Shown: positions 1-64,000 of the stretch, in pieces
Layout of the letters: each line of letters opens with the position of its first letter
Position numbering within the stretch: position 1 is the stretch's first letter
Program-made: the position numbers and the translations under genes
Assembly (NCBI GenBank): GCA_001661245.1
Contig: KV454012.1
Coordinates: 1,972,418-2,036,417 of the forward strand
DNA length: 64,000 nucleotides
Source of the DNA: Pachysolen tannophilus NRRL Y-2460
Taxonomy: Eukaryota
Reading direction: 5' to 3'
Notes under the pieces: model-generated
What the model was told of the DNA's origin: nothing
What the model saw: only the letters and a program-made list of their open reading frames with translations
The model's database searches: none

Positions 1-665
1 AGATTTTATTTTATTCCAACCGCTCAACTGGCAAAAAATGCGGAAACGTCAGCATTTTTTTTGAAATTACAATTCGTAGTTGAAAAATAGAAAAAAAATA
101 TTTTTAAAAGAGATTTTAATATCATAATTTAAAACCTATCTCTTTTTTGTCTGTATCTGTTCTCTTTTATACAGTCATAAATAAAAGAAAAAAAAAGATA
201 AAATAAAATAAAAGGTGAAACCAAAAAGTTCCCATTATCTACTAGCACTTAACCAGTATACTCATCCATTAAGACACTCTGTGGAACTTTGTCGTATCCC
301 ATTTGCACTTAGTGAGTTTTTATCAAAATTTCTATTTCTTTTCTAACTTTTTTTTTTTTTTTTTTTTTGGTTTTTTTTGCATCTTATTCTGTTTCAAATT
401 TTAATCTTAATTTTTTTTTTTAAATAAAAAACAGTATTATTAAGAGACGGTAATTTCTTTATCTTTGCGTTCTTTTTTATTTTATTTTATTTTATTTAAA
501 TATTTGTCTTTTTGATTTATTTATTTAATATATAATCAAGTGATTTTGTATCATATCTTTCTAATATCTAATTTTGTTTTATTTGAAATAAGGAATTGTT
601 AAGAAATTAGGTATTTTTTTTTTAATTTTTTTTTTTTTTCTTAGTATAGATAGATATAGAGGATA

Positions 666-2690
666 ATGGCAACTTTATCTTCGCAAAAGGCGGATCCAAA
701 GAATTGTACTAATAATAATAATAATAATAGTACAAGTACACCTATTGGTGAAAATGAAGTATTTCTGGAAAATTTTAATTCTAATCGTACAACAGATGAA
801 TCATTGAAAGAAGAAGAATCAAGTACAATGGCAACAACTAAAAGAGTGAAAACAGATTTGAAGGAGGTTTCTAATAGTGAGGATGGAAATGGATTAAGTA
901 TGAATAATATTACAGCGGCTGGTACCGCGGTTAGTAATGGTAATGGTAATGGTAATAGTAATGTTGGAGATAATTGTGGATCCAATTTCCATGGAAGTAG
1001 TAGGAAAAGACATAGACCATCTAGTCTTGATTTAAGAGATCATTCAAATTTACAACCAAATTCATTAAGGACAAAAGATGAATTAGGAAAAATTGCATTA
1101 AAGATTGTTTCTCCCGGTTTACCCCTGTTAAGTCCAACAATGCAAAATACAGTACTGATATCTAAAAATATAGAGTTGCAGCAAAAGCAGTTAATTGCAC
1201 TGAGGATGACCACACCAACTACAAGTACAGCAACTACAGCAACTACAGCAGCGGCGACGGCATTGGGGGCAGCGGCGCCAGCCGGTGCAACAGCGACGGG
1301 TGCAATGAATGCAAATGCAATGGGTACTGGAGGTCCATCGGCAGGAGGTCCACCAGCAGGATCTGTCAATTCATCTATTAACGCTATAAAAGCCAATGGC
1401 GGGAGTGCTGTGGTGGCGGCTAATTCAAATATTGAACCACAATTGGTCACAATTCCTCCTGCAGGTTTGAAATCAATAGGTCCTACCTCATCAATGTCTT
1501 CTTCTTCTTCAAATTCACAACATCATCAACATTCACAACAATCGACATCTGCAACAGGTCTAAGTGCAGATTTATCAAATCTTTCAATTCCAACTAAAAG
1601 ACTAAAGCGTGATAAAATCCCAACACCACTCAATGTTTCCGAATTGGTGAATGATGTTCCAAATCAACTGGTAAAATCTGCCCCTCCATTGAGATATTCC
1701 TATTATTCAAGACCTTTAGTATATCCATATCACAATCAGCAACCACAACAATTACCTTATCAACAACATACATCTCAACCATACCAATATCTGAGAACCG
1801 CAGTAGCTGGTGGCAGGAAAATCGTGAGACCTTATGGTCAATATCCACCATATCAACAGAAAGTTACTCCTTCACATCAAAACTTTTACAGATATCTGAC
1901 ATTACCATACTATACATCCACTTACCCTGGTGCAGCAGCGACTGCTGTCCAACCCCAACCTTTATACAACTCTCTCCCACCAGGACCGGCTCTTCATTTT
2001 CTGCCTAGGTTTCATTTTTTGGATAGAAGCAATGGTGCTTATTCTTTTGTTCTTAGCCCCCTGCAACATCAACAATATAGGACACGGAACGCAAATGGTG
2101 TCAATAGAAAAAATACCAATAATAAACAGGGGAATCAAAGCAATGCGACAGTTGTCGTTCGTGAAAGTCCTTCTGATAAACTTGTGGTTGATATTTTCCC
2201 AAATGAAGTCAGAGATGCTCCACTGATTGCACAACCGTTAAGTGCTCAACGCGAAAATTTTTTTGAAAATGGGAATAATTTTAATCAAGAACTGGATCAA
2301 ATGAATAGTAAGGAACATGGAGGAGAAATGGATATGGAAGATTCACTTGATCAAAATAAATCAGATGAAAATAATTTTGAAATGCAAGATCAAGAACAAT
2401 ATGGAGAACAAGAGGGACAGGTACAAATAAAAGTGGAAGAAAATTATGTTGATTATGGAGGTGAAGAAAAAGAAGATGATGATGATGATGTGGAACAAAA
2501 TGCAATTGAACCAGATGCAGTTCCTAGTGGAGGTATAGTAAGACCAATAAAAGATATTAAAGGTACTTTAAAGATTGATAATGATATATTTTTCTATGAT
2601 TTGAAATTGACAGGAAACTTGAACAGTGATAAATCAAAGTTTTTGAAAATTTGCCATACGGCTTGGGATGAGTTCTCAAAAATGGTTTAA
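666..2690 (+). CDS. Probable Dig1/Dig2-like MAPK-docking transcriptional regulator (Ste12 inhibitor family), largely disordered
   Basis: 674-aa ORF. Two basic..LxL docking-type motifs (RKRHRPSSLDL, KRDKIPTPLNV). The C-terminal KFLKICHTAWDEF resembles the Dig1/Dig2 C-terminus as I recall it. Confidence 0.55.
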   Translation: MATLSSQKADPKNCTNNNNNNSTSTPIGENEVFLENFNSNRTTDESLKEEESSTMATTKRVKTDLKEVSNSEDGNGLSMNNITAAGTAVSNGNGNGNSNVGDNCGSNFHGSSRKRHRPSSLDLRDHSNLQPNSLRTKDELGKIALKIVSPGLPLLSPTMQNTVLISKNIELQQKQLIALRMTTPTTSTATTATTAAATALGAAAPAGATATGAMNANAMGTGGPSAGGPPAGSVNSSINAIKANGGSAVVAANSNIEPQLVTIPPAGLKSIGPTSSMSSSSSNSQHHQHSQQSTSATGLSADLSNLSIPTKRLKRDKIPTPLNVSELVNDVPNQLVKSAPPLRYSYYSRPLVYPYHNQQPQQLPYQQHTSQPYQYLRTAVAGGRKIVRPYGQYPPYQQKVTPSHQNFYRYLTLPYYTSTYPGAAATAVQPQPLYNSLPPGPALHFLPRFHFLDRSNGAYSFVLSPLQHQQYRTRNANGVNRKNTNNKQGNQSNATVVVRESPSDKLVVDIFPNEVRDAPLIAQPLSAQRENFFENGNNFNQELDQMNSKEHGGEMDMEDSLDQNKSDENNFEMQDQEQYGEQEGQVQIKVEENYVDYGGEEKEDDDDDVEQNAIEPDAVPSGGIVRPIKDIKGTLKIDNDIFFYDLKLTGNLNSDKSKFLKICHTAWDEFSKMV

Positions 2691-2864
2691 ATTATAATTT
2701 GAAAAAAAGGCAAAAAAAAAGAAAAAAAAAAAAACTCGAAGTATATTATATAAATTTAAATAATAATATATATATTTAATAAATATCAAACATTATTAAA
2801 GACAGAAAAGATAATATGAATATATATAAATATAAAAAAGGAATAAATAAATAATTTATTTTAA

Positions 2865-4559
2865 CTAAATATTTTCAATTTCATTTTTTCTTCCATCCAA
2901 CCATTTTGACATATATGGACCATCCAACCAGTAACCTAGTTTCCCATAGTAGTTTCTAACACCAACACCACTAATAACACTAATCTTCTCACTTCCATGC
3001 TCCTCTCTTGCAATTCTCTCTGCTTCTTCCATTAACAATGTACCAAAGCCTTGATGTTGAAATTTCCTTGGATCTCTTGAATGTAAAGGTACTACCGAGC
3101 CATAAACGTGCAACTCTCTAACAAGAGATGTTGGTTGGTTTTTGAGTTCTTTTCTATATGTGTGTTTTTTGGACAGTTTTCTTAATCTTAATAAACCAAT
3201 GAGAATATCTTGTTTTGGGTCTTCATATGAAATAAAAGTTTCCCAACCACCATTAGCGTAATAATCACGTCTAATCAATTCCACTTGATCTGGATGAACT
3301 TTATGATGAACTTCTTGAATACCAACCTCACGTGTCCTGACGTCTCTACAAGTGGTACCAAAATCTTTCATTCTAGCTAATGCCAATTCTCTTAAATTAC
3401 CATTTTCAACACCTGATGTAACAAGAGGCATTGGGATATCTCTTTGAACTCTATAAATTCTTGTCCAAGGTGGAACCAAAGCTAATATTCTTGCAACCAA
3501 ATCAATTAAAGCATTAGCGTTATATGATTTATATCTTCCTAATTTCCATAATTCATATAAACCTGTACCTCTAATTACCAATGTAGGATAAAGTTTTAAA
3601 CCATCAGTTCTAAAATCAGGGTTTTCAAAATATTCTTTAAATTGTTCCAAATCTCTTTCCATTCCAACATTTGGTAAATCTGGCATCATATGACTAACTA
3701 CTTTATAACCTGCATCTTTAGCAAGAGCAAATGTTTCACAAACTGCTTTTACAGTATGACCTCTATTAGTATCTCTAGCTACATCTTCATAAACAGATTG
3801 TACACCTATTTCTAAACGAGTACATCCATATTTTAACATATCACTCAACTGAGTTTCTGTACAATAATCTGGTCTTGTTTCTATTGTAATTCCAACACAT
3901 TTTGTTAAAGATTGTTGTGAATATTTAATTGCTTCATCAATATTTTTACCATTATAACCTGTTAAAGCATTATGTAATTGTGAAATAAAATCTTCTCTAT
4001 ATTCAATAGGTAATGACATAAATGTACCTCCCATTATAATATATTCAACTTTATCTATAGAATGACCCAATTGTCTTAATTGATCAATACGACCACGAGC
4101 TTGTTCATATGGATCATAACGTGCTCTAATTGCTCTCATCGATGTAGGTTCATAACCAGTATATGATTGTGTAGAATATTCAAAATCAGAATCAGGTCCA
4201 CCTGGACAATAAACACAAATATTCCCAGTATATGCAATATGTGGACATCTATGTGGTTTACACATAACAGCAACAACTGCAATACCCGATGCTGTTCTCA
4301 CAGGTTTGGCCTTTAATTTTGGAATAAGATACTTCTTATACAGATCTGGAATTGAAGATATAATATCTGTTAACCTTGGTTGTGCTTTTAACTTGTATTT
4401 TTTAGAATATTTTGTAATAAGTCCATTTAAATTTATATCTTTTGAATTTTTTAATGAAGAAACCAAATCTAATGAAATATCACCACAACATTGTAAAAAT
4501 CTCTCTCTTTCAGGAGCCATCTTTGGCTTGGATTTTGGTCCCTTAACAGCAACAGCCAT
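2865..4559 (-). CDS. ELP3: Elongator catalytic subunit Elp3 (radical SAM + GNAT/KAT; tRNA U34 modification)
   Basis: [22 protein letters not shown] radical-SAM motif, RELHVYG and [18 protein letters not shown] acetyl-CoA motif. ATG is at 4559; the ORF track starts at an upstream TTG. Confidence 0.98.
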
Positions 4560-4648
4560 CTTCAATCAAATAAACAAATTTATCTAATTATTATTATTGA
4601 AATTAATTATTATCTCTATTATAAAAACATTAATTACTAAAAAATAAT

Positions 4649-4659
4649 TGAAAAATTTT
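4649..4659. promoter_or_regulatory. RRPE element (TGAAAAATTTT) upstream of ELP3
   Basis: Exact match about 90 nt upstream of the ELP3 ATG. RRPE is typical of ribosome-biogenesis regulon promoters, but an AT-rich motif can occur by chance. Confidence 0.5.
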
Positions 4660-4676
4660 TTCTTTTCTTTTTTTTT

Positions 4677-5102
4677 NNNNNNNNNNNNNNNNNNNNNNNN
4701 NNNNNNNNNNNNNNNNNNNNNNNNNNNNNNNNNNNNNNNNNNNNNNNNNNNNNNNNNNNNNNNNNNNNNNNNNNNNNNNNNNNNNNNNNNNNNNNNNNNN
4801 NNNNNNNNNNNNNNNNNNNNNNNNNNNNNNNNNNNNNNNNNNNNNNNNNNNNNNNNNNNNNNNNNNNNNNNNNNNNNNNNNNNNNNNNNNNNNNNNNNNN
4901 NNNNNNNNNNNNNNNNNNNNNNNNNNNNNNNNNNNNNNNNNNNNNNNNNNNNNNNNNNNNNNNNNNNNNNNNNNNNNNNNNNNNNNNNNNNNNNNNNNNN
5001 NNNNNNNNNNNNNNNNNNNNNNNNNNNNNNNNNNNNNNNNNNNNNNNNNNNNNNNNNNNNNNNNNNNNNNNNNNNNNNNNNNNNNNNNNNNNNNNNNNNN
5101 NN
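4677..5102. other. Assembly gap (N run) flanked by poly(T)
   Basis: Run of n characters. Confidence 1.
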
Positions 5103-5103
5103 A

Positions 5104-5141
<38 letters not shown>

Positions 5142-5577
5142 TCTTTTTCAAAAATTTTCATTTAAAAGAAAAGAAAGAAAAAAAAGAAAAGAAAAAGAAA
5201 TAAATCATCAATAGAGATTGTAAAAAGAGAAGTTTATGTCTGTTAATCTATCTATAGGAGAGAGCTTAAAGATATGGTATTATTCTAGTAGGTTTAATAA
5301 CCTTAATTGTAATTTGGGGTATTATTGTTATAATTACAAGCAAACTAAAGCCTTACAAGCAAATTGTACTTTCTATATACTGATTGGTTATCTTAACCAA
5401 TATTAACTTATTATAAGTGGAAAACTTTTATAAAAGAAAACTATAAGTAGTATTATTCACTCATTGCTTTATAATTTCTTTTCTTTTTCTGAATAAAATA
5501 ACTTAACTAACTGATGATCATAAAAAATTTTGTTTTTGTGTTGTTGAAGTCCTCGGTTTTGTTATTAGTGAAAATTT

Positions 5578-5636
5578 TAAAATGAGCAATTTTTACCATG
5601 TTAACTAAAGTGAATAATAATAATATGCTCATTTTA
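5578..5636. promoter_or_regulatory. Inverted pair of CuRE-like (Mac1) copper-response elements
   Basis: TAAAATGAGCA (5578-5588) and TGCTCATTTTA (5626-5636) form a perfect 11-bp inverted repeat containing the TGCTCA core. It lies about 165-220 nt upstream of a Ctr copper transporter. Confidence 0.7.
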
Positions 5637-5798
5637 CTGAAAATTGATATTTTTCTGAAAAGTTGTATTTTGTATATATATGTGGCCTTTATTCTCTACT
5701 TGATAAGATAGTTGTTAATAATAAGAGTTGAAGAATTTTAATTATCTTTGTGTTATATAGGATTTTAGAAGAAAAGAAAAAGAAAAAGAAAAAGAAAA

Positions 5799-6608
5799 AT
5801 GACAACTTCAGCTTATTTGACCACCATGACAATGGATGGTGAAGTGATGACAATGACCATGTATTCTACCTACACAGATTCGACCTCATCTACTTCAGCG
5901 ACTTCAGCGTCTTCAGGGATGGCAATGTCAATGAGTAGTTCTACATCAAGTACAAGTGCAAGTGCTACTTCTACTTCTACTTCATCAAGTGATAGTTCTA
6001 TGGATATGGATATGGATATGTATTTCACATCAAATTATCTTAATTATCCTGTTATTTTCAAGACAATGGTTGCAACAAATGGTGGGAAAGCTTTTGGTAT
6101 ATTTTTAGCTTTATTTGTATCTGCTTTTTTCTTTAGAGGATTAGCATTTTTAAGTAGTTATTTGGAACAACAAGTTTTCCATAATTTAAATAATGCAGTA
6201 TTTGTTGAAATTGAAGATAATTGTGCTTGTGAAGTTCTGGAAGATGATAAAGATTCAGGTATATCAAGTAATGAAGATGATAAGCAAAATGAAGAAGGAA
6301 TACTGAATAGTCAATCTTTAAATAAAAAACTTCCAACTAAAGATGGTAAAATTTTGAAAAATAAACCTTCAAAATTAAGACAATTTTTCCTTCCAGGTAG
6401 ACAAGAATTATTAAAAGATATTGTTAGATTGTTATTAGCTTTTGTTTCTGCAATGTTTGGGTACGCTTTAATGATTGCTGCTATGAGTTTTATGTTGTTG
6501 TATTTTTTTGCAGTAGTATTAGGTATTGCATTTGGTGAAGTTTTCTTTAATAGATTGGCAATTGTGTTGAATGTTAATAAAAATACTGGGAATAAAGTTA
6601 AAATATAG
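5799..6608 (+). CDS. Ctr-family high-affinity copper transporter
   Basis: Met/Ser/Thr-rich N-terminus (MTTMTM, MAMSMS, MDMDMDM), three hydrophobic segments, MxxxM (MIAAM) and GxxxG (GIAFG) motifs. Confidence 0.92.
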   Translation: MTTSAYLTTMTMDGEVMTMTMYSTYTDSTSSTSATSASSGMAMSMSSSTSSTSASATSTSTSSSDSSMDMDMDMYFTSNYLNYPVIFKTMVATNGGKAFGIFLALFVSAFFFRGLAFLSSYLEQQVFHNLNNAVFVEIEDNCACEVLEDDKDSGISSNEDDKQNEEGILNSQSLNKKLPTKDGKILKNKPSKLRQFFLPGRQELLKDIVRLLLAFVSAMFGYALMIAAMSFMLLYFFAVVLGIAFGEVFFNRLAIVLNVNKNTGNKVKI

Positions 6609-7146
6609 ATAATTGTTATATGATTTTTTATTTTATTCTTTATTCTTTTTTTTTTTTTTGCTCTTTTCCTGATTTTATAGTTACATATGGGGTGTCTTGA
6701 TAATTTTTATCTTTTATTAATAATCTGTTAAAAGTAGATTTATTATTAATTTAATTGTAGTGGTAATAATAATAATATAGAAAAATATGTTCACAACAAA
6801 CTCATAAATTCAAAAATCACTTAAGAAGATAGAACTAATAATAATGATAATGAAAAAGATAAAAAAATAAAAAGATAAAAAATAAAAAAAAAATCAAAAC
6901 GTAAGACCCTGTTCGAAAGAAAGAAAAACTCACTTCAATAAATAAAGTGAAACCACCAGATGGGAAACATTATAATATCATTGAACAATTATATGTCAGT
7001 CGGTTTTAATAAGAAACAATGGAAAAGCAGAAAGAAATAAACAAAAAAAAAAAAAAAAAAAAAAAAAACAAAATGTTTAAAAAAACGCCATTAGTATAAA
7101 TATATATATATATATATACCATTAATTATGATTTTCCAAAATTATT

Positions 7147-8169
7147 TTATTTTTTATCTCCATTATCATCTTCTTCATCAAGTGGAATTGAATCTAAATC
7201 GGTAACCAATCCTTCCAATAAGGTAACAACATTTTTATGATAATTCAATTGGATTTTTGCATAAATTTTTAATAAATTGACTGGTTCAACTGGTGAAATT
7301 AATTTCTTCATAGATTCAACAGCCAACTCAGTAGCGTTAACTAATTCATCTTCAGCAGCATCTAATTTTGATTGTAATGAATCAGGAATTTCAACTTCAT
7401 CAACATTAGTACCTGAAGTGGTTGAATTTTTTTCTTGATAAGATTTTACCTCTGCTCTTACTAAATCAAAATTAATTCTAGAATTTTCAACATGTTTCCT
7501 ATAATTATTAGTTTCAACAAATTGAGTATTTAAAATAGTTTTAATTTTTTTGTTGAATTCGGTTACAACCAATTTATCTTGTTCTAATCTTTCATCACCA
7601 AGTTTAAATTCAATTTCAGAAATTTTAAGTAAACTTTTTGTTAACAGATCTTCATCTTCATCTTTCAATAATAAATCCCTACCCAGAGATAAATTTTTAG
7701 AAAGTTGATGATGGAAAGTCTTTGGAACATAATTTGAACCTGAAGTTGTAGCAGTTAAAACAGCTTCTGCTTCTGCAGTAGTAGTTGCCAGAGATAAATG
7801 TGATAATTTTTCAGTAAAAGTTTTTGAAAAATCTTGAAAATTTTCTTTTAAATTTGGTGGGAAATCATAACTTTCTAAACCATATTGTTCAGTAATTGCT
7901 AAAACTTTATTATAAAATTTTTTCAAATCATCAATTTTTTTCTCTAATTCAATATACTCCTTTGGCAATTCACTAATATCATCAATGTTACCTAATCTCT
8001 CCTGAGCAAGCCTAGCAGTCCTCTTAAATATAGGTGAAAAATTAGTATTCAAATTAGAAGCCTCTTTAGAAACTTGTTGAATACCAGTCTGGAATTGTTG
8101 CGAAGTATTTTGCAATGTTTCCTGTAAAGATTGCTGAAAAGAGGATAAATCCGGGAATTTAAATGACAT
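7147..8169 (-). CDS. GVP36: BAR-domain Golgi vesicle protein Gvp36
   Basis: QERLGNIDDISELPKEYIELE, SYDFP and PKT..LSK match Gvp36-type BAR proteins. Acidic C-terminal tail. Confidence 0.85.
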   Translation of the reverse strand: MSFKFPDLSSFQQSLQETLQNTSQQFQTGIQQVSKEASNLNTNFSPIFKRTARLAQERLGNIDDISELPKEYIELEKKIDDLKKFYNKVLAITEQYGLESYDFPPNLKENFQDFSKTFTEKLSHLSLATTTAEAEAVLTATTSGSNYVPKTFHHQLSKNLSLGRDLLLKDEDEDLLTKSLLKISEIEFKLGDERLEQDKLVVTEFNKKIKTILNTQFVETNNYRKHVENSRINFDLVRAEVKSYQEKNSTTSGTNVDEVEIPDSLQSKLDAAEDELVNATELAVESMKKLISPVEPVNLLKIYAKIQLNYHKNVVTLLEGLVTDLDSIPLDEEDDNGDKK

Positions 8170-8804
8170 TTTTCCTATAAATAAAACTTTCTTACTATTA
8201 TTTCAATTGTTTTAACCTTTTTTTTTTTTTGATTTTTCCCTTACTTTTTATACTTGACTTCGTTTTCACAAAAAAATAAAACAAAAAAAAAAATTAAAAT
8301 TTATTTAATCAATCCTAAACTTGAGTTGAAACAAATGAATATGAAAGAAAAACAAACCAACACGTTATATAATTAATCGTATCAAAACTTTGAACAATTC
8401 AATTTAAATTATAATTATATAAATTATAGATATAAAATTTCAACTGCTGAACTTTAGCTGTTGTCTAAACCCATTTTTCGGTTCGCTCCCAAAAAGGAAA
8501 GTTTCCTAAAACAGTAAACTTCCTATTTGGGTAATTTTGATCTTAACTACAGTTATTTATCAGTTAAAAGTGTGAAAACCAAGACGTAATTATCATTTAG
8601 ATATATATATATAATGTTTTAAGACTAGCATAGACAAAAAAAAAGTTCTTTCGTAAATTTACTAAGACGCTCTAGCTGTGAGCATCGTCAGTATTATGGA
8701 GTAAAAAAAAAAAACAAAAAGCAAAGGTAAAAAAAAGCAAAAGTAAGAGCAAAAATCAAGTATTGTAGATATATGAAAATATTGACAAACCAATATCGGT
8801 ACAA

Positions 8805-11800
8805 TCAAATTCTTTCAAGTGTAACATCATTCTTTTCAGTGTTTCTACCAAGTTTGTTCATGAAGCTTGAGCTATGTGCTTCTTTGAACTTGGCAGCATC
8901 AACAGTGACACCTGTGGATGCCAATGTTGCCTCGTTACCTTTGCTTTCCTGAATGACAGCAGAGGCAATAGCTGCGGCTTCATCCTGGTCATTGGCGCCA
9001 ACAACTTTGATATCAATAAAATCATCATCTGGAGCCTGAGTCTGCTGCTGGGCACCTCTGCCGTGATGGCCAGGCTGGTTACCGTGCTGTGGGGCTTGAG
9101 ATTGGCCATACTGCTCACCACCAGTAGTGTGGTTTAAACCGTGGTTACCATGGTTACCAGCCAATCCTGCACCCGCACCTGCACCTGCAGCTGCTCCGAC
9201 ACCAGCACCAGTGCCAGTACCAGCACTAGTGGCCCCAAGTTTGTCATCTCTCTTGATATGATGGCCAGAAGAATCAAAACCATCATCGGTACGTTTAGAT
9301 GAAGCTGGGACGGTTTGCCTAGTTTCTGGTTCTGGCTGACGTCTCGAAGCAATAGTATGCTGTGGACTGGAATACGCATTATCCTCAGCGTAAAGTGTGC
9401 CTTCTTGACGGGAATTAGCTGCTGGTTTCAGAGAAGACTGTTTAGCACTTCCAGTACCGCTGCTTCCACCACTGCTACCACCATTGCTTGGTGATTTCTT
9501 TTTTCCAAAGCCAAAAATCTCCTTCATCTTTTGTTTAGGTGAAGTGGCACTTCCTTGCGAGCTAGAAGATTTTTGTGGTTTTGCTGATCCGCCATCAAAC
9601 TCAGATCCGCTTGTTACAGAATTACCACCAACGGCACCTGCAGTTGCTCCAGTTGCTGCTCCTACAGCGGCGTCCGACTTGTTTCCAGAAGACTCATAGC
9701 CCTTTTGCAGTTGTTGAGCAGCTCTCGAAGAAGAGCTGACACGTTGATTGTCCTGCAGAGATAAACCATGTTGATTTGAAGCATTACCTTGTCCTTGTAA
9801 AGCGGCGACATTCTTCTCTGGATTAGCAAACTCGCTCTGGCCCTTCTCATAAGCTTTTTGAACTCCAGCTTGATTTCCTTGTTGATTCAGAGTCTCGTAA
9901 CCCAGTGCACCAACACCAGCTGCACCCAACCCAGCTGCAGCTAATTTAGAATTGGTATCACCACCGTGATTATAACCTTGCTCTGATTGAGGATAAGCAT
10001 TGCCTTTAGAATTATCAGAGTATGCGTACTTGTCATTGTGATGATGGTTGGCTCTAGTATTAGGGTATTGTTGTTGTGTATTATTGGATGCAGCTCCTTG
10101 AGTGCCCATAGCTGAATTTGCTGCTGCTGCTGCTGCACCCCCATGATCAACATTTCCCCTTCTACCCGAACCAGATTGACCTGAGCTTACTCCAGCAGAA
10201 GTACCGTGATATCCAGATCCATCGTCATAACCGTATTCAGTCTTACCAGCAACTGGTGGGTCTCTAGTCTGTCTGGTATTCAGTTGTTTAGAATATTGTG
10301 AGTCGAGCAACTTTTGCCTATGAAACTTTTGTGCCTCCAATTTTTTAGCCAATTGCTGTTGCTTCAAAGTATGCTCCTTCTTAGCTGTGTTGTAATCTTT
10401 TTGAGCTTGTCCCAAAGATTCCTTTTTCTGGGAAATACCTTGGTTCAAGTTTTCTTTTTGTAATTGCAAAGAGTCAAGTTCTTTGTTTAAAGAATTAACT
10501 TCAGTTTGTTTCTGTGGAAAACCAGAACTCAGCGTATTAGAGCCAGTGGCAGCAACTGCTGACAGAGCAGCTGCGCTAGACCCAAAATGTCCTTGTCTCT
10601 GTTTAGTGGAATCTACAAACTTTGACTGTTCACCTTTAGAAGACTCTGCAGATTTACCACCCAGTTGTTGCTGAATTCTTTGGATTTCAGCCTCAGTTTG
10701 TCTGATTTCAGCATCGACTCTGGCAATTTCATCACTATATTGGTTATTTAACTTGTTACCTGAAGAAACATGATTTGTATGGCCAGAACCACCTTCGACA
10801 CCATTAGCACTGGCAATAGTGGCAACGCTAGCTGCATTTGGATCTTGTTCAGATTTAATGTTTTGTTCAGTAAAGTCACCAGCTGCATTACCTCCTTGAC
10901 TTGGTATAGTAGAGTTTTTTTCTTTACCAGAACCAATAAATGCTGACCTTAATTGATCAATGATTCCACCTCCGCTCTCTGTATCATCGCCAGATTGATT
11001 CATGTCTGAACCAACGGGTTCTGAGTAATTTGAGTAACCAGCAGAGTCATAATTGGAACCAGCTGTTCTGTTTGCTCCGTATGAACCTGAATTTGTGAAT
11101 TGACTATTTTTTTGAGGGTCGTTATATGCAGAGCCATAACTTTCACCCGGTGCCCTTGCTGATGGATGAGCCTGTGAATTGCTGTGACTAGTGGACTTAC
11201 CAGCATTACCACCAGCAGCAGCACCAGTTAAACCGGCAGCACCAGCAGCACCTACACCTGCAACACCAGCTGACTTTGCACCTTCTGAATTAAATCCAGA
11301 TTTTGCAGCCAGAATTTTTTCATTTGGAGATGAAGAGTTGTTAACATTCTGAACAGTTTTATCAACCGTGTCGTGAACTTGTGGAGAACGTAACTTTTCA
11401 GTCGCATTCTCTTTTGTTGAAGCAAAATGTGACTGGTTATTGGTATTATCAGCTTGCGAAAAGGCTTGTGATTGCTTTGAGCCATATTGGTTAGGTGATG
11501 TTTCCGAAGTTTCCCCAGTAGTTTGACTATTTGAGTGGTTTCCCGTGACAGCATTAATTATTTCACCAACAAGGCCGCCACTAGCAGCACCACCTGCTGT
11601 TTCTGCAGCACCAGATCCTGCACCATATCCTGCACCAGAACCAGTACCAGAGCCAGCTCCGGAACCTGCAACGGAACCAGCTCCATAAGTGGCTCCTTGA
11701 CTTCTGTTAGTGGAATCAGAATAAGGGTAACTTCCTGGAATATTGGAATTCTTCTGTCCCGATCTAACTGTATTGTCGTTATTCACCGAACCTGCTCCTG

Positions 11801-12944
11801 GATTTTGATAATCCTGAAACTTTTGGTTTTGAGCTTTAGGATCTAAAGAGGCAGCAGCAGCAGTAGAATCTTTTGATGAACCAGAAACTTGCTGGTGTTG
11901 GTGATTTTTACTTTTTGGATCCAACGAAGAAGCGACACCTGGGTTTCTTGTAGCATCTGCATCAGCGTTTTGATAAGCTGCATTAGACGAATTTAAATTA
12001 GACCTACCTTGATTGTAATCACTATTCAAATTCGAATTACCAGCGGTACGTTGATCGTTGTAGTCACTACCGCTAAATCTCCCCAGGTTTTCGTCATCAT
12101 AAGCGCTAGTGTTATTAGCCTTTTCCGAGCCGCTGCTTCTGCGGCCTCTCCCAGTAACAGCTCCAATAATACCGCCAATAATACCCGAAGAACCTCTAGA
12201 ACTAGTAGAATCAGTTGTTCCAGAAGTCTTTTGTTTTTGCAAATTGGAATCATTTGCTTGATAAGATGAACCGTAGGTAGCATCATGTTGAGTTTGATCA
12301 ACTGGCTCGTTAGAGGCCTCGTCAAAATTATTAAAGTTTCCTTGTGTTCCAGCACCTGCAGCACCTCCAGTAGTACTAGTACCAGCACTAGTTCCTGCTC
12401 CTTTAGAAAGAGTACTGTGATCTGCAGAAGAAGAATTATCATGTGGAATCGACTGATTTGCACTTGACTTGTGTTCATCCCGAGAATCATCAGATACAGC
12501 CGCATGAGATTTGTGTTTAGCGCCAGAATGCCCAGACATTTTTTGCAATTTTTCAGCTTCTGCAACATCATTTGAATCAATGACAGAGCCAACCATCGAT
12601 GTGTACCTAACATTTGAATTCGAGTTTGGTTCAATGGTGTTACCCTTTGTTGGGTTAGTTGTCTTGACTTTACTGGCATTTTTATATTCCCCAGTTACAT
12701 TCGAATTCGATGGAGTTGCCCCAGAACCTTGTGCTCCAAACATCTTCTTGGCAGTACCAATAATTCCTGTATCATTATTATTACCACCACCAGAATCTGA
12801 AGGGAGGTCCAGAGAACTACCTCCAGTTCTTCCTGAATAGGCCTCAGCGCTTGATTCTCTACTAAAAGAGTGATCACCAAACCTTGCATGCGGATCTCTA
12901 TTGGAAGTAAATGGATTTGGAGAAGCTCTTGGAATATCTACCAT
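8805..12944 (-). CDS. Large G/S/N/Q/A-rich intrinsically disordered protein with a central coiled coil (hydrophilin/stress-protein-like), function unknown
   Basis: 1379-aa open frame, low complexity. Recurrent GIIG/AGLGAAGVGA motifs and coiled-coil-like segments (ARVDAEIRQTEAEIQRIQQQL, LNKELDSLQLQKENL). Confidence 0.8.
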   Translation of the reverse strand: MVDIPRASPNPFTSNRDPHARFGDHSFSRESSAEAYSGRTGGSSLDLPSDSGGGNNNDTGIIGTAKKMFGAQGSGATPSNSNVTGEYKNASKVKTTNPTKGNTIEPNSNSNVRYTSMVGSVIDSNDVAEAEKLQKMSGHSGAKHKSHAAVSDDSRDEHKSSANQSIPHDNSSSADHSTLSKGAGTSAGTSTTGGAAGAGTQGNFNNFDEASNEPVDQTQHDATYGSSYQANDSNLQKQKTSGTTDSTSSRGSSGIIGGIIGAVTGRGRRSSGSEKANNTSAYDDENLGRFSGSDYNDQRTAGNSNLNSDYNQGRSNLNSSNAAYQNADADATRNPGVASSLDPKSKNHQHQQVSGSSKDSTAAAASLDPKAQNQKFQDYQNPGAGSVNNDNTVRSGQKNSNIPGSYPYSDSTNRSQGATYGAGSVAGSGAGSGTGSGAGYGAGSGAAETAGGAASGGLVGEIINAVTGNHSNSQTTGETSETSPNQYGSKQSQAFSQADNTNNQSHFASTKENATEKLRSPQVHDTVDKTVQNVNNSSSPNEKILAAKSGFNSEGAKSAGVAGVGAAGAAGLTGAAAGGNAGKSTSHSNSQAHPSARAPGESYGSAYNDPQKNSQFTNSGSYGANRTAGSNYDSAGYSNYSEPVGSDMNQSGDDTESGGGIIDQLRSAFIGSGKEKNSTIPSQGGNAAGDFTEQNIKSEQDPNAASVATIASANGVEGGSGHTNHVSSGNKLNNQYSDEIARVDAEIRQTEAEIQRIQQQLGGKSAESSKGEQSKFVDSTKQRQGHFGSSAAALSAVAATGSNTLSSGFPQKQTEVNSLNKELDSLQLQKENLNQGISQKKESLGQAQKDYNTAKKEHTLKQQQLAKKLEAQKFHRQKLLDSQYSKQLNTRQTRDPPVAGKTEYGYDDGSGYHGTSAGVSSGQSGSGRRGNVDHGGAAAAAANSAMGTQGAASNNTQQQYPNTRANHHHNDKYAYSDNSKGNAYPQSEQGYNHGGDTNSKLAAAGLGAAGVGALGYETLNQQGNQAGVQKAYEKGQSEFANPEKNVAALQGQGNASNQHGLSLQDNQRVSSSSRAAQQLQKGYESSGNKSDAAVGAATGATAGAVGGNSVTSGSEFDGGSAKPQKSSSSQGSATSPKQKMKEIFGFGKKKSPSNGGSSGGSSGTGSAKQSSLKPAANSRQEGTLYAEDNAYSSPQHTIASRRQPEPETRQTVPASSKRTDDGFDSSGHHIKRDDKLGATSAGTGTGAGVGAAAGAGAGAGLAGNHGNHGLNHTTGGEQYGQSQAPQHGNQPGHHGRGAQQQTQAPDDDFIDIKVVGANDQDEAAAIASAVIQESKGNEATLASTGVTVDAAKFKEAHSSSFMNKLGRNTEKNDVTLERI

Positions 12945-13521
12945 TTCTAATTAAAGTCTTTGATAAACCCCTATTATCATATAAAACTTTAAGAAAAAAA
13001 AAAAAATCAAATCAAACAACAATTGAATTTTTTTGTTTAGAAAAATGAATTGAAGATGGTTAATTTGAAGTTTATGATTACAAGAGTTGATCAAAGTAGG
13101 AATAAAAGAGGGAATTATATAGTTAATCATTTTCTACGACTTCTTAAAAATAATATGGCATTTAAAGATTGCTATTAATTTTTCAAAAAGGAGATGATCA
13201 AGGTCACTTGAAAGCAACATTAAAAAATATATTTACTATATATTCCATACTGCAATTACCTAAAGATAACTATTGCTTCATCTTATATACTTTTGAGTTA
13301 ACTCTATTTACAGGTTTAAACACTTGCTGTGTATGAATTGGTGCACACTTTTGATACGCAAAGATGTCCGCCAAAGGTTTAAGCGTCGGCGTACTAACAA
13401 ACACGGTAAAGTTTGCTTTTAAAGTGAAAAGTTGATAAAAATTATATTGTGTGATTCAATCAATAATTATAGATATATGGAATTTATATGACTTATAGGA
13501 GGTTTTAAAGAAATTGATGTT

Positions 13522-13899
13522 ATGTCAGCAGATAAATGGTCAGCTTTGTTAAATGATGATTGGAATAAACCCGTGAAATCCGATAATGGTATTGGAGATG
13601 AAACTCCAGAGATAATTTTCAAAGATGGGAACGATGCCATGAGTTCTTTTTATAAAAATATATCGAATTCTTCCAAGCCAAAAATGAAAATATTGAAAAG
13701 AACAGATATAAATAATACCAAGAATGTAACACGAGATGAGGAGAGTGGTTCTGGTAGTAGTGCTGATGGTAAAGATGTTGATAATAAGAGTGTTACGCCT
13801 GATGTAGAGAGATTAGATAAGATTAAGCTGTACAATGAACTGAGAAAGAAGATTTTTAATGATGATGATAATAATAATAATAATAACAATACAAAATAG
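13522..13899 (+). CDS. Small SUZ-domain (putative RNA-binding) protein
   Basis: KMKILKR followed by ERLDKIK[A]YNE[A]RKKIFN. With CTG=Ala this fits the SUZ pattern ILKR...ER..Y..AR.RIF. Confidence 0.7.
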   Translation: MSADKWSALLNDDWNKPVKSDNGIGDETPEIIFKDGNDAMSSFYKNISNSSKPKMKILKRTDINNTKNVTRDEESGSGSSADGKDVDNKSVTPDVERLDKIKLYNELRKKIFNDDDNNNNNNNTK

Positions 13900-14481
13900 A
13901 TAAGATTGTATAGTTTATACATAGACTATTATCAATAATTACGTTATGGAAATTAAAGGATAGAAATGAATTTAAATTTTTTAAATTTTATTTTTATTTT
14001 TCTAACTTTAAAGTAAATCAATAGAAAGTGGTTACTTTCTCCTTATTGAGATCAGATTAAATCCATAGCTGGTCTAGAATTATGTTAAAAAAATGATTGA
14101 TGTCTTCTTCTTTTTTAAAAGAAAAAAGATAGTTATTATTTATTATCTTTGAGTCAATCTAACCGATTAAAATTAATAAAGATAAAGTAGACAATCAATT
14201 TTTTTTGTGAAAACATTGAACTCTAGTTCACAAATTGCTTCTCCACTTAATGAGATATTGTTCGTAATATCTTTTTTTAAGAACAGTTTTTAAGTGTAAT
14301 TAATTAATTAGTTATTGTTGTATTAGCAAGTTTTTAAGTAATCTAGTTTCATTTCAATTTTTTTTTTTTTTTTTTCTTTTTTATCTTTTTGTTTTGTATT
14401 TTATATAATGTTTCTCTATTTTTTGAAAATAAATCAATCTATTTGACTAAAGATATTTTTTTTATTGTATAAATTGTAATT

Positions 14482-15498
14482 ATGTCTTCAAAGTCTAAAG
14501 TTTTATTAATTGGAAGTGGTGGAGTTGGAACAATAGCCTCATATGTTTTAGAATCTAATGGGAAGGCAGAAGTTACGTCAGTTATTAGATCAGATTATCA
14601 ATTAGTTTTAGATTCGGGCTATCAGATTAAATCTATTGATTATGGTGAGATTAATAATTTTAGGCCTTCACATATAGTTAATAATGTATTGGATAGTATA
14701 AAATATGGACCATTTGATTATGTTGTTGTTACTACTAAAAATCAACCAGATATTTTTTCAATTGAAGAATTAATTGCACCTGTAATTATTAAAGAAAAGA
14801 CAACCATAGTATTGATTCAAAATGGTTTTGGTATTGAAAAAACTATTATTGAAAAATTTCCTGGTACTATTGTATTAAGTGGAGTTCAAATGATTAGTTC
14901 TACATTATATGATGGTATTATTGATCAACCAGGACCTGATTCAATGTCAATTGGAATTTTTAATAATAATATTTCAACAAAAAATGATCAATATTTAATT
15001 GCTCAAAATTTTATATCTTTATATTCAAATGAAAAAAATAATTGTTATTATGATGAAAATGTTAAATATACAAGATGGAGGAAATTAGTTTATAATGCTA
15101 CATTAAATTCAACATGTGCTTTAACTGATTTAGATGTTGGTCGTGTTGAATTATTTGGTGGAGTAGATACTTTGATTAAACCAGCAATGAAAGAAGTATT
15201 AGCTATTGCAAAATCAGATGGAGTAGAATTACCTGAATCAATCATGGAATTTATGATAAGATCAGATGATGGTGTTTGGTATTCACCTTCAATGTTAGTA
15301 GATTTAAGAAAGGGAAATTTTATAGAATCTGTAGTTATATTAGGAAACGCATTAGATGTTGCCAAGGAAAATGGTATTAGTGCCCCTACATTAACTGTAT
15401 TATACAATTTATTACAATTAATTCAAGCAAGAACAAAAGAAAGAAAAGGTTTAATCAAGTTACCAATCCAAAGACCAATTTCCAATACAACAAATTAA
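14482..15498 (+). CDS. 2-dehydropantoate 2-reductase (ApbA/PanE; Pan5-like family)
   Basis: GSGGVG Rossmann motif, IVLIQNGFG, WRKLVYN with the catalytic Lys, and SMLVD..G..IE. Confidence 0.9.
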   Translation: MSSKSKVLLIGSGGVGTIASYVLESNGKAEVTSVIRSDYQLVLDSGYQIKSIDYGEINNFRPSHIVNNVLDSIKYGPFDYVVVTTKNQPDIFSIEELIAPVIIKEKTTIVLIQNGFGIEKTIIEKFPGTIVLSGVQMISSTLYDGIIDQPGPDSMSIGIFNNNISTKNDQYLIAQNFISLYSNEKNNCYYDENVKYTRWRKLVYNATLNSTCALTDLDVGRVELFGGVDTLIKPAMKEVLAIAKSDGVELPESIMEFMIRSDDGVWYSPSMLVDLRKGNFIESVVILGNALDVAKENGISAPTLTVLYNLLQLIQARTKERKGLIKLPIQRPISNTTN

Positions 15499-15685
15499 AA
15501 ACAACAAATTCTAATACTACTAATACTATTATCTAGTTTAATTATTATTACTAGGATTGATTGGATCGATTAATTCCGTACATAAAATATGTATCAAGAA
15601 ATTTCGCGAGCATAGGTAATTATAATTACGAGCCGATTTTATTTTTCACTATAAAACCGTTTGGCTTTTCTTTTATTTTTATATT

Positions 15686-15720
15686 GATAGATAGATAGAT
15701 AGATAGATACAGATAGATAG
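15686..15720. repeat. (GATA)n microsatellite
   Basis: gatagatagatagatagatagatacagatagatag. Confidence 0.9.
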
Positions 15721-16843
15721 GTAGATATAGATACCATTATGATACGGAAAAAAAGAAAAATTAGTATTGCGAAATCAGTTTGTTTACGGATATAGTAGAA
15801 GAAGAAAATAAATTTATACCCTTGTAAGAAAGAGAATCTTTTAACCTGCATGCGATTTTTCATTTTCGTTAAGGAAAAATCAGAATGAACGAAAAAAAAA
15901 ACACAAGAAAATACATGTCATGTAATGGTTGAAGATAGATAAATAGATAGAGGTAGATAGTGAGTATAATGCACAATTTATATTTCTTTTTATTTTATAA
16001 ATAAATAAAAAAGAAACCCAAAAAAAAAAAAAAAAAAGGGGGGATCTTATTTCATAGCGGTGCTGTGGATTAAAGATTATTAAGTCTTTTTTTTTTTTTT
16101 TTTTTGGCCATTTTGGCCATTTTAGCCATTTTAGACTTTTTATATTTTATCAAACATCTTCCGACGCCCTATCGGTTGGCATTTTTTTTTTTTTTCAGAA
16201 TGGATCAAATCAGTGTTGCCTAAAAGAGCCATAAATGCCTTTTTCTTTTTTAGTTTTTATCTTTTAGTTTTTCTGCCCCTGATGTTTGATTTTCTAAACG
16301 TTGTAATTTTTCAATTTCAGAACACGGTTTACGGTTTAATATTATTTATGATTTAATTCCTCATAAATTTACGCAAGTAAGATTTCGTTAATTACGGGAA
16401 TTAAATGGATGATGAATACATACATACATTACATGATTAGGGCCGAATTTAAAAAGATGAGATGGTGTTACAACAACAATAATTTTTTTTTTTTTTTTTT
16501 CACCTTGAGTAGAACGAGATACCATATATAATCTATCAAATACAAATATGAGTATTTTATTTTCTTGATTCTTAAATATTCATAAATTAATTTAAGTATT
16601 CGTCCATATAAGCAAGAGTTTTTTTTATTTTTTAAGGCGTCTTTTCTTTCTCTTTCTCTTTCTCTTTCTCTTTCTCTTTTCTCCGCCATTAAAAGGAAAG
16701 TTCTGAAATGGTCACAGTGCTTCATAACGTTTTTTTTTCTTTTTTTTTTTCAATTTTTGTTTTTTTCGAGCATGGACATTTTTTCACGGCTTCTCATTCG
16801 ATAGATTTTTCTTTTTAGGAACGAACGTCGCATTGCGTGCGAT

Positions 16844-16852
16844 GCTCATCTC
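16844..16852. promoter_or_regulatory. PAC-like motif (GCTCATCTC / GAGATGAGC)
   Basis: Matches the PAC core GATGAG in the long intergenic region upstream of the DOT6/TOD6-like gene. Confidence 0.4.
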
Positions 16853-18150
16853 CAGATAACAACAAAATTGAAGAGAAAATGTGTAATTATACAAATAAAA
16901 AACTTTTTTTTTAATACTATTATTATTAACAAATATTAGAAAACTTATATATATATATACTTTTCTCCTTTTTCTCATATATCATTATTAGCTAATAAAT
17001 CATATCACATAATAAATGGAAAAATATTCATTAAAAGAAGCGAATAGTTAATGATGGTACTTAATATCCTTTTCTTTCTTTTCTTACCACGCACGAGTCA
17101 AATTCTAATCGGTGCGTGGGTAAATGGTACGTACGTATTATGCTTTGAAAATTAAGTCCCATTCTTACATTACATTAAACATTACGATATAGATTTTTTC
17201 CCCGTCCAAAGATAAACATTACCGTTTACAGGAGTCAGGGTAACACGCGACTTTTACCTCATTCTCAATTCTAATCAGAATCAGAATCAGAATCAGAATG
17301 AGATTTTTATTTTTAGTTTTTAGTGTTAGTTTTTTTTTCTAACTTGACATCAAATGAGCAAAGAAAAAAAAAAATACTTTATAGATTAAAATAAAGTAAC
17401 TCTTTATAAAAAACTAATTTAAATTTAAAACCAATCTATTTTATTTTGGTCTCCTCTATATAATAATAATAATAAATTTTCTTTTCTTTTTTTTTTTTAT
17501 CTCATCTCTATCAAGGAAAAAAAAAAAGAAGCAAAAAAAAGAAAAAAAAACCTGCCTATGCTGAATCTATTTTTGTCCTTCTTTTTAATTTATTCTGGGG
17601 CAGATTTCCAATTTTTCTGCAATCACATCACTTTTCAGAATCTCTAGATTTCTTCGAAGAATACGACTAAAATAAGTAAAAAAAACTAAGCGTTGAGATT
17701 TGGGAATATTTATAATAGACTTGATGATCATTGATTGATGAGACTGATACTTTTTTTTTTTCTTAATTTTTATTATTTTTATAATCTCTTTATTCCTTTT
17801 CCAAAATTAAATCTTTGAACTTTTGTCAAATCTTTTAATTTTGTTTTTGTATTTTTTTTTTTAAAATTCTTTGTATTCGTTCATTCGAAATTTGTGTTTT
17901 TTTTTTCTTTTTCACTTTATATTTTCATTCATAATATCGAATAATTAGGCCAAAAACCCCGTTTTAAAAAAACCAAAAAAAAAAATTCATTATTTATCAA
18001 TATTTCATCACTCATTAAGTTCTAAATATTTCTTGTTAGTTTGCTCTTTTATACCGCTGATATTTGAATAATTTTTTTTTTTTTTTTTTACTCTTTCTTA
18101 TTTTCCCACTCACCTTTTAATATTTGTGCCCTCCCCCGAAAAAATTCAAT

Positions 18151-20103
18151 ATGACTGATTCTACAATCGATCTTAAACTTACAAGACCATTTTCAAGAGC
18201 TCCATCTTCATGGGATCCAAAAGATGATTTGTTGCTTAGACATTTAAAAGAAGAACAAAAACTTGGTTGGAAAGAAATTGCTTCACATTTTACTCATAGA
18301 ACTCCAAATGCTTGTCAATTTAGATGGAGAAGATTAAGATCTGGATCTTTGAAAATGTCAGCTGTTGGTGCGGTATCAAACCCGTCATCTCCCATACATC
18401 TTGATTCAAATAATACAAAACAATTACTGAAATCTTCTAGACGTCAATCATCATCATTGTCAGCCACAGGTGGAAACAATAGCTTAACCGATATAAATTC
18501 TAATACTTCTACTAGTAATAATCAGTCGCCTAGGCAACGAAGTACTAGTTTTTTGTTATCATCATCGTCATCATCAGCTGCAGCAACAGCAGCAGCAACG
18601 GAGGCAGCAGCGGCTTTGGCTGGAAACATTAACGGTAATGGTAATGGAAATGTCAATGGAAATGGGAATATGGGGAATGGGAACTCTTCATCGGGTTTAA
18701 GCTCAAGTTCAAGTTCAAGCGCAAGTTCTGGTGCTAGTACATTGGCAAATGTGAATACGAATAATGGACGACAAACTCCACATCAACAACAACTGCTGTT
18801 TCTTCATCCACAACCTGTTCATTTGATAAATAATAGGCAGAGATCTTTGTCAACAAATACCAGTAACGTTAGTTCAACTAATAGTTCACCTCCTCAGTTA
18901 CTGTCACTGCCCGTTTATAACAATTACTGGTCGTTTAATAATAATGCTAATAATCCTTCGAAATTAAGTAGTTCCATGACTAGTGAAGATCCTTTATCTT
19001 CTGTTCCGGACACTTTACCTTCGTTATTAAGGCAAAATCAAGTTAGTAATAAATTCCAATTTGAATTTGAACCATCTCATGGAAATTATGAAGTATCACA
19101 CCGTATTATTCCTTGGCATAAAGAAGAAGATGATTTATTGATGAATAGGAAGGAAAGGAAGTTGAGCTTCACAGAACTTTCCATCTTGTTACCAACAAGA
19201 TCAGAAAGTGATATTTGGTCAAGAATAAATTTTTTGGAGAATAATAATAATAACAATAATAATGGTAATAATGGTAATACACCAAGTACCACTACTAGTA
19301 CTAAGAATGGAAATGATGATGATGAAAGCAATAGAGGAGAGGAACCAGATTCACCTCCAAGTTCTAATAGAAGTTCCCATTTTTCATCTTTCTCTTCAAG
19401 CTTTACAAGAACTGCAGCAACAACTACTAGTAGCAGTTTTTATAACGATAGTATCAAGGGAAATGGTAACGGTAATCCACAAGGTTCAATCTCTTCATCG
19501 TTTCCAGGAAATATGAGTATTTCTCATTTACCTCAACTTTCAAGATCGTTATCAATTTCTTCTTCAATTTCTAATAATTCTTCATACACTCAGCCACCAC
19601 TGTTTTTAACTTCCCGTCAACGTGAAAATTCTTTTAACGTTAGTAAAGAAAGTTCCTCTAATAATTTAATTGCAAATGCACAAAGAGATGAGTATTTGAA
19701 CAGCACCAATAAAAGATCAATTAGTAATTTGCTAGTTAGTTCAAGTCCTGCAACAGAACAAAAATCACATTCACAATCGCAGTTACAACTTCAGCAGCAT
19801 GGTTCATCATTACCACCGATATCTTCACTTTCTACTTCTGCTGATGATACACAATTAGAAATTGGTCAATCAGCATCTATTTTGCAAAACTATAGCAATG
19901 CAAATTCATCTGATGATAGTCGCCATAGTCAAGAAGTTACTTTCAAGCATACCAGACATGAAAGAGAGAACAAAGATTTACCTTCCAATGGTTTAATAGG
20001 TCACAAGAGTTCACTTTCTAGTGGAGGCGCAGTGAGTAATAGAGATCTGGTGAAAAAATCCATTAAGCTCCCATCGATAGGAAGCATTTTGAATAATTTT
20101 TAA
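18151..20103 (+). CDS. DOT6: Myb/SANT repressor Dot6/Tod6 (PAC-binding factor)
   Basis: SSWDPKDDLLLRHLKEEQKLGWKEIASHFTHRTPNACQFRWRRL (Myb repeat 1) and IPWHKEEDDLL..LSILLPTRS (repeat 2). Several RRxS/RxxS kinase sites. First ATG is at 18151. Confidence 0.9.
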   Translation: MTDSTIDLKLTRPFSRAPSSWDPKDDLLLRHLKEEQKLGWKEIASHFTHRTPNACQFRWRRLRSGSLKMSAVGAVSNPSSPIHLDSNNTKQLLKSSRRQSSSLSATGGNNSLTDINSNTSTSNNQSPRQRSTSFLLSSSSSSAAATAAATEAAAALAGNINGNGNGNVNGNGNMGNGNSSSGLSSSSSSSASSGASTLANVNTNNGRQTPHQQQLLFLHPQPVHLINNRQRSLSTNTSNVSSTNSSPPQLLSLPVYNNYWSFNNNANNPSKLSSSMTSEDPLSSVPDTLPSLLRQNQVSNKFQFEFEPSHGNYEVSHRIIPWHKEEDDLLMNRKERKLSFTELSILLPTRSESDIWSRINFLENNNNNNNNGNNGNTPSTTTSTKNGNDDDESNRGEEPDSPPSSNRSSHFSSFSSSFTRTAATTTSSSFYNDSIKGNGNGNPQGSISSSFPGNMSISHLPQLSRSLSISSSISNNSSYTQPPLFLTSRQRENSFNVSKESSSNNLIANAQRDEYLNSTNKRSISNLLVSSSPATEQKSHSQSQLQLQQHGSSLPPISSLSTSADDTQLEIGQSASILQNYSNANSSDDSRHSQEVTFKHTRHERENKDLPSNGLIGHKSSLSSGGAVSNRDLVKKSIKLPSIGSILNNF

Positions 20104-21228
20104 CTTCCGATAAGGCATGTGGAATTATTATTTTAAAACTTTGACCTATTTAAGCACTCTTTATTGTACGAGTGTAATAGTATACTTATTTTTCTACTAA
20201 GGAATAGAATTTTGAAATTAGTTTACTGTTTAAACAATTCAATTAAAATTCTCATTGTTTTTGCTTTTCATTCTGATTTTCATTGTTAAAATTTTATTAT
20301 AAATTAACTTTTATGTTGATGGTTTTTTTTATTAATGGTTTAATAACACTATTTCGAAGTTAAAAAGGTAAATGGAAAAATACCAAAAAGGAAAACTGGT
20401 TTCAAAAAGTCAGAGAGGTTTGAAGTTTTCTTAAAAAAAAAAAAAAAAAAAAAAACACTTGAATAGATCAAAATGGGATAAAAGTTGATAGGAACATTTT
20501 TTAAAAATAATGGTCATCAAAAGAAACAGTTTGACGAATTCAAAATTTATGCGGAATATGCCCAAAACCAAAACATTATTCATTTTCAATTATAATACAC
20601 CGTTTTTTTATTTTTATATACATATACTGGTTTGATTAAAAATTGAACTTAGATTAGAATCGGCAGTTTTACTGGAGTTAGTTCTTTTGTGGAGTTTTTT
20701 TTTTTTTAACTTTTTATTTTTTCATATTTTATTATCTCTTTGTTTTTATCTATATTTATTATATTTTATATTAATTTTCTATTTTTTTTATTTTTTTATT
20801 TTTGAAGATTTATCTACATAAAATGGTGAATTATTTGTTAAAATTTTGTTATTTGATTTCTTTTATATGAAGATGTTTATTTTGTTAACTCTTACTTTTT
20901 ATTTTCTTATTTGTTTTGTTGTTGTTTTTTTTAAGCTATATCTTCGATTTTTGTTATATATATTTCTTCAATTCTTACATTTTAAATATGGTTTTAATGT
21001 GATACATTTACATTTATTATTTTTTATATATATCTTTAGTAAAATAACATTACTATCAAATACTACAAATCTTTCAACTTCTTCCATTTTAACGATAATA
21101 ATAAATTTTGAAATTACATGCAAATAAGAGTAATTAAATAATAAATTAAAAAAATAGAACAAATATATAAAAATTCATATTTAGTATGCAGTAATAATAT
21201 AAACTCAATGCAGAAATTAAAATTTCCT

Positions 21229-24200
21229 TCATAAACCTTCCTCCATAACATCTCTCAATAATTTAAAATCGTAATAATTTGAAATATTTTCAAAAACTTT
21301 GATCTTTTTCATGATTGTTTTCTTATTTAAAGTTTCAACCCAGTTTCCAGAACAAGAACAGAATTCACTCATACTATCAGATTTGATAACATTGCACTTT
21401 TCACATTTCAAATCCTGCATGAAAAAAGTTGTAATTAATTTTTTGAACTCTAAGATCAGTTTCTCCTCGATGGTGACTTTATTGAACAGGGTCAAACATT
21501 TATCACATTTGAAAATTGAATCTTCATCATCTCTACATAAATCTATGTCTTTTATCGTATTGCAATATTCACATAAAATATAAGGAAGTTTTAAAGATGT
21601 GCTTGGATTGTGAAATATTGATTCTTCGCTAAACTCTCTCACATCGAATAACTTCAATAATTCTTTCCTCAACATTCTAATTTCAATATTTCTTTTTTTT
21701 GATGAAGAAAAAACATGCATTAACGATTTAACCAACTCCAATGTAGGATTTACCAATCTGAGATGAGAGCCAGGAAGTTTTGGAAAAATGTAATCATTGC
21801 TGTTATCTGGATCCAACACAGCTTCGTTCTGGCGGTGAATTAACTGTTGAATCCTTTTGTGCAATGGTTTTCTGAAAACTTCACAGATATCTGTAATCGC
21901 TATATCCTCAGCACCGCCAGACGACGGAGACGAGTCATCAATTTTCTTCCTTTCCTTTAAAAGAAAATTGATCTGCGTAATTCTTGGAGTTCCGGAAGCT
22001 GCGTTTGCCATTGCATTGTCTTTGTTTTTAACTAAAGCGTCCAAAAAAATCAAAACCCAGTCTTCAAATTCCGGTTGTAAGACAATTGGTAAATAATTTT
22101 TAATTTGCCAATGACTGAAGGATTCAAGTTGTTGTGTTTCGGTTGTCCCAATCTCAGTACAACCACGGCCACAGAAATTATATTGATCAACCCACACCAA
22201 TAAATCCCAATATCTTGTTACTTCCAAATCTAGGTAATTAAATAGTGGTTTTGCCCTTACGGCCTTGCAAATATACTGACCATACGCATAAGAATTTTCC
22301 ACGCTTCCCTTTGAGATATTCAATATAATTTTATTTCTATTTGCAAAAACCACTGATGATCCCATTTTTTTGAATTCACCTAACAATTGTAAAAATGCTT
22401 TTTTTGTTAAATTATGGACATGATATTGCAAGGCTGGATCATACAAGTACGAATTTGGTTTTTGAACCCACGAAACAAAATTGTGAACCATCGAATCCGC
22501 ATTTCTGTTATTTTTAATGGCATCGTCCCACCATTCTTTCACCATTGTTCTTAATACAACGAGAGCAGGAGCAGAAAAAGCATCTTCAGCAAAGGTTGAA
22601 ACATCAGTTTCACCAAAGGATAACTCTTGTTCCGCTAAATCTGTACCTTCTGCCTCGTTGATCAAAGCTGAAGCCAACAATGAATTTATTGAAAGATTTC
22701 TTAGATCAAGCTCAAGCGATACAGATTCATAGACTTCTGATCTATTGATATTTGGAAACTCTAAACTTGCTTCCACATTCGGAGCTACGCAGTCTTTCTG
22801 CATCCCTCCAAGGTCTGGTTGTGGATTTGGAGACCACCAAAGAACAATATCAAACTTTTTAAGTCTTCTCGCATATTCAACATCGATAATATAACTTGTA
22901 TCTTGAACATTTAAATTACACAATGGAATATTGCTGTATCTAGATAAAGCCATGAAATGTTTAATCCAACCTGCCAAGGACAAATAATGGTTGAATATTC
23001 GTTTAACAACTAACTGTTGCCATCCAATCGCAGGGACTGTAATCTCATTTACCTTCATCTGAATTGTTGGAAATTCAGCTAATGGTTTCACAATTTTAGC
23101 TACTTTATTGCTATATGGCGATTGTAAAACAAACAACGATTTTGATGATTTCTCATTATGCAATTTAGTGCAAACGTTATTCAATTTTTTGTACAACTTA
23201 CTTATATCATTAAAGTAAGTCTTTTCGAATTCCAAATCGCTATTATAGTCAATAATATTATAATTTTTGGAGACCTGTTCTGCTTTCCTATTGAAGATTT
23301 CCTTATAAAGACTTTCCAATTTGCTTTCGCTAGGCAACTCCTGAGCAACATTCGAAGGTTTCAATACAAAGATGTTGACCACAGAATCCCAAGTTTTAAA
23401 CAATGCAAAAAACTCGTATTGATTTGCAACGATATGTAACAAATAAATAATACCCATGGAAAATTTCTGCAAATATTTCTCTGATTCTATAGGTGCTAGT
23501 GATTTTTGATCAAATCCTTTCTCGATTGCTTTACCTAGTGCACCAATTCTGGATTCTTGAAAACGAACTGAATTTCCTAACTCAATAATAGCCCTCTCGA
23601 CGCTACCAATATGTGATTCATAAATACCTTCAACCGACTCATCGCGGAAAATACTTCCTGGCTTATTGCACTCTTCAGTAAATTTATATTCATTCATAGT
23701 TAATTTAAATAAATTTTTAGAGGTATTACCATTTGGTAATATTGAGGAAACTTTTTCAAAATTGCAGTTCTTTATTAATCTGTTCAAATCTTTCAGTTTC
23801 ATTTCTTCTCTAAAATTTAAATAAACCTTTTTCGGAATATGAAAGGTAAAACTTTGAACCTTCCCATCAATAAGTACGTACGCTTTAATATCTCCCAGTA
23901 CCAGCGTATTTTCTTTAAATTCAAGAATCTCCCAGTTCGAGTTTGCGAAATTTTCAGCTCTTTGTTTGAAAATGTCTCCAATTGTTCCAGCAGAACCAGT
24001 ATTAGGGCCAAATAACTTTTTCCTTGTCTCCTGTTGTTTTGCTATTTGATTCCATTTAGTTTTTTGATATATCAAGAATCCGACATAATCATCCTCTGGC
24101 GAAGGACATGATCTGCTCAAAACAATTGCAGCATCTTTTTTCTCTTGTTCTAATTGTTGCTTAATTTTACGCTTCCGAGATATAACTTTGCTGACTTTTG

Positions 24201-27200
24201 GTTTCGAAGATTCTTCATTACCAAAATCTTCAATATCCTTTATCTGCTTCAGCAAAACTTCTTTAGGGGTTGCCGATTTTGCAAAAAAATTAGTAATATT
24301 AGATTGTTTCAAATTATCCTCGCTGGCAGCAATTTTTCTCTTCAACCATTCAGGGTGCGGTACTCGTGGAACTGGATTTTTTATATTTTGCAAAGCAGCT
24401 GGTATGGTAATAATTTTTTGGACAACCGAAATCAATCTTTCTCGGTAATAACCCCAGTCAATGATAGTCCTTGGGTCAAAATCTTCTAGAGAAGCATTCA
24501 CCAACCACCTTCTTAAAAAATGTCTTTTCGTAGATAAATCAGAGCTGAAAATTGTGACAGGTATTGCTCTTTCCGTAATCGGAGCATTGAGAGGTTGAGC
24601 TGAAATAATATACTTACAAGCCAAACCTTTATCCTTAACCATTTCTTCTCCTAAAAATTCACCTAATCTTTTTGCAGTGGTGATAGATGTTGACTTTTGA
24701 GAGCCGTACTCTTCCAATTTTTTAGACATTGATCTATTCTCGCAAATCAATTCGATCAAATCTTCATCCTCAAGGTTTGCACCCTTTGTATCTAAAACAT
24801 CCAACCAACGATTTGCAACATTGGAAACAGCAGCGTAACATTCCTCCAAAGTATTACCTTCTAAAAATAATTTAAAAATATCTTCCTGAAAATTTTTTAT
24901 AAGCTGTAATTCACCTCTTCTCTTCAATTCAAATCCCTTCAACTCTGCAATGGATCCATCTTCATTAAATACAGCATACCTTTTTTTCAAACCTTTACCT
25001 TCTTCTTTAGATGTTGGCAAAACCATTGCTTTATAAGGACCATCAACCTCAAAGAAAATAGTATTTTCTGAATGAGTCTTGTAGGACAACTTTTCTGAAT
25101 CTATTAACTCTTGATACTGGTGGTTTGTAAACTTTTCATGAACTAAATAGTTTAACATAGAACATGGATAACTCACAAGAAGACTTTTACCGTTTTTCAT
25201 TTTGAAATTGAAATCTTCAGGAAATGAGGATGGTAAGATACACCAAATACCATCTGTATCTAATTCCAATGGCCTACCTAGTCTTTCGACCAATGCTCTG
25301 GCCATCTGAATAATTGTTGCTCCTGTTAAACAGGTCACTCCTGCCATTTCCATTGAATACCAACGCGATCCTTTCCTCATAACATATCCGTAGAATGAGT
25401 TCAAAATGACTTTATGAGCCAATTGTAATGAATCATACAAAACAATCAATTTGTTAGCTTCGTCCCTTTCATGTTTTTTGCTTGCCTCTATTTTACTCAA
25501 TTTTCCCTTCCAAACTTTAGCTAAAGTTTTAAAATGATAACGCCTATCACGAAAACTCGAAACTGTATTCGTATAGAAAGGATTTTCACGTTGACATATA
25601 ATAGTATCTCTCTGTATCGTTTCAGTTTGTTTTATTCTGTGGTAAACTTTCTTTGAGTAGTCCTCTAATCTTTTTTTGATTTTCAGGACTTTAGTTCCAT
25701 ATCCTGCGTTATTAAAATCGTCTTCATTTTCAAGCGACCTCTTTATCATTGCATAATCTTTGTAATCTGCTGGATAAAATTCACCTCTCCAAAGCCACGG
25801 CAAAACTCTAGCACAAGTTTTCCCTGGTCTATTAAAATCACATGCAGAGCAATCTTCTTCACTTTTCATCGAATCAGGTTGCAATCTGTTAGAAGTCATA
25901 ATATTAGGATACATCGAAGCAACATCAACGTGATAGATCAATGGTACTTCATTTCTTTTGGGATTATTTTTCAACTCCAATAATGTATCTTTTATTTCAT
26001 TGTAAATTTCTTCATAATTAGTTATATCATCCAAACTTTTTTTGCCTTCCACTGTTATAGCAAATTTCAAAGCATTATCCAAATCACCTAATATCTCATC
26101 AATTGCAGTTGTATCTATATTAAATTCATTTGGTAAGTCAGATCTAAAAACTCCCGCTTCCAAAGATTCAACATGACCACCAACATATGTCTCAGATTCT
26201 AAAAAGTGCCCATTATAAAACCGTTCTAACGGATCACTATGCTTATTAGGAAAAATGATATTCTTCTGAAATGCCTGCACCATTAACAACATTTCACACA
26301 AAGTTCCTGTTCCCTTTCTTAAAACTTCATCCGGATTCAAAGGAATAATGGTACATAAAGAGAAAATAAAAGGATGAACATATTTATAATATAAATAGTA
26401 TGTGGCCACTGCATCGGAAACAGAATATTCAGACAAGAGTTGTGGATTTTCATAAGCATATGGTGTCATTAATTCGGGATCCAATTCGATTGGGTTATAC
26501 CCTAATTTAACCTTTGTGACAGCTTTTAAACCTTGAGAACCTTGAGGTAAATATGAGTCTCTTTTCACCCACCTAAAACAATCCATATGCACACAATAAC
26601 TAGACTTATATTCTTCTTCTGAGTCTTTAGCGAACCCAATCTCTTTGAACATGTCGATACCATGATAAAAAGCTCTTGTTTCAACAAAGGGCCAATCAAA
26701 GAAATCACCATTAAAAGTGACAATAACTGTAGGTCTAACATCTCTAATATGTTCAAAAAACCTTTCAATCAAAGCTTTTTCATCTTCTTCGTTAAATATA
26801 GTAAAGTCACCATGATATTCCGGTTTAGGTGTATATTCGAAATCCTGAATATCGCTACTAATAATAGATCTATTTGTTATCAAAAATCCAGTACCATCAA
26901 TCATATACGAAATCATCATTATTTGATCTACACTGGAATCCGGAAATTTCAACGGTGACTTCGTAGTTTCAATATCAAATGCTAGCACAACAGGATCTGC
27001 AAATGCAAGTTTTTCGGTTAATTCAGTTAATTGCACTTCAGATTCGCTGGCTTCTACCTGGTACCATTTTCCTACTCTCAAATCCTTATCAATAGATACT
27101 CTTACATGATAAGGTACATCATATTCTCTTATATCTTCAATACATTCTAGAGCATCAATTGGTTTTGTATTTACCTTTTCTGTTATCGTAAAATTATCAT

Positions 27201-27840
27201 CGAACTCATCTTCTTCATTGTTATTTTTGGTAAAGTTGAAATTAACTTCAGAAAATACATCTTTGCTATCCTTTGTTGTTTTATTTTGAGTTACAATTGG
27301 TAATATGATTCTTCTAGCATCAATTAAATCATTGACATTATGAAACGATAACTTTAGTACTGTTCTTTTCAATCCAATTAAATGATTAGGTAATGACAAA
27401 TCTTCCTTTTTCAATCTTGATACATTTTTTAAAGAGCCTTCCAAGTTTTTTTTCAAGACTTCTTCAACTTCTGCTTCTAATCCAGTTTTACATACTATTA
27501 AGAAATATGGATCAAATTGAATAGTTGTCTTAAAAGATCCACCTTCTTCATCTAAAAAATAGTAGTCCACTCCAGAATACCCACTAAGATATTCATCACT
27601 TGCTATTGTTGTCGGATGCATGTTTATTAACCAACCTATTTTCTTAGGACCTTCTCCATATCTATCAAACCCAAACATGGAATCTATCGAGTCTATTTCT
27701 TTGACGGCATCTAACCTTGATCTAAAAGCTTGAGCATCATTGGGAGCACTATAAGCATTTCCCTTATAGCTTCCTTTATTATTTTTCACAAATCTGGCCG
27801 TTGAAGAACCACCATACTTTGATTTGGATCCAAGAGCCAT
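21229..27840 (-). CDS. POL2: DNA polymerase epsilon catalytic subunit
   Basis: FDIETTK exonuclease motif, YHVDVASMYPNI, ELDTDG, CSACDFNRPGKTC Fe-S motif and C-terminal CysA/CysB zinc fingers. 2203 aa, no intein seen. Confidence 0.99.
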   Translation of the reverse strand: MALGSKSKYGGSSTARFVKNNKGSYKGNAYSAPNDAQAFRSRLDAVKEIDSIDSMFGFDRYGEGPKKIGWLINMHPTTIASDEYLSGYSGVDYYFLDEEGGSFKTTIQFDPYFLIVCKTGLEAEVEEVLKKNLEGSLKNVSRLKKEDLSLPNHLIGLKRTVLKLSFHNVNDLIDARRIILPIVTQNKTTKDSKDVFSEVNFNFTKNNNEEDEFDDNFTITEKVNTKPIDALECIEDIREYDVPYHVRVSIDKDLRVGKWYQVEASESEVQLTELTEKLAFADPVVLAFDIETTKSPLKFPDSSVDQIMMISYMIDGTGFLITNRSIISSDIQDFEYTPKPEYHGDFTIFNEEDEKALIERFFEHIRDVRPTVIVTFNGDFFDWPFVETRAFYHGIDMFKEIGFAKDSEEEYKSSYCVHMDCFRWVKRDSYLPQGSQGLKAVTKVKLGYNPIELDPELMTPYAYENPQLLSEYSVSDAVATYYLYYKYVHPFIFSLCTIIPLNPDEVLRKGTGTLCEMLLMVQAFQKNIIFPNKHSDPLERFYNGHFLESETYVGGHVESLEAGVFRSDLPNEFNIDTTAIDEILGDLDNALKFAITVEGKKSLDDITNYEEIYNEIKDTLLELKNNPKRNEVPLIYHVDVASMYPNIMTSNRLQPDSMKSEEDCSACDFNRPGKTCARVLPWLWRGEFYPADYKDYAMIKRSLENEDDFNNAGYGTKVLKIKKRLEDYSKKVYHRIKQTETIQRDTIICQRENPFYTNTVSSFRDRRYHFKTLAKVWKGKLSKIEASKKHERDEANKLIVLYDSLQLAHKVILNSFYGYVMRKGSRWYSMEMAGVTCLTGATIIQMARALVERLGRPLELDTDGIWCILPSSFPEDFNFKMKNGKSLLVSYPCSMLNYLVHEKFTNHQYQELIDSEKLSYKTHSENTIFFEVDGPYKAMVLPTSKEEGKGLKKRYAVFNEDGSIAELKGFELKRRGELQLIKNFQEDIFKLFLEGNTLEECYAAVSNVANRWLDVLDTKGANLEDEDLIELICENRSMSKKLEEYGSQKSTSITTAKRLGEFLGEEMVKDKGLACKYIISAQPLNAPITERAIPVTIFSSDLSTKRHFLRRWLVNASLEDFDPRTIIDWGYYRERLISVVQKIITIPAALQNIKNPVPRVPHPEWLKRKIAASEDNLKQSNITNFFAKSATPKEVLLKQIKDIEDFGNEESSKPKVSKVISRKRKIKQQLEQEKKDAAIVLSRSCPSPEDDYVGFLIYQKTKWNQIAKQQETRKKLFGPNTGSAGTIGDIFKQRAENFANSNWEILEFKENTLVLGDIKAYVLIDGKVQSFTFHIPKKVYLNFREEMKLKDLNRLIKNCNFEKVSSILPNGNTSKNLFKLTMNEYKFTEECNKPGSIFRDESVEGIYESHIGSVERAIIELGNSVRFQESRIGALGKAIEKGFDQKSLAPIESEKYLQKFSMGIIYLLHIVANQYEFFALFKTWDSVVNIFVLKPSNVAQELPSESKLESLYKEIFNRKAEQVSKNYNIIDYNSDLEFEKTYFNDISKLYKKLNNVCTKLHNEKSSKSLFVLQSPYSNKVAKIVKPLAEFPTIQMKVNEITVPAIGWQQLVVKRIFNHYLSLAGWIKHFMALSRYSNIPLCNLNVQDTSYIIDVEYARRLKKFDIVLWWSPNPQPDLGGMQKDCVAPNVEASLEFPNINRSEVYESVSLELDLRNLSINSLLASALINEAEGTDLAEQELSFGETDVSTFAEDAFSAPALVVLRTMVKEWWDDAIKNNRNADSMVHNFVSWVQKPNSYLYDPALQYHVHNLTKKAFLQLLGEFKKMGSSVVFANRNKIILNISKGSVENSYAYGQYICKAVRAKPLFNYLDLEVTRYWDLLVWVDQYNFCGRGCTEIGTTETQQLESFSHWQIKNYLPIVLQPEFEDWVLIFLDALVKNKDNAMANAASGTPRITQINFLLKERKKIDDSSPSSGGAEDIAITDICEVFRKPLHKRIQQLIHRQNEAVLDPDNSNDYIFPKLPGSHLRLVNPTLELVKSLMHVFSSSKKRNIEIRMLRKELLKLFDVREFSEESIFHNPSTSLKLPYILCEYCNTIKDIDLCRDDEDSIFKCDKCLTLFNKVTIEEKLILEFKKLITTFFMQDLKCEKCNVIKSDSMSEFCSCSGNWVETLNKKTIMKKIKVFENISNYYDFKLLRDVMEEGL

Positions 27841-28141
27841 TCTCTATAAAAGTAGTGAAATACTGTGTAGCTCTGTAAACTCCCAGCAGCTAAAGAAGAA
27901 GAAAAAAAAAAACAAGTCTATATTATTTCTGGATCACAGTTCCAACTTATGACTTCAGGTAGATCTATCTATGTGATTATCAGCTCAAGTTAATCAGTCA
28001 GTAGTTACAAAACAATGATGAGATAACGAAAGGAAAGAACAAATGAATCAAATAAAACAAATATAAATAAAATTACATTCTAATACGAGGGTAATACTTA
28101 GTCTGTTCTCACAAAAAATTCCAAATCCGGTATCTAATCGG

Positions 28142-28196
28142 TCGCGTTTTATTTTAATTTTTTTTTTTTTTTTTTTTCATCATCATCAAGACGCGT
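28142..28196. promoter_or_regulatory. MCB (MBF) elements in the POL2 promoter
   Basis: TCGCGT (28142-28147) and ACGCGT (28191-28196), 300-350 nt upstream of POL2, which is a known G1/S gene in yeasts. Confidence 0.75.
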
Positions 28197-28423
28197 AGTT
28201 TTGTATGAAAATACTTTGTCAAGTTAATTCTCTGGGTGATTACAACAGTGATTACAACAAATTCAAAAAATACATAAAATAGATAATTAAAAAATACATT
28301 TAAGAAATGAACAACATATGCTTTGCTTTACTTTGCTTTGCTGTATTGAATATGATGAAAGTCACCTATACTTCTGCTTTCCTTTTTTTTTTTCTTGTAG
28401 AGCTCAACTCACTACTCAATTAT

Positions 28424-31400
28424 TTACCAACGTGATCTTAGTCTTCGAGTACTGAGAGTACTGACTTCATTTTTCCTTCTTTCCAGTCCTCGCAAAATAC
28501 GTTTATTGAGGTCACGCCCTAAGCTTGCATTCTTTGCGATATCACTGTTTTGTAGCCGTTCAGGAGTATGAAGAAAATCATCTGCGTCTGAATTTTCAGT
28601 ATTTGAAAGATCAAAATTAAAAACATTACTTTTATCGTTCCGGTTTCTGTTTCTGCTATGATTTCGAAGATGAGGCCCATTTGAAGGAGACGGAATTTGT
28701 GACGATAAGGCCGTTAACGGTGACATTGACAAGTCAATATTTGTGTACTTGTTTGAAGAATTAGGCTGTATTTTTCTATCGTCATTAGCATCTTCATTGT
28801 ACTCGGAGCTGTCTATTTTCTCATTTTCTCGTTCACTACTTTCGTCTTCATCGATTAAATCACCATTACTCTCTTGATATTCCTCACTTTCCTCATTTTC
28901 GTCGTCATCGTCAACTTCATCGTCATCATCGTCAACTTCATCATCATCGTCGTCGTCATTATCATCTCCACTGGAAATGTCAGCTGTTTGTTTGTTATTA
29001 ACATCAACACTCTCCTCTTCGTCAGATTCATCAAGAACTATTTTTCTCCTCTTAGTTCTAGTTCCTAATCGATATACATCTACATTATTTTTTTTCCCTT
29101 TTACCAAATTCATACCAGGATAACACAACAAATACCTATCGTAAGAGATATTCTCCTCTTGATTCACATTATTTATTTCGTTAGACCGAGAACCTATTTG
29201 TTCATCATCGTCATCTTCTTCTCCATTGTTAATACCATCACTGTGGCTTCCTGTTCTGAAATTTTCCTTGGTTCGATTTGTAATTTCTTCTAGTGTTTGA
29301 TCTTCTATGTTTCTGATATCATCAATATCATCTTTCATAAAATTTGTAATTATCGATATACCATTCATTAATCGATTTCCCTTTTCATCATACTTTGTTG
29401 AATCATCAGCTTGAAGTTGTTGTTGTTGCTTTTGAGGATCTGTGGTAATTACCATAGTGGTAGTTGTGTTTATACCTCCAGATGGTCCAAATATCACAGG
29501 TTTAAATAACAACCTGTCTGGATTTAATTTTGTGTAATTTTTCAGTTCCCATTTTTCAATGACATCACAAACTTTGTTCATATTAACTGAAATAGCATAA
29601 TTCCCAGTAACAGGATCTCGAATCAAAAAATTTAAATTTTCTAATGCTGTAACAATGTCAGATTGAATAATTCCAGTACTGTTTGATAATTCATGGATTG
29701 ATATTTGAATATTCAGAGTATTTCCAACCATTTTCACAATTTCCTTTAATTTAAAACAAACTGTAACTTTCCAATAATTCTTATAACTCAATAAGCCCAA
29801 ATCAGATAATGGTTTCTCTGGTGTTCCATATTTGAACTCTCTTCTTGTTAATAAGTAACTAAAATCAATCAATAAATTACCATAACCTTTTCTTTGATAA
29901 ATAGGTAGTGTTAATATACAACTAACATTGTAATTGGTACTATTCAATTTCTCTTTTGAAAAATATCCAACAAAGTGAAAGTTATTGAACTCGTCTATCT
30001 CTGTTAAAACATAAAACATAAATGGCTCAACATCGTAATACAAAGTTTTTGAGTTCAAAAATAACTTTGCCAATAAGCATAAATTTTGACAATAAATTGT
30101 ATTTTTCCTACCATCTATTTCAAAAATTGCATTTTTACCCCATCTATAAATTTCATTCCCAGGCGGATGTCTATTAAGATTACATTTTAAAGCATGTCTT
30201 TCCAGGATAAACTTTGAGTTCATGTACTTCAAACAATATTCGCATATGTGTAATACTGGTTTTGATGAATACTCTTCAGGATAAGGGGCAGTATACCAAG
30301 TATCGATTTCAAAACCAGAAATATGTATGCACTTGATTTTGGAAACAGGTCCTATATTACCATGGTACAGTAACAGCTCTTCATCAACTGAGTCCAAATA
30401 CAGATCTTCTCGTGATACTCTAGATAAGTCACTATTTTTATATCGCAACATTTCGCTGTCTTTTAAAGCCCTGTTGAAGAAGTCTCTATCTTCTGAGCTT
30501 GGTGCTGTAAAATACGAATTTGCATCTTCAAATGATAATATTCCATTATATGGTAATTCATTTTCTTCGTCATCAATATCTTCATTCGTAAGACCATTGT
30601 CCTTCTTTGTTGATTGTTTTTGTGAGGAATTTTTAATTCTAATTATTGTTTTTGGCTCATCATTCTGATGGTATAATTTATGTTTATCAACATATGATGA
30701 TGGTGGATCTTTTTTATGTATATGCCCATACTTTATCTTAACAGTAAATGTCCCACGCCGTGTATTATTTGATGAAATAACTAACCCATTATTTACCTCC
30801 CTTGGCCTTCGATGTATGATCAATGGTATCTGGTTACTATTATCAAGTCTATTATACCGCAGTTGCTGTTGCTGTCGCAGTTGCTGTTGCTGTTCCAGTT
30901 CCAGTTCCAGCTGCACTTGTACTTGCTGCAACTCTTCTTGTTGCTGTTCCAACCCAACCAGAGAAGTGAAAACTTTTTTTGGGCGTCCTCTCCCTCCTTT
31001 TGCTTTCCGCCTGGGTACCGGTATAAGCTGACTACTACTATTATTATCGAATTCTTCAGTTGTTATCAGGGTTGGCTGTATTGATGATTTATATGGAGTT
31101 GTTGTTCTTGTTCGTGTTCGTGTTCGCATTCTTGTTCTTGTTTGAGTTTCTGTTTGTGTTTGTATTACTTTATCTTCTTTCTCATGGCCATTATCATGTT
31201 TGCCGAATCTAAACATATCCATAAGGTTATAAGGTTTTTCTGTTGATCTTTTTCTTAAACTTCTTGATGACGTTCTTCTATTCAAAGGCTCTGATTTGTC
31301 ACCGATTGAGTTAAATATCTTTTCATGCAACAATTCATAAATCTTATTATCAGTAATTTTCAATTCATTCAACAAATGGCTTCTCTTTACCAGTTGCCCA

Positions 31401-31495
31401 CGATTCAATTCCTTACGATTTGTAAGATTATCATTATCATTTTGTCCGCTGTCATTTGTAAGAGATGTATCTATTGATTTATGTTTACCGCTCAT
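28424..31495 (-). CDS. SAS3: MYST histone acetyltransferase Sas3 (NuA3)
   Basis: IDTWYTAPYPEEY, C2HC finger (CEYC..RHALKC), HPPGNEIY, QRKGYG and GTPEKPLSDLG. Acidic C-terminal region. AT-hook-like GRGRPKK. Confidence 0.9.
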   Translation of the reverse strand: MSGKHKSIDTSLTNDSGQNDNDNLTNRKELNRGQLVKRSHLLNELKITDNKIYELLHEKIFNSIGDKSEPLNRRTSSRSLRKRSTEKPYNLMDMFRFGKHDNGHEKEDKVIQTQTETQTRTRMRTRTRTRTTTPYKSSIQPTLITTEEFDNNSSSQLIPVPRRKAKGGRGRPKKVFTSLVGLEQQQEELQQVQVQLELELEQQQQLRQQQQLRYNRLDNSNQIPLIIHRRPREVNNGLVISSNNTRRGTFTVKIKYGHIHKKDPPSSYVDKHKLYHQNDEPKTIIRIKNSSQKQSTKKDNGLTNEDIDDEENELPYNGILSFEDANSYFTAPSSEDRDFFNRALKDSEMLRYKNSDLSRVSREDLYLDSVDEELLLYHGNIGPVSKIKCIHISGFEIDTWYTAPYPEEYSSKPVLHICEYCLKYMNSKFILERHALKCNLNRHPPGNEIYRWGKNAIFEIDGRKNTIYCQNLCLLAKLFLNSKTLYYDVEPFMFYVLTEIDEFNNFHFVGYFSKEKLNSTNYNVSCILTLPIYQRKGYGNLLIDFSYLLTRREFKYGTPEKPLSDLGLLSYKNYWKVTVCFKLKEIVKMVGNTLNIQISIHELSNSTGIIQSDIVTALENLNFLIRDPVTGNYAISVNMNKVCDVIEKWELKNYTKLNPDRLLFKPVIFGPSGGINTTTTMVITTDPQKQQQQLQADDSTKYDEKGNRLMNGISIITNFMKDDIDDIRNIEDQTLEEITNRTKENFRTGSHSDGINNGEEDDDDEQIGSRSNEINNVNQEENISYDRYLLCYPGMNLVKGKKNNVDVYRLGTRTKRRKIVLDESDEEESVDVNNKQTADISSGDDNDDDDDDEVDDDDDEVDDDDENEESEEYQESNGDLIDEDESSERENEKIDSSEYNEDANDDRKIQPNSSNKYTNIDLSMSPLTALSSQIPSPSNGPHLRNHSRNRNRNDKSNVFNFDLSNTENSDADDFLHTPERLQNSDIAKNASLGRDLNKRILRGLERRKNEVSTLSTRRLRSRW

Positions 31496-32553
31496 AGTTC
31501 GATTAACTTTTAAAAAAATTGAAACCTCATTAATGGTGATAATTCCCCTTTTCAGGTGTTTGGCTTTATATCTCTTCTTTCCACCAAGAAATAACTATTT
31601 GTAAAACACAAAAAAAAAAATAAAAAAGAAAAATAAAAAGAATTAGAATTTCTTTTAGTCACAAATAGTTAATTCAATAGGTGAAAAATTCTTAATAAAG
31701 TTTAAACAAGTGAAAAATTGAAATGATATAAACAAACCTTATATAAATGAATCCATACGGTTGAAAAACTGAATACAAATTTCTAAGGAAAACAAAACTT
31801 CAAATTTATTTATAAAAAAAATTAAAAATGTTTCAAATAAAATCCAAATTACTATTCACTTTATTCAATTTGAAATTAATTCACTATGATGGTTCTTTTT
31901 TTTAACTATTACAATGTTGTTTCTTATACCACTATTATCTCTACCTTTTTTGTTTATTCCTAAATCTGTGTTCTCTTCTCTATATGATTTGAAGATATTG
32001 ATCGCCAAAAAAAACCGCTTCAAAAAAAAAAAAAAAAAAAATTTGACTTCCTAATACGGTAATACCTAAATTTAGGTAAAACAATTTTTAACGTATCAGA
32101 GCTACTAACCAGTAAATGATAACATGAATAGTTAATTATTAGTTAAATTCTTTCTTTCTTCATTCTTGACAATGTTATTATCTCTACATAAAAGCACAGT
32201 TGAATATTGAAGACTTTATTCATGGAGTAGAAAACCTGAGAGTTAAAAAAAAAAAAAGGAAAAAAAATAAAGAAAAGAAAAGAAGAAGAAAGCAAGATAT
32301 TAATTAAAAAGAGCTTATGAACAATTTATAAAAAAACACATAACAGTCATGTAGATTCTCATAAAATAAAATAGATAATAAAATTTAAAAAAAAAATAAA
32401 GTAAAAAAAAAGTCAATTTATATATAAATTGTAATAAAGAAGTTATCATCACAGGGGCCTACTCGAAGTTGAGAGCAGAACATCCCTGGTAAAAAATTTC
32501 GTAAGTCTTTGTCGAACAAAACACAAAATGAAAATAAAACTTTAAGAGACACA

Positions 32554-32583
32554 TAATCATCGGACACGTAATCATCGGACACG
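32554..32583. repeat. 15-bp direct tandem duplication TAATCATCGGACACG x2
   Basis: Seen directly, next to an assembly gap. Confidence 0.85.
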
Positions 32584-32613
32584 TAAAACGAAAGGAAGGC
32601 AAAAAAAAAAAAA

Positions 32614-33160
32614 NAAANANANANANANNNNNNNNNNNNNNNNNNNNNNNNNNNNNNNNNNNNNNNNNNNNNNNNNNNNNNNNNNNNNNNNNNNNNNNNN
32701 NNNNNNNNNNNNNNNNNNNNNNNNNNNNNNNNNNNNNNNNNNNNNNNNNNNNNNNNNNNNNNNNNNNNNNNNNNNNNNNNNNNNNNNNNNNNNNNNNNNN
32801 NNNNNNNNNNNNNNNNNNNNNNNNNNNNNNNNNNNNNNNNNNNNNNNNNNNNNNNNNNNNNNNNNNNNNNNNNNNNNNNNNNNNNNNNNNNNNNNNNNNN
32901 NNNNNNNNNNNNNNNNNNNNNNNNNNNNNNNNNNNNNNNNNNNNNNNNNNNNNNNNNNNNNNNNNNNNNNNNNNNNNNNNNNNNNNNNNNNNNNNNNNNN
33001 NNNNNNNNNNNNNNNNNNNNNNNNNNNNNNNNNNNNNNNNNNNNNNNNNNNNNNNNNNNNNNNNNNNNNNNNNNNNNNNNNNNNNNNNNNNNNNNNNNNN
33101 NNNNNNNNNNNNNNNNNNNNNNNNNNNNNNNNNNNNNNNNNNNNNNNNNNNNNNNNNNNN
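32614..33160. other. Assembly gap
   Basis: Run of n characters after poly(A). Confidence 1.
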
Positions 33161-33211
33161 TAATTTTCTTACAAATATTGTTTTTTTTTTTTTTTACTTC
33201 TTTTTCTTTTT

Positions 33212-35464
33212 CTAATCATTAAAAGTTAGACTATGAACATTAGCAATTAGCGATTCTTCTAAGTAGTTTTGCAGCTGCTGTTGATCATTAGGTTGTTGTT
33301 GATGGAGTTGTGGGTTCTGTGAATTCTGCTGCTGGTACTGTTGTTGGTGTTGAAAATAATTCGCTTGGTTCTGATTCTGGTTCTGGTTCTGATTCATCAT
33401 CTGTTGGGAAACTGTAGGATTACTAAAGCCTTGGAATGAAGAGTTCAATGGAGTTCCCGGTGGCTGCAGATATTGTTGCTGTTGTTGTTGTTGCTGCTGC
33501 TGCTGCAGTCCAGGAACGACAGGGTTTCTTAAAACAGCCAAGTTCGACGTAGATTTATTGATATGGAAATTGCCAGCCTTGAGATTTGGTTGAGGTGAAT
33601 GTTGTATATTCATTGGAACAGATAATGGTTGATTTTGCAAAGGTGTACCAGAAGTAGATCTGTAACGTGAACTCTGTAAAGAATTATTTGCTTGTGGCAA
33701 CAAACCTAATGCGCTATGGCTATGAGATCTCAACAAAGGGTACTGCTGTTGTTGTTGCTGTTGTTGCTGCTGTTGATGTTGATGCTGATGCTGATTCTGA
33801 ATGTGATGTTGTTGTTGTTGTGGAAGGATTCCTGTATAATTCAAAACATGCGGTTGATTGGGAGAATAAGATCCTCTTCTTCTTACAATAATTAATCCTC
33901 CATCATAACTATCGATCAAATTCATGAAATTGACCAAGATTGGTATGATCTTGCGTTGATGAGGTGTAATCGATGATGGATATGCCAATTCACTATGAAC
34001 TTTATCCTTATCATCTCTGAAAAGTAAAAATTGGGAATACAATTCCAACACATCTGGATCATTAAAATCTAAAGCTGGTGGTGGTGGCAGCAATTGATTA
34101 TTAGCCGGAATTGTTGCATATAATCTATCAGGAACAATTGAAGGTTGTTGAGGAGTAATATTTAAATTCATATTGCTATTACTTATTTTCTGTTGAATAA
34201 TTCCTGCTGGAGCAGATGCAACTGAATACAAGGAAGCTAAAGAAGTAGCCGAAGCAGATCTATGTTGTTCTTCCAATTGACCTCTTTTTTCTCTTTTTTC
34301 TCTTTCAATTCTTTCTCTTTCTACCAATGGTAACATTTTTTTATATTCAACTCTTAATTTTCTACCTCCAATTTCTCTTCCATTTAATTGATTAACAACT
34401 AAAGTAGTTTCATCAGTGGAAGTAAAATTTGCAAAAGCTAAACCACGGAAGACTCCATTATCAAAATGATAATTGAATGCATATGGTAATGGTAAATTTA
34501 ATTTTGTCATAACATCCAATAATTGTTCTTTTTTAATAGCAAATGGAATATTTTTAATTACAATTGCAGTTGGAATTAATTCATCATCACCGCAACCTTC
34601 TTTATTTTCATCAGCATCTCCATTAATTGTTGAGCTTGCATCTTGTTGATTTTGAAGTTGTTGTAAATTATCATTTTGTTGGTCCTGTTGAGGGCGTTGT
34701 TGGAGTTTAGATCCAAAGCTCGATTGATCTCCTCCAGCAGCCATACTGCTTGTTAAATTAGAATTCGAGTCTATATTTGTATCCCGTGTCAACGCAGTCA
34801 TACCTAAATTCTGCATATTTAAAGCATTTGTAGAAGATTCTGAAACCAAGGGAGAAACTTGAGCTTGTTGTTCAATCCAGGGAGTAACGTTCAACATTGG
34901 ATTTGAATTTTGTTGAGGCAACCATGTTGAGTTGAATTGTAAATTCGAGTTACTCAATAGATTATTTGCATTACTTATTGGTGTTGGAGGAACGGTATTG
35001 CCGCTTCCGTTTGTAGTAATTCCATTAGTATTGCTAGAGGTACTACCTATATTTCCAGCACCTCCGCCAGCACCTCCGCCAATGCCGCCTCCCACTCCTC
35101 CTCCTACTCCTCCTACTCCTCCAACTCCTCCAACTCCTCCAACTCCTCCAACTCCTCCTATTCCTCCTATTCCCGCTCCGGAACCACTGCCGCCGCCACC
35201 ACCACCATTATTACCGCCGCCGCCGCCGCCGTTTCCGCCGGGAGTCGTATTCGTACCTCCGAAATGTCTAGATTGATTCACCCTTGAACTTAACATTGAA
35301 TTTCCTGTAGTATTCGGATGAATCGCATTAACCGAAGAGATATTCCCACCATAATTTGATGAAGTATAACCAGACGCCGAAGATAATGATGAAATAGATG
35401 GTCTTCTCTGAGTGGACAAATTTTGATCATAAGTTGGTGTTTGCGTAAATTGTCTTAAATCCAT
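33212..35464 (-). CDS. PIN4: Pin4 RNA-binding protein (RRM + R3H-like, Q/N-rich)
   Basis: AIVIKNIPFAIKKEQLL..LPLPYAFNYHFDNGVFRGLAFANF RRM and ERERIEREKREKRGQLEEQH. Poly-Q tracts and a Gly-rich insert. Confidence 0.93.
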   Translation of the reverse strand: MDLRQFTQTPTYDQNLSTQRRPSISSLSSASGYTSSNYGGNISSVNAIHPNTTGNSMLSSRVNQSRHFGGTNTTPGGNGGGGGGNNGGGGGGSGSGAGIGGIGGVGGVGGVGGVGGVGGVGGGVGGGIGGGAGGGAGNIGSTSSNTNGITTNGSGNTVPPTPISNANNLLSNSNLQFNSTWLPQQNSNPMLNVTPWIEQQAQVSPLVSESSTNALNMQNLGMTALTRDTNIDSNSNLTSSMAAGGDQSSFGSKLQQRPQQDQQNDNLQQLQNQQDASSTINGDADENKEGCGDDELIPTAIVIKNIPFAIKKEQLLDVMTKLNLPLPYAFNYHFDNGVFRGLAFANFTSTDETTLVVNQLNGREIGGRKLRVEYKKMLPLVERERIEREKREKRGQLEEQHRSASATSLASLYSVASAPAGIIQQKISNSNMNLNITPQQPSIVPDRLYATIPANNQLLPPPPALDFNDPDVLELYSQFLLFRDDKDKVHSELAYPSSITPHQRKIIPILVNFMNLIDSYDGGLIIVRRRGSYSPNQPHVLNYTGILPQQQQHHIQNQHQHQHQQQQQQQQQQQYPLLRSHSHSALGLLPQANNSLQSSRYRSTSGTPLQNQPLSVPMNIQHSPQPNLKAGNFHINKSTSNLAVLRNPVVPGLQQQQQQQQQQQYLQPPGTPLNSSFQGFSNPTVSQQMMNQNQNQNQNQANYFQHQQQYQQQNSQNPQLHQQQPNDQQQLQNYLEESLIANVHSLTFND

Positions 35465-35581
35465 TATATCGTAAATTAAAGCGTGACGTAAAAATTAAGC
35501 AAAAAAAGCAAGTATTGGAAAATAAATAATTGAAATTGAATTAACTGTTCAAGAATATACCGAACCCCAATTCGTTAAGAG

Positions 35582-35615
<34 letters not shown>

Positions 35616-36749
35616 ATTAATAATAATATTAATTTGAAATAAAAAAAAATAAAAAAAAAAAAAAAAAGAGAAAAATATCTAGTTAGTTAGTTAAAAAAAA
35701 TGTCTCTTTTTTTTTATTTCAAATAATTTCAATGCAAATATTAATCTGTAATGATACTAATGAGAGGAAATCAGCAAAAAATGTGTATTGCCAATATTGA
35801 TGATTATCTTAAAATGATGATAATTCTAAAATACTTTTAATTTTTTTTTATTTTTAAAAAAAAAAAAAAAAAATTTTGTGTTTTTATTTTTTTTCCAAAT
35901 CTTTTCTAATATTAATTGAATTAAAATGATCTTTTCTCGATCACTAGTGTATACAATGAACAAACAAAAATTTTATTACAATTCATTCACAATATTATCA
36001 AGCAATATCAAAGAAACTAAAGAGAAGAAAAAAGAAAATCTTTTTAAAAAAATTTTTTTTTTGAAAATAAAATAGAAATTCTAATCAACTGTTCAACTGT
36101 TCAACTGTTGGAAAAAAAGACAAAAAAATAGAAAAAAATTTAAAAAATTAAAAAAAGAAAAAAACGGTTTTTTTTCTCTCTCTCTTTAACTTAATTAAAA
36201 ACTCTTTTTTTAATAATATCTTTTAATAGAATATAAAAGCACAAAAACAAGTAAAGAAAAATAAAAGTAAAAGAAAATATATATATATATATTATATAAT
36301 TTAAAGCTTTTACTCTATCAAATAAAAAATGTTATTACCAATTATGACGTTTTTAATAAAAATGATTGATCGTAATATTAATTTACTCAATTCTAGTTGG
36401 TTTTCTAAGATTTAAAAGATTTCTTTTAGGTTTTTTCTGCCTTTTTGTAAAAAACAAAAGTCGTTTGGTCAAAATCAAAATGGGTATAAAGACTCAAGTT
36501 GAGATTCTAGCTTTAGTAAAGCTATACTTTTATTTGTGGTCTACACTTTGTACAAATCTATGATCTATACTTTACGGTATATGGTTGATTTTGATTCTAT
36601 TTTCTTGATCTTGAATTTGGCCTACTCTAAATTATAACTTGTACTTCTTAGTTCCAAATTTACACTCTTATGTAACATACGTAAATTTGTGTATCTGTGT
36701 TTCTTTCTACCTAAATGTGTAGAGAGCGGTGGTAGGGCGGGCGGTGTTG

Positions 36750-36757
36750 CCGGGTAA
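36750..36757. promoter_or_regulatory. Reb1 consensus site CCGGGTAA in a GC-rich patch of the PIN4/SBH divergent promoter
   Basis: Exact match. Confidence 0.55.
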
Positions 36758-37158
36758 AAATGAAAAATAAAGGAGAAAGGCAGACTAGACTGTCCAGAAA
36801 GAAAAAAAGAAGAAATTGATTGTATTTTTTTACTTTTACTCTTCTTTTTTTAACACAATCTTCACGACTCTTTTGCTTATATTTTTACAACGTTTTTCAA
36901 AAATTTACGTTTTCTTGTGTGTGTGTTTTTTTTCATTGAATTTTCAACACTATCTGGGAAAATATAAAATGTTAGTATTAAAGTGGTGAATGTATGGAAC
37001 GTATATATGTGTGTATGTACAATTATAACTAACTATATATAATATTACAAAATAACGTTGGTTAACAAATTAAAAAAAAATTAATTAGATTATTTTTAAC
37101 TAAAGTTATATTTTAATAAGATTTTATTAAATTAAATTATTAATTTAGAAACATAATA

Positions 37159-37516
37159 ATGGTAAGTATTATTATTAGCCTTTAGTATTTAACTTTTCTT
37201 TTATATATATATATATGTTAATATTTACTAACTTTATATTCAATCGATATAGTCACAAGTTCCAGGTGGTCAAAAGACATTACAAAAAAGACATGCAAGA
37301 GCAGAGAAGAAACAACAACTTTCACTGCAAACACCAACTTCAACAAGATCAGCAGGTGCAGGTGGGTCATCATCAACGTTATTGAAATTATTTACAGATG
37401 AAGCTCAAGGATTAAAAGTTGATCCATTAGTTGTCTTGGTCTTAGCTGTTGGTTTTATATTTAGTGTTGTTATCTTACATATTATTGCAAAATTAACAGG
37501 TAAATTTATCTCTTAG
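37159..37516 (+). CDS. SBH1: Sec61 translocon beta subunit (88 aa); exons 37159-37161 (ATG only) and 37253-37516
   Basis: ATG|GTAAGT donor, TACTAAC at 37226-37232, TAG acceptor ending 37252. Spliced product: MSQVPGGQKTLQKR..QTPTSTRSAGAGGSSSTLLKLFTDEAQGLKVDPLVVLVLAVGFIFSVVILH. Absent from the ORF track. SBH1 versus SBH2 cannot be resolved. Confidence 0.95.
37162..37252 (+). other. Spliceosomal intron in SBH1 (91 nt)
   Basis: GTAAGT...TACTAAC...TAG. Confidence 0.95.
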
Positions 37517-37651
37517 GATAAGGATAAAAAAATAAGTTTATTTTAACCACAGTTTTTTGTTATTTTGCTTTTTTATAGTTAATGTATTACTTTTATTCAA
37601 ACTATGTACAAGTAAAAACAAGATTTAAAAAAATGAGACCTAGATCTATAT

Positions 37652-39540
37652 CTATAAATCTTTTAATAATGACTTGATAACATCAACTAATCCATCTATA
37701 TGTACAATATGCTTTTCGGGACAATCTTTATTGTTAATATCTTTAATTATTTCCCATTGATATTGTTTTTCTTTTTCCTTAAATAATTTTTCAATTTCTA
37801 ATTCTTTTGTTATATATCTTTTACCTCTAACTTCAATTTCAATTTTAGGGAAAAGTTTACCTACAATTATTTGTAATGGAATACCCAACATCTTACTTTC
37901 TTTTAATTTCTTTCCAACTGAAATATTTGTTAAATCTCTAACATCTTCTTCAATTTTAAAACCTTGATTCTTCAATTCTTGAAATATTAAATCAAATTGA
38001 TTTATTCGTTCTCCAGGTGCATGTATAACAGTTATATGGTACGGAGCAATCACTGCAGGCCAATTTAAACCAATTTCATCTCTTGTAACTTCAGCTATAG
38101 CTGCAATTAATCTAGAAACTCCAATACCATAACATCCCATTAAAAATTTTTTCGAAATACCATCTTCATCTATAAATTGTGCATTCATCGATTTAGAATA
38201 TCGATCACCTAAATAAAAAGTATGCCCAACTTCAATTGATTTATGAGCTTTTAAAGTTCCATTTTCACATTTACCACAAATTTCACCCTCTTGAGCTTCA
38301 ACTAATGGAATATCAGTTAAAGTAGAAAATGAACCACGATGATATGGTACTTTCATATCGGGGAAATTTGATCTATCATGTAATCTACAATCCATTACAC
38401 GTACAATCTGTTTTGTTAAAAAAGATTCTTCATCTTCAAGAAATTTTGAAATTATTTCATCTTCATTTGTTTTCGTAAAATCAACATCAGGAACTTGTTC
38501 ACTAACAAAATTGGGAACTAAAGTTCTTCCAGCTGGATAATATAAACAAACTAAAGTATTATTATCCTTGGTTAAATAATATTTAACTTTTGCCTCATCA
38601 GCAAGTTTTGTATCTTCTTGTGGGAAAGATAATGCAACTTCAACATTTGAAACTGTATTACATTCATCACAAACTAATAACGTATCTTCTCCAGTATTAT
38701 GAATATAATGCCATTCAAGTGATAAATTCCCACCAATATCACCTGAATCTGCCTTTGCTGATGTAAAAGGTATCTTTAAATCAGAAAAAATTTTTTTATA
38801 TGCTTCATTAACTTTTTCAAAAAAAAATAATGCATCTTCTTCATCTTTATGGAAAGAATATGCATCTTTCATTATAAATTCTCTACCTCTTAATAATCCT
38901 GCTCTAGGTCTCTTTTCATCTCTATATTTTCTAGTAATCTGATAAACCATAAGTGGTAAATTTTTATAAGAATTAATTTGATTATTAATGATAGCAGTAA
39001 TTTCTTCTTCACATGTAGGAACTAAACAATAATCATTTTGTTTTGAATCTTTTAATTTAAACAATTCGTTGTTATTCCACCTTCCAGTTTTCTTCCAAAC
39101 ATCAGAATTTGAAAGTGTTGATAAAGAAACTTCAATTCCATCAATTTCACGCATTCTCTTATGTATAATATTTTCAATTGATCTTAATACACTCAACCCT
39201 AAGGGCAACCAGTGGACCAAACCAGCATTAGGTTGTTTAATATACCCAAGTTTCTGTAAAAGCTCATGCGTAGGCAATTCAGATATCACTTTTGAATTTA
39301 GTTTCTGTGAAGTGGTAAAAATATGTGAATTATTCAGTGTAATGGTCGATCCAAATCTCTTGGAAATTTTAGAAATCTAAACAATTAAAATTTTAAGAAT
39401 TAACATTAGTAAATTTTTCTAATTTATCATCTTCCCCTTCTTCTTCTTCTTCTTCTTCTTCTCTATACAGTAACAGTACTCACTTTAAATCCTTCCAAAC
39501 CCCAGGAACATGGCCTAGGCACTTTACTGACTCTTAGCAT
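37652..39540 (-). CDS. AIM10: Mitochondrial prolyl-tRNA synthetase (593 aa); exons 39540-39484 and 39376-37652
   Basis: Class II aaRS motifs KYRDEKRPRAGLLRGREFIMKDAYSF, IEVGHTFYLG and MGCYGIGVSR. The predicted exon 1 MLRVSKVPRPCSWGLEGFK joins in frame to ISKISKRFGS, giving a basic presequence-like N-terminus. Confidence 0.9.
39377..39483 (-). other. Predicted intron in the mitochondrial ProRS gene (107 nt)
   Basis: Donor GTGAGT, branch TACTAAT (39411-39405), TAG acceptor. Removing it supplies an in-frame ATG; the ORF track had only a GTG start. Confidence 0.8.
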
Positions 39541-40113
39541 CTTTGGAACATATATATCTCGTCTATTGAATAATCATATAAAACTATAAAAAAACCATAC
39601 ATTTTCTCTTGGTTTTCCCCCAAATCTGCAATTGAGAAAAAAACAAGGTAGTGCTTCCAAACCTCAAGATCCAATTAAGGAAGTTTGATTTTGTGAAAAC
39701 TACTTTTTGCATGTTGCTAATTTTTTTTTCTTTTTCTTTCTTTTTTAACTCTTTTGCGCTCATAGTGATCATAGATATCTTTGCTCTTTATTATGATTAC
39801 TACTAGATATTTAGTAATTATAATAATTTGTATTGTAGGAAGAGCAACTTTAACTTATGCGATGTGATTATGCTTGATGATTGTAATTTATGTCATAGCA
39901 TACATATTTTGTTATTGTTTAAATCATGATATAGAAGCCTATGGAATTTTTTGTAATACGACTTAGTAAAGTTGCTCCTTTATTGAATTGAGCTTAAATC
40001 TAACCTATAAATACCTATAGACCTTATTTAAGTTGAATTAATCTTTTATTTGTTTAAATTTAATTTGAAATATTAATATTAATAATAACAATAAGAGAAA
40101 TTTATAAGGAAAT

Positions 40114-40650
40114 ATGATTAGAACAACAATTTTAGCACAAACGCCATTAGTTACAAGAGTTTCTGGTCGAGTCTGTGCTCGTGGTTTACCATTATCGGCA
40201 ACTTCAGCACTGGTATTACGCCAAAAGCATACTATTGTTGATTCTGCAAAAGAGACTTTACAGAATTTGAATAAAAAAATAGGTGAAGTTGCTGCAAGTG
40301 GTATTGATCAAGCTCAAAAGACAACCAATGAAGCCTCGGAAAAAGTGCATGAAGCTACTGAAAGCTCACCAGCACTGAAGCGTATGAAAGAAGGTACTGA
40401 AGAGAAGTTGCATGATTTAAACATTAAAGCAGGTCAAGCAGCAGCACTGGGTGTGGATACTGTTTCGAAAGAAGCTCCAAAAGTCAAGGACACAATTAAA
40501 TCAACTCAAAGTGCCACTGATGAGATCTCTGAGCATAATCTTAATGCAGGAAAAAAACATGTTCAGGATAATATCGCCGGTTATAAAGATTTGAAAGATA
40601 AAGGTATAAAATCTTACAGTGAACAAAATCGTCCTGAAGATTTGATGTGA
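40114..40650 (+). CDS. Fmp16-like small mitochondrial stress protein with LEA-like helical repeats
   Basis: Arg-rich presequence MIRTTILAQTPLVTRVSGR. The C-terminal GYKDLKDKG..EQNRPED resembles Fmp16 as I recall it. Internal repeat: NLNKKIGEVAASGID / DLNIKAGQAAA[A]GVD. Confidence 0.6.
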   Translation: MIRTTILAQTPLVTRVSGRVCARGLPLSATSALVLRQKHTIVDSAKETLQNLNKKIGEVAASGIDQAQKTTNEASEKVHEATESSPALKRMKEGTEEKLHDLNIKAGQAAALGVDTVSKEAPKVKDTIKSTQSATDEISEHNLNAGKKHVQDNIAGYKDLKDKGIKSYSEQNRPEDLM

Positions 40651-41055
40651 TTTATTTTTGTTTTTATTTTTTTATTTGACCATTTGATTTTCATTAACTC
40701 GTTTTAACAGTTTTGTTTAACACTTTTCAACCATTTTTTATTATCATTGGTTGCATGCAAGCTAGTTAATTGGTTGACACCCCCTTTTTTTTGTTTTAAC
40801 CTACTTTCCATTTTACACTTAAATAAAAGGGGAGATTGCTACCTTGCTAACTATAAATTTGCATGCTATTTTTTTTTTTTTTTTATTATAATTATAATTA
40901 TTATTATTTTATTTTTAAACACCTAACAATATATTTATTTAACTTATGATATTATAAAAAAAAAATTGTAGATTCTTGTTTTGCGAGTAAGCTTATTTTT
41001 GATAATTTAATATGGTTATTTTATATTACAAAAATTAAAAAACCCCAGTAGTAAT

Positions 41056-42488
41056 TTATTTTAAGTTTTTAAATTCTTCTACCATTGTATTATTACCTTC
41101 ATTATTAATTGTCTTGGTAGCACTAGGACTACTAACACTTGATGATTTTGGACTACCACTTCTTTTAATAATTTCCAAATAATTATAAGGGACAAAACCA
41201 ACCTTCCCATCTCTTGATCTACATTTCCACCATTTTGATTCTTGACCAGTCATAGAATCAACTTTTGATAAAATTGCAACCAAATCTTTTTTTTTCAATT
41301 CTAATTCAATTTGTTTATTTTCTGGGTTAAAATCATATAATGCTCTAGCGAATTCCAATTTTATAGGATCAATTGTAGATCCAGGTAATGATGAAGTAGA
41401 ACTGGAATCCATCTGAGCTCTATAACCTTGTTGACGTTGTTGTTGTTGTTGTTGTTGTTGCTGTATAAGTGATAATTGATGAATTAATTTTTTCAATAAA
41501 TATGGGAATCCAAATATAGCTGCAATAAACACCAATAAAGGTTTTAAAGATATTCTATTTGAAGAAACTTTAGTATCTTTTAATAGATTTTGTTTATCTT
41601 GAAATTTTTTAAACTCTCCTGGAGTTATCTTTAAATAATTTTTATCACCATTAACTTTACCTAACATTTTTTTTAACCAGTTTACTAATGCAAATATACC
41701 TAATAGTGAACCTAAAGCATTTTTTAAATGTGAAAATTGTTCAGCAACAGAAATCATTGTGAAAAATGAATTATGTGTAGCCATATAAGTTGATTCTAAC
41801 ATTTGTGCAAACCCTCCTACAGCACCTATTATACTTTCTATTAGTTGAAATGTAGCTTCAGTACTTTGAGAAAAACTATTATTATTTGCCATTCCAGCAC
41901 CTGCACCTCCACCATACATTCCACCTCCATAAAGCCCACCGTACCCTCCAGTACCCATACCACCATACATTGATGAACCATAACCACCAAACCCACCTAG
42001 TGAGCCGTAACCACCACCCATTCCATATCTTGAGCCATAACTCCCATACCCTCCTCCATACCCACCACCATAAGGTGAAGATCCATAACCTGAAGAGTAG
42101 TTATTCGATAAACCATAAGGAGAATATGCAGAAGTCGAAGATAAGTTTTCCGAATTCGATAAGGATGTTGGTTTCGTTGGGATTTCAGGAGAAGTAGATG
42201 ATCCTGATGTTCGACCTTCATTAGGGGTATTAATATTATCACTATTAGTCAACGCCGAAGATACACGCCCTGAATTATTTGATGAATCAGCAGTTAAATA
42301 TCCTGGGGCTAAATCACAAATTTTAAGAAACATTATCAGTTAGTATGTTTGATGTTTTGATGCTTGGTCATTCATAAAAATATTCACCATAATATTTGAA
42401 AAAGAAAAAAAATAAAAAATAAAAAAAACATACCAGTTGCAGGAGTTCCAGAAGAAACTTCCCAAGGCTTTGGTCTTGGTTGTGACAT
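41056..42488 (-). CDS. PEX13: Peroxin Pex13 (435 aa); exons 42488-42434 and 42308-41056
   Basis: Exon 1 encodes MSQPRPKPWE, including the conserved KPWE motif. YG-rich region, STEATFQLIESIIGAVGGFAQMLESTYMATHNSF and a C-terminal SH3 (ALYDF..WW..GFVPYNYL). Confidence 0.97.
42309..42433 (-). other. Spliceosomal intron in PEX13 (125 nt)
   Basis: GTATGT donor, TACTAAC at 42345-42339, TAG acceptor. The phase-1 join G|CC keeps the frame. Confidence 0.93.
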
Positions 42489-42773
42489 TATATTTTTTTA
42501 AAGAATATATTTATGATTAAGATAAGAAATTCATAACATCAATTAATAAAAGCAAATTTATGAGAGAAAAAAAAATGAATCTACAAATTTCCGGTCGTGT
42601 ACAAGTTGTTATATGTTTTACAATATGGTATATATAATATATAGTAATAAATACATGATGATAATAATGATGAATTAAAAACTAACAAAGGTAAAGAATT
42701 GAAGCAATAATAAGCTGAATAGCATTACAATGTTAATAAGATGGAACCTTAAAATATTTTTTTTTTTTTTTTT

Positions 42774-43156
42774 NNNNNNNNNNNNNNNNNNNNNNNNNNN
42801 NNNNNNNNNNNNNNNNNNNNNNNNNNNNNNNNNNNNNNNNNNNNNNNNNNNNNNNNNNNNNNNNNNNNNNNNNNNNNNNNNNNNNNNNNNNNNNNNNNNN
42901 NNNNNNNNNNNNNNNNNNNNNNNNNNNNNNNNNNNNNNNNNNNNNNNNNNNNNNNNNNNNNNNNNNNNNNNNNNNNNNNNNNNNNNNNNNNNNNNNNNNN
43001 NNNNNNNNNNNNNNNNNNNNNNNNNNNNNNNNNNNNNNNNNNNNNNNNNNNNNNNNNNNNNNNNNNNNNNNNNNNNNNNNNNNNNNNNNNNNNNNNNNNN
43101 NNNNNNNNNNNNNNNNNNNNNNNNNNNNNNNNNNNNNNNNNNNNNNNNNNNNNNNN
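42774..43156. other. Assembly gap
   Basis: Run of n characters flanked by poly(T). Confidence 1.
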
Positions 43157-43196
43157 GTTTTTTTTTTTTTTTTTTTTTTCGTTTTTTTTTTCATCT

Positions 43197-44354
43197 TTAT
43201 TCTATTGCAGTTAAACCGGTTTCAAATTTTGGTGGAACGATTTCAATGAATCGAAGTCCATTGTTATGAATGAATTTTTTATTATTTTCATTAGATCCAT
43301 TGCTTATAGTTTTAGAAAATGATAAATCTTTTATTAATTTTTTATTTTCTGTTATCTTTTCTTGTAAAATTGATATTTTATTTTCATAATATTCTTGAGT
43401 ATTATTTAATATTTCAATAAGATTATTAAATTCTTGTTTAAATAATTCTTCATTTGATAAATCTTTTATCGATTTAGTATTATCAGATTCTGAATCATTA
43501 ACGTTAAATAATATGGAACTGATATTATTGAAACTTCCATTTCTAGTATTAGACATATAATTTTGTTGTTGTTCCATTCTTTCTTTATTTTTAATTAATT
43601 TATCTAATTCTTGTTCTTTTTCTTTTAAAATTATTTTAAATTCTTCAATTTCTGTATTTTTTTCATCATTTTTTTGTGATAAAGATATTATTTTTTTATA
43701 TAATTCATCATTTTGTTTTAAAACTTTAGTTAATTCATCTTTAGCTTCATCTTCATTAAGATTTGAAATATCTTTAAATTTAAAATCAATATTATTTTTA
43801 TTTTCATTATTTAATGAATTTAATTTTTTATTTATTAATTCAATTTGTTTATCTTTATTACTTAATTTTTCTTCTCTTAATTTTAATTGTTTTTCCTTTG
43901 TTGCAATTATATTATCTTTTAATTGTAATTCTTGTTCTTTTTCATGCAATTTTTTTTCTAATTCTAATATTTTATTATTTAATTCCAGTTTCCCTCCTCC
44001 AAGAGATGAATCATCATAATCAATTGTAATTTCACTATTATCTATTGATTCAGGAGTTATTGGAAGTTCTCCATTATGTTTACCACCATTTTCATTTGAA
44101 TATTTCCCAATTCCTGAAATAGAAAGATGATTATGAGTTACTGCAGAATCTAATGAAATACTTGATGAATTTACAGCTAATGCAGGTTGAGAATGATTTT
44201 GTTGATAAACCATCCGCTGTGATTGATATTGTTGTTGCTGTTGTTGTTGAGAATATGCTAATTGTGGGTTTGACATTGATTGTTGTTGTTGATAATATTG
44301 GGGTTTAATTGGAAATCGTGGTGGTTGTGGAGACCTTATCGTGTAACCACCATT

Positions 44355-44385
<31 letters not shown>

Positions 44386-44915
44386 GGTGCATAATTCCCC
44401 GAACCAACACTCATGGAACTAGTACTTGGTCTTATAGATCTTCTATTACCGTTAACTTGTGGATGATTTGGAGGTGGCAGGAAACCTCCATAAATACTAT
44501 TACCATCATAACCTCCTCCTGTTCCAGCTCCTCCTACGCCTCCATTGGCACCATAATTTTCATAATAATTTGAACTTGAAGTTCCAAAACTTGCAATGCT
44601 TGGACTTCTTGAACCAGATCCAATACCGCCATTGGAAGACAGTATTATAGTTGGAGGCCTATGTCTTCTATTTCCAGCGGTTAATTGAGATGATAATGAA
44701 GTTTCTCTTAAACCTGCAGATTTTATCGAGGACTTATCATCAATCACCGAGATCTGGTTATCGGCCCCTTGCTGCCCCAGATGCTGATGTGGTTTCTGAT
44801 AATATTGATTATTGGGTATCGGCGGCTGTTGATAATTATAATTCATTCCTGGAGGAACAAAATCATCTGGATCGAAATCTTCAGGTATTGTATTATTCAG
44901 AAACAGGGTATTCAT
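43197..44915 (-). CDS. Uncharacterised protein: Q/N/G/S-rich N-terminal half plus a long C-terminal coiled coil
   Basis: 572-aa ORF with a heptad-like E/K/L region (LNNKILELEKKLHEKEQELQLKD...). Confidence 0.8.
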
Positions 44916-45216
44916 TTTTTTTTTTTTTTGTATTAAAAAAAGAGAATGAAAAATTATCTATCAATCTATCGATCTGTTTCTTCAAACTATCAATAACTCT
45001 TTCTCTCTATAAATTTAAAAATTATATAAACCGTTATTAATAATTTAAAGTTGAATTTTTCTTTTTTTTTTTTTCTTTTTTGTCTTTCTTTTATTATTAC
45101 TATAAAAATTATCGTGAAAAAAATAAATTTTTTTTTATTTTTTTTTTTATTTTTTTTCTGTTAAGGGAGATTGCGGGAATCTAGGCTTTTAGTACGGTAC
45201 GGGGCGTACAAAACTG

Positions 45217-45222
45217 ACGCGT
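45217..45222. promoter_or_regulatory. MCB element ACGCGT upstream of the coiled-coil orphan
   Basis: Exact match about 300 nt upstream of the ATG at 44915. Single copy. Confidence 0.4.
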
Positions 45223-45986
45223 AAATAATTTACATAATATAATTCAAATTATTAAAATATTAAAAAAACGCTGTAGTAAAAAAATTATCTTGATAAATTA
45301 ATTAAACATTTTATATATTAGTAATCTACAGATATAGGGAATTATGGGAACTATAGAGTTTCATATTAAAAATTCAACGTTTAATGATTTAATAAATTGT
45401 TTAAACAATTGTTTAAACAATTATTTGCACAATATGAAGCCTCTTTGGTATTAAAGTTAACAATAATATTATTCAACTGTTCAATAAAGAGATAAAAACA
45501 TGCATTTTTGGCGTTCTTCTTGGCTCCGAAATTTTTAAGCAGGAAAAAATGCGTTTTTACCTCTTTAGGCAGGCGGAAACTCAATTTGATTAAAGCAACA
45601 AAAAAAATAAATTATTTCATTTTTTATTTTTACCGCCCAACTTCCCGGGAAACTTTCCCTTTAAATTAGAAAAAAAATTGGCGGGAAAGTGTCCTCCCAA
45701 GTTGGCTGTGCTAATAAAAAAAATTGAAAAAAAAAATTTTTTTTTTCTTATTTTAAAACGGTAAAGTAAAAAAGTAATATAAGCGCAAATCTATAATATA
45801 TAGTTAATTTATCAATATATCATCTATCTATCTATCTAACTAATAATAATAATAATATTAGATAATAAATTATTTTTTTTTTTTTTTTTTTTCTTTTCTT
45901 CTCTCTTTGATGCTTGTATTTTGATTATAAAGTTTAAAGAGAGAAGTTTTTAATATCAAAAAAAAAAATTTCAAATTATTTTTGCA

Positions 45987-48179
45987 ATGGATATTAAAGA
46001 AAAGAGGAAACAAGAACAAGGTCCGGTCAAGAATTCCGAGGGAATACCTTATAATTATATAATTATAATAGATGCTGGTTCTAAAGGTTCAAGAGCATAT
46101 ATTTATAATTGGTTAGATGCTAAAACGATATATAGTAAAACTATTGATGATGATAGAGAAGATTTAAAGAAAAAAAATTTAAATTTAAATTTAAATTTAA
46201 ATTTAAAATTTTTTAAAAGAATTGATGTAAATTTATTTAATGATAATCAATTACCACTGGTTGGTACTGAATCAAAATGGTTTAAAAAAATTAAACCAGG
46301 TTTATCAACTTTTAATAAACAACCAAAAGATTCTGGTAATCATCACATTAAATATTTATTAGAATCTGTTTCTAAAATAATACCAATTTTACAACATAAT
46401 AGAACACCAATTTTTTTACATGCAACTGCAGGTTTAAGATTATTACCACCAGAAGAACAAAAAAATTTATTAAATCAAGTTTGTAAATATATTTTAAAAA
46501 ATTATAAATTTTATCTTCCAGATTGTTCAAGTCATATAAATATAATAGATGGTGATGTTGAAGGTTTATATGGTTGGATTGCATTAAATTATTTAATGGA
46601 TTCATTAGAAATTTCAAAATTAAATCATAATAATGAGAAATCTCATTCAACTTATGGTTTATTGGATATGGGTGGTGGTTCAACTCAAATTAGTTTCCAA
46701 CCAAATGCTTCAGAAGAAACACTGCATTCTAATGCTTTATTTAATTTACAATTAGCTTCTTTAGGTCATTCAGAACCAGATTTAAATGTAAATGTATTTG
46801 CTTCATCATTTTTAGGTTATGGTTTAACACAAGCTCGTGAAACTTATATTGAAAGATTGAAAAAAATTAAACAAATTGAAATTGAAAAAATTGAAAATAA
46901 TCTGTTGATATCTGATTCATGCCTTCCAAAAGGTTATCTTGATCAAACTAATTCTATAATTGGATCAGGAAATTTCTCAGATTGTATGCAACTTATATAT
47001 CCATTATTAATCACATCTGAAACTCCAAATTCTTCATCTTGTTTACTTACTGATCCACAAGATATTTCATCATGTTTATTAAGTGATGATATACCTTCTT
47101 TAAATTTTTCTTCAGAAAAATTCATTGGTGTTTCTGGTTATTGGGATGCAGTTTCTCATTTATTAAATATTGATAAAAATGTTAATATGGGTGATTATGG
47201 GAATGCTTATAGTTATGAATCTTTTAGTTTGGAAACTGAAAAAATTTGTAATATGCCTTGGCAAGAATTAGACAGATTGAATAATAATTACAAAATTAAT
47301 AAAAAAAATTCAGAAACTTCTTCAAATCTGGCTTTAAAAGATCTTACTGATGAAGAACTAGCAGATTTATGCTTTAGATCTTCATGGATATTAAGTATAT
47401 TACACCGTGGGCTAGGTTTCCCAAAAGCAAATGGTTTGGATACTCTGGAATCTAATGATAATGATACACAAAGGATAGCTCCATTTAGAGTTGCTGATAA
47501 AATCCATGGATCAGAGTTTACTTGGACTTTGGGACGTGCTGTCTTGTATTCATCAGGTGAGGCTGCATTGGCATATGCAGAAAAATACGGTCTTTCAAAA
47601 CCTAAAATTGGATATTATCATAATTCTTCTCCAAACTTATTTGTATATGGAGCAGAAGTTGATGGGGTTTCTCCAAGACCAGTATTTACAGAAAGACAAA
47701 ATGCTCATTACGATGATCATGACGACGACAATAACGACGATGACAATGACAATGAAAATGATGATGATGATGATGACGATGATGATTCGATGTGGGACTC
47801 TATAGATGATATCCACAAAGGTTATACCTCATTGATATTATTGGTAATATTACTCTTGATAGTTTATTTCATGTTGGGCTCCACTAAGAGAACTTTAATA
47901 ATAAAGGCAATTAAGAAGACTTTGAATAATGCTTTGAAAAAATTTAAAAAGAGTCCAGTTATAAGAACAATTACAGAAAAATTAGGTGGTTCTTATAGAC
48001 GTATAAATAATAGCAGCAGCAACAACAAAAATGGAGATATAGAAATGGCAGTTACTGACTTTGAATTGAATGAAATCGAAGGCTCTAGTAGTGATGCTAG
48101 AGATAATATAGATAAGACTGTTGATGAGACATTTGTTATATCAGATGGTGAAGAAGAAGAAGAAGAAGAAGATAATTGA
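45987..48179 (+). CDS. YND1: Golgi apyrase (GDA1/CD39 family) Ynd1
   Basis: Apyrase conserved regions DAGSKGSR, ATAGLRLL, IDGDVEGLYGWIALNYL, LDMGGGSTQI and WTLG. C-terminal transmembrane helix and acidic tail. Confidence 0.93.
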   Translation: MDIKEKRKQEQGPVKNSEGIPYNYIIIIDAGSKGSRAYIYNWLDAKTIYSKTIDDDREDLKKKNLNLNLNLNLKFFKRIDVNLFNDNQLPLVGTESKWFKKIKPGLSTFNKQPKDSGNHHIKYLLESVSKIIPILQHNRTPIFLHATAGLRLLPPEEQKNLLNQVCKYILKNYKFYLPDCSSHINIIDGDVEGLYGWIALNYLMDSLEISKLNHNNEKSHSTYGLLDMGGGSTQISFQPNASEETLHSNALFNLQLASLGHSEPDLNVNVFASSFLGYGLTQARETYIERLKKIKQIEIEKIENNLLISDSCLPKGYLDQTNSIIGSGNFSDCMQLIYPLLITSETPNSSSCLLTDPQDISSCLLSDDIPSLNFSSEKFIGVSGYWDAVSHLLNIDKNVNMGDYGNAYSYESFSLETEKICNMPWQELDRLNNNYKINKKNSETSSNLALKDLTDEELADLCFRSSWILSILHRGLGFPKANGLDTLESNDNDTQRIAPFRVADKIHGSEFTWTLGRAVLYSSGEAALAYAEKYGLSKPKIGYYHNSSPNLFVYGAEVDGVSPRPVFTERQNAHYDDHDDDNNDDDNDNENDDDDDDDDDSMWDSIDDIHKGYTSLILLVILLLIVYFMLGSTKRTLIIKAIKKTLNNALKKFKKSPVIRTITEKLGGSYRRINNSSSNNKNGDIEMAVTDFELNEIEGSSSDARDNIDKTVDETFVISDGEEEEEEEDN

Positions 48180-48411
48180 GAAAATAGTGAAAATATATAT
48201 TTATTTATGTGTGTATTGTAGGGAGTTAAAGGTATTATTAAATTTTTTTTAGTTTCTGTAATTTATTTTGTATTTTGAAATTATTAAAAGCTATCACTTG
48301 TTTTTTCTTGTGGTTCCGCGTATGTTACTTTATCATGATTAATTACTTAAATATCGTAAAAAGATGTATACAGTCTATATAATAATACAACAAAGACAAA
48401 AATTGTTCAGT

Positions 48412-48976
48412 CTAACTGTAACTTTCAAGTTTCCAACTCCGTAGATCTCCTCTAACATCGGCCTCGGTTAATAACTGTCCAGATCTCCTTGCTCGCTTCT
48501 TTTGAATTGATGGTTTCTTGTCATAATCATCGTTATGTCCTTCAAAACTTTCGGTTTCATCGTCATCTTCCCCTTTATAATTCACCATCAAATCATCATA
48601 ACCATTAAACATATCGCTATCGTGATATTTTTGCTCAAACAATGTCTTATGATTATCTTGATTTCTTTGTAAACCATTATTGTCTGATAATTCATCATTA
48701 TTGTAATACTTGTTGTGCATAGTATACAAGTCTATATATGCAATTCCTTCTTCATTCTTTTTCCATCCATTACCATTTTTGTTTATTATATCGTCAATAC
48801 ATTCTGTCGGAGTGAACTCTTCATAATTTTTATTTTTCCATGAAAGTTGAAAGCTCTTATTGATTAAAGAATTTAATATAGGGTCTGAAGCCAAGGATCT
48901 GAACTTATCCCTTGCACGTATCTCATTTTTTGTAGCAGCTGAAGTGGATACAGACTGTTGTTGTTGTTGCAGCTGC

Positions 48977-49009
<33 letters not shown>

Positions 49010-49878
49010 GTTTGATGAAACTGTGGTGACTTCAATCTTAAAGAAGAATTCTTTGATCTAGGACTAGTAGGCGTGAGAACACCATTCTCGCCTGAGCTAG
49101 TTTTTGTAAAGCTGCCAGTAAGATCATCATTTTTAGAAGCAGAACCATCTACATCTGGTTGTGAGGAAGACTGAGGGATTGTTTTCTTTCTTTCTTCTTC
49201 GTCATCTATAACGTTATTTAAACCTTGGAAAATTTGAGAAGTTTTCAATTCTGGAACCAAAAATTCACGATTACCAACAGAATTGGAATTTTTCAGCCCC
49301 ATACCATTTGAATTATTAAAAATCTTACCTTTAGGAGATGATGACGGCAGTGAAGATTCAACTTGCTGTAAAAAAATGGAAATTTTACAAATCGAATTAA
49401 CCTTAGACTCCTGAAGTAAATACCTATTAGTAACAGTAGTATGGAAATTTATATATTCGGTCAAATTTATTTCTAACCTCCCCAATGCTACTTTTTCCAA
49501 ATGACTGGATATTTTTTTATCATGATTTAAAAAATTTAAAGAATTATTAGAATTTTTAATTGGTGCAGTTGTCTTTGAGTCATATTCACTAAAAAATGTC
49601 ATTATCAACCATTTATCATCTAAATACCCTCCTTTCTTATGATTCTCAACAAATTTTAAAATACAATCATCTAACTCATAACCCCAAACACATCTATTAT
49701 TCTTGACCTCCGCATGACTAGTAACATCTTCAAAATTGACCTTATTAGAACGATGTTTTTTATTATTCAGAATAGATATCTTTATATAACAATATCCACT
49801 CAATTGAGGTATATTAGCCAACTCGTGAATTTTCAAATAAAGTTTAAATTTATGATTTGTCGATGGTCGTAATAGCAT
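48412..49878 (-). CDS. NT-C2 (EEIG1/EHBP1 N-terminal C2) domain protein, YBL086C-like
   Basis: KFKLYLKIHELANIPQLSGYCYIK, NRCVW, LGRLEINLTEY and RYLLQESKVNSICKISI. Confidence 0.8.
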
Positions 49879-50828
49879 TCTCTCCTACATTGACTAATTA
49901 CAAAAATAATTAATTTACAAACTTATCATCATCTTCACTTGATTGCTACCAATCCATATAAACAATTTTGAAGAGGAAAAAAACCACAAGTAGTGCATCA
50001 CTACACCAAATTGTACACTATAAGAGGTTGTTGTTCTGATGAACCGGCTTCAAGCTTCTATTTCTGTTTGATATCTTCAGCTGCTATCAAGGTCTAGGTC
50101 TCAGTCTTGGTCTAGGTTTAGTGTAATGCAAGAAAGTCTTTAGAGTGCTGAATTTTTTGAACTACCGTTTGGGTCAAAAAAGCATGTCAAATATTTTAGA
50201 ATTTGCTAGTCGTTTACTTACTTGATGAGTTACAGTTCAGTGCAGTAATACAATGAAATAGAAAAGAAATAACTACAGACTCAAAGATTTTTCTGAATAT
50301 TAATAAAAGCTTTTTAAAATGTTTCCCAGATGCTGAAAATAATCTTGGAATTTTTATTTCACTGATATTGCTTTTCTTTTCTGTTCTTCCTAGGCCAAAA
50401 AAAGCAAAAAATGTCTTCAAACGCAGAAACTTAGAATTGAAAGTATTGAACAAAACTAAAACTAAAGTTACACCACCTAAGTTTAGTAACAGTTCCATAA
50501 AAGAATTTGTCATCCAAATTAGGTATAACCATGACTGTATAGTTAGTTGTTTTGATCTTGAATTTAAAATTCTAATATGAGAAAAAGGTCTTAATCGGTG
50601 TTATTGATAAGTACTCTTCTGTATAAAAGCGAAATACACGCATGCGGCTGACGTAAAAGAGAGATCAATTATTATGTTCTGTTATCATGATGACATTTAA
50701 ATGATCTGTTTTCAAATGGATAAATAGGCTTCAGATCACCATGAGTCTTCAAAAGTTCTCTATTCTGTTTTTGTCTGGATTATTGGAACAAGTATTGACA
50801 AAAGGCAAAAAAAGCAAAAAAAGAAAAA

Positions 50829-51725
50829 ATGTTTAAAAGATTGGTTTTCGTTTTATGCCTAGCAGTGAATGTGGTTTCAATATTGGAAGACTCTGAATCA
50901 ACAAAAATTCCCATTTCGAATGTGGCTACCAAAGAAGAGTTACTGATCTTAGAAAGACAACTGTATGGGCTGTTTAGAAATGATAGCAATGTTATCTTTG
51001 TTGATAGTTTTGCTGACTTTGAGAACTTGATATTATCGTCTGCAAACAACGGCCAAAATAAAACTTTATATATCAGAGAAAGTGGAGAAGCTTGTTCAGA
51101 CGAGCCACACCCGTTGTCTTTGGAAAACGAGCTGGACGTTGAAGCAGTTAGAGCTGCATTTGGTGAAGATTTAAGCAGTATTTCTAATGTAGAAGATTTT
51201 GAAACTCTTGCTCAAAAACATCACTGTGTTAAAGTTTTTGGTAAGGCAGAAACTTATCTTGATTCTCTTTCGTTACCAGTATCAGGTTGCTTAGATTCGG
51301 TTGATGGTGATGGTGGCTCTGTTGCAAAAGAGTTTGGTATTACAGTTAGTGCTGGAATTAGTGGATCACTGTCAATAGCAAATGCAAGTATGATACCAAT
51401 TTCATTTAGTGCTGGTATTTCTGTCTCTGGTGAAGCAACTTTTTCTGTAACAAGTAGTTGTGATGTTACTACTGGAAATTATGTACAAATGTACAGTCAA
51501 GTTTTTTATACAGAAGCAGATATTCAATATAGGTCCTATTATAGGTCCAATGTTAGAAAACGGAAAACACATGTTAGTGAATGGTCAGAACCATGTCATG
51601 TTACTTATGCTGCAAAAATTGCACCACATACAACTTGTATTGGGGGAGTAACTATGGGAATTTGCAGAGCAATTCCTGTTGAAGGACAAACGTTTTCAAA
51701 ATCGAAGACCCAGATTAAAGATTAA
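50829..51725 (+). CDS. Secreted Cys-containing orphan protein (possible aerolysin-like beta-pore-forming fold)
   Basis: Signal-peptide-like MFKRLVFVLCLAVNVVS, NxS/T sequons, several Cys and an S/T/G-alternating hydrophobic stretch. Confidence 0.75.
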   Translation: MFKRLVFVLCLAVNVVSILEDSESTKIPISNVATKEELLILERQLYGLFRNDSNVIFVDSFADFENLILSSANNGQNKTLYIRESGEACSDEPHPLSLENELDVEAVRAAFGEDLSSISNVEDFETLAQKHHCVKVFGKAETYLDSLSLPVSGCLDSVDGDGGSVAKEFGITVSAGISGSLSIANASMIPISFSAGISVSGEATFSVTSSCDVTTGNYVQMYSQVFYTEADIQYRSYYRSNVRKRKTHVSEWSEPCHVTYAAKIAPHTTCIGGVTMGICRAIPVEGQTFSKSKTQIKD

Positions 51726-52112
51726 TAGTTTGAGATTCTTATCCATATATGAGGTGTGAGTATATCTCTCTCTTTTATTTTTCATTTTACCTTAATATAT
51801 ATTTTCATTAATTTTTTTTTTTCAATATTAAACGCTATATATCTATACTAATTAGTATAAAGTGAACAATTTGCAAGTAGTGGGATATATCTTGTATTTC
51901 TTTCAATACCTTAAACTTCTACTATATGCTCAATAACAGCATTTGATTAATGTTAATATATAATTTGACCAATGATTAAAGCCGACCTATTACCCACAGC
52001 AACAACAACAACAACAACAAAAGCGAAAGGTTAATATAACACACAACAACACACAACAACACAGCACAACAAAAACATCAAAAAACAAAGAAGAATAAAC
52101 AACAACCAAAAA

Positions 52113-53126
52113 TCACTTAAAGCCCAAATATGCCTCTCTTTCTATATCGACTCTCAATATTAAAAGATTTCTTATAAGACCAATCATAGTTAAAAAACTA
52201 GCTATACCAACAGGAACAACAGCAAAAACAGTAATATTGTACAAGTCTATATATCTGGCATTTTTTTTTCTTTTCCCTAAATCATCGTCATCGATACTAT
52301 TTTCATCATCTTCATAATTTTCAATTGTTAAATTTGAGGTGACAAAACTTTGAGCAATGTAAATTAATGTTAGAGCACAACTTATCAAGATCCAAACATG
52401 TAAAAAATAATTACCATCAGGGTTAAAAATTGTTGTTAACATATGAATAATCATTATGATAAACATTGACATTGAAATCATTCTGAAAATAACACCTGAA
52501 GGAGAATAAATTACTATCCATCTTACCATAAGAGAGTCCAATATTGAGTACGTCAAGTAACCACTAACTATGCACCAAATTCCGGCCATCAAAAATTCAG
52601 AAGACCTAGCATTTGTCATTGATATCAAATTAGATTTTGGTAAAGTAACAAATGGACTTGTATAACCGGGTATATTATTTAAACAATACCATTCTTTCAA
52701 GACTTTATATAAATCTTTTATTATTGCCAATAATGATAAATCTCTACCAAATGCCAATCCAAATAACTGTTTTTGATTTAAAAATTTCAAACCAACTCTT
52801 TTCAAATTTTTCCTTTCTTCATTTAAATTTTTGGAAATTTCAACACTTGAAGAATGATTAACAGTTTGTTGAAAAGAAGTTGTAGATGAATTACGAGTAA
52901 TAGTATTAGAATTAGTATTCCCATTATTATGAAATGAAGTAATAGAATTTGCTCTTTCTGATTCTTGTTGCTGAGAAGTCTCATATGACGGTACTTCTTC
53001 ATTCAAAGTTCCAATATCAAAATCACAATCAACTAACGGAATAGATAATTCTCGATAAACCTCCTCATCAAAATTTATAAGATTCGTATTATACGATCTT
53101 TGTCGTATATCACGTTCAACAGACAT
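52113..53126 (-). CDS. EOS1: Eos1 (ER membrane protein, N-glycosylation / oxidative stress)
   Basis: ARSSEFLMAGIWCIVSGYLTYSILDSLMVRWIVIYS, WILISCALT..Q.FVTSN and FAVVPVGIASF. First ATG is at 53126. Confidence 0.88.
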   Translation of the reverse strand: MSVERDIRQRSYNTNLINFDEEVYRELSIPLVDCDFDIGTLNEEVPSYETSQQQESERANSITSFHNNGNTNSNTITRNSSTTSFQQTVNHSSSVEISKNLNEERKNLKRVGLKFLNQKQLFGLAFGRDLSLLAIIKDLYKVLKEWYCLNNIPGYTSPFVTLPKSNLISMTNARSSEFLMAGIWCIVSGYLTYSILDSLMVRWIVIYSPSGVIFRMISMSMFIIMIIHMLTTIFNPDGNYFLHVWILISCALTLIYIAQSFVTSNLTIENYEDDENSIDDDDLGKRKKNARYIDLYNITVFAVVPVGIASFLTMIGLIRNLLILRVDIEREAYLGFK

Positions 53127-53431
53127 GATAATAATAACAACCAAAGCAACAACAAAAGCAACAACAACAACAACAACAAAAAAACCAGCCAACCAACCGG
53201 CCTTCTAGAAATCTCTATGAAAAACTTTCTCTAGTCAATAATATCAATATTATAGATAATTATATCTAAAGAGCAAATATGAAGGCCAACCAAGATTTAT
53301 CATATTGGTCGTGCAGTTTTCTCTTTTATATAATTTTTCACGTTCAAATTTTTTTCAATTTAATTATCATCAAAAGTTAAAATATTGAAATATATTAATT
53401 ATTCTTAAAATAATATTTTCAATAATCAAGA

Positions 53432-53903
53432 ATGGTTGTTCATATTTTGGGGAAAGGGTTTAAAGGGAAGACTTTAGTAAATGTAAGTGAATCAATGAAG
53501 TTTTTTTTTCTGTTAGTTTTTGATGGATTTCTTTAGTACTAACAATTTTTTTTTATTTTTCATTTTTTTGCTTTTTTTGATGATTTAGATTGGATTAGCT
53601 TCAAAATTTTACGGAGTTGGTGCTCAAACTGCACAAAGATTATGTTCGAAGCTAGGGTTTTATCCTGAGATGAGAATGCATCAACTTTCAGAACAACAAG
53701 TGATGTCAATAACAAAAGAGCTTTCAGAAATGACTATTGAAGGAAAATTAAGGTCTATAATTAGAGAGAATATTCATTTAAAGAGAAATATTGGATCTTA
53801 TGTTGGTTTAAGACATGCTATTGGTTTACCAGTTAGAGGTCAAAGAACAAAGACTAATGCAAAGACAGCTAGAAAATTAAACAGATTGGATAGAAAGGGT
53901 TAG
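53432..53903 (+). CDS. SWS2: Mitochondrial ribosomal protein uS13m (121 aa); exons 53432-53482 and 53589-53903
   Basis: Spliced product [66 protein letters not shown] (S13 signature). Confidence 0.96.
53483..53588 (+). other. Spliceosomal intron in SWS2 (106 nt)
   Basis: GTAAGT, TACTAAC at 53537-53543, TAG. Confidence 0.95.
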
Positions 53904-54355
53904 AAAGGTGACTTTTTTTTCATTCTTTTTTTCTTTTTTAGTCAAACTTCCTGTACATATATATATATATATCGTTAATATAATTACGCAAGCTCAAACA
54001 TACATACAAATTCATAAAAAAAAAAAAAAAACTTAATCAATCAATGTAGTTTATTAGTGGAATTTGAAATTTGAAATTTTAAAAACCAGTGATCAATATA
54101 CAAGCAAAATATTTCTTTGTTTGAAAGAGTTTGGAAATATAAATCCAAAAAATGAAAAGTAAAGAAAAGAAAAAAAAATTCAAAAGACAAAAAAAAAAAA
54201 AAATTCAAGATTTAGGATTAAAAAAGCTCAAATATAAAATAAATTGAGAAAAATATAAAAATAAGATAAAATTGGGACATTGAAAAATTTTGTTTATTAG
54301 ATTCAATAACTTTTATCATAGTTATATCCTTTTTCTTTTTTGTCCCTTTACTAAT

Positions 54356-54994
54356 TTATAAAGCATCTAATTCAGAAGTAATAGTTTCCAATTCAGCTTT
54401 TGCCTTGTTGTATTTATCTTCTAATTCTTCAAGTTTTTTCTCTAAATCTTCTTTTTCTGATTCTAAAGAAATAATTTTTTTATTAGCTTGTTCTTGTTTT
54501 AAATCAGCTTCTCTTAATAATTCAGTTGTTTTTTTCAAATTATCATTGGATTGTTCAATTTCTTCTTCCAATGTTTGAATTTTCTTATTATAATTTTCAT
54601 TTGAAGTTTTCAAAGATGTTGATTCATCAGCTGTTTCTTTAATTCCAGTTAATTCAGTTTCTGTTTTTTCTAATTGTTCTTCTAAAACTTCATTTTTTCT
54701 TGATAAAGACTGAATTTGATGATCTTTTTCCATCTTTTCTTGTTCAAGCTCTTTGACCTTATCAGCCAAGCTATCATGCTTTTCTTGCCATGCCTCAGCA
54801 TCCAATTTCAATTTACTAATTTTCTAAACCCAAAATTTAAAAAAAATTAATTAAACCACCCAATCTGTTAGTAAAAAGTAAAAAGAATTAAAAAAAAAAA
54901 AAAAAAAAAAACAATCCAACAATCAACGCGTTTTCCAAATAATTGATTGATTGATCAATCCAAAATTACAACTTACCTCCTTTAATTTATCCAT
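54356..54994 (-). CDS. TPM2: Tropomyosin (161 aa, Tpm2/Cdc8 length); exons 54994-54977 and 54823-54356
   Basis: Spliced N-terminus MDKLKE|KISKLKLDAEAWQEK. Continuous coiled coil of 161 aa. Confidence 0.93.
54824..54976 (-). other. Spliceosomal intron in tropomyosin (153 nt)
   Basis: GTAAGT donor, TACTAAC at 54873-54867, TAG acceptor. Confidence 0.93.
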
Positions 54995-55708
54995 TATCTA
55001 TAGATTTATCCAAAAATATATATTTCAAAAAAAAAATTAAGAAATAAAAAGAAGAATTATAAATATATATTTTATATTTTAAAAATAATTTAATATTTAT
55101 AATTAAACGCCAATAGATTTAAAGGCTAGATTAAGAGAGCTTCACCAATTACCTGTTCAATGTGTTTTACCTTTATACGTGCGCACAAAACAAAAACAAA
55201 CAAACGAAAAAAAAAAATTTAAAGAAAGAAAGAAAAAAAAAGAAGGGTAACTTTGGGGAAAACATACACGACCATAAATCCGATTTTGATTCTGTCAAAA
55301 AATTTTATTTTTTTAATTTTTGCTAATTTCTTAAAGGGTAAATTAGAGGGTCGTGTATAAACACATAGAGTGCTCCTAAAAAGGAAATGTTTTAAAAATC
55401 AGCCATCTCTTTATGCTTAATCTATTGATTATGCTTTCTCTCTACATTGTTTTTTTTCTTTTCTTTTTTTTTTTATTTTTTTTCCCTGTTTCTTATAGTA
55501 GTAAGATCGGGCCAGTAAGATGGGACAGCAGCCTTATCCATGTTTAAAATTAAATCAAAAATTTAGTTGTTAGTTATTAGTTGTTAGATATAGATATGGG
55601 TATTTAATATTTTATATAACCATAACTTTGGGTTTACGTCTGTGTGTTGTTTTGAAATCGATAGATACTTTCGATAAAGTGATAGTACAAAATAATTTAT
55701 AAAGTTTC

Positions 55709-57322
55709 ATGCTGAAAGTACGTTATGTTCTGATTGCGAACCCATCGAGTTCTAAATCAGTGACTCCAGAAAATGAAACTCATGATATTTATGCTTCTAG
55801 TCATTATTCATCATCTCTGAATTTACAAAGTATACGGAGTAATAATAAGAATCAAATTGGAAATCAAGATACATTCGTATCTGATCATGATCATAATGTC
55901 TCATCTATAATGTATGCTCCAATTCCAACTACTATTATTCCTAAAGTTACAATGAGTACTTCAAATCATTCATATCCAAATAGTTTTGAATCTGAAGAAT
56001 CAAATACAATTCATGGAAAATATCAAATAGTTCGACAAAGAGCTTTTACTTCAGCATTAAATAGCAGTGATCTGAATATAAATATGGTACGAAGAAAATC
56101 TTCAAAAAGACAAATTCGAATTAAAAGAGCTCCATCTATAAAATCTCTGCATAAATCAATAGTTAGTACAATGGGAGGAGGAGATATTGAAACAGAATTA
56201 GGAACTAAACAATTACAAGATCATGGAATGATTAAAATTAAAAAAAATTATTTAGTTACAAGGAAAAAATTATTTCAATTTGTACCTTTATCTAAAAAAA
56301 AATCAATAAAATATTTATTTCAAAATAAAGAAGATTTATATAAAACTGTCAATTTTTTAGAAGAACCTTTTAATTATGATGATTTAAATTCTTTAAATAC
56401 AAGAAAACAAATTGAACCAGCTTTAATCAAAGTTTTTGAAATAAAAAATGGGAAAGAATATATTAAACCAAAACCAAGATTAAAATCAAGAATTAAATTT
56501 GCAAGTTTAGATATGAAAAATAATTTATTTTTAGAGACTCCAAGTGAAAATTTACTGGAACAATATTATAGAATTTATCATACAAATTTATATAATGATA
56601 TTGATAAAAAAAATCAATTTCATCATAATCAACATGATACTGATAAAGATAATAATTATCCTCATTTGACAAAAAAACAAACAATTAAAAAACAACCACT
56701 GGAAAAATTAGTTTTAAAAAAATTAAATCAAGAAAGAGAACAAAAATACCAATCTTTTAAAAAAACCGTATTTAATTCAAAAATTACTGAATTTTCTGAT
56801 CCAAAAAATATTGATATCGACAATTATTATTTGACTCGCTTAATATTAGAAATATATTATAGAAGGAAAATAGCATCAAGAATTAAACTTAAGTTGAATT
56901 TGGAATTATCCTCTTCAGAATCTGAAACAGTCAAATCGGCTTCTAACATTGGAACTGCTGCTAATAGTAATAATCAAAAATTACATGAAAGTTTTTCAAC
57001 TAGCAAAACTAGCAAAACTGATTCTAAAAAAGAAGAATTTCAAAGAAGAGAGCCTGCTACTTACGTTAATGATGTTGAAAGGGCTTATACTTTCCCACCA
57101 CCTTTAGTATATGATGAATCTTCTTCCGAACCAGATGAAAGTTTGAATTCCCATGATGATTCTGACTCAGCTTTTCTGTCTTTATTTAACGATATTAATA
57201 GTGTCATGAGAAGCCTCAGTGATGATAGTAGTAGTTCAGGGAAAAAAAGTGACAGTTGTAGTAACGGTTTTGGAGATACGAGTAATGCTAATGTTGGAAA
57301 TAGTCGAAAAGTTTTTTACTAA
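55709..57322 (+). CDS. Uncharacterised basic/Ser-rich protein
   Basis: 537-aa open frame with no domain I recognise. Lys-rich middle, acidic Ser-rich C-terminus. Confidence 0.7.
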   Translation: MLKVRYVLIANPSSSKSVTPENETHDIYASSHYSSSLNLQSIRSNNKNQIGNQDTFVSDHDHNVSSIMYAPIPTTIIPKVTMSTSNHSYPNSFESEESNTIHGKYQIVRQRAFTSALNSSDLNINMVRRKSSKRQIRIKRAPSIKSLHKSIVSTMGGGDIETELGTKQLQDHGMIKIKKNYLVTRKKLFQFVPLSKKKSIKYLFQNKEDLYKTVNFLEEPFNYDDLNSLNTRKQIEPALIKVFEIKNGKEYIKPKPRLKSRIKFASLDMKNNLFLETPSENLLEQYYRIYHTNLYNDIDKKNQFHHNQHDTDKDNNYPHLTKKQTIKKQPLEKLVLKKLNQEREQKYQSFKKTVFNSKITEFSDPKNIDIDNYYLTRLILEIYYRRKIASRIKLKLNLELSSSESETVKSASNIGTAANSNNQKLHESFSTSKTSKTDSKKEEFQRREPATYVNDVERAYTFPPPLVYDESSSEPDESLNSHDDSDSAFLSLFNDINSVMRSLSDDSSSSGKKSDSCSNGFGDTSNANVGNSRKVFY

Positions 57323-57478
57323 TAAGTAAATATATAGCATATTACATAGATATATATAATCTATATTGATGAACAATTTATTTGGTAATCACAAAAATTT
57401 TTATATACAAATTAAAACAAGAATTATTAGTAATATTAAAAAAAAAATAAAAAAGAATAGTTATAATCTATTAATGCT

Positions 57479-60337
57479 TCAATGCTCATTTAACCATTTT
57501 AATAATTCATCATTTGCTGAATTCAATTTAATTTTCTCTTCATTTGCAAGCTTTATTTCTTCGAAAATTTCATCTAATTTGAATTTTTCCATTAATTTGG
57601 AATTTGTCTTCTCTCCGACAAATTTCTCTAGTATTATAAGATCTTTTTTATCATTAATCATAATACCAAAAACTAATTTCGTAATATTAGATAATGTTGC
57701 TCTTAGTTGAGTGGAATAATCTGAACCTTCTCTTAACGATTTCAGAAACCAAGAATCAAAATGCAAATGGTACCAATCCCAAAGCTTGTTTTTCAAATCT
57801 TTTTGAAAAGTTAAACCAATCAAAGCCAATTCAATCAACTTTGTGTCAATGTTAGTCATTACAAAATTCAAAGTTTTCAAAACTAAATCAGGTTTGGTTG
57901 TATAACCCAAAGACAAAACAGCAGCTGTTTGAATAGAGCCTTTAGCATTATGATCTGGTCTCTCAATTATATTATTCACAGTGGTACCAGGTGATTTGGC
58001 GAGTGCTAAAATTTCCTTGTATTCCTTCTGTGAAGCTGTCTTCATCACACTCGTCAAAATTGAATTTAACAATTCAGGAGGAACAGAAGATTTAGGACCA
58101 TGAATAAGATTTTTAAACAATTTTTTAGAAATTTGATTTGATTCATTTGGACAAATTTTTGAAGACATCATTAAAAGCTCATTTCTTGAATTAAGTTCTA
58201 CTGTTGTAAGTTTGGAATAATCAATTTCATGAACTGACCATAATTTTTTGATCAAAGAAGAAATAAATTTTGATTGCCATTTTTCCAATTTGTTGTTCAA
58301 GTCTTTATTGGAATCGCCACTAACTAAAACTATGGCAGAAGTTATATTTTGTAAAATTTTAAGAGCTATCTCCAATGAATTAAATTCTAAAACTGCTGTT
58401 TTTGCATTTAATGCATCTAATATTTCAAAAATGCCCAAAATGTCGTCAACTGCTTGATATTCCTGTGCTATAAGTTTGCTCAAATCATTTAAGATACAAA
58501 CCAAGTCTAAAGTTTTCAATTTATTTAATTTAATTGCACTTGAAACATTTTGATAAAACTCCAGCTGGTATTGAACTCTTAAAATATTAGAATAATTAGG
58601 GTTCAAAGAAATCAATTCCGATGAGGGTAAATCCAAATCCAATTTTCTATCAACCAATAACTGCCTAACAATAGAACCATTTGACAATTTACAAGTAACT
58701 GGAACATGATATGGAACATCTTCAAGATCAGTATTTTCAACTAGAATTCCATATAGGTAGCGATGTTGTTCCAAGTGAACTTTATTTTCAGCATTCGAAG
58801 ATACTTTAATGATTGGAAATCCTGGATTTCTTGTCCATGAATGCATAAAAGTAGAAACATCATATTTCTTAGTATTTAGAGGAGATTCTGTAATAAATTT
58901 CCATAAATCTGTTGGTTTTATTGTCTTAAATTGGTTAACGTTCAAATAATTTCCAATAATTTGTAGCAAAGAATCAAAATCATCATCATTTTTTTCACTA
59001 AACAAATTACCCAACATTCTCAATAAAAAGATTCCTTTATGATAAGAATGATTATCCAATGCATCTTGTGTTGTAATAATTTTTAAAGAGTGTTTTACGA
59101 AAATTGGGTTTGAAGAAGGTAAAGAATCATTATCAAGATATGATTGCAAATCATGTGTAGATTGATATTCCCAAATTTTACAATCTTTTTCATCCAAATT
59201 CAATTTTTGTAAACATGAATAAGCTAACCATGTAGCAAAAGATTCGTTTAACCATATATGATTCCATTCGTCAAAAGTGATTAAATTTCCAACCCATTGA
59301 TGAACTAATTCATGGACAACGACTTCTCTAATACTCATTGTTTGCTTACTATATAGAGAATCATGAATTAAATCAGGATCTATAAGTAAATATGATTTTT
59401 GGATTTGAATGAGCCCCCAATTTTCCATTGCTGCATCTGATAAGAAGGGTAATGCAACGAAATCTAATTTATCCAATGGGAAAGGATGATGAATCATTGA
59501 TTCTAATATTGGTAATGCCAATGAAACTATATTTAATGCATATGAGGCTTCAGACAATTCTCCTATTGTTGTATAAACTCTTATTGGGATTTCTCTACCA
59601 TTTATCAAATTCACTTTTTTTTCAACATAATCCAAATTACCAACGGTAAAACCAAATATTGAAGTAGCCATTGGTAAAGTTTTTTTAAACTTTACTAATT
59701 TTTGCTTTTTATTATCATTTTGCAAAATCTCAACATTTTCAACTAAAGAGTTGGATAAACAAGTAAAACTTGGATCTGTAGTAATATTTAATTGGAAAGT
59801 TGATTTATTTGTTAATTCATCAATACATGGGAATATCAATTTTGCATATTTGGGTTGACAATGTGTAGAAATTACATAATTATCGGCTTTACCTGTGACA
59901 CCATTTAAATAATTCGTACTAAATACACCTGAAGTAGTATCTTTAAAAGTTAAAATATTTTTAATCTTACCCATATATTTTAAGTCAATTTGCAAATCTT
60001 GTAAAGAAGAAAAATTATTAAAACTTGAATCAAGAAAAATTTTAACTCTTTCCTTTACTCTATCATACGATACTTTAGCTTTTTCAGACAAATTAGCACC
60101 TTCACTAATAAACAAGGCATTTGTAATAACTATATTGGAGCAATCAAAGGACAAACTAAATTCATCATCTCTATCTTGAACATATTTCCCATTTCTAACC
60201 AAATCTAGTATTAAATGTCCTGAAAAATTTGGCCTTGTTGGAGTGAATTCAAGATCCAACTTATAATTTGAAGGCAAAAACAGATTTGCTAGAACCAAGG
60301 GTAACTCATCAATTGAACTCGACATTACTTCTCCCAT
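57479..60337 (-). CDS. TMA108: M1 aminopeptidase-like ribosome-associated protein Tma108
   Basis: HELVHQW-x-NESFATW zinc motif and AAMENWG in place of GAMEN. The N-terminal PSNYKLDL..PNFSG and the divergent motifs fit Tma108 better than Ape2/Aap1. ATG at 60337 or 60325. Confidence 0.78.
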   Translation of the reverse strand: MGEVMSSSIDELPLVLANLFLPSNYKLDLEFTPTRPNFSGHLILDLVRNGKYVQDRDDEFSLSFDCSNIVITNALFISEGANLSEKAKVSYDRVKERVKIFLDSSFNNFSSLQDLQIDLKYMGKIKNILTFKDTTSGVFSTNYLNGVTGKADNYVISTHCQPKYAKLIFPCIDELTNKSTFQLNITTDPSFTCLSNSLVENVEILQNDNKKQKLVKFKKTLPMATSIFGFTVGNLDYVEKKVNLINGREIPIRVYTTIGELSEASYALNIVSLALPILESMIHHPFPLDKLDFVALPFLSDAAMENWGLIQIQKSYLLIDPDLIHDSLYSKQTMSIREVVVHELVHQWVGNLITFDEWNHIWLNESFATWLAYSCLQKLNLDEKDCKIWEYQSTHDLQSYLDNDSLPSSNPIFVKHSLKIITTQDALDNHSYHKGIFLLRMLGNLFSEKNDDDFDSLLQIIGNYLNVNQFKTIKPTDLWKFITESPLNTKKYDVSTFMHSWTRNPGFPIIKVSSNAENKVHLEQHRYLYGILVENTDLEDVPYHVPVTCKLSNGSIVRQLLVDRKLDLDLPSSELISLNPNYSNILRVQYQLEFYQNVSSAIKLNKLKTLDLVCILNDLSKLIAQEYQAVDDILGIFEILDALNAKTAVLEFNSLEIALKILQNITSAIVLVSGDSNKDLNNKLEKWQSKFISSLIKKLWSVHEIDYSKLTTVELNSRNELLMMSSKICPNESNQISKKLFKNLIHGPKSSVPPELLNSILTSVMKTASQKEYKEILALAKSPGTTVNNIIERPDHNAKGSIQTAAVLSLGYTTKPDLVLKTLNFVMTNIDTKLIELALIGLTFQKDLKNKLWDWYHLHFDSWFLKSLREGSDYSTQLRATLSNITKLVFGIMINDKKDLIILEKFVGEKTNSKLMEKFKLDEIFEEIKLANEEKIKLNSANDELLKWLNEH

Positions 60338-60524
60338 TTCTATCAATCAATAAACTTAATCACAATACGTTATTAAGAAAAAGAAGAAGAAGCTTTTTTT
60401 CTTTCTCTATATTGGTTGGTATACTAAGTGTACTCAAGTACGCTTCTTCCCACATCTTCCTAACAAAAATTTTTCAGTATTCCAATACACGACCACGATT
60501 GTTTTTTTCTTCTATTTTTGTTAA

Positions 60525-60553
60525 GACGTTTTGTGACGTTTTGTGACGTTTGT
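60525..60553. repeat. Tandem GACGTTTTGT repeats (x3) in the TMA108/APJ1 divergent promoter
   Basis: Seen directly; another copy lies at 60705-60714. Confidence 0.8.
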
Positions 60554-61490
60554 TTACACGCGCACTACCTTCAAAAAAAGCGTTAAAAAATTAATCTTTT
60601 TTTTAATTTCAAACCCAAAGCCGAAAATGGACAAAAAGAAAAAATAAAAATAAATAATTTTTTCTGGTATTTACGCACACTACCGCAAATATTTACTTTT
60701 TCTAGACGTTTTGTATCTTTGAACGCAAGAAAACAAAAGAAAAAAAAAGAAAACTAAACGTAAAGAGAGGAGGAACAAGAATTAAAACGCAGTACTATAG
60801 AAAATTAATCAATAGTTACAACAACAAGAATTCATATTAATGAAAAGGAAGAGGAAGAAAAAAAAATTAGAAATATATAAAGTAAAAAATTATCCGCTGA
60901 TGTAGTATTTATGAATTTAATCTAGAAAAAAAAAAATTATTCTTTTTGCTTATTAGTGTTTGTTTTTTTTTTTGGGGGTGGGGGGTTGGTTTTCTTTTAT
61001 ATAGTAGAAATTTTACGTAGAATTCCATGGAAATTTTGTACAATATAAAATTTATGCAAAATGGCCGCACACCATATTTATTTCATGAGCCAAAGTCTGA
61101 AAGAATCATAATATATATTATCTATATACTAAATAAAATACATTTTATTTACAATTTATAATATATTAAATTAATTAATTTGTATTAATTTAATTCAGTT
61201 TTATTCTTATAAATTTTAGAATAAAAGTGGAATTTAACTGATTTATTGTTGATATATATTGCTAAAAAAAAAAAAAAAAAAAAAAAAATAAAAGAGTTTT
61301 ATTATTCTTTATTAGTCTTATCTGTTTAGTTGGTTGTTTTTATTTTTATTTTTTTTTTATTTTATATGTTTTTTAATATTTTTTCCTTCCACTTTTGCTG
61401 TTGTTTTTGTTTTTATCAATCATTCAATACAATATAAAAAAATATATAAAAAAAAGTTGGAAATAGAATTTTAATTTAGTTCTTAAACAA

Positions 61491-62993
61491 ATGGTTAAGG
61501 AAACGAAATTGTACGATATATTGGGTTTACCGCTGAATGCAAATAAAGCCCAAATTAAGAAAGCATATAGAGCAAATGCATTGAAGTATCACCCAGATAA
61601 AAATCAGCATAATTTTCAAGCTACAGAAAGATTTAAAGAAATAAGTAAAGCATATGAAGTTTTATGCGATGATGAGAAAAGATTAATTTATGATAGATAT
61701 GGTGATGACGGATTAAATGGTAATTATAACGATACCGCCAATGGCGGTACTGGTAGAACGGCAACAACAACAACGGCATCGACGGCGGCGACCTCGGCCT
61801 TTATGAATGCAGATGATTTGTTTTCTCAATTTTTTGGAGATTCATTTTTTAGTTCTTCTGGAGCAAGTTCATTTTTTGCAACAAGTAGTAGTAGTAATGT
61901 TGGTGGTGGAGTTGGAGTTGGAGTTGGAGGTAGTGGCTCTAGTGCTAATTCGAGAAGAAAAGGTAAAAATATTTATCATAGTTTAACTTATGATTTACAA
62001 GATTTATATAATGGGAAATCAATAAGATTAGGTCTAAATAAGCAAGTAAGGTGTGAGATTTGCGGAGGTAAAGGTGCATCACTGGAAAATATTAAAAAAT
62101 GTTTCCAGTGTGATGGAAGAGGAATTCAAGTAATTGAGAGATCAATGGGGATGATGGTTCAACGAGTTAGATCAACTTGTGAACGGTGTCGTGGTTCTGG
62201 AGAATTTGTTTCACCAAAGGATAGATGTTCTAAATGTAATGGGGGTGGATATTATGATACAAGGAAAATTTTATCTATAGATATTCGTCCAGGCACTAAA
62301 GATGGCGAGTCAATCGTTTTGAAAAATGAAGCAGATGAAGGTCCAAATATCATACCAGGTGACGTTATAATAACTATACATCAAAAAATTCATCATTTTT
62401 TTGAAAGAAAAGATGATGATTTATATGGTGTTGTTGATATTGATTTATTAACAGCTCTTTGTGGTGGTTCTGTTATGGTGAAGTATTTCAATAATAAGTT
62501 AATAAAAATTGATATCTTAAAAGGTGAAATCATTAAACCAGGAGATGTAAAAGTTATAAAAAATTATGGTATGCCTCGCTATTATAATAATGGGAAATTT
62601 AGTGAAGGTATTATAGGTTATGGTGATTTATTCATCAAATTTAATATTATATTCCCACAGCCAAATGAATTGACCGATCAAAATTATCAAACATTAGAAA
62701 AAGCATTACCAATGAGACCCTCAGTGAACATTCTGCAAGCTACAAAAAACAGCAACAATATTAATGGAAGTAATACAAATAAAGATGGGACTACAACTGA
62801 TAGTAACGGTGGTATTCAAAACTGTAGCGTTGATGAAGTTGTCTTATCAGATTTGGATTCCGCAAGATATGTAGATAATAGTGTTTTTGATAATGGCAAT
62901 TTTCTTGGAAAGAAGAAGCGTCGTCGTGGATATTTTGGTAACAACGTTGATGCTGAAGATTTTGATGGGGACGACAGGATTCGTTCCGCTTGA
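61491..62993 (+). CDS. APJ1: Class A (type I) Hsp40/DnaJ co-chaperone, Apj1-like
   Basis: J-domain with HPD, G/F region and four CxxCxGxG repeats. No C-terminal CaaX (ends RIRSA) and an NLS-like KKKRRR, which favours Apj1 over Ydj1. Confidence 0.7.
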   Translation: MVKETKLYDILGLPLNANKAQIKKAYRANALKYHPDKNQHNFQATERFKEISKAYEVLCDDEKRLIYDRYGDDGLNGNYNDTANGGTGRTATTTTASTAATSAFMNADDLFSQFFGDSFFSSSGASSFFATSSSSNVGGGVGVGVGGSGSSANSRRKGKNIYHSLTYDLQDLYNGKSIRLGLNKQVRCEICGGKGASLENIKKCFQCDGRGIQVIERSMGMMVQRVRSTCERCRGSGEFVSPKDRCSKCNGGGYYDTRKILSIDIRPGTKDGESIVLKNEADEGPNIIPGDVIITIHQKIHHFFERKDDDLYGVVDIDLLTALCGGSVMVKYFNNKLIKIDILKGEIIKPGDVKVIKNYGMPRYYNNGKFSEGIIGYGDLFIKFNIIFPQPNELTDQNYQTLEKALPMRPSVNILQATKNSNNINGSNTNKDGTTTDSNGGIQNCSVDEVVLSDLDSARYVDNSVFDNGNFLGKKKRRRGYFGNNVDAEDFDGDDRIRSA

Positions 62994-64000
62994 GAAAAAA
63001 AAAAAGGGAAAAAGAAAAGTTTTAGTATTAATTAATAAATTAAGTCAATAATTCCATAGAACAATAGATCTAGCTGAAGAAAAAAAAAAACTAAAAGTAT
63101 TATAAGAAACTCTCATCAAAAAGATACGAAAATATTAGGAAACATAGGGAAAACGGGGGTATTAATCATAGGTAAATTATAAAATAAATCAGGTTGGTTG
63201 ATTTTAAGATTTTTTTAACTTTTTTTAACTTTTTTTTTTTTTTTTTTGTTTTTCTTTTTGTGGTCCAAATTGCAGTTGGGTTTGGTCTGTTTTGCTTATA
63301 ATATATATTAATTAAACATAATCAAATATGTCTAGTTGAAAATATGTATATATTGCGTCCATATTCGTTAAAGGTAAAATTTTAATTTGCTGGAAAACCC
63401 TTTTTTTTCAGCCTTCGGCAATATCGCGCTTACTTCCATCTGCATCAAATTATTAAATAAACGAATTTTTCATGCATTTTTTGTAAAAAACTAATTTTTA
63501 GAGACAAACTTTAGACGAAATTTGAAGCAAATAGAAATTAAAAAAGTATCTTGAAAAGTTGAAAATGAAAAAAAATGCAATAGCCGTTATATGGATTATG
63601 TGGCTTATGCTAGACAACCAATAATTCAAGTAAGACTTTTCTTTTTTTGGTTTTTTTGCTTTAAGCAAAAAAGGATCAGCGCGACAATCTTCAATTTCTT
63701 TAGATTTTCTTTGCTTTAAACTTAGCTAGCCAACTCAACGTCGATTGAAATTAATGAAAATAATAAAAAATGGTTCGACTGTATGGAACCGAAGAGATTT
63801 AAAAAGAAAAAAAATTGAATTTAAAAATTTTGGATTGGGGGATAATTCAGTAACAATAAAGCATGCGGATTTCTGTCAAATCTAATTGCCCTGTACTGAG
63901 CTTTTATTTTACCTGCATATTTAATATGGATTCATGAGGCTCGAATCTTGAATAAAATTTTAAACCTATTTTAAACTAATGCTTCTCGAGCAGTTTTTTT

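Follow-up and report, generated by a model that had tools for sequence, protein, structure and literature searches.

CUG is most probably read as alanine in a 64-kb stretch of budding yeast nuclear DNA

The budding yeasts Pachysolen, Nakazawaea and Peterozyma make up the CUG-Ala clade, whose extent is set out in the available text of PMC5951914 and PMC11182611. Proof of the reassignment came in 2016. According to the available parts of PMC4937558, mass spectrometry of P. tannophilus assigns Ala to 97.2% of the 907 CUG positions with full support and CUG is as unambiguous as AUG, the tRNA(CAG) carries G3:U70 and A73 as its alanine identity, and CUG occurs in 80% of the genes. In the same paper, a CUG-Ala yeast is marked by such a tRNA together with the lack of a tRNA-Leu(CAG). 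The order Alaninales now has the decoding of CUG as Ala in its formal diagnosis.

Other budding yeasts have reassigned the same codon to serine. In the Candida CUG-Ser1 clade (Serinales, table 12), CTG is likewise depleted from the conserved Leu columns. In Ascoidea asiatica of CUG-Ser2 (Ascoideales), CUG is decoded stochastically as Ser or Leu and some CUG stand at Leu-like positions, as the available text of PMC6041473 describes. An alignment-only study of 2014 put Pachysolen itself in the Ser code (PMC4986446, in its available part).

The window, that is, the whole 64-kb stretch of DNA analysed here, holds 102 in-frame CTG codons, and 18 of its 22 real ORFs carry at least one, as against 80% of the P. 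tannophilus genes (PMC4937558). We are highly confident that it is nuclear DNA of a CUG-Ala budding yeast (Alaninales, Pachysolenaceae: Pachysolen, Nakazawaea, Peterozyma) using NCBI table 26. Each of the 102 codons is accordingly to be read as Ala. The sequence-only reading had proposed this clade and table, and public records, the POL2 phylogeny and the sequence all back it. It had also taken the reassignment as established for the clade, which it is (PMC4937558); the window adds nothing new to the biology.

That reading was built on four CTG codons in three ORFs, and all four lie where it placed them and in frame with the ORF list. The ELP3 ORF (564 aa; 2865..4559, minus strand) has the Pfam domains ELP3_N, Radical_SAM and Radical_SAM_C and aligns with S. 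cerevisiae Elp3 (6qk7_C) at 1150 bits. Its cited CTG is codon 462 (3174..3176, minus) in the context LRLRK-CTG-SKK. The S. cerevisiae protein reads LLRLRKASKK and so has the claimed Ala there, an archaeal Elp3 carries Pro at the site and two mammalian chains carry Cys. Neither Leu nor Ser is ever opposite this codon, a point for Ala over Ser.

The SUZ-domain ORF (125 aa; 13522..13899, plus strand; Pfam SUZ) has two CTG codons, both cited, in the context IK-CTG-YNE-CTG-RKKIF. They are codons 103 (13828..13830, plus) and 107 (13840..13842, plus). The remaining cited codon is codon 2118 (21487..21489, minus; CLT-CTG-FNK) of POL2, the catalytic subunit of DNA polymerase epsilon (2203 aa; 21229..27840, minus), which shows Pfam domains and has seven CTG codons. 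S. cerevisiae Pol2 (6hv8_A) reads RCHKAFNQV and has Ala at this site, as had been stated.

These examples are selected ones. The column of POL2 codon 2118 is variable among the 119 yeast homologues (P 38, A 21, E 15, S 10, L 7), and codon 73, the second CTG of ELP3, is opposed by Gln or His. Another CTG of POL2, codon 2128 (21457..21459, minus), was absent from the earlier reading and lies 30 nt away from codon 2118. Its column is conserved as Leu in 97 of the 119 homologues and likewise in S. cerevisiae Pol2 (6hv8_A). It is the single CTG exception among the conserved Leu columns.

Three further ORFs recur below. The BAR_2 ORF, which is Gvp36-like (7147..8169, minus), has three CTG codons, and the GDA1/CD39-family ORF (45987..48179, plus) has five. 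The SAS3-like MYST acetyltransferase ORF (28424..31495, minus) has 15, most of them in unalignable low-complexity stretches.

The public protein records of the contig are translated with CTG as Ala, in keeping with table 26, the P. tannophilus nuclear code. Five ORFs (POL2, ELP3, SUZ, BAR and GDA1-family) have public proteins that are identical only under this table. The POL2 copy in our collection (P0001) differs from the standard translation solely by A at 7/7 CTG codons, and the SUZ record (P0245) is the table-26 translation. Exact look-ups of eight ORFs under table 26 matched three (ELP3, GDA1-family and BAR). The other five had no exact record under any code tried. Public annotation reflects the depositor's choice of table, not measurement.

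Phylogenetically, the window groups with P0002 (SH-aLRT 100) in a POL2 tree of 31 of 120 rows, which holds named species of neither Alaninales nor Ser2. P0002 is the closest other Pol2 in the collection, being 70% identical to the window's. The pair is sister (99) to 11 CUG-Leu2 Pichiaceae (98), and the Leu1 group is separate (95). The position of the Ala clade in the available text of PMC5951914 matches that of the window, and P. tannophilus too belongs to a clade sister to the Leu2 Pichiaceae. The group labels come partly from the available text of PMC5951914 and PMC11182611 and partly from general knowledge.

One alternative is that CUG means serine, as in CUG-Ser1 or CUG-Ser2, and we regard it as very improbable. 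Ten named CUG-Ser1 species form one side of a branch with a support of 97 and the window is not among them, so it is set apart from the Candida clade, as had been claimed, and placed instead with the Pichiaceae. Ser2 lies away from the Pichiaceae in published phylogenies, and this position is the sole ground for its exclusion. Moreover, three table-12 readings, including ELP3 and GDA1-family, had no exact record in the collection (0/3), whereas table-26 readings are present.

In the homologue columns, over 14 alignable CTG sites, the log-likelihood of Ser exceeds that of Ala by 0.05 nats, and over 17 sites by 0.36 nats, which is a tie. The earlier reading had proposed to tabulate the residues opposite CTG; this rejects Leu but leaves Ala and Ser level. 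The observed difference of Ala minus Ser (-0.05) can be set against +0.83 (sd 1.34) for the entropy-matched sets of true Ala sites and -4.23 (sd 1.25) for those of true Ser sites, and the latter speaks against serine. At most sites, alignment evidence by itself cannot separate the window from a CUG-Ser1 genome.

The Pfam profiles give a similar picture outside SUZ. Among the 11 CTG-bearing families, replacing Leu with Ala raises the score in 10, with an A-L sum of +24.3 bits. The A-S sum is +7.8 bits, to which SUZ contributes +8.6 and the remaining families -0.8, in favour of Ser. Ser is the best residue in most families by a slim 0.1–0.8 bits. In BAR_2, for instance, the scores are 225.3 with L, 229.0 with A, 229.7 with S and 228.9 with X.

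SUZ is the opposite case. It scores 35.6 bits with Ala, and 28.1 with Thr, 27.0 with Ser, 27.0 with X, 26.3 with Gln, 26.1 with Lys and 25.4 with Leu, the last only just above the Pfam cut-off of 25. Ala is thus far above all six alternatives and the profile specifically favours it there, while Ser does the same as X. Judged by this score, the Ala that the earlier reading gave for the SUZ consensus is borne out. The in-window case for Ala over Ser depends on this one 125-aa protein. The sequence evidence from the window is less strong than the earlier reading suggested: it rejects Leu, but it separates Ala from Ser by SUZ alone.

The similar grounds on which the 2014 study chose Ser (PMC4986446, in its available part) can be seen in the window. 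Columns with at least 50% Ala hold none of the 14 CTG sites, whereas they hold 62 of 141 GCN codons (p = 9e-4). CTG shuns conserved columns, whether of Leu, Ala or Ser, and so differs also from an ordinary Ala codon. This avoidance of the conserved columns of every candidate residue is how the same lineage came to be mis-assigned to the Ser code. Compared with CUG-Ser1, the window differs in its place outside that clade in the POL2 tree, in the SUZ preference for Ala and in having no table-12 record.

A neighbour-context classifier gives Ala a low rank. With all 102 sites Ala falls outside the top ten residues, and with the 82 sites left by a poly-Q filter it stands at -30.9 nats.

The standard reading, with CUG as leucine and the Ala matches as chance among variable sites, is hardly credible. 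Columns with at least 50% Leu hold 1 of the 14 alignable CTG sites vs 199 of 319 other Leu codons (Fisher p = 4e-5). In log-likelihood, Leu trails the top-scoring residue at the CTG columns by 7.5 nats; of 1000 entropy-matched true-Leu sets, not one scores so low. In the Pfam profiles, Leu is the lowest-scoring reading in 10 of the 11 families, and in BAR_2 and Ctr it is the sole residue below X. The standard-code readings also had no exact record (0/8, including ELP3, GDA1-family and BAR).

Leucine is favoured by POL2 codon 2128 in its Leu column, the variation of POL2 codon 2118 among yeasts, and zf-MYST, which scores best with Leu (62.9 bits vs 61.9 with Ala and 60.6 with Ser). The earlier reading had held that the conserved Leu positions it inspected in ELP3 and POL2 avoid CTG. 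This stands across the columns counted, with 119 homologues for Pol2 and 149 for the GDA1-family protein, and fails at codon 2128. Among 170 columns of POL2, SAS3 and GDA1-family with at least 80% Leu, the codons are TTG 71, TTA 67, CTT 8, CTA 7, CTC 2 and CTG 1. CTG does not act as a Leu codon in the window, and it is kept from the conserved Leu columns as in the P. tannophilus code, from which no difference was found.

An ambiguous decoding, mainly Ala plus some Leu, would resemble the stochastic Ser/Leu of Ascoidea asiatica (PMC6041473, in its available part) and would suit codon 2128 and the Leu/hydrophobic signal at the CTG columns, which exceeds every one of 1000 entropy-matched true-Ala sets, but it is extremely unlikely, as P. 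tannophilus is unambiguous by mass spectrometry (PMC4937558, in its available part), the window is known from DNA alone and dual decoding is beyond what such a window can show, and the excess Leu would have a simpler cause in one-step CTG codons from TTG/CTN at Ala-tolerant sites. The excess comes from POL2 2128 (L 97/119), SAS3 431 (Y 69, L 32, F 13) and POL2 1197. That the minority of CUGs in such Leu or hydrophobic columns (POL2 2128, SAS3 431) are more than tolerated changes from Leu to Ala and mark a residual or context-dependent Leu decoding, which would leave some ambiguity in the reassignment to Ala, is very doubtful.

For the reading of CUG as Ala, a mechanism can be drawn from the literature. 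CUG would be decoded by a tRNA-Ala whose anticodon is mutated to CAG, and the actual incorporation of Ala at CUG would follow what is described there. Loss of a tRNA would come first, and the anticodon-mutated tRNA-Ala would then capture CUG, as was established in 2016. The 64-kb window has no tRNA gene by ARAGORN and no Rfam match.

The positions that hold CTG are mostly under weak constraint. No single step leads from GCN to CTG, and new CTG-Ala codons would accordingly come from the one-step neighbours, namely Leu TTG/CTN, Pro CCG, Gln CAG, Val, Met and Arg. They would arise at Ala-tolerant positions. Such a one-step origin would explain why the columns and contexts at the CTG sites are rich in Pro, Leu and Gln.

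Practically, the value of the assignment is for annotation only. A standard-code translation of the window gets 102 residues wrong, spread over 18 of the 22 ORFs. Homology scores may suffer with it, as SUZ falls from 35.6 to 25.4 bits. The window also shows the limits of alignment evidence by itself.

The GC content of the window is 29.6%, and that of P. tannophilus is about 30%.

The sequence-only reading had proposed that CUG is decoded as alanine, citing four CTG codons in ELP3, POL2 and an ORF with a SUZ domain. The CTG observation is confirmed and the CUG-Ala interpretation is supported. All four codons lie in frame where they had been placed, at 3176-3174 in ELP3 (codon 462), 21489-21487 in POL2 (codon 2118), and 13828-13830 and 13840-13842 in the SUZ ORF (codons 103 and 107). 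As the sequence-only reading stated, S. cerevisiae has alanine opposite both ELP3 codon 462, where mammalian Elp3 has Cys and an archaeal Elp3 has Pro, and POL2 codon 2118. Every CTG-derived leucine in the ORF tracks of the window is to be read as alanine.

The claim for the SUZ ORF (13522-13899, forward strand) was settled by the Pfam SUZ profile, which scored 35.6 bits with Ala at CTG versus 25.4 with Leu. Other residues gave 28.1 (Thr), 27.0 (Ser and X alike), 26.3 (Gln) and 26.1 bits (Lys). The record of the window itself was the sole hit of the homologue search with this ORF, so no alignment was possible, and the comparison with the PDB found no genuine match.

The cited examples are nonetheless selected. 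The column of POL2 codon 2118 in 119 yeast homologues holds 38 Pro, 21 Ala, 15 Glu, 10 Ser and 7 Leu, and the other CTG of ELP3 (codon 73) stands opposite Gln or His. In POL2, the CTG that follows the cited one ten codons downstream (21459-21457, reverse strand) falls in a Leu column, with Leu in 97 of the 119 homologues and in S. cerevisiae. Read by the CUG-Ala code (NCBI table 26), it puts Ala in place of Leu within the zinc-finger region at the C terminus of Pol2. The three CTG sites of the DnaJ ORF face P/R, S/K and I in PDB alignments and are uninformative.

The phenomenon itself is already known, and the public annotation of the same contig already makes use of it. The public POL2 protein of the window differs from our standard translation (21229-27840, reverse strand) solely at the seven CTG codons, each of which it gives as Ala, and the public SUZ record is identical to the table-26 translation. 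Exact matches in NCBI/UniRef were also found for the table-26 ELP3 (2865-4559, reverse strand), GDA1-family (45987-48179, forward strand) and BAR (7147-8169, reverse strand) ORFs, on a 2,193,613-bp contig. By the same exact look-ups, none of eight standard-code (table 1) readings and none of three CUG-Ser (table 12) readings was present.

Taken simply from ATG to stop, the ORFs of the M1 peptidase (57479-60337), DnaJ (61491-62993), Ctr (5799-6608), SAS3 (28424-31495) and NT-C2 (48412-49878) matched no public record exactly, whichever of the tried codes was used, and the SAS3 of the window itself was missing among the homologues found in the SAS3 search. The deposited models of these five probably differ from the plain ORFs in start codon or introns.

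Phylogeny places the window outside the serine and leucine groups sampled. A maximum-likelihood POL2 tree was built from 31 of 120 rows, namely 26 named species, four other rows and the window; the 89 left out were in part redundant. The window pairs with the nearest other Pol2 of the collection, P0002 (SH-aLRT 100). The sister group of the two (99) is formed by all 11 CUG-Leu2 Pichiaceae (98), and they stand separate from ten CUG-Ser1 species (97) and five Leu1 species (95). P0002 is only 70% identical to the window's Pol2 and is known solely from assembled public runs; its source probably belongs to the same clade as the window. The CUG-Ala clade is described as having this position in the tree and as comprising Pachysolen, Nakazawaea and Peterozyma (PMC5951914), and is now treated as Alaninales/Pachysolenaceae with CUG-Ala in the diagnosis (PMC11182611; the taxonomy was confirmed).

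Positions with Ala in the window and Leu in P0002 were counted to look for a standard-code translation of a CUG-Ala species. There were seven, versus 2–8 in the 28 other listed rows, hence no excess.

Leucine, the standard reading, fares worst in nearly all Pfam profiles. In a Codetta-like test, identical ORFs were scored against 11 Pfam families under tables 1, 26 and 12. The bits with Leu, Ala and Ser, respectively, were 89.4, 91.1 and 91.7 for ELP3_N; 101.2, 102.8 and 103.2 for Ctr; 225.3, 229.0 and 229.7 for BAR_2; 25.4, 35.6 and 27.0 for SUZ; 253.7, 254.9 and 255.0 for MOZ_SAS; 62.9, 61.9 and 60.6 for zf-MYST; 257.5, 259.2 and 259.0 for GDA1_CD39; 68.9, 69.3 and 69.1 for NT-C2; 82.7, 85.6 and 85.4 for ERAP1_C; 87.5, 89.1 and 89.8 for DnaJ; and 46.0, 46.3 and 46.5 for DnaJ_CXXCXGXG. 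Leu was thus the lowest in 10 of the 11 families. In BAR_2 and Ctr, reading CTG as X, Thr, Gln or Lys gave about the scores of Ala and Ser; the penalty is for Leu only. From the sequence of the window, 'not leucine' is well supported.

Serine is the closer competitor. Over all families Ala exceeds Leu by 24.3 bits, Ser exceeds Leu by 16.5 and Ala exceeds Ser by 7.8, but this last margin comes entirely from SUZ (+8.6), and the ten other families total -0.8. The same weakness of alignment evidence between Ala and Ser explains why a 2014 alignment-only study called Pachysolen a CUG-Ser yeast (PMC4986446).

Alignments were made for POL2 (119 homologues), SAS3 (120) and the GDA1-family protein (149). 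Their 27 CTG codons include 14 whose columns have a residue in half or more of the weighted rows, and these were used; the remaining 13 are unalignable, mostly in low-complexity stretches. Relative to Ser at 0, the empirical substitution likelihood over the 14 sites was -0.05 nats for Ala, -0.99 for Thr and -7.49 for Leu. As nulls, we drew sets of ordinary sites with column entropy matched to the CTG sites. Of 1000 true-Leu sets, none showed as little Leu as the CTG sites do. The log-likelihood of Ala minus that of Ser averaged -4.23 (sd 1.25) in true-Ser sets and +0.83 (sd 1.34) in true-Ala sets. The CTG value of -0.05 is one that Ala sites typically give, and it lies about 3.3 sd away from Ser. 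Within the window, alanine rather than serine would therefore be indicated by one small domain, SUZ, together with this matched-null argument.

Leu signal at the CTG sites is, in addition, higher than in any of 1000 true-Ala sets. Columns with at least 50% Leu were 1 of 14 for CTG and 199 of 319 for leucine's own codons (Fisher p 4e-5). The corresponding counts were 0 of 14 and 62 of 141 for Ala (p 9e-4), and 0 of 14 and 87 of 258 for Ser (p 6e-3). CTG is depleted from the conserved columns of all three residues and is therefore unlike any ordinary codon; it occupies weakly constrained positions.

The decoder is reported to be a tRNA-Ala with its anticodon mutated to CAG and with G3:U70 and A73 retained, and mass spectrometry of P. 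tannophilus to give Ala at 97.2% of the 907 CUG positions with full support (PMC4937558). No single mutation turns GCN into CTG, and new CTG-Ala codons would therefore derive from Leu (TTG, CTN), Pro (CCG), Gln (CAG), Val, Met or Arg codons, at sites that tolerate Ala. We infer this one-step origin, and three observations are consistent with it. Pro is the majority residue at POL2 codon 1315 (99/119) and the commonest at codons 1349 (53/119) and 2118 (38/119). The one-step-reachable share of homologue residues is 0.40 at CTG columns versus 0.26 at variable Ala columns. At least two Gln lie within ±4 residues of 20 of the 102 CTG codons, a share that is 4.7% for Ala sites, 5.4% for Ser sites and 6.2% for Leu sites, and CAG makes up 38% of Gln codons near CTG versus 22% overall (p = 2e-4). 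The latter suggests that many CTG codons arose by CAG-to-CTG change, as Ala interruptions of poly-Q. With the one-step origin, the excess Leu signal needs no ambiguous decoding.

Examples in Gln tracts are 30880-30878 and 30862-30860 in SAS3, and codon 303 of ORF 48412-49878.

A classifier of neighbour-residue context (±4 residues, all 102 CTG sites) called Gln, because of the 20 sites in Gln-rich tracts. When sites with at least two nearby Gln were dropped, the 82 left gave Lys/Asn/Gln, with Ser at -5.2, Leu at -7.8 and Ala at -30.9 nats. At face value this is against Ala. It was judged uninformative on decoding, as it mirrors where CTG arises and was right for only 56 of 100 Leu cases held out.

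The window (64,000 bases, GC 29.6%, 1,348 masked N) is gene-dense nuclear DNA of a budding yeast. Its likely source is P. tannophilus, to judge by the table-26 annotation in NCBI, the GC content (about 30% in that species, the clade member with annotated proteins) and the lack of any named Pachysolen among the POL2 homologues apart from the window's own protein. A tRNA scan of the 64 kb found no tRNA gene, and an Rfam scan gave no match. Of the 24 ORFs with 125 aa or more, 22 are real, the false ones (4637-5161 and 42730-43269) being due to N runs; such runs, masked or withheld, lie at 4677-5102, 32628-33160 and 42774-43156. The Pfam names are ELP3, Ctr copper transporter, BAR_2, ketopantoate reductase, Myb, POL2, MYST (SAS3-like) acetyltransferase, RRM, class II aminoacyl-tRNA synthetase, Pex13, GDA1/CD39 phosphatase, NT-C2, EOS1, M1 aminopeptidase, DnaJ and SUZ.

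In-frame CTG numbers 102 in 14,185 codons (7.2 per 1000), with at least one in 18 of the 22 real ORFs, and is concentrated in long, low-complexity-rich proteins. It is absent from the ketopantoate reductase (14482-15498), class II aminoacyl-tRNA synthetase (37652-39154), Pex13 (41056-42333) and EOS1 (52113-53126) ORFs, whose 1600 codons would hold about 11 at the window mean. Two off-frame ORFs on the reverse strand, 11252-11554 and 12026-12679, are CTG-rich (8/100 and 16/217 codons) and lie within ORF 8805-12944, a low-complexity gene of 1379 aa. Both appear to be artefacts of reading repetitive sequence out of frame rather than genes.
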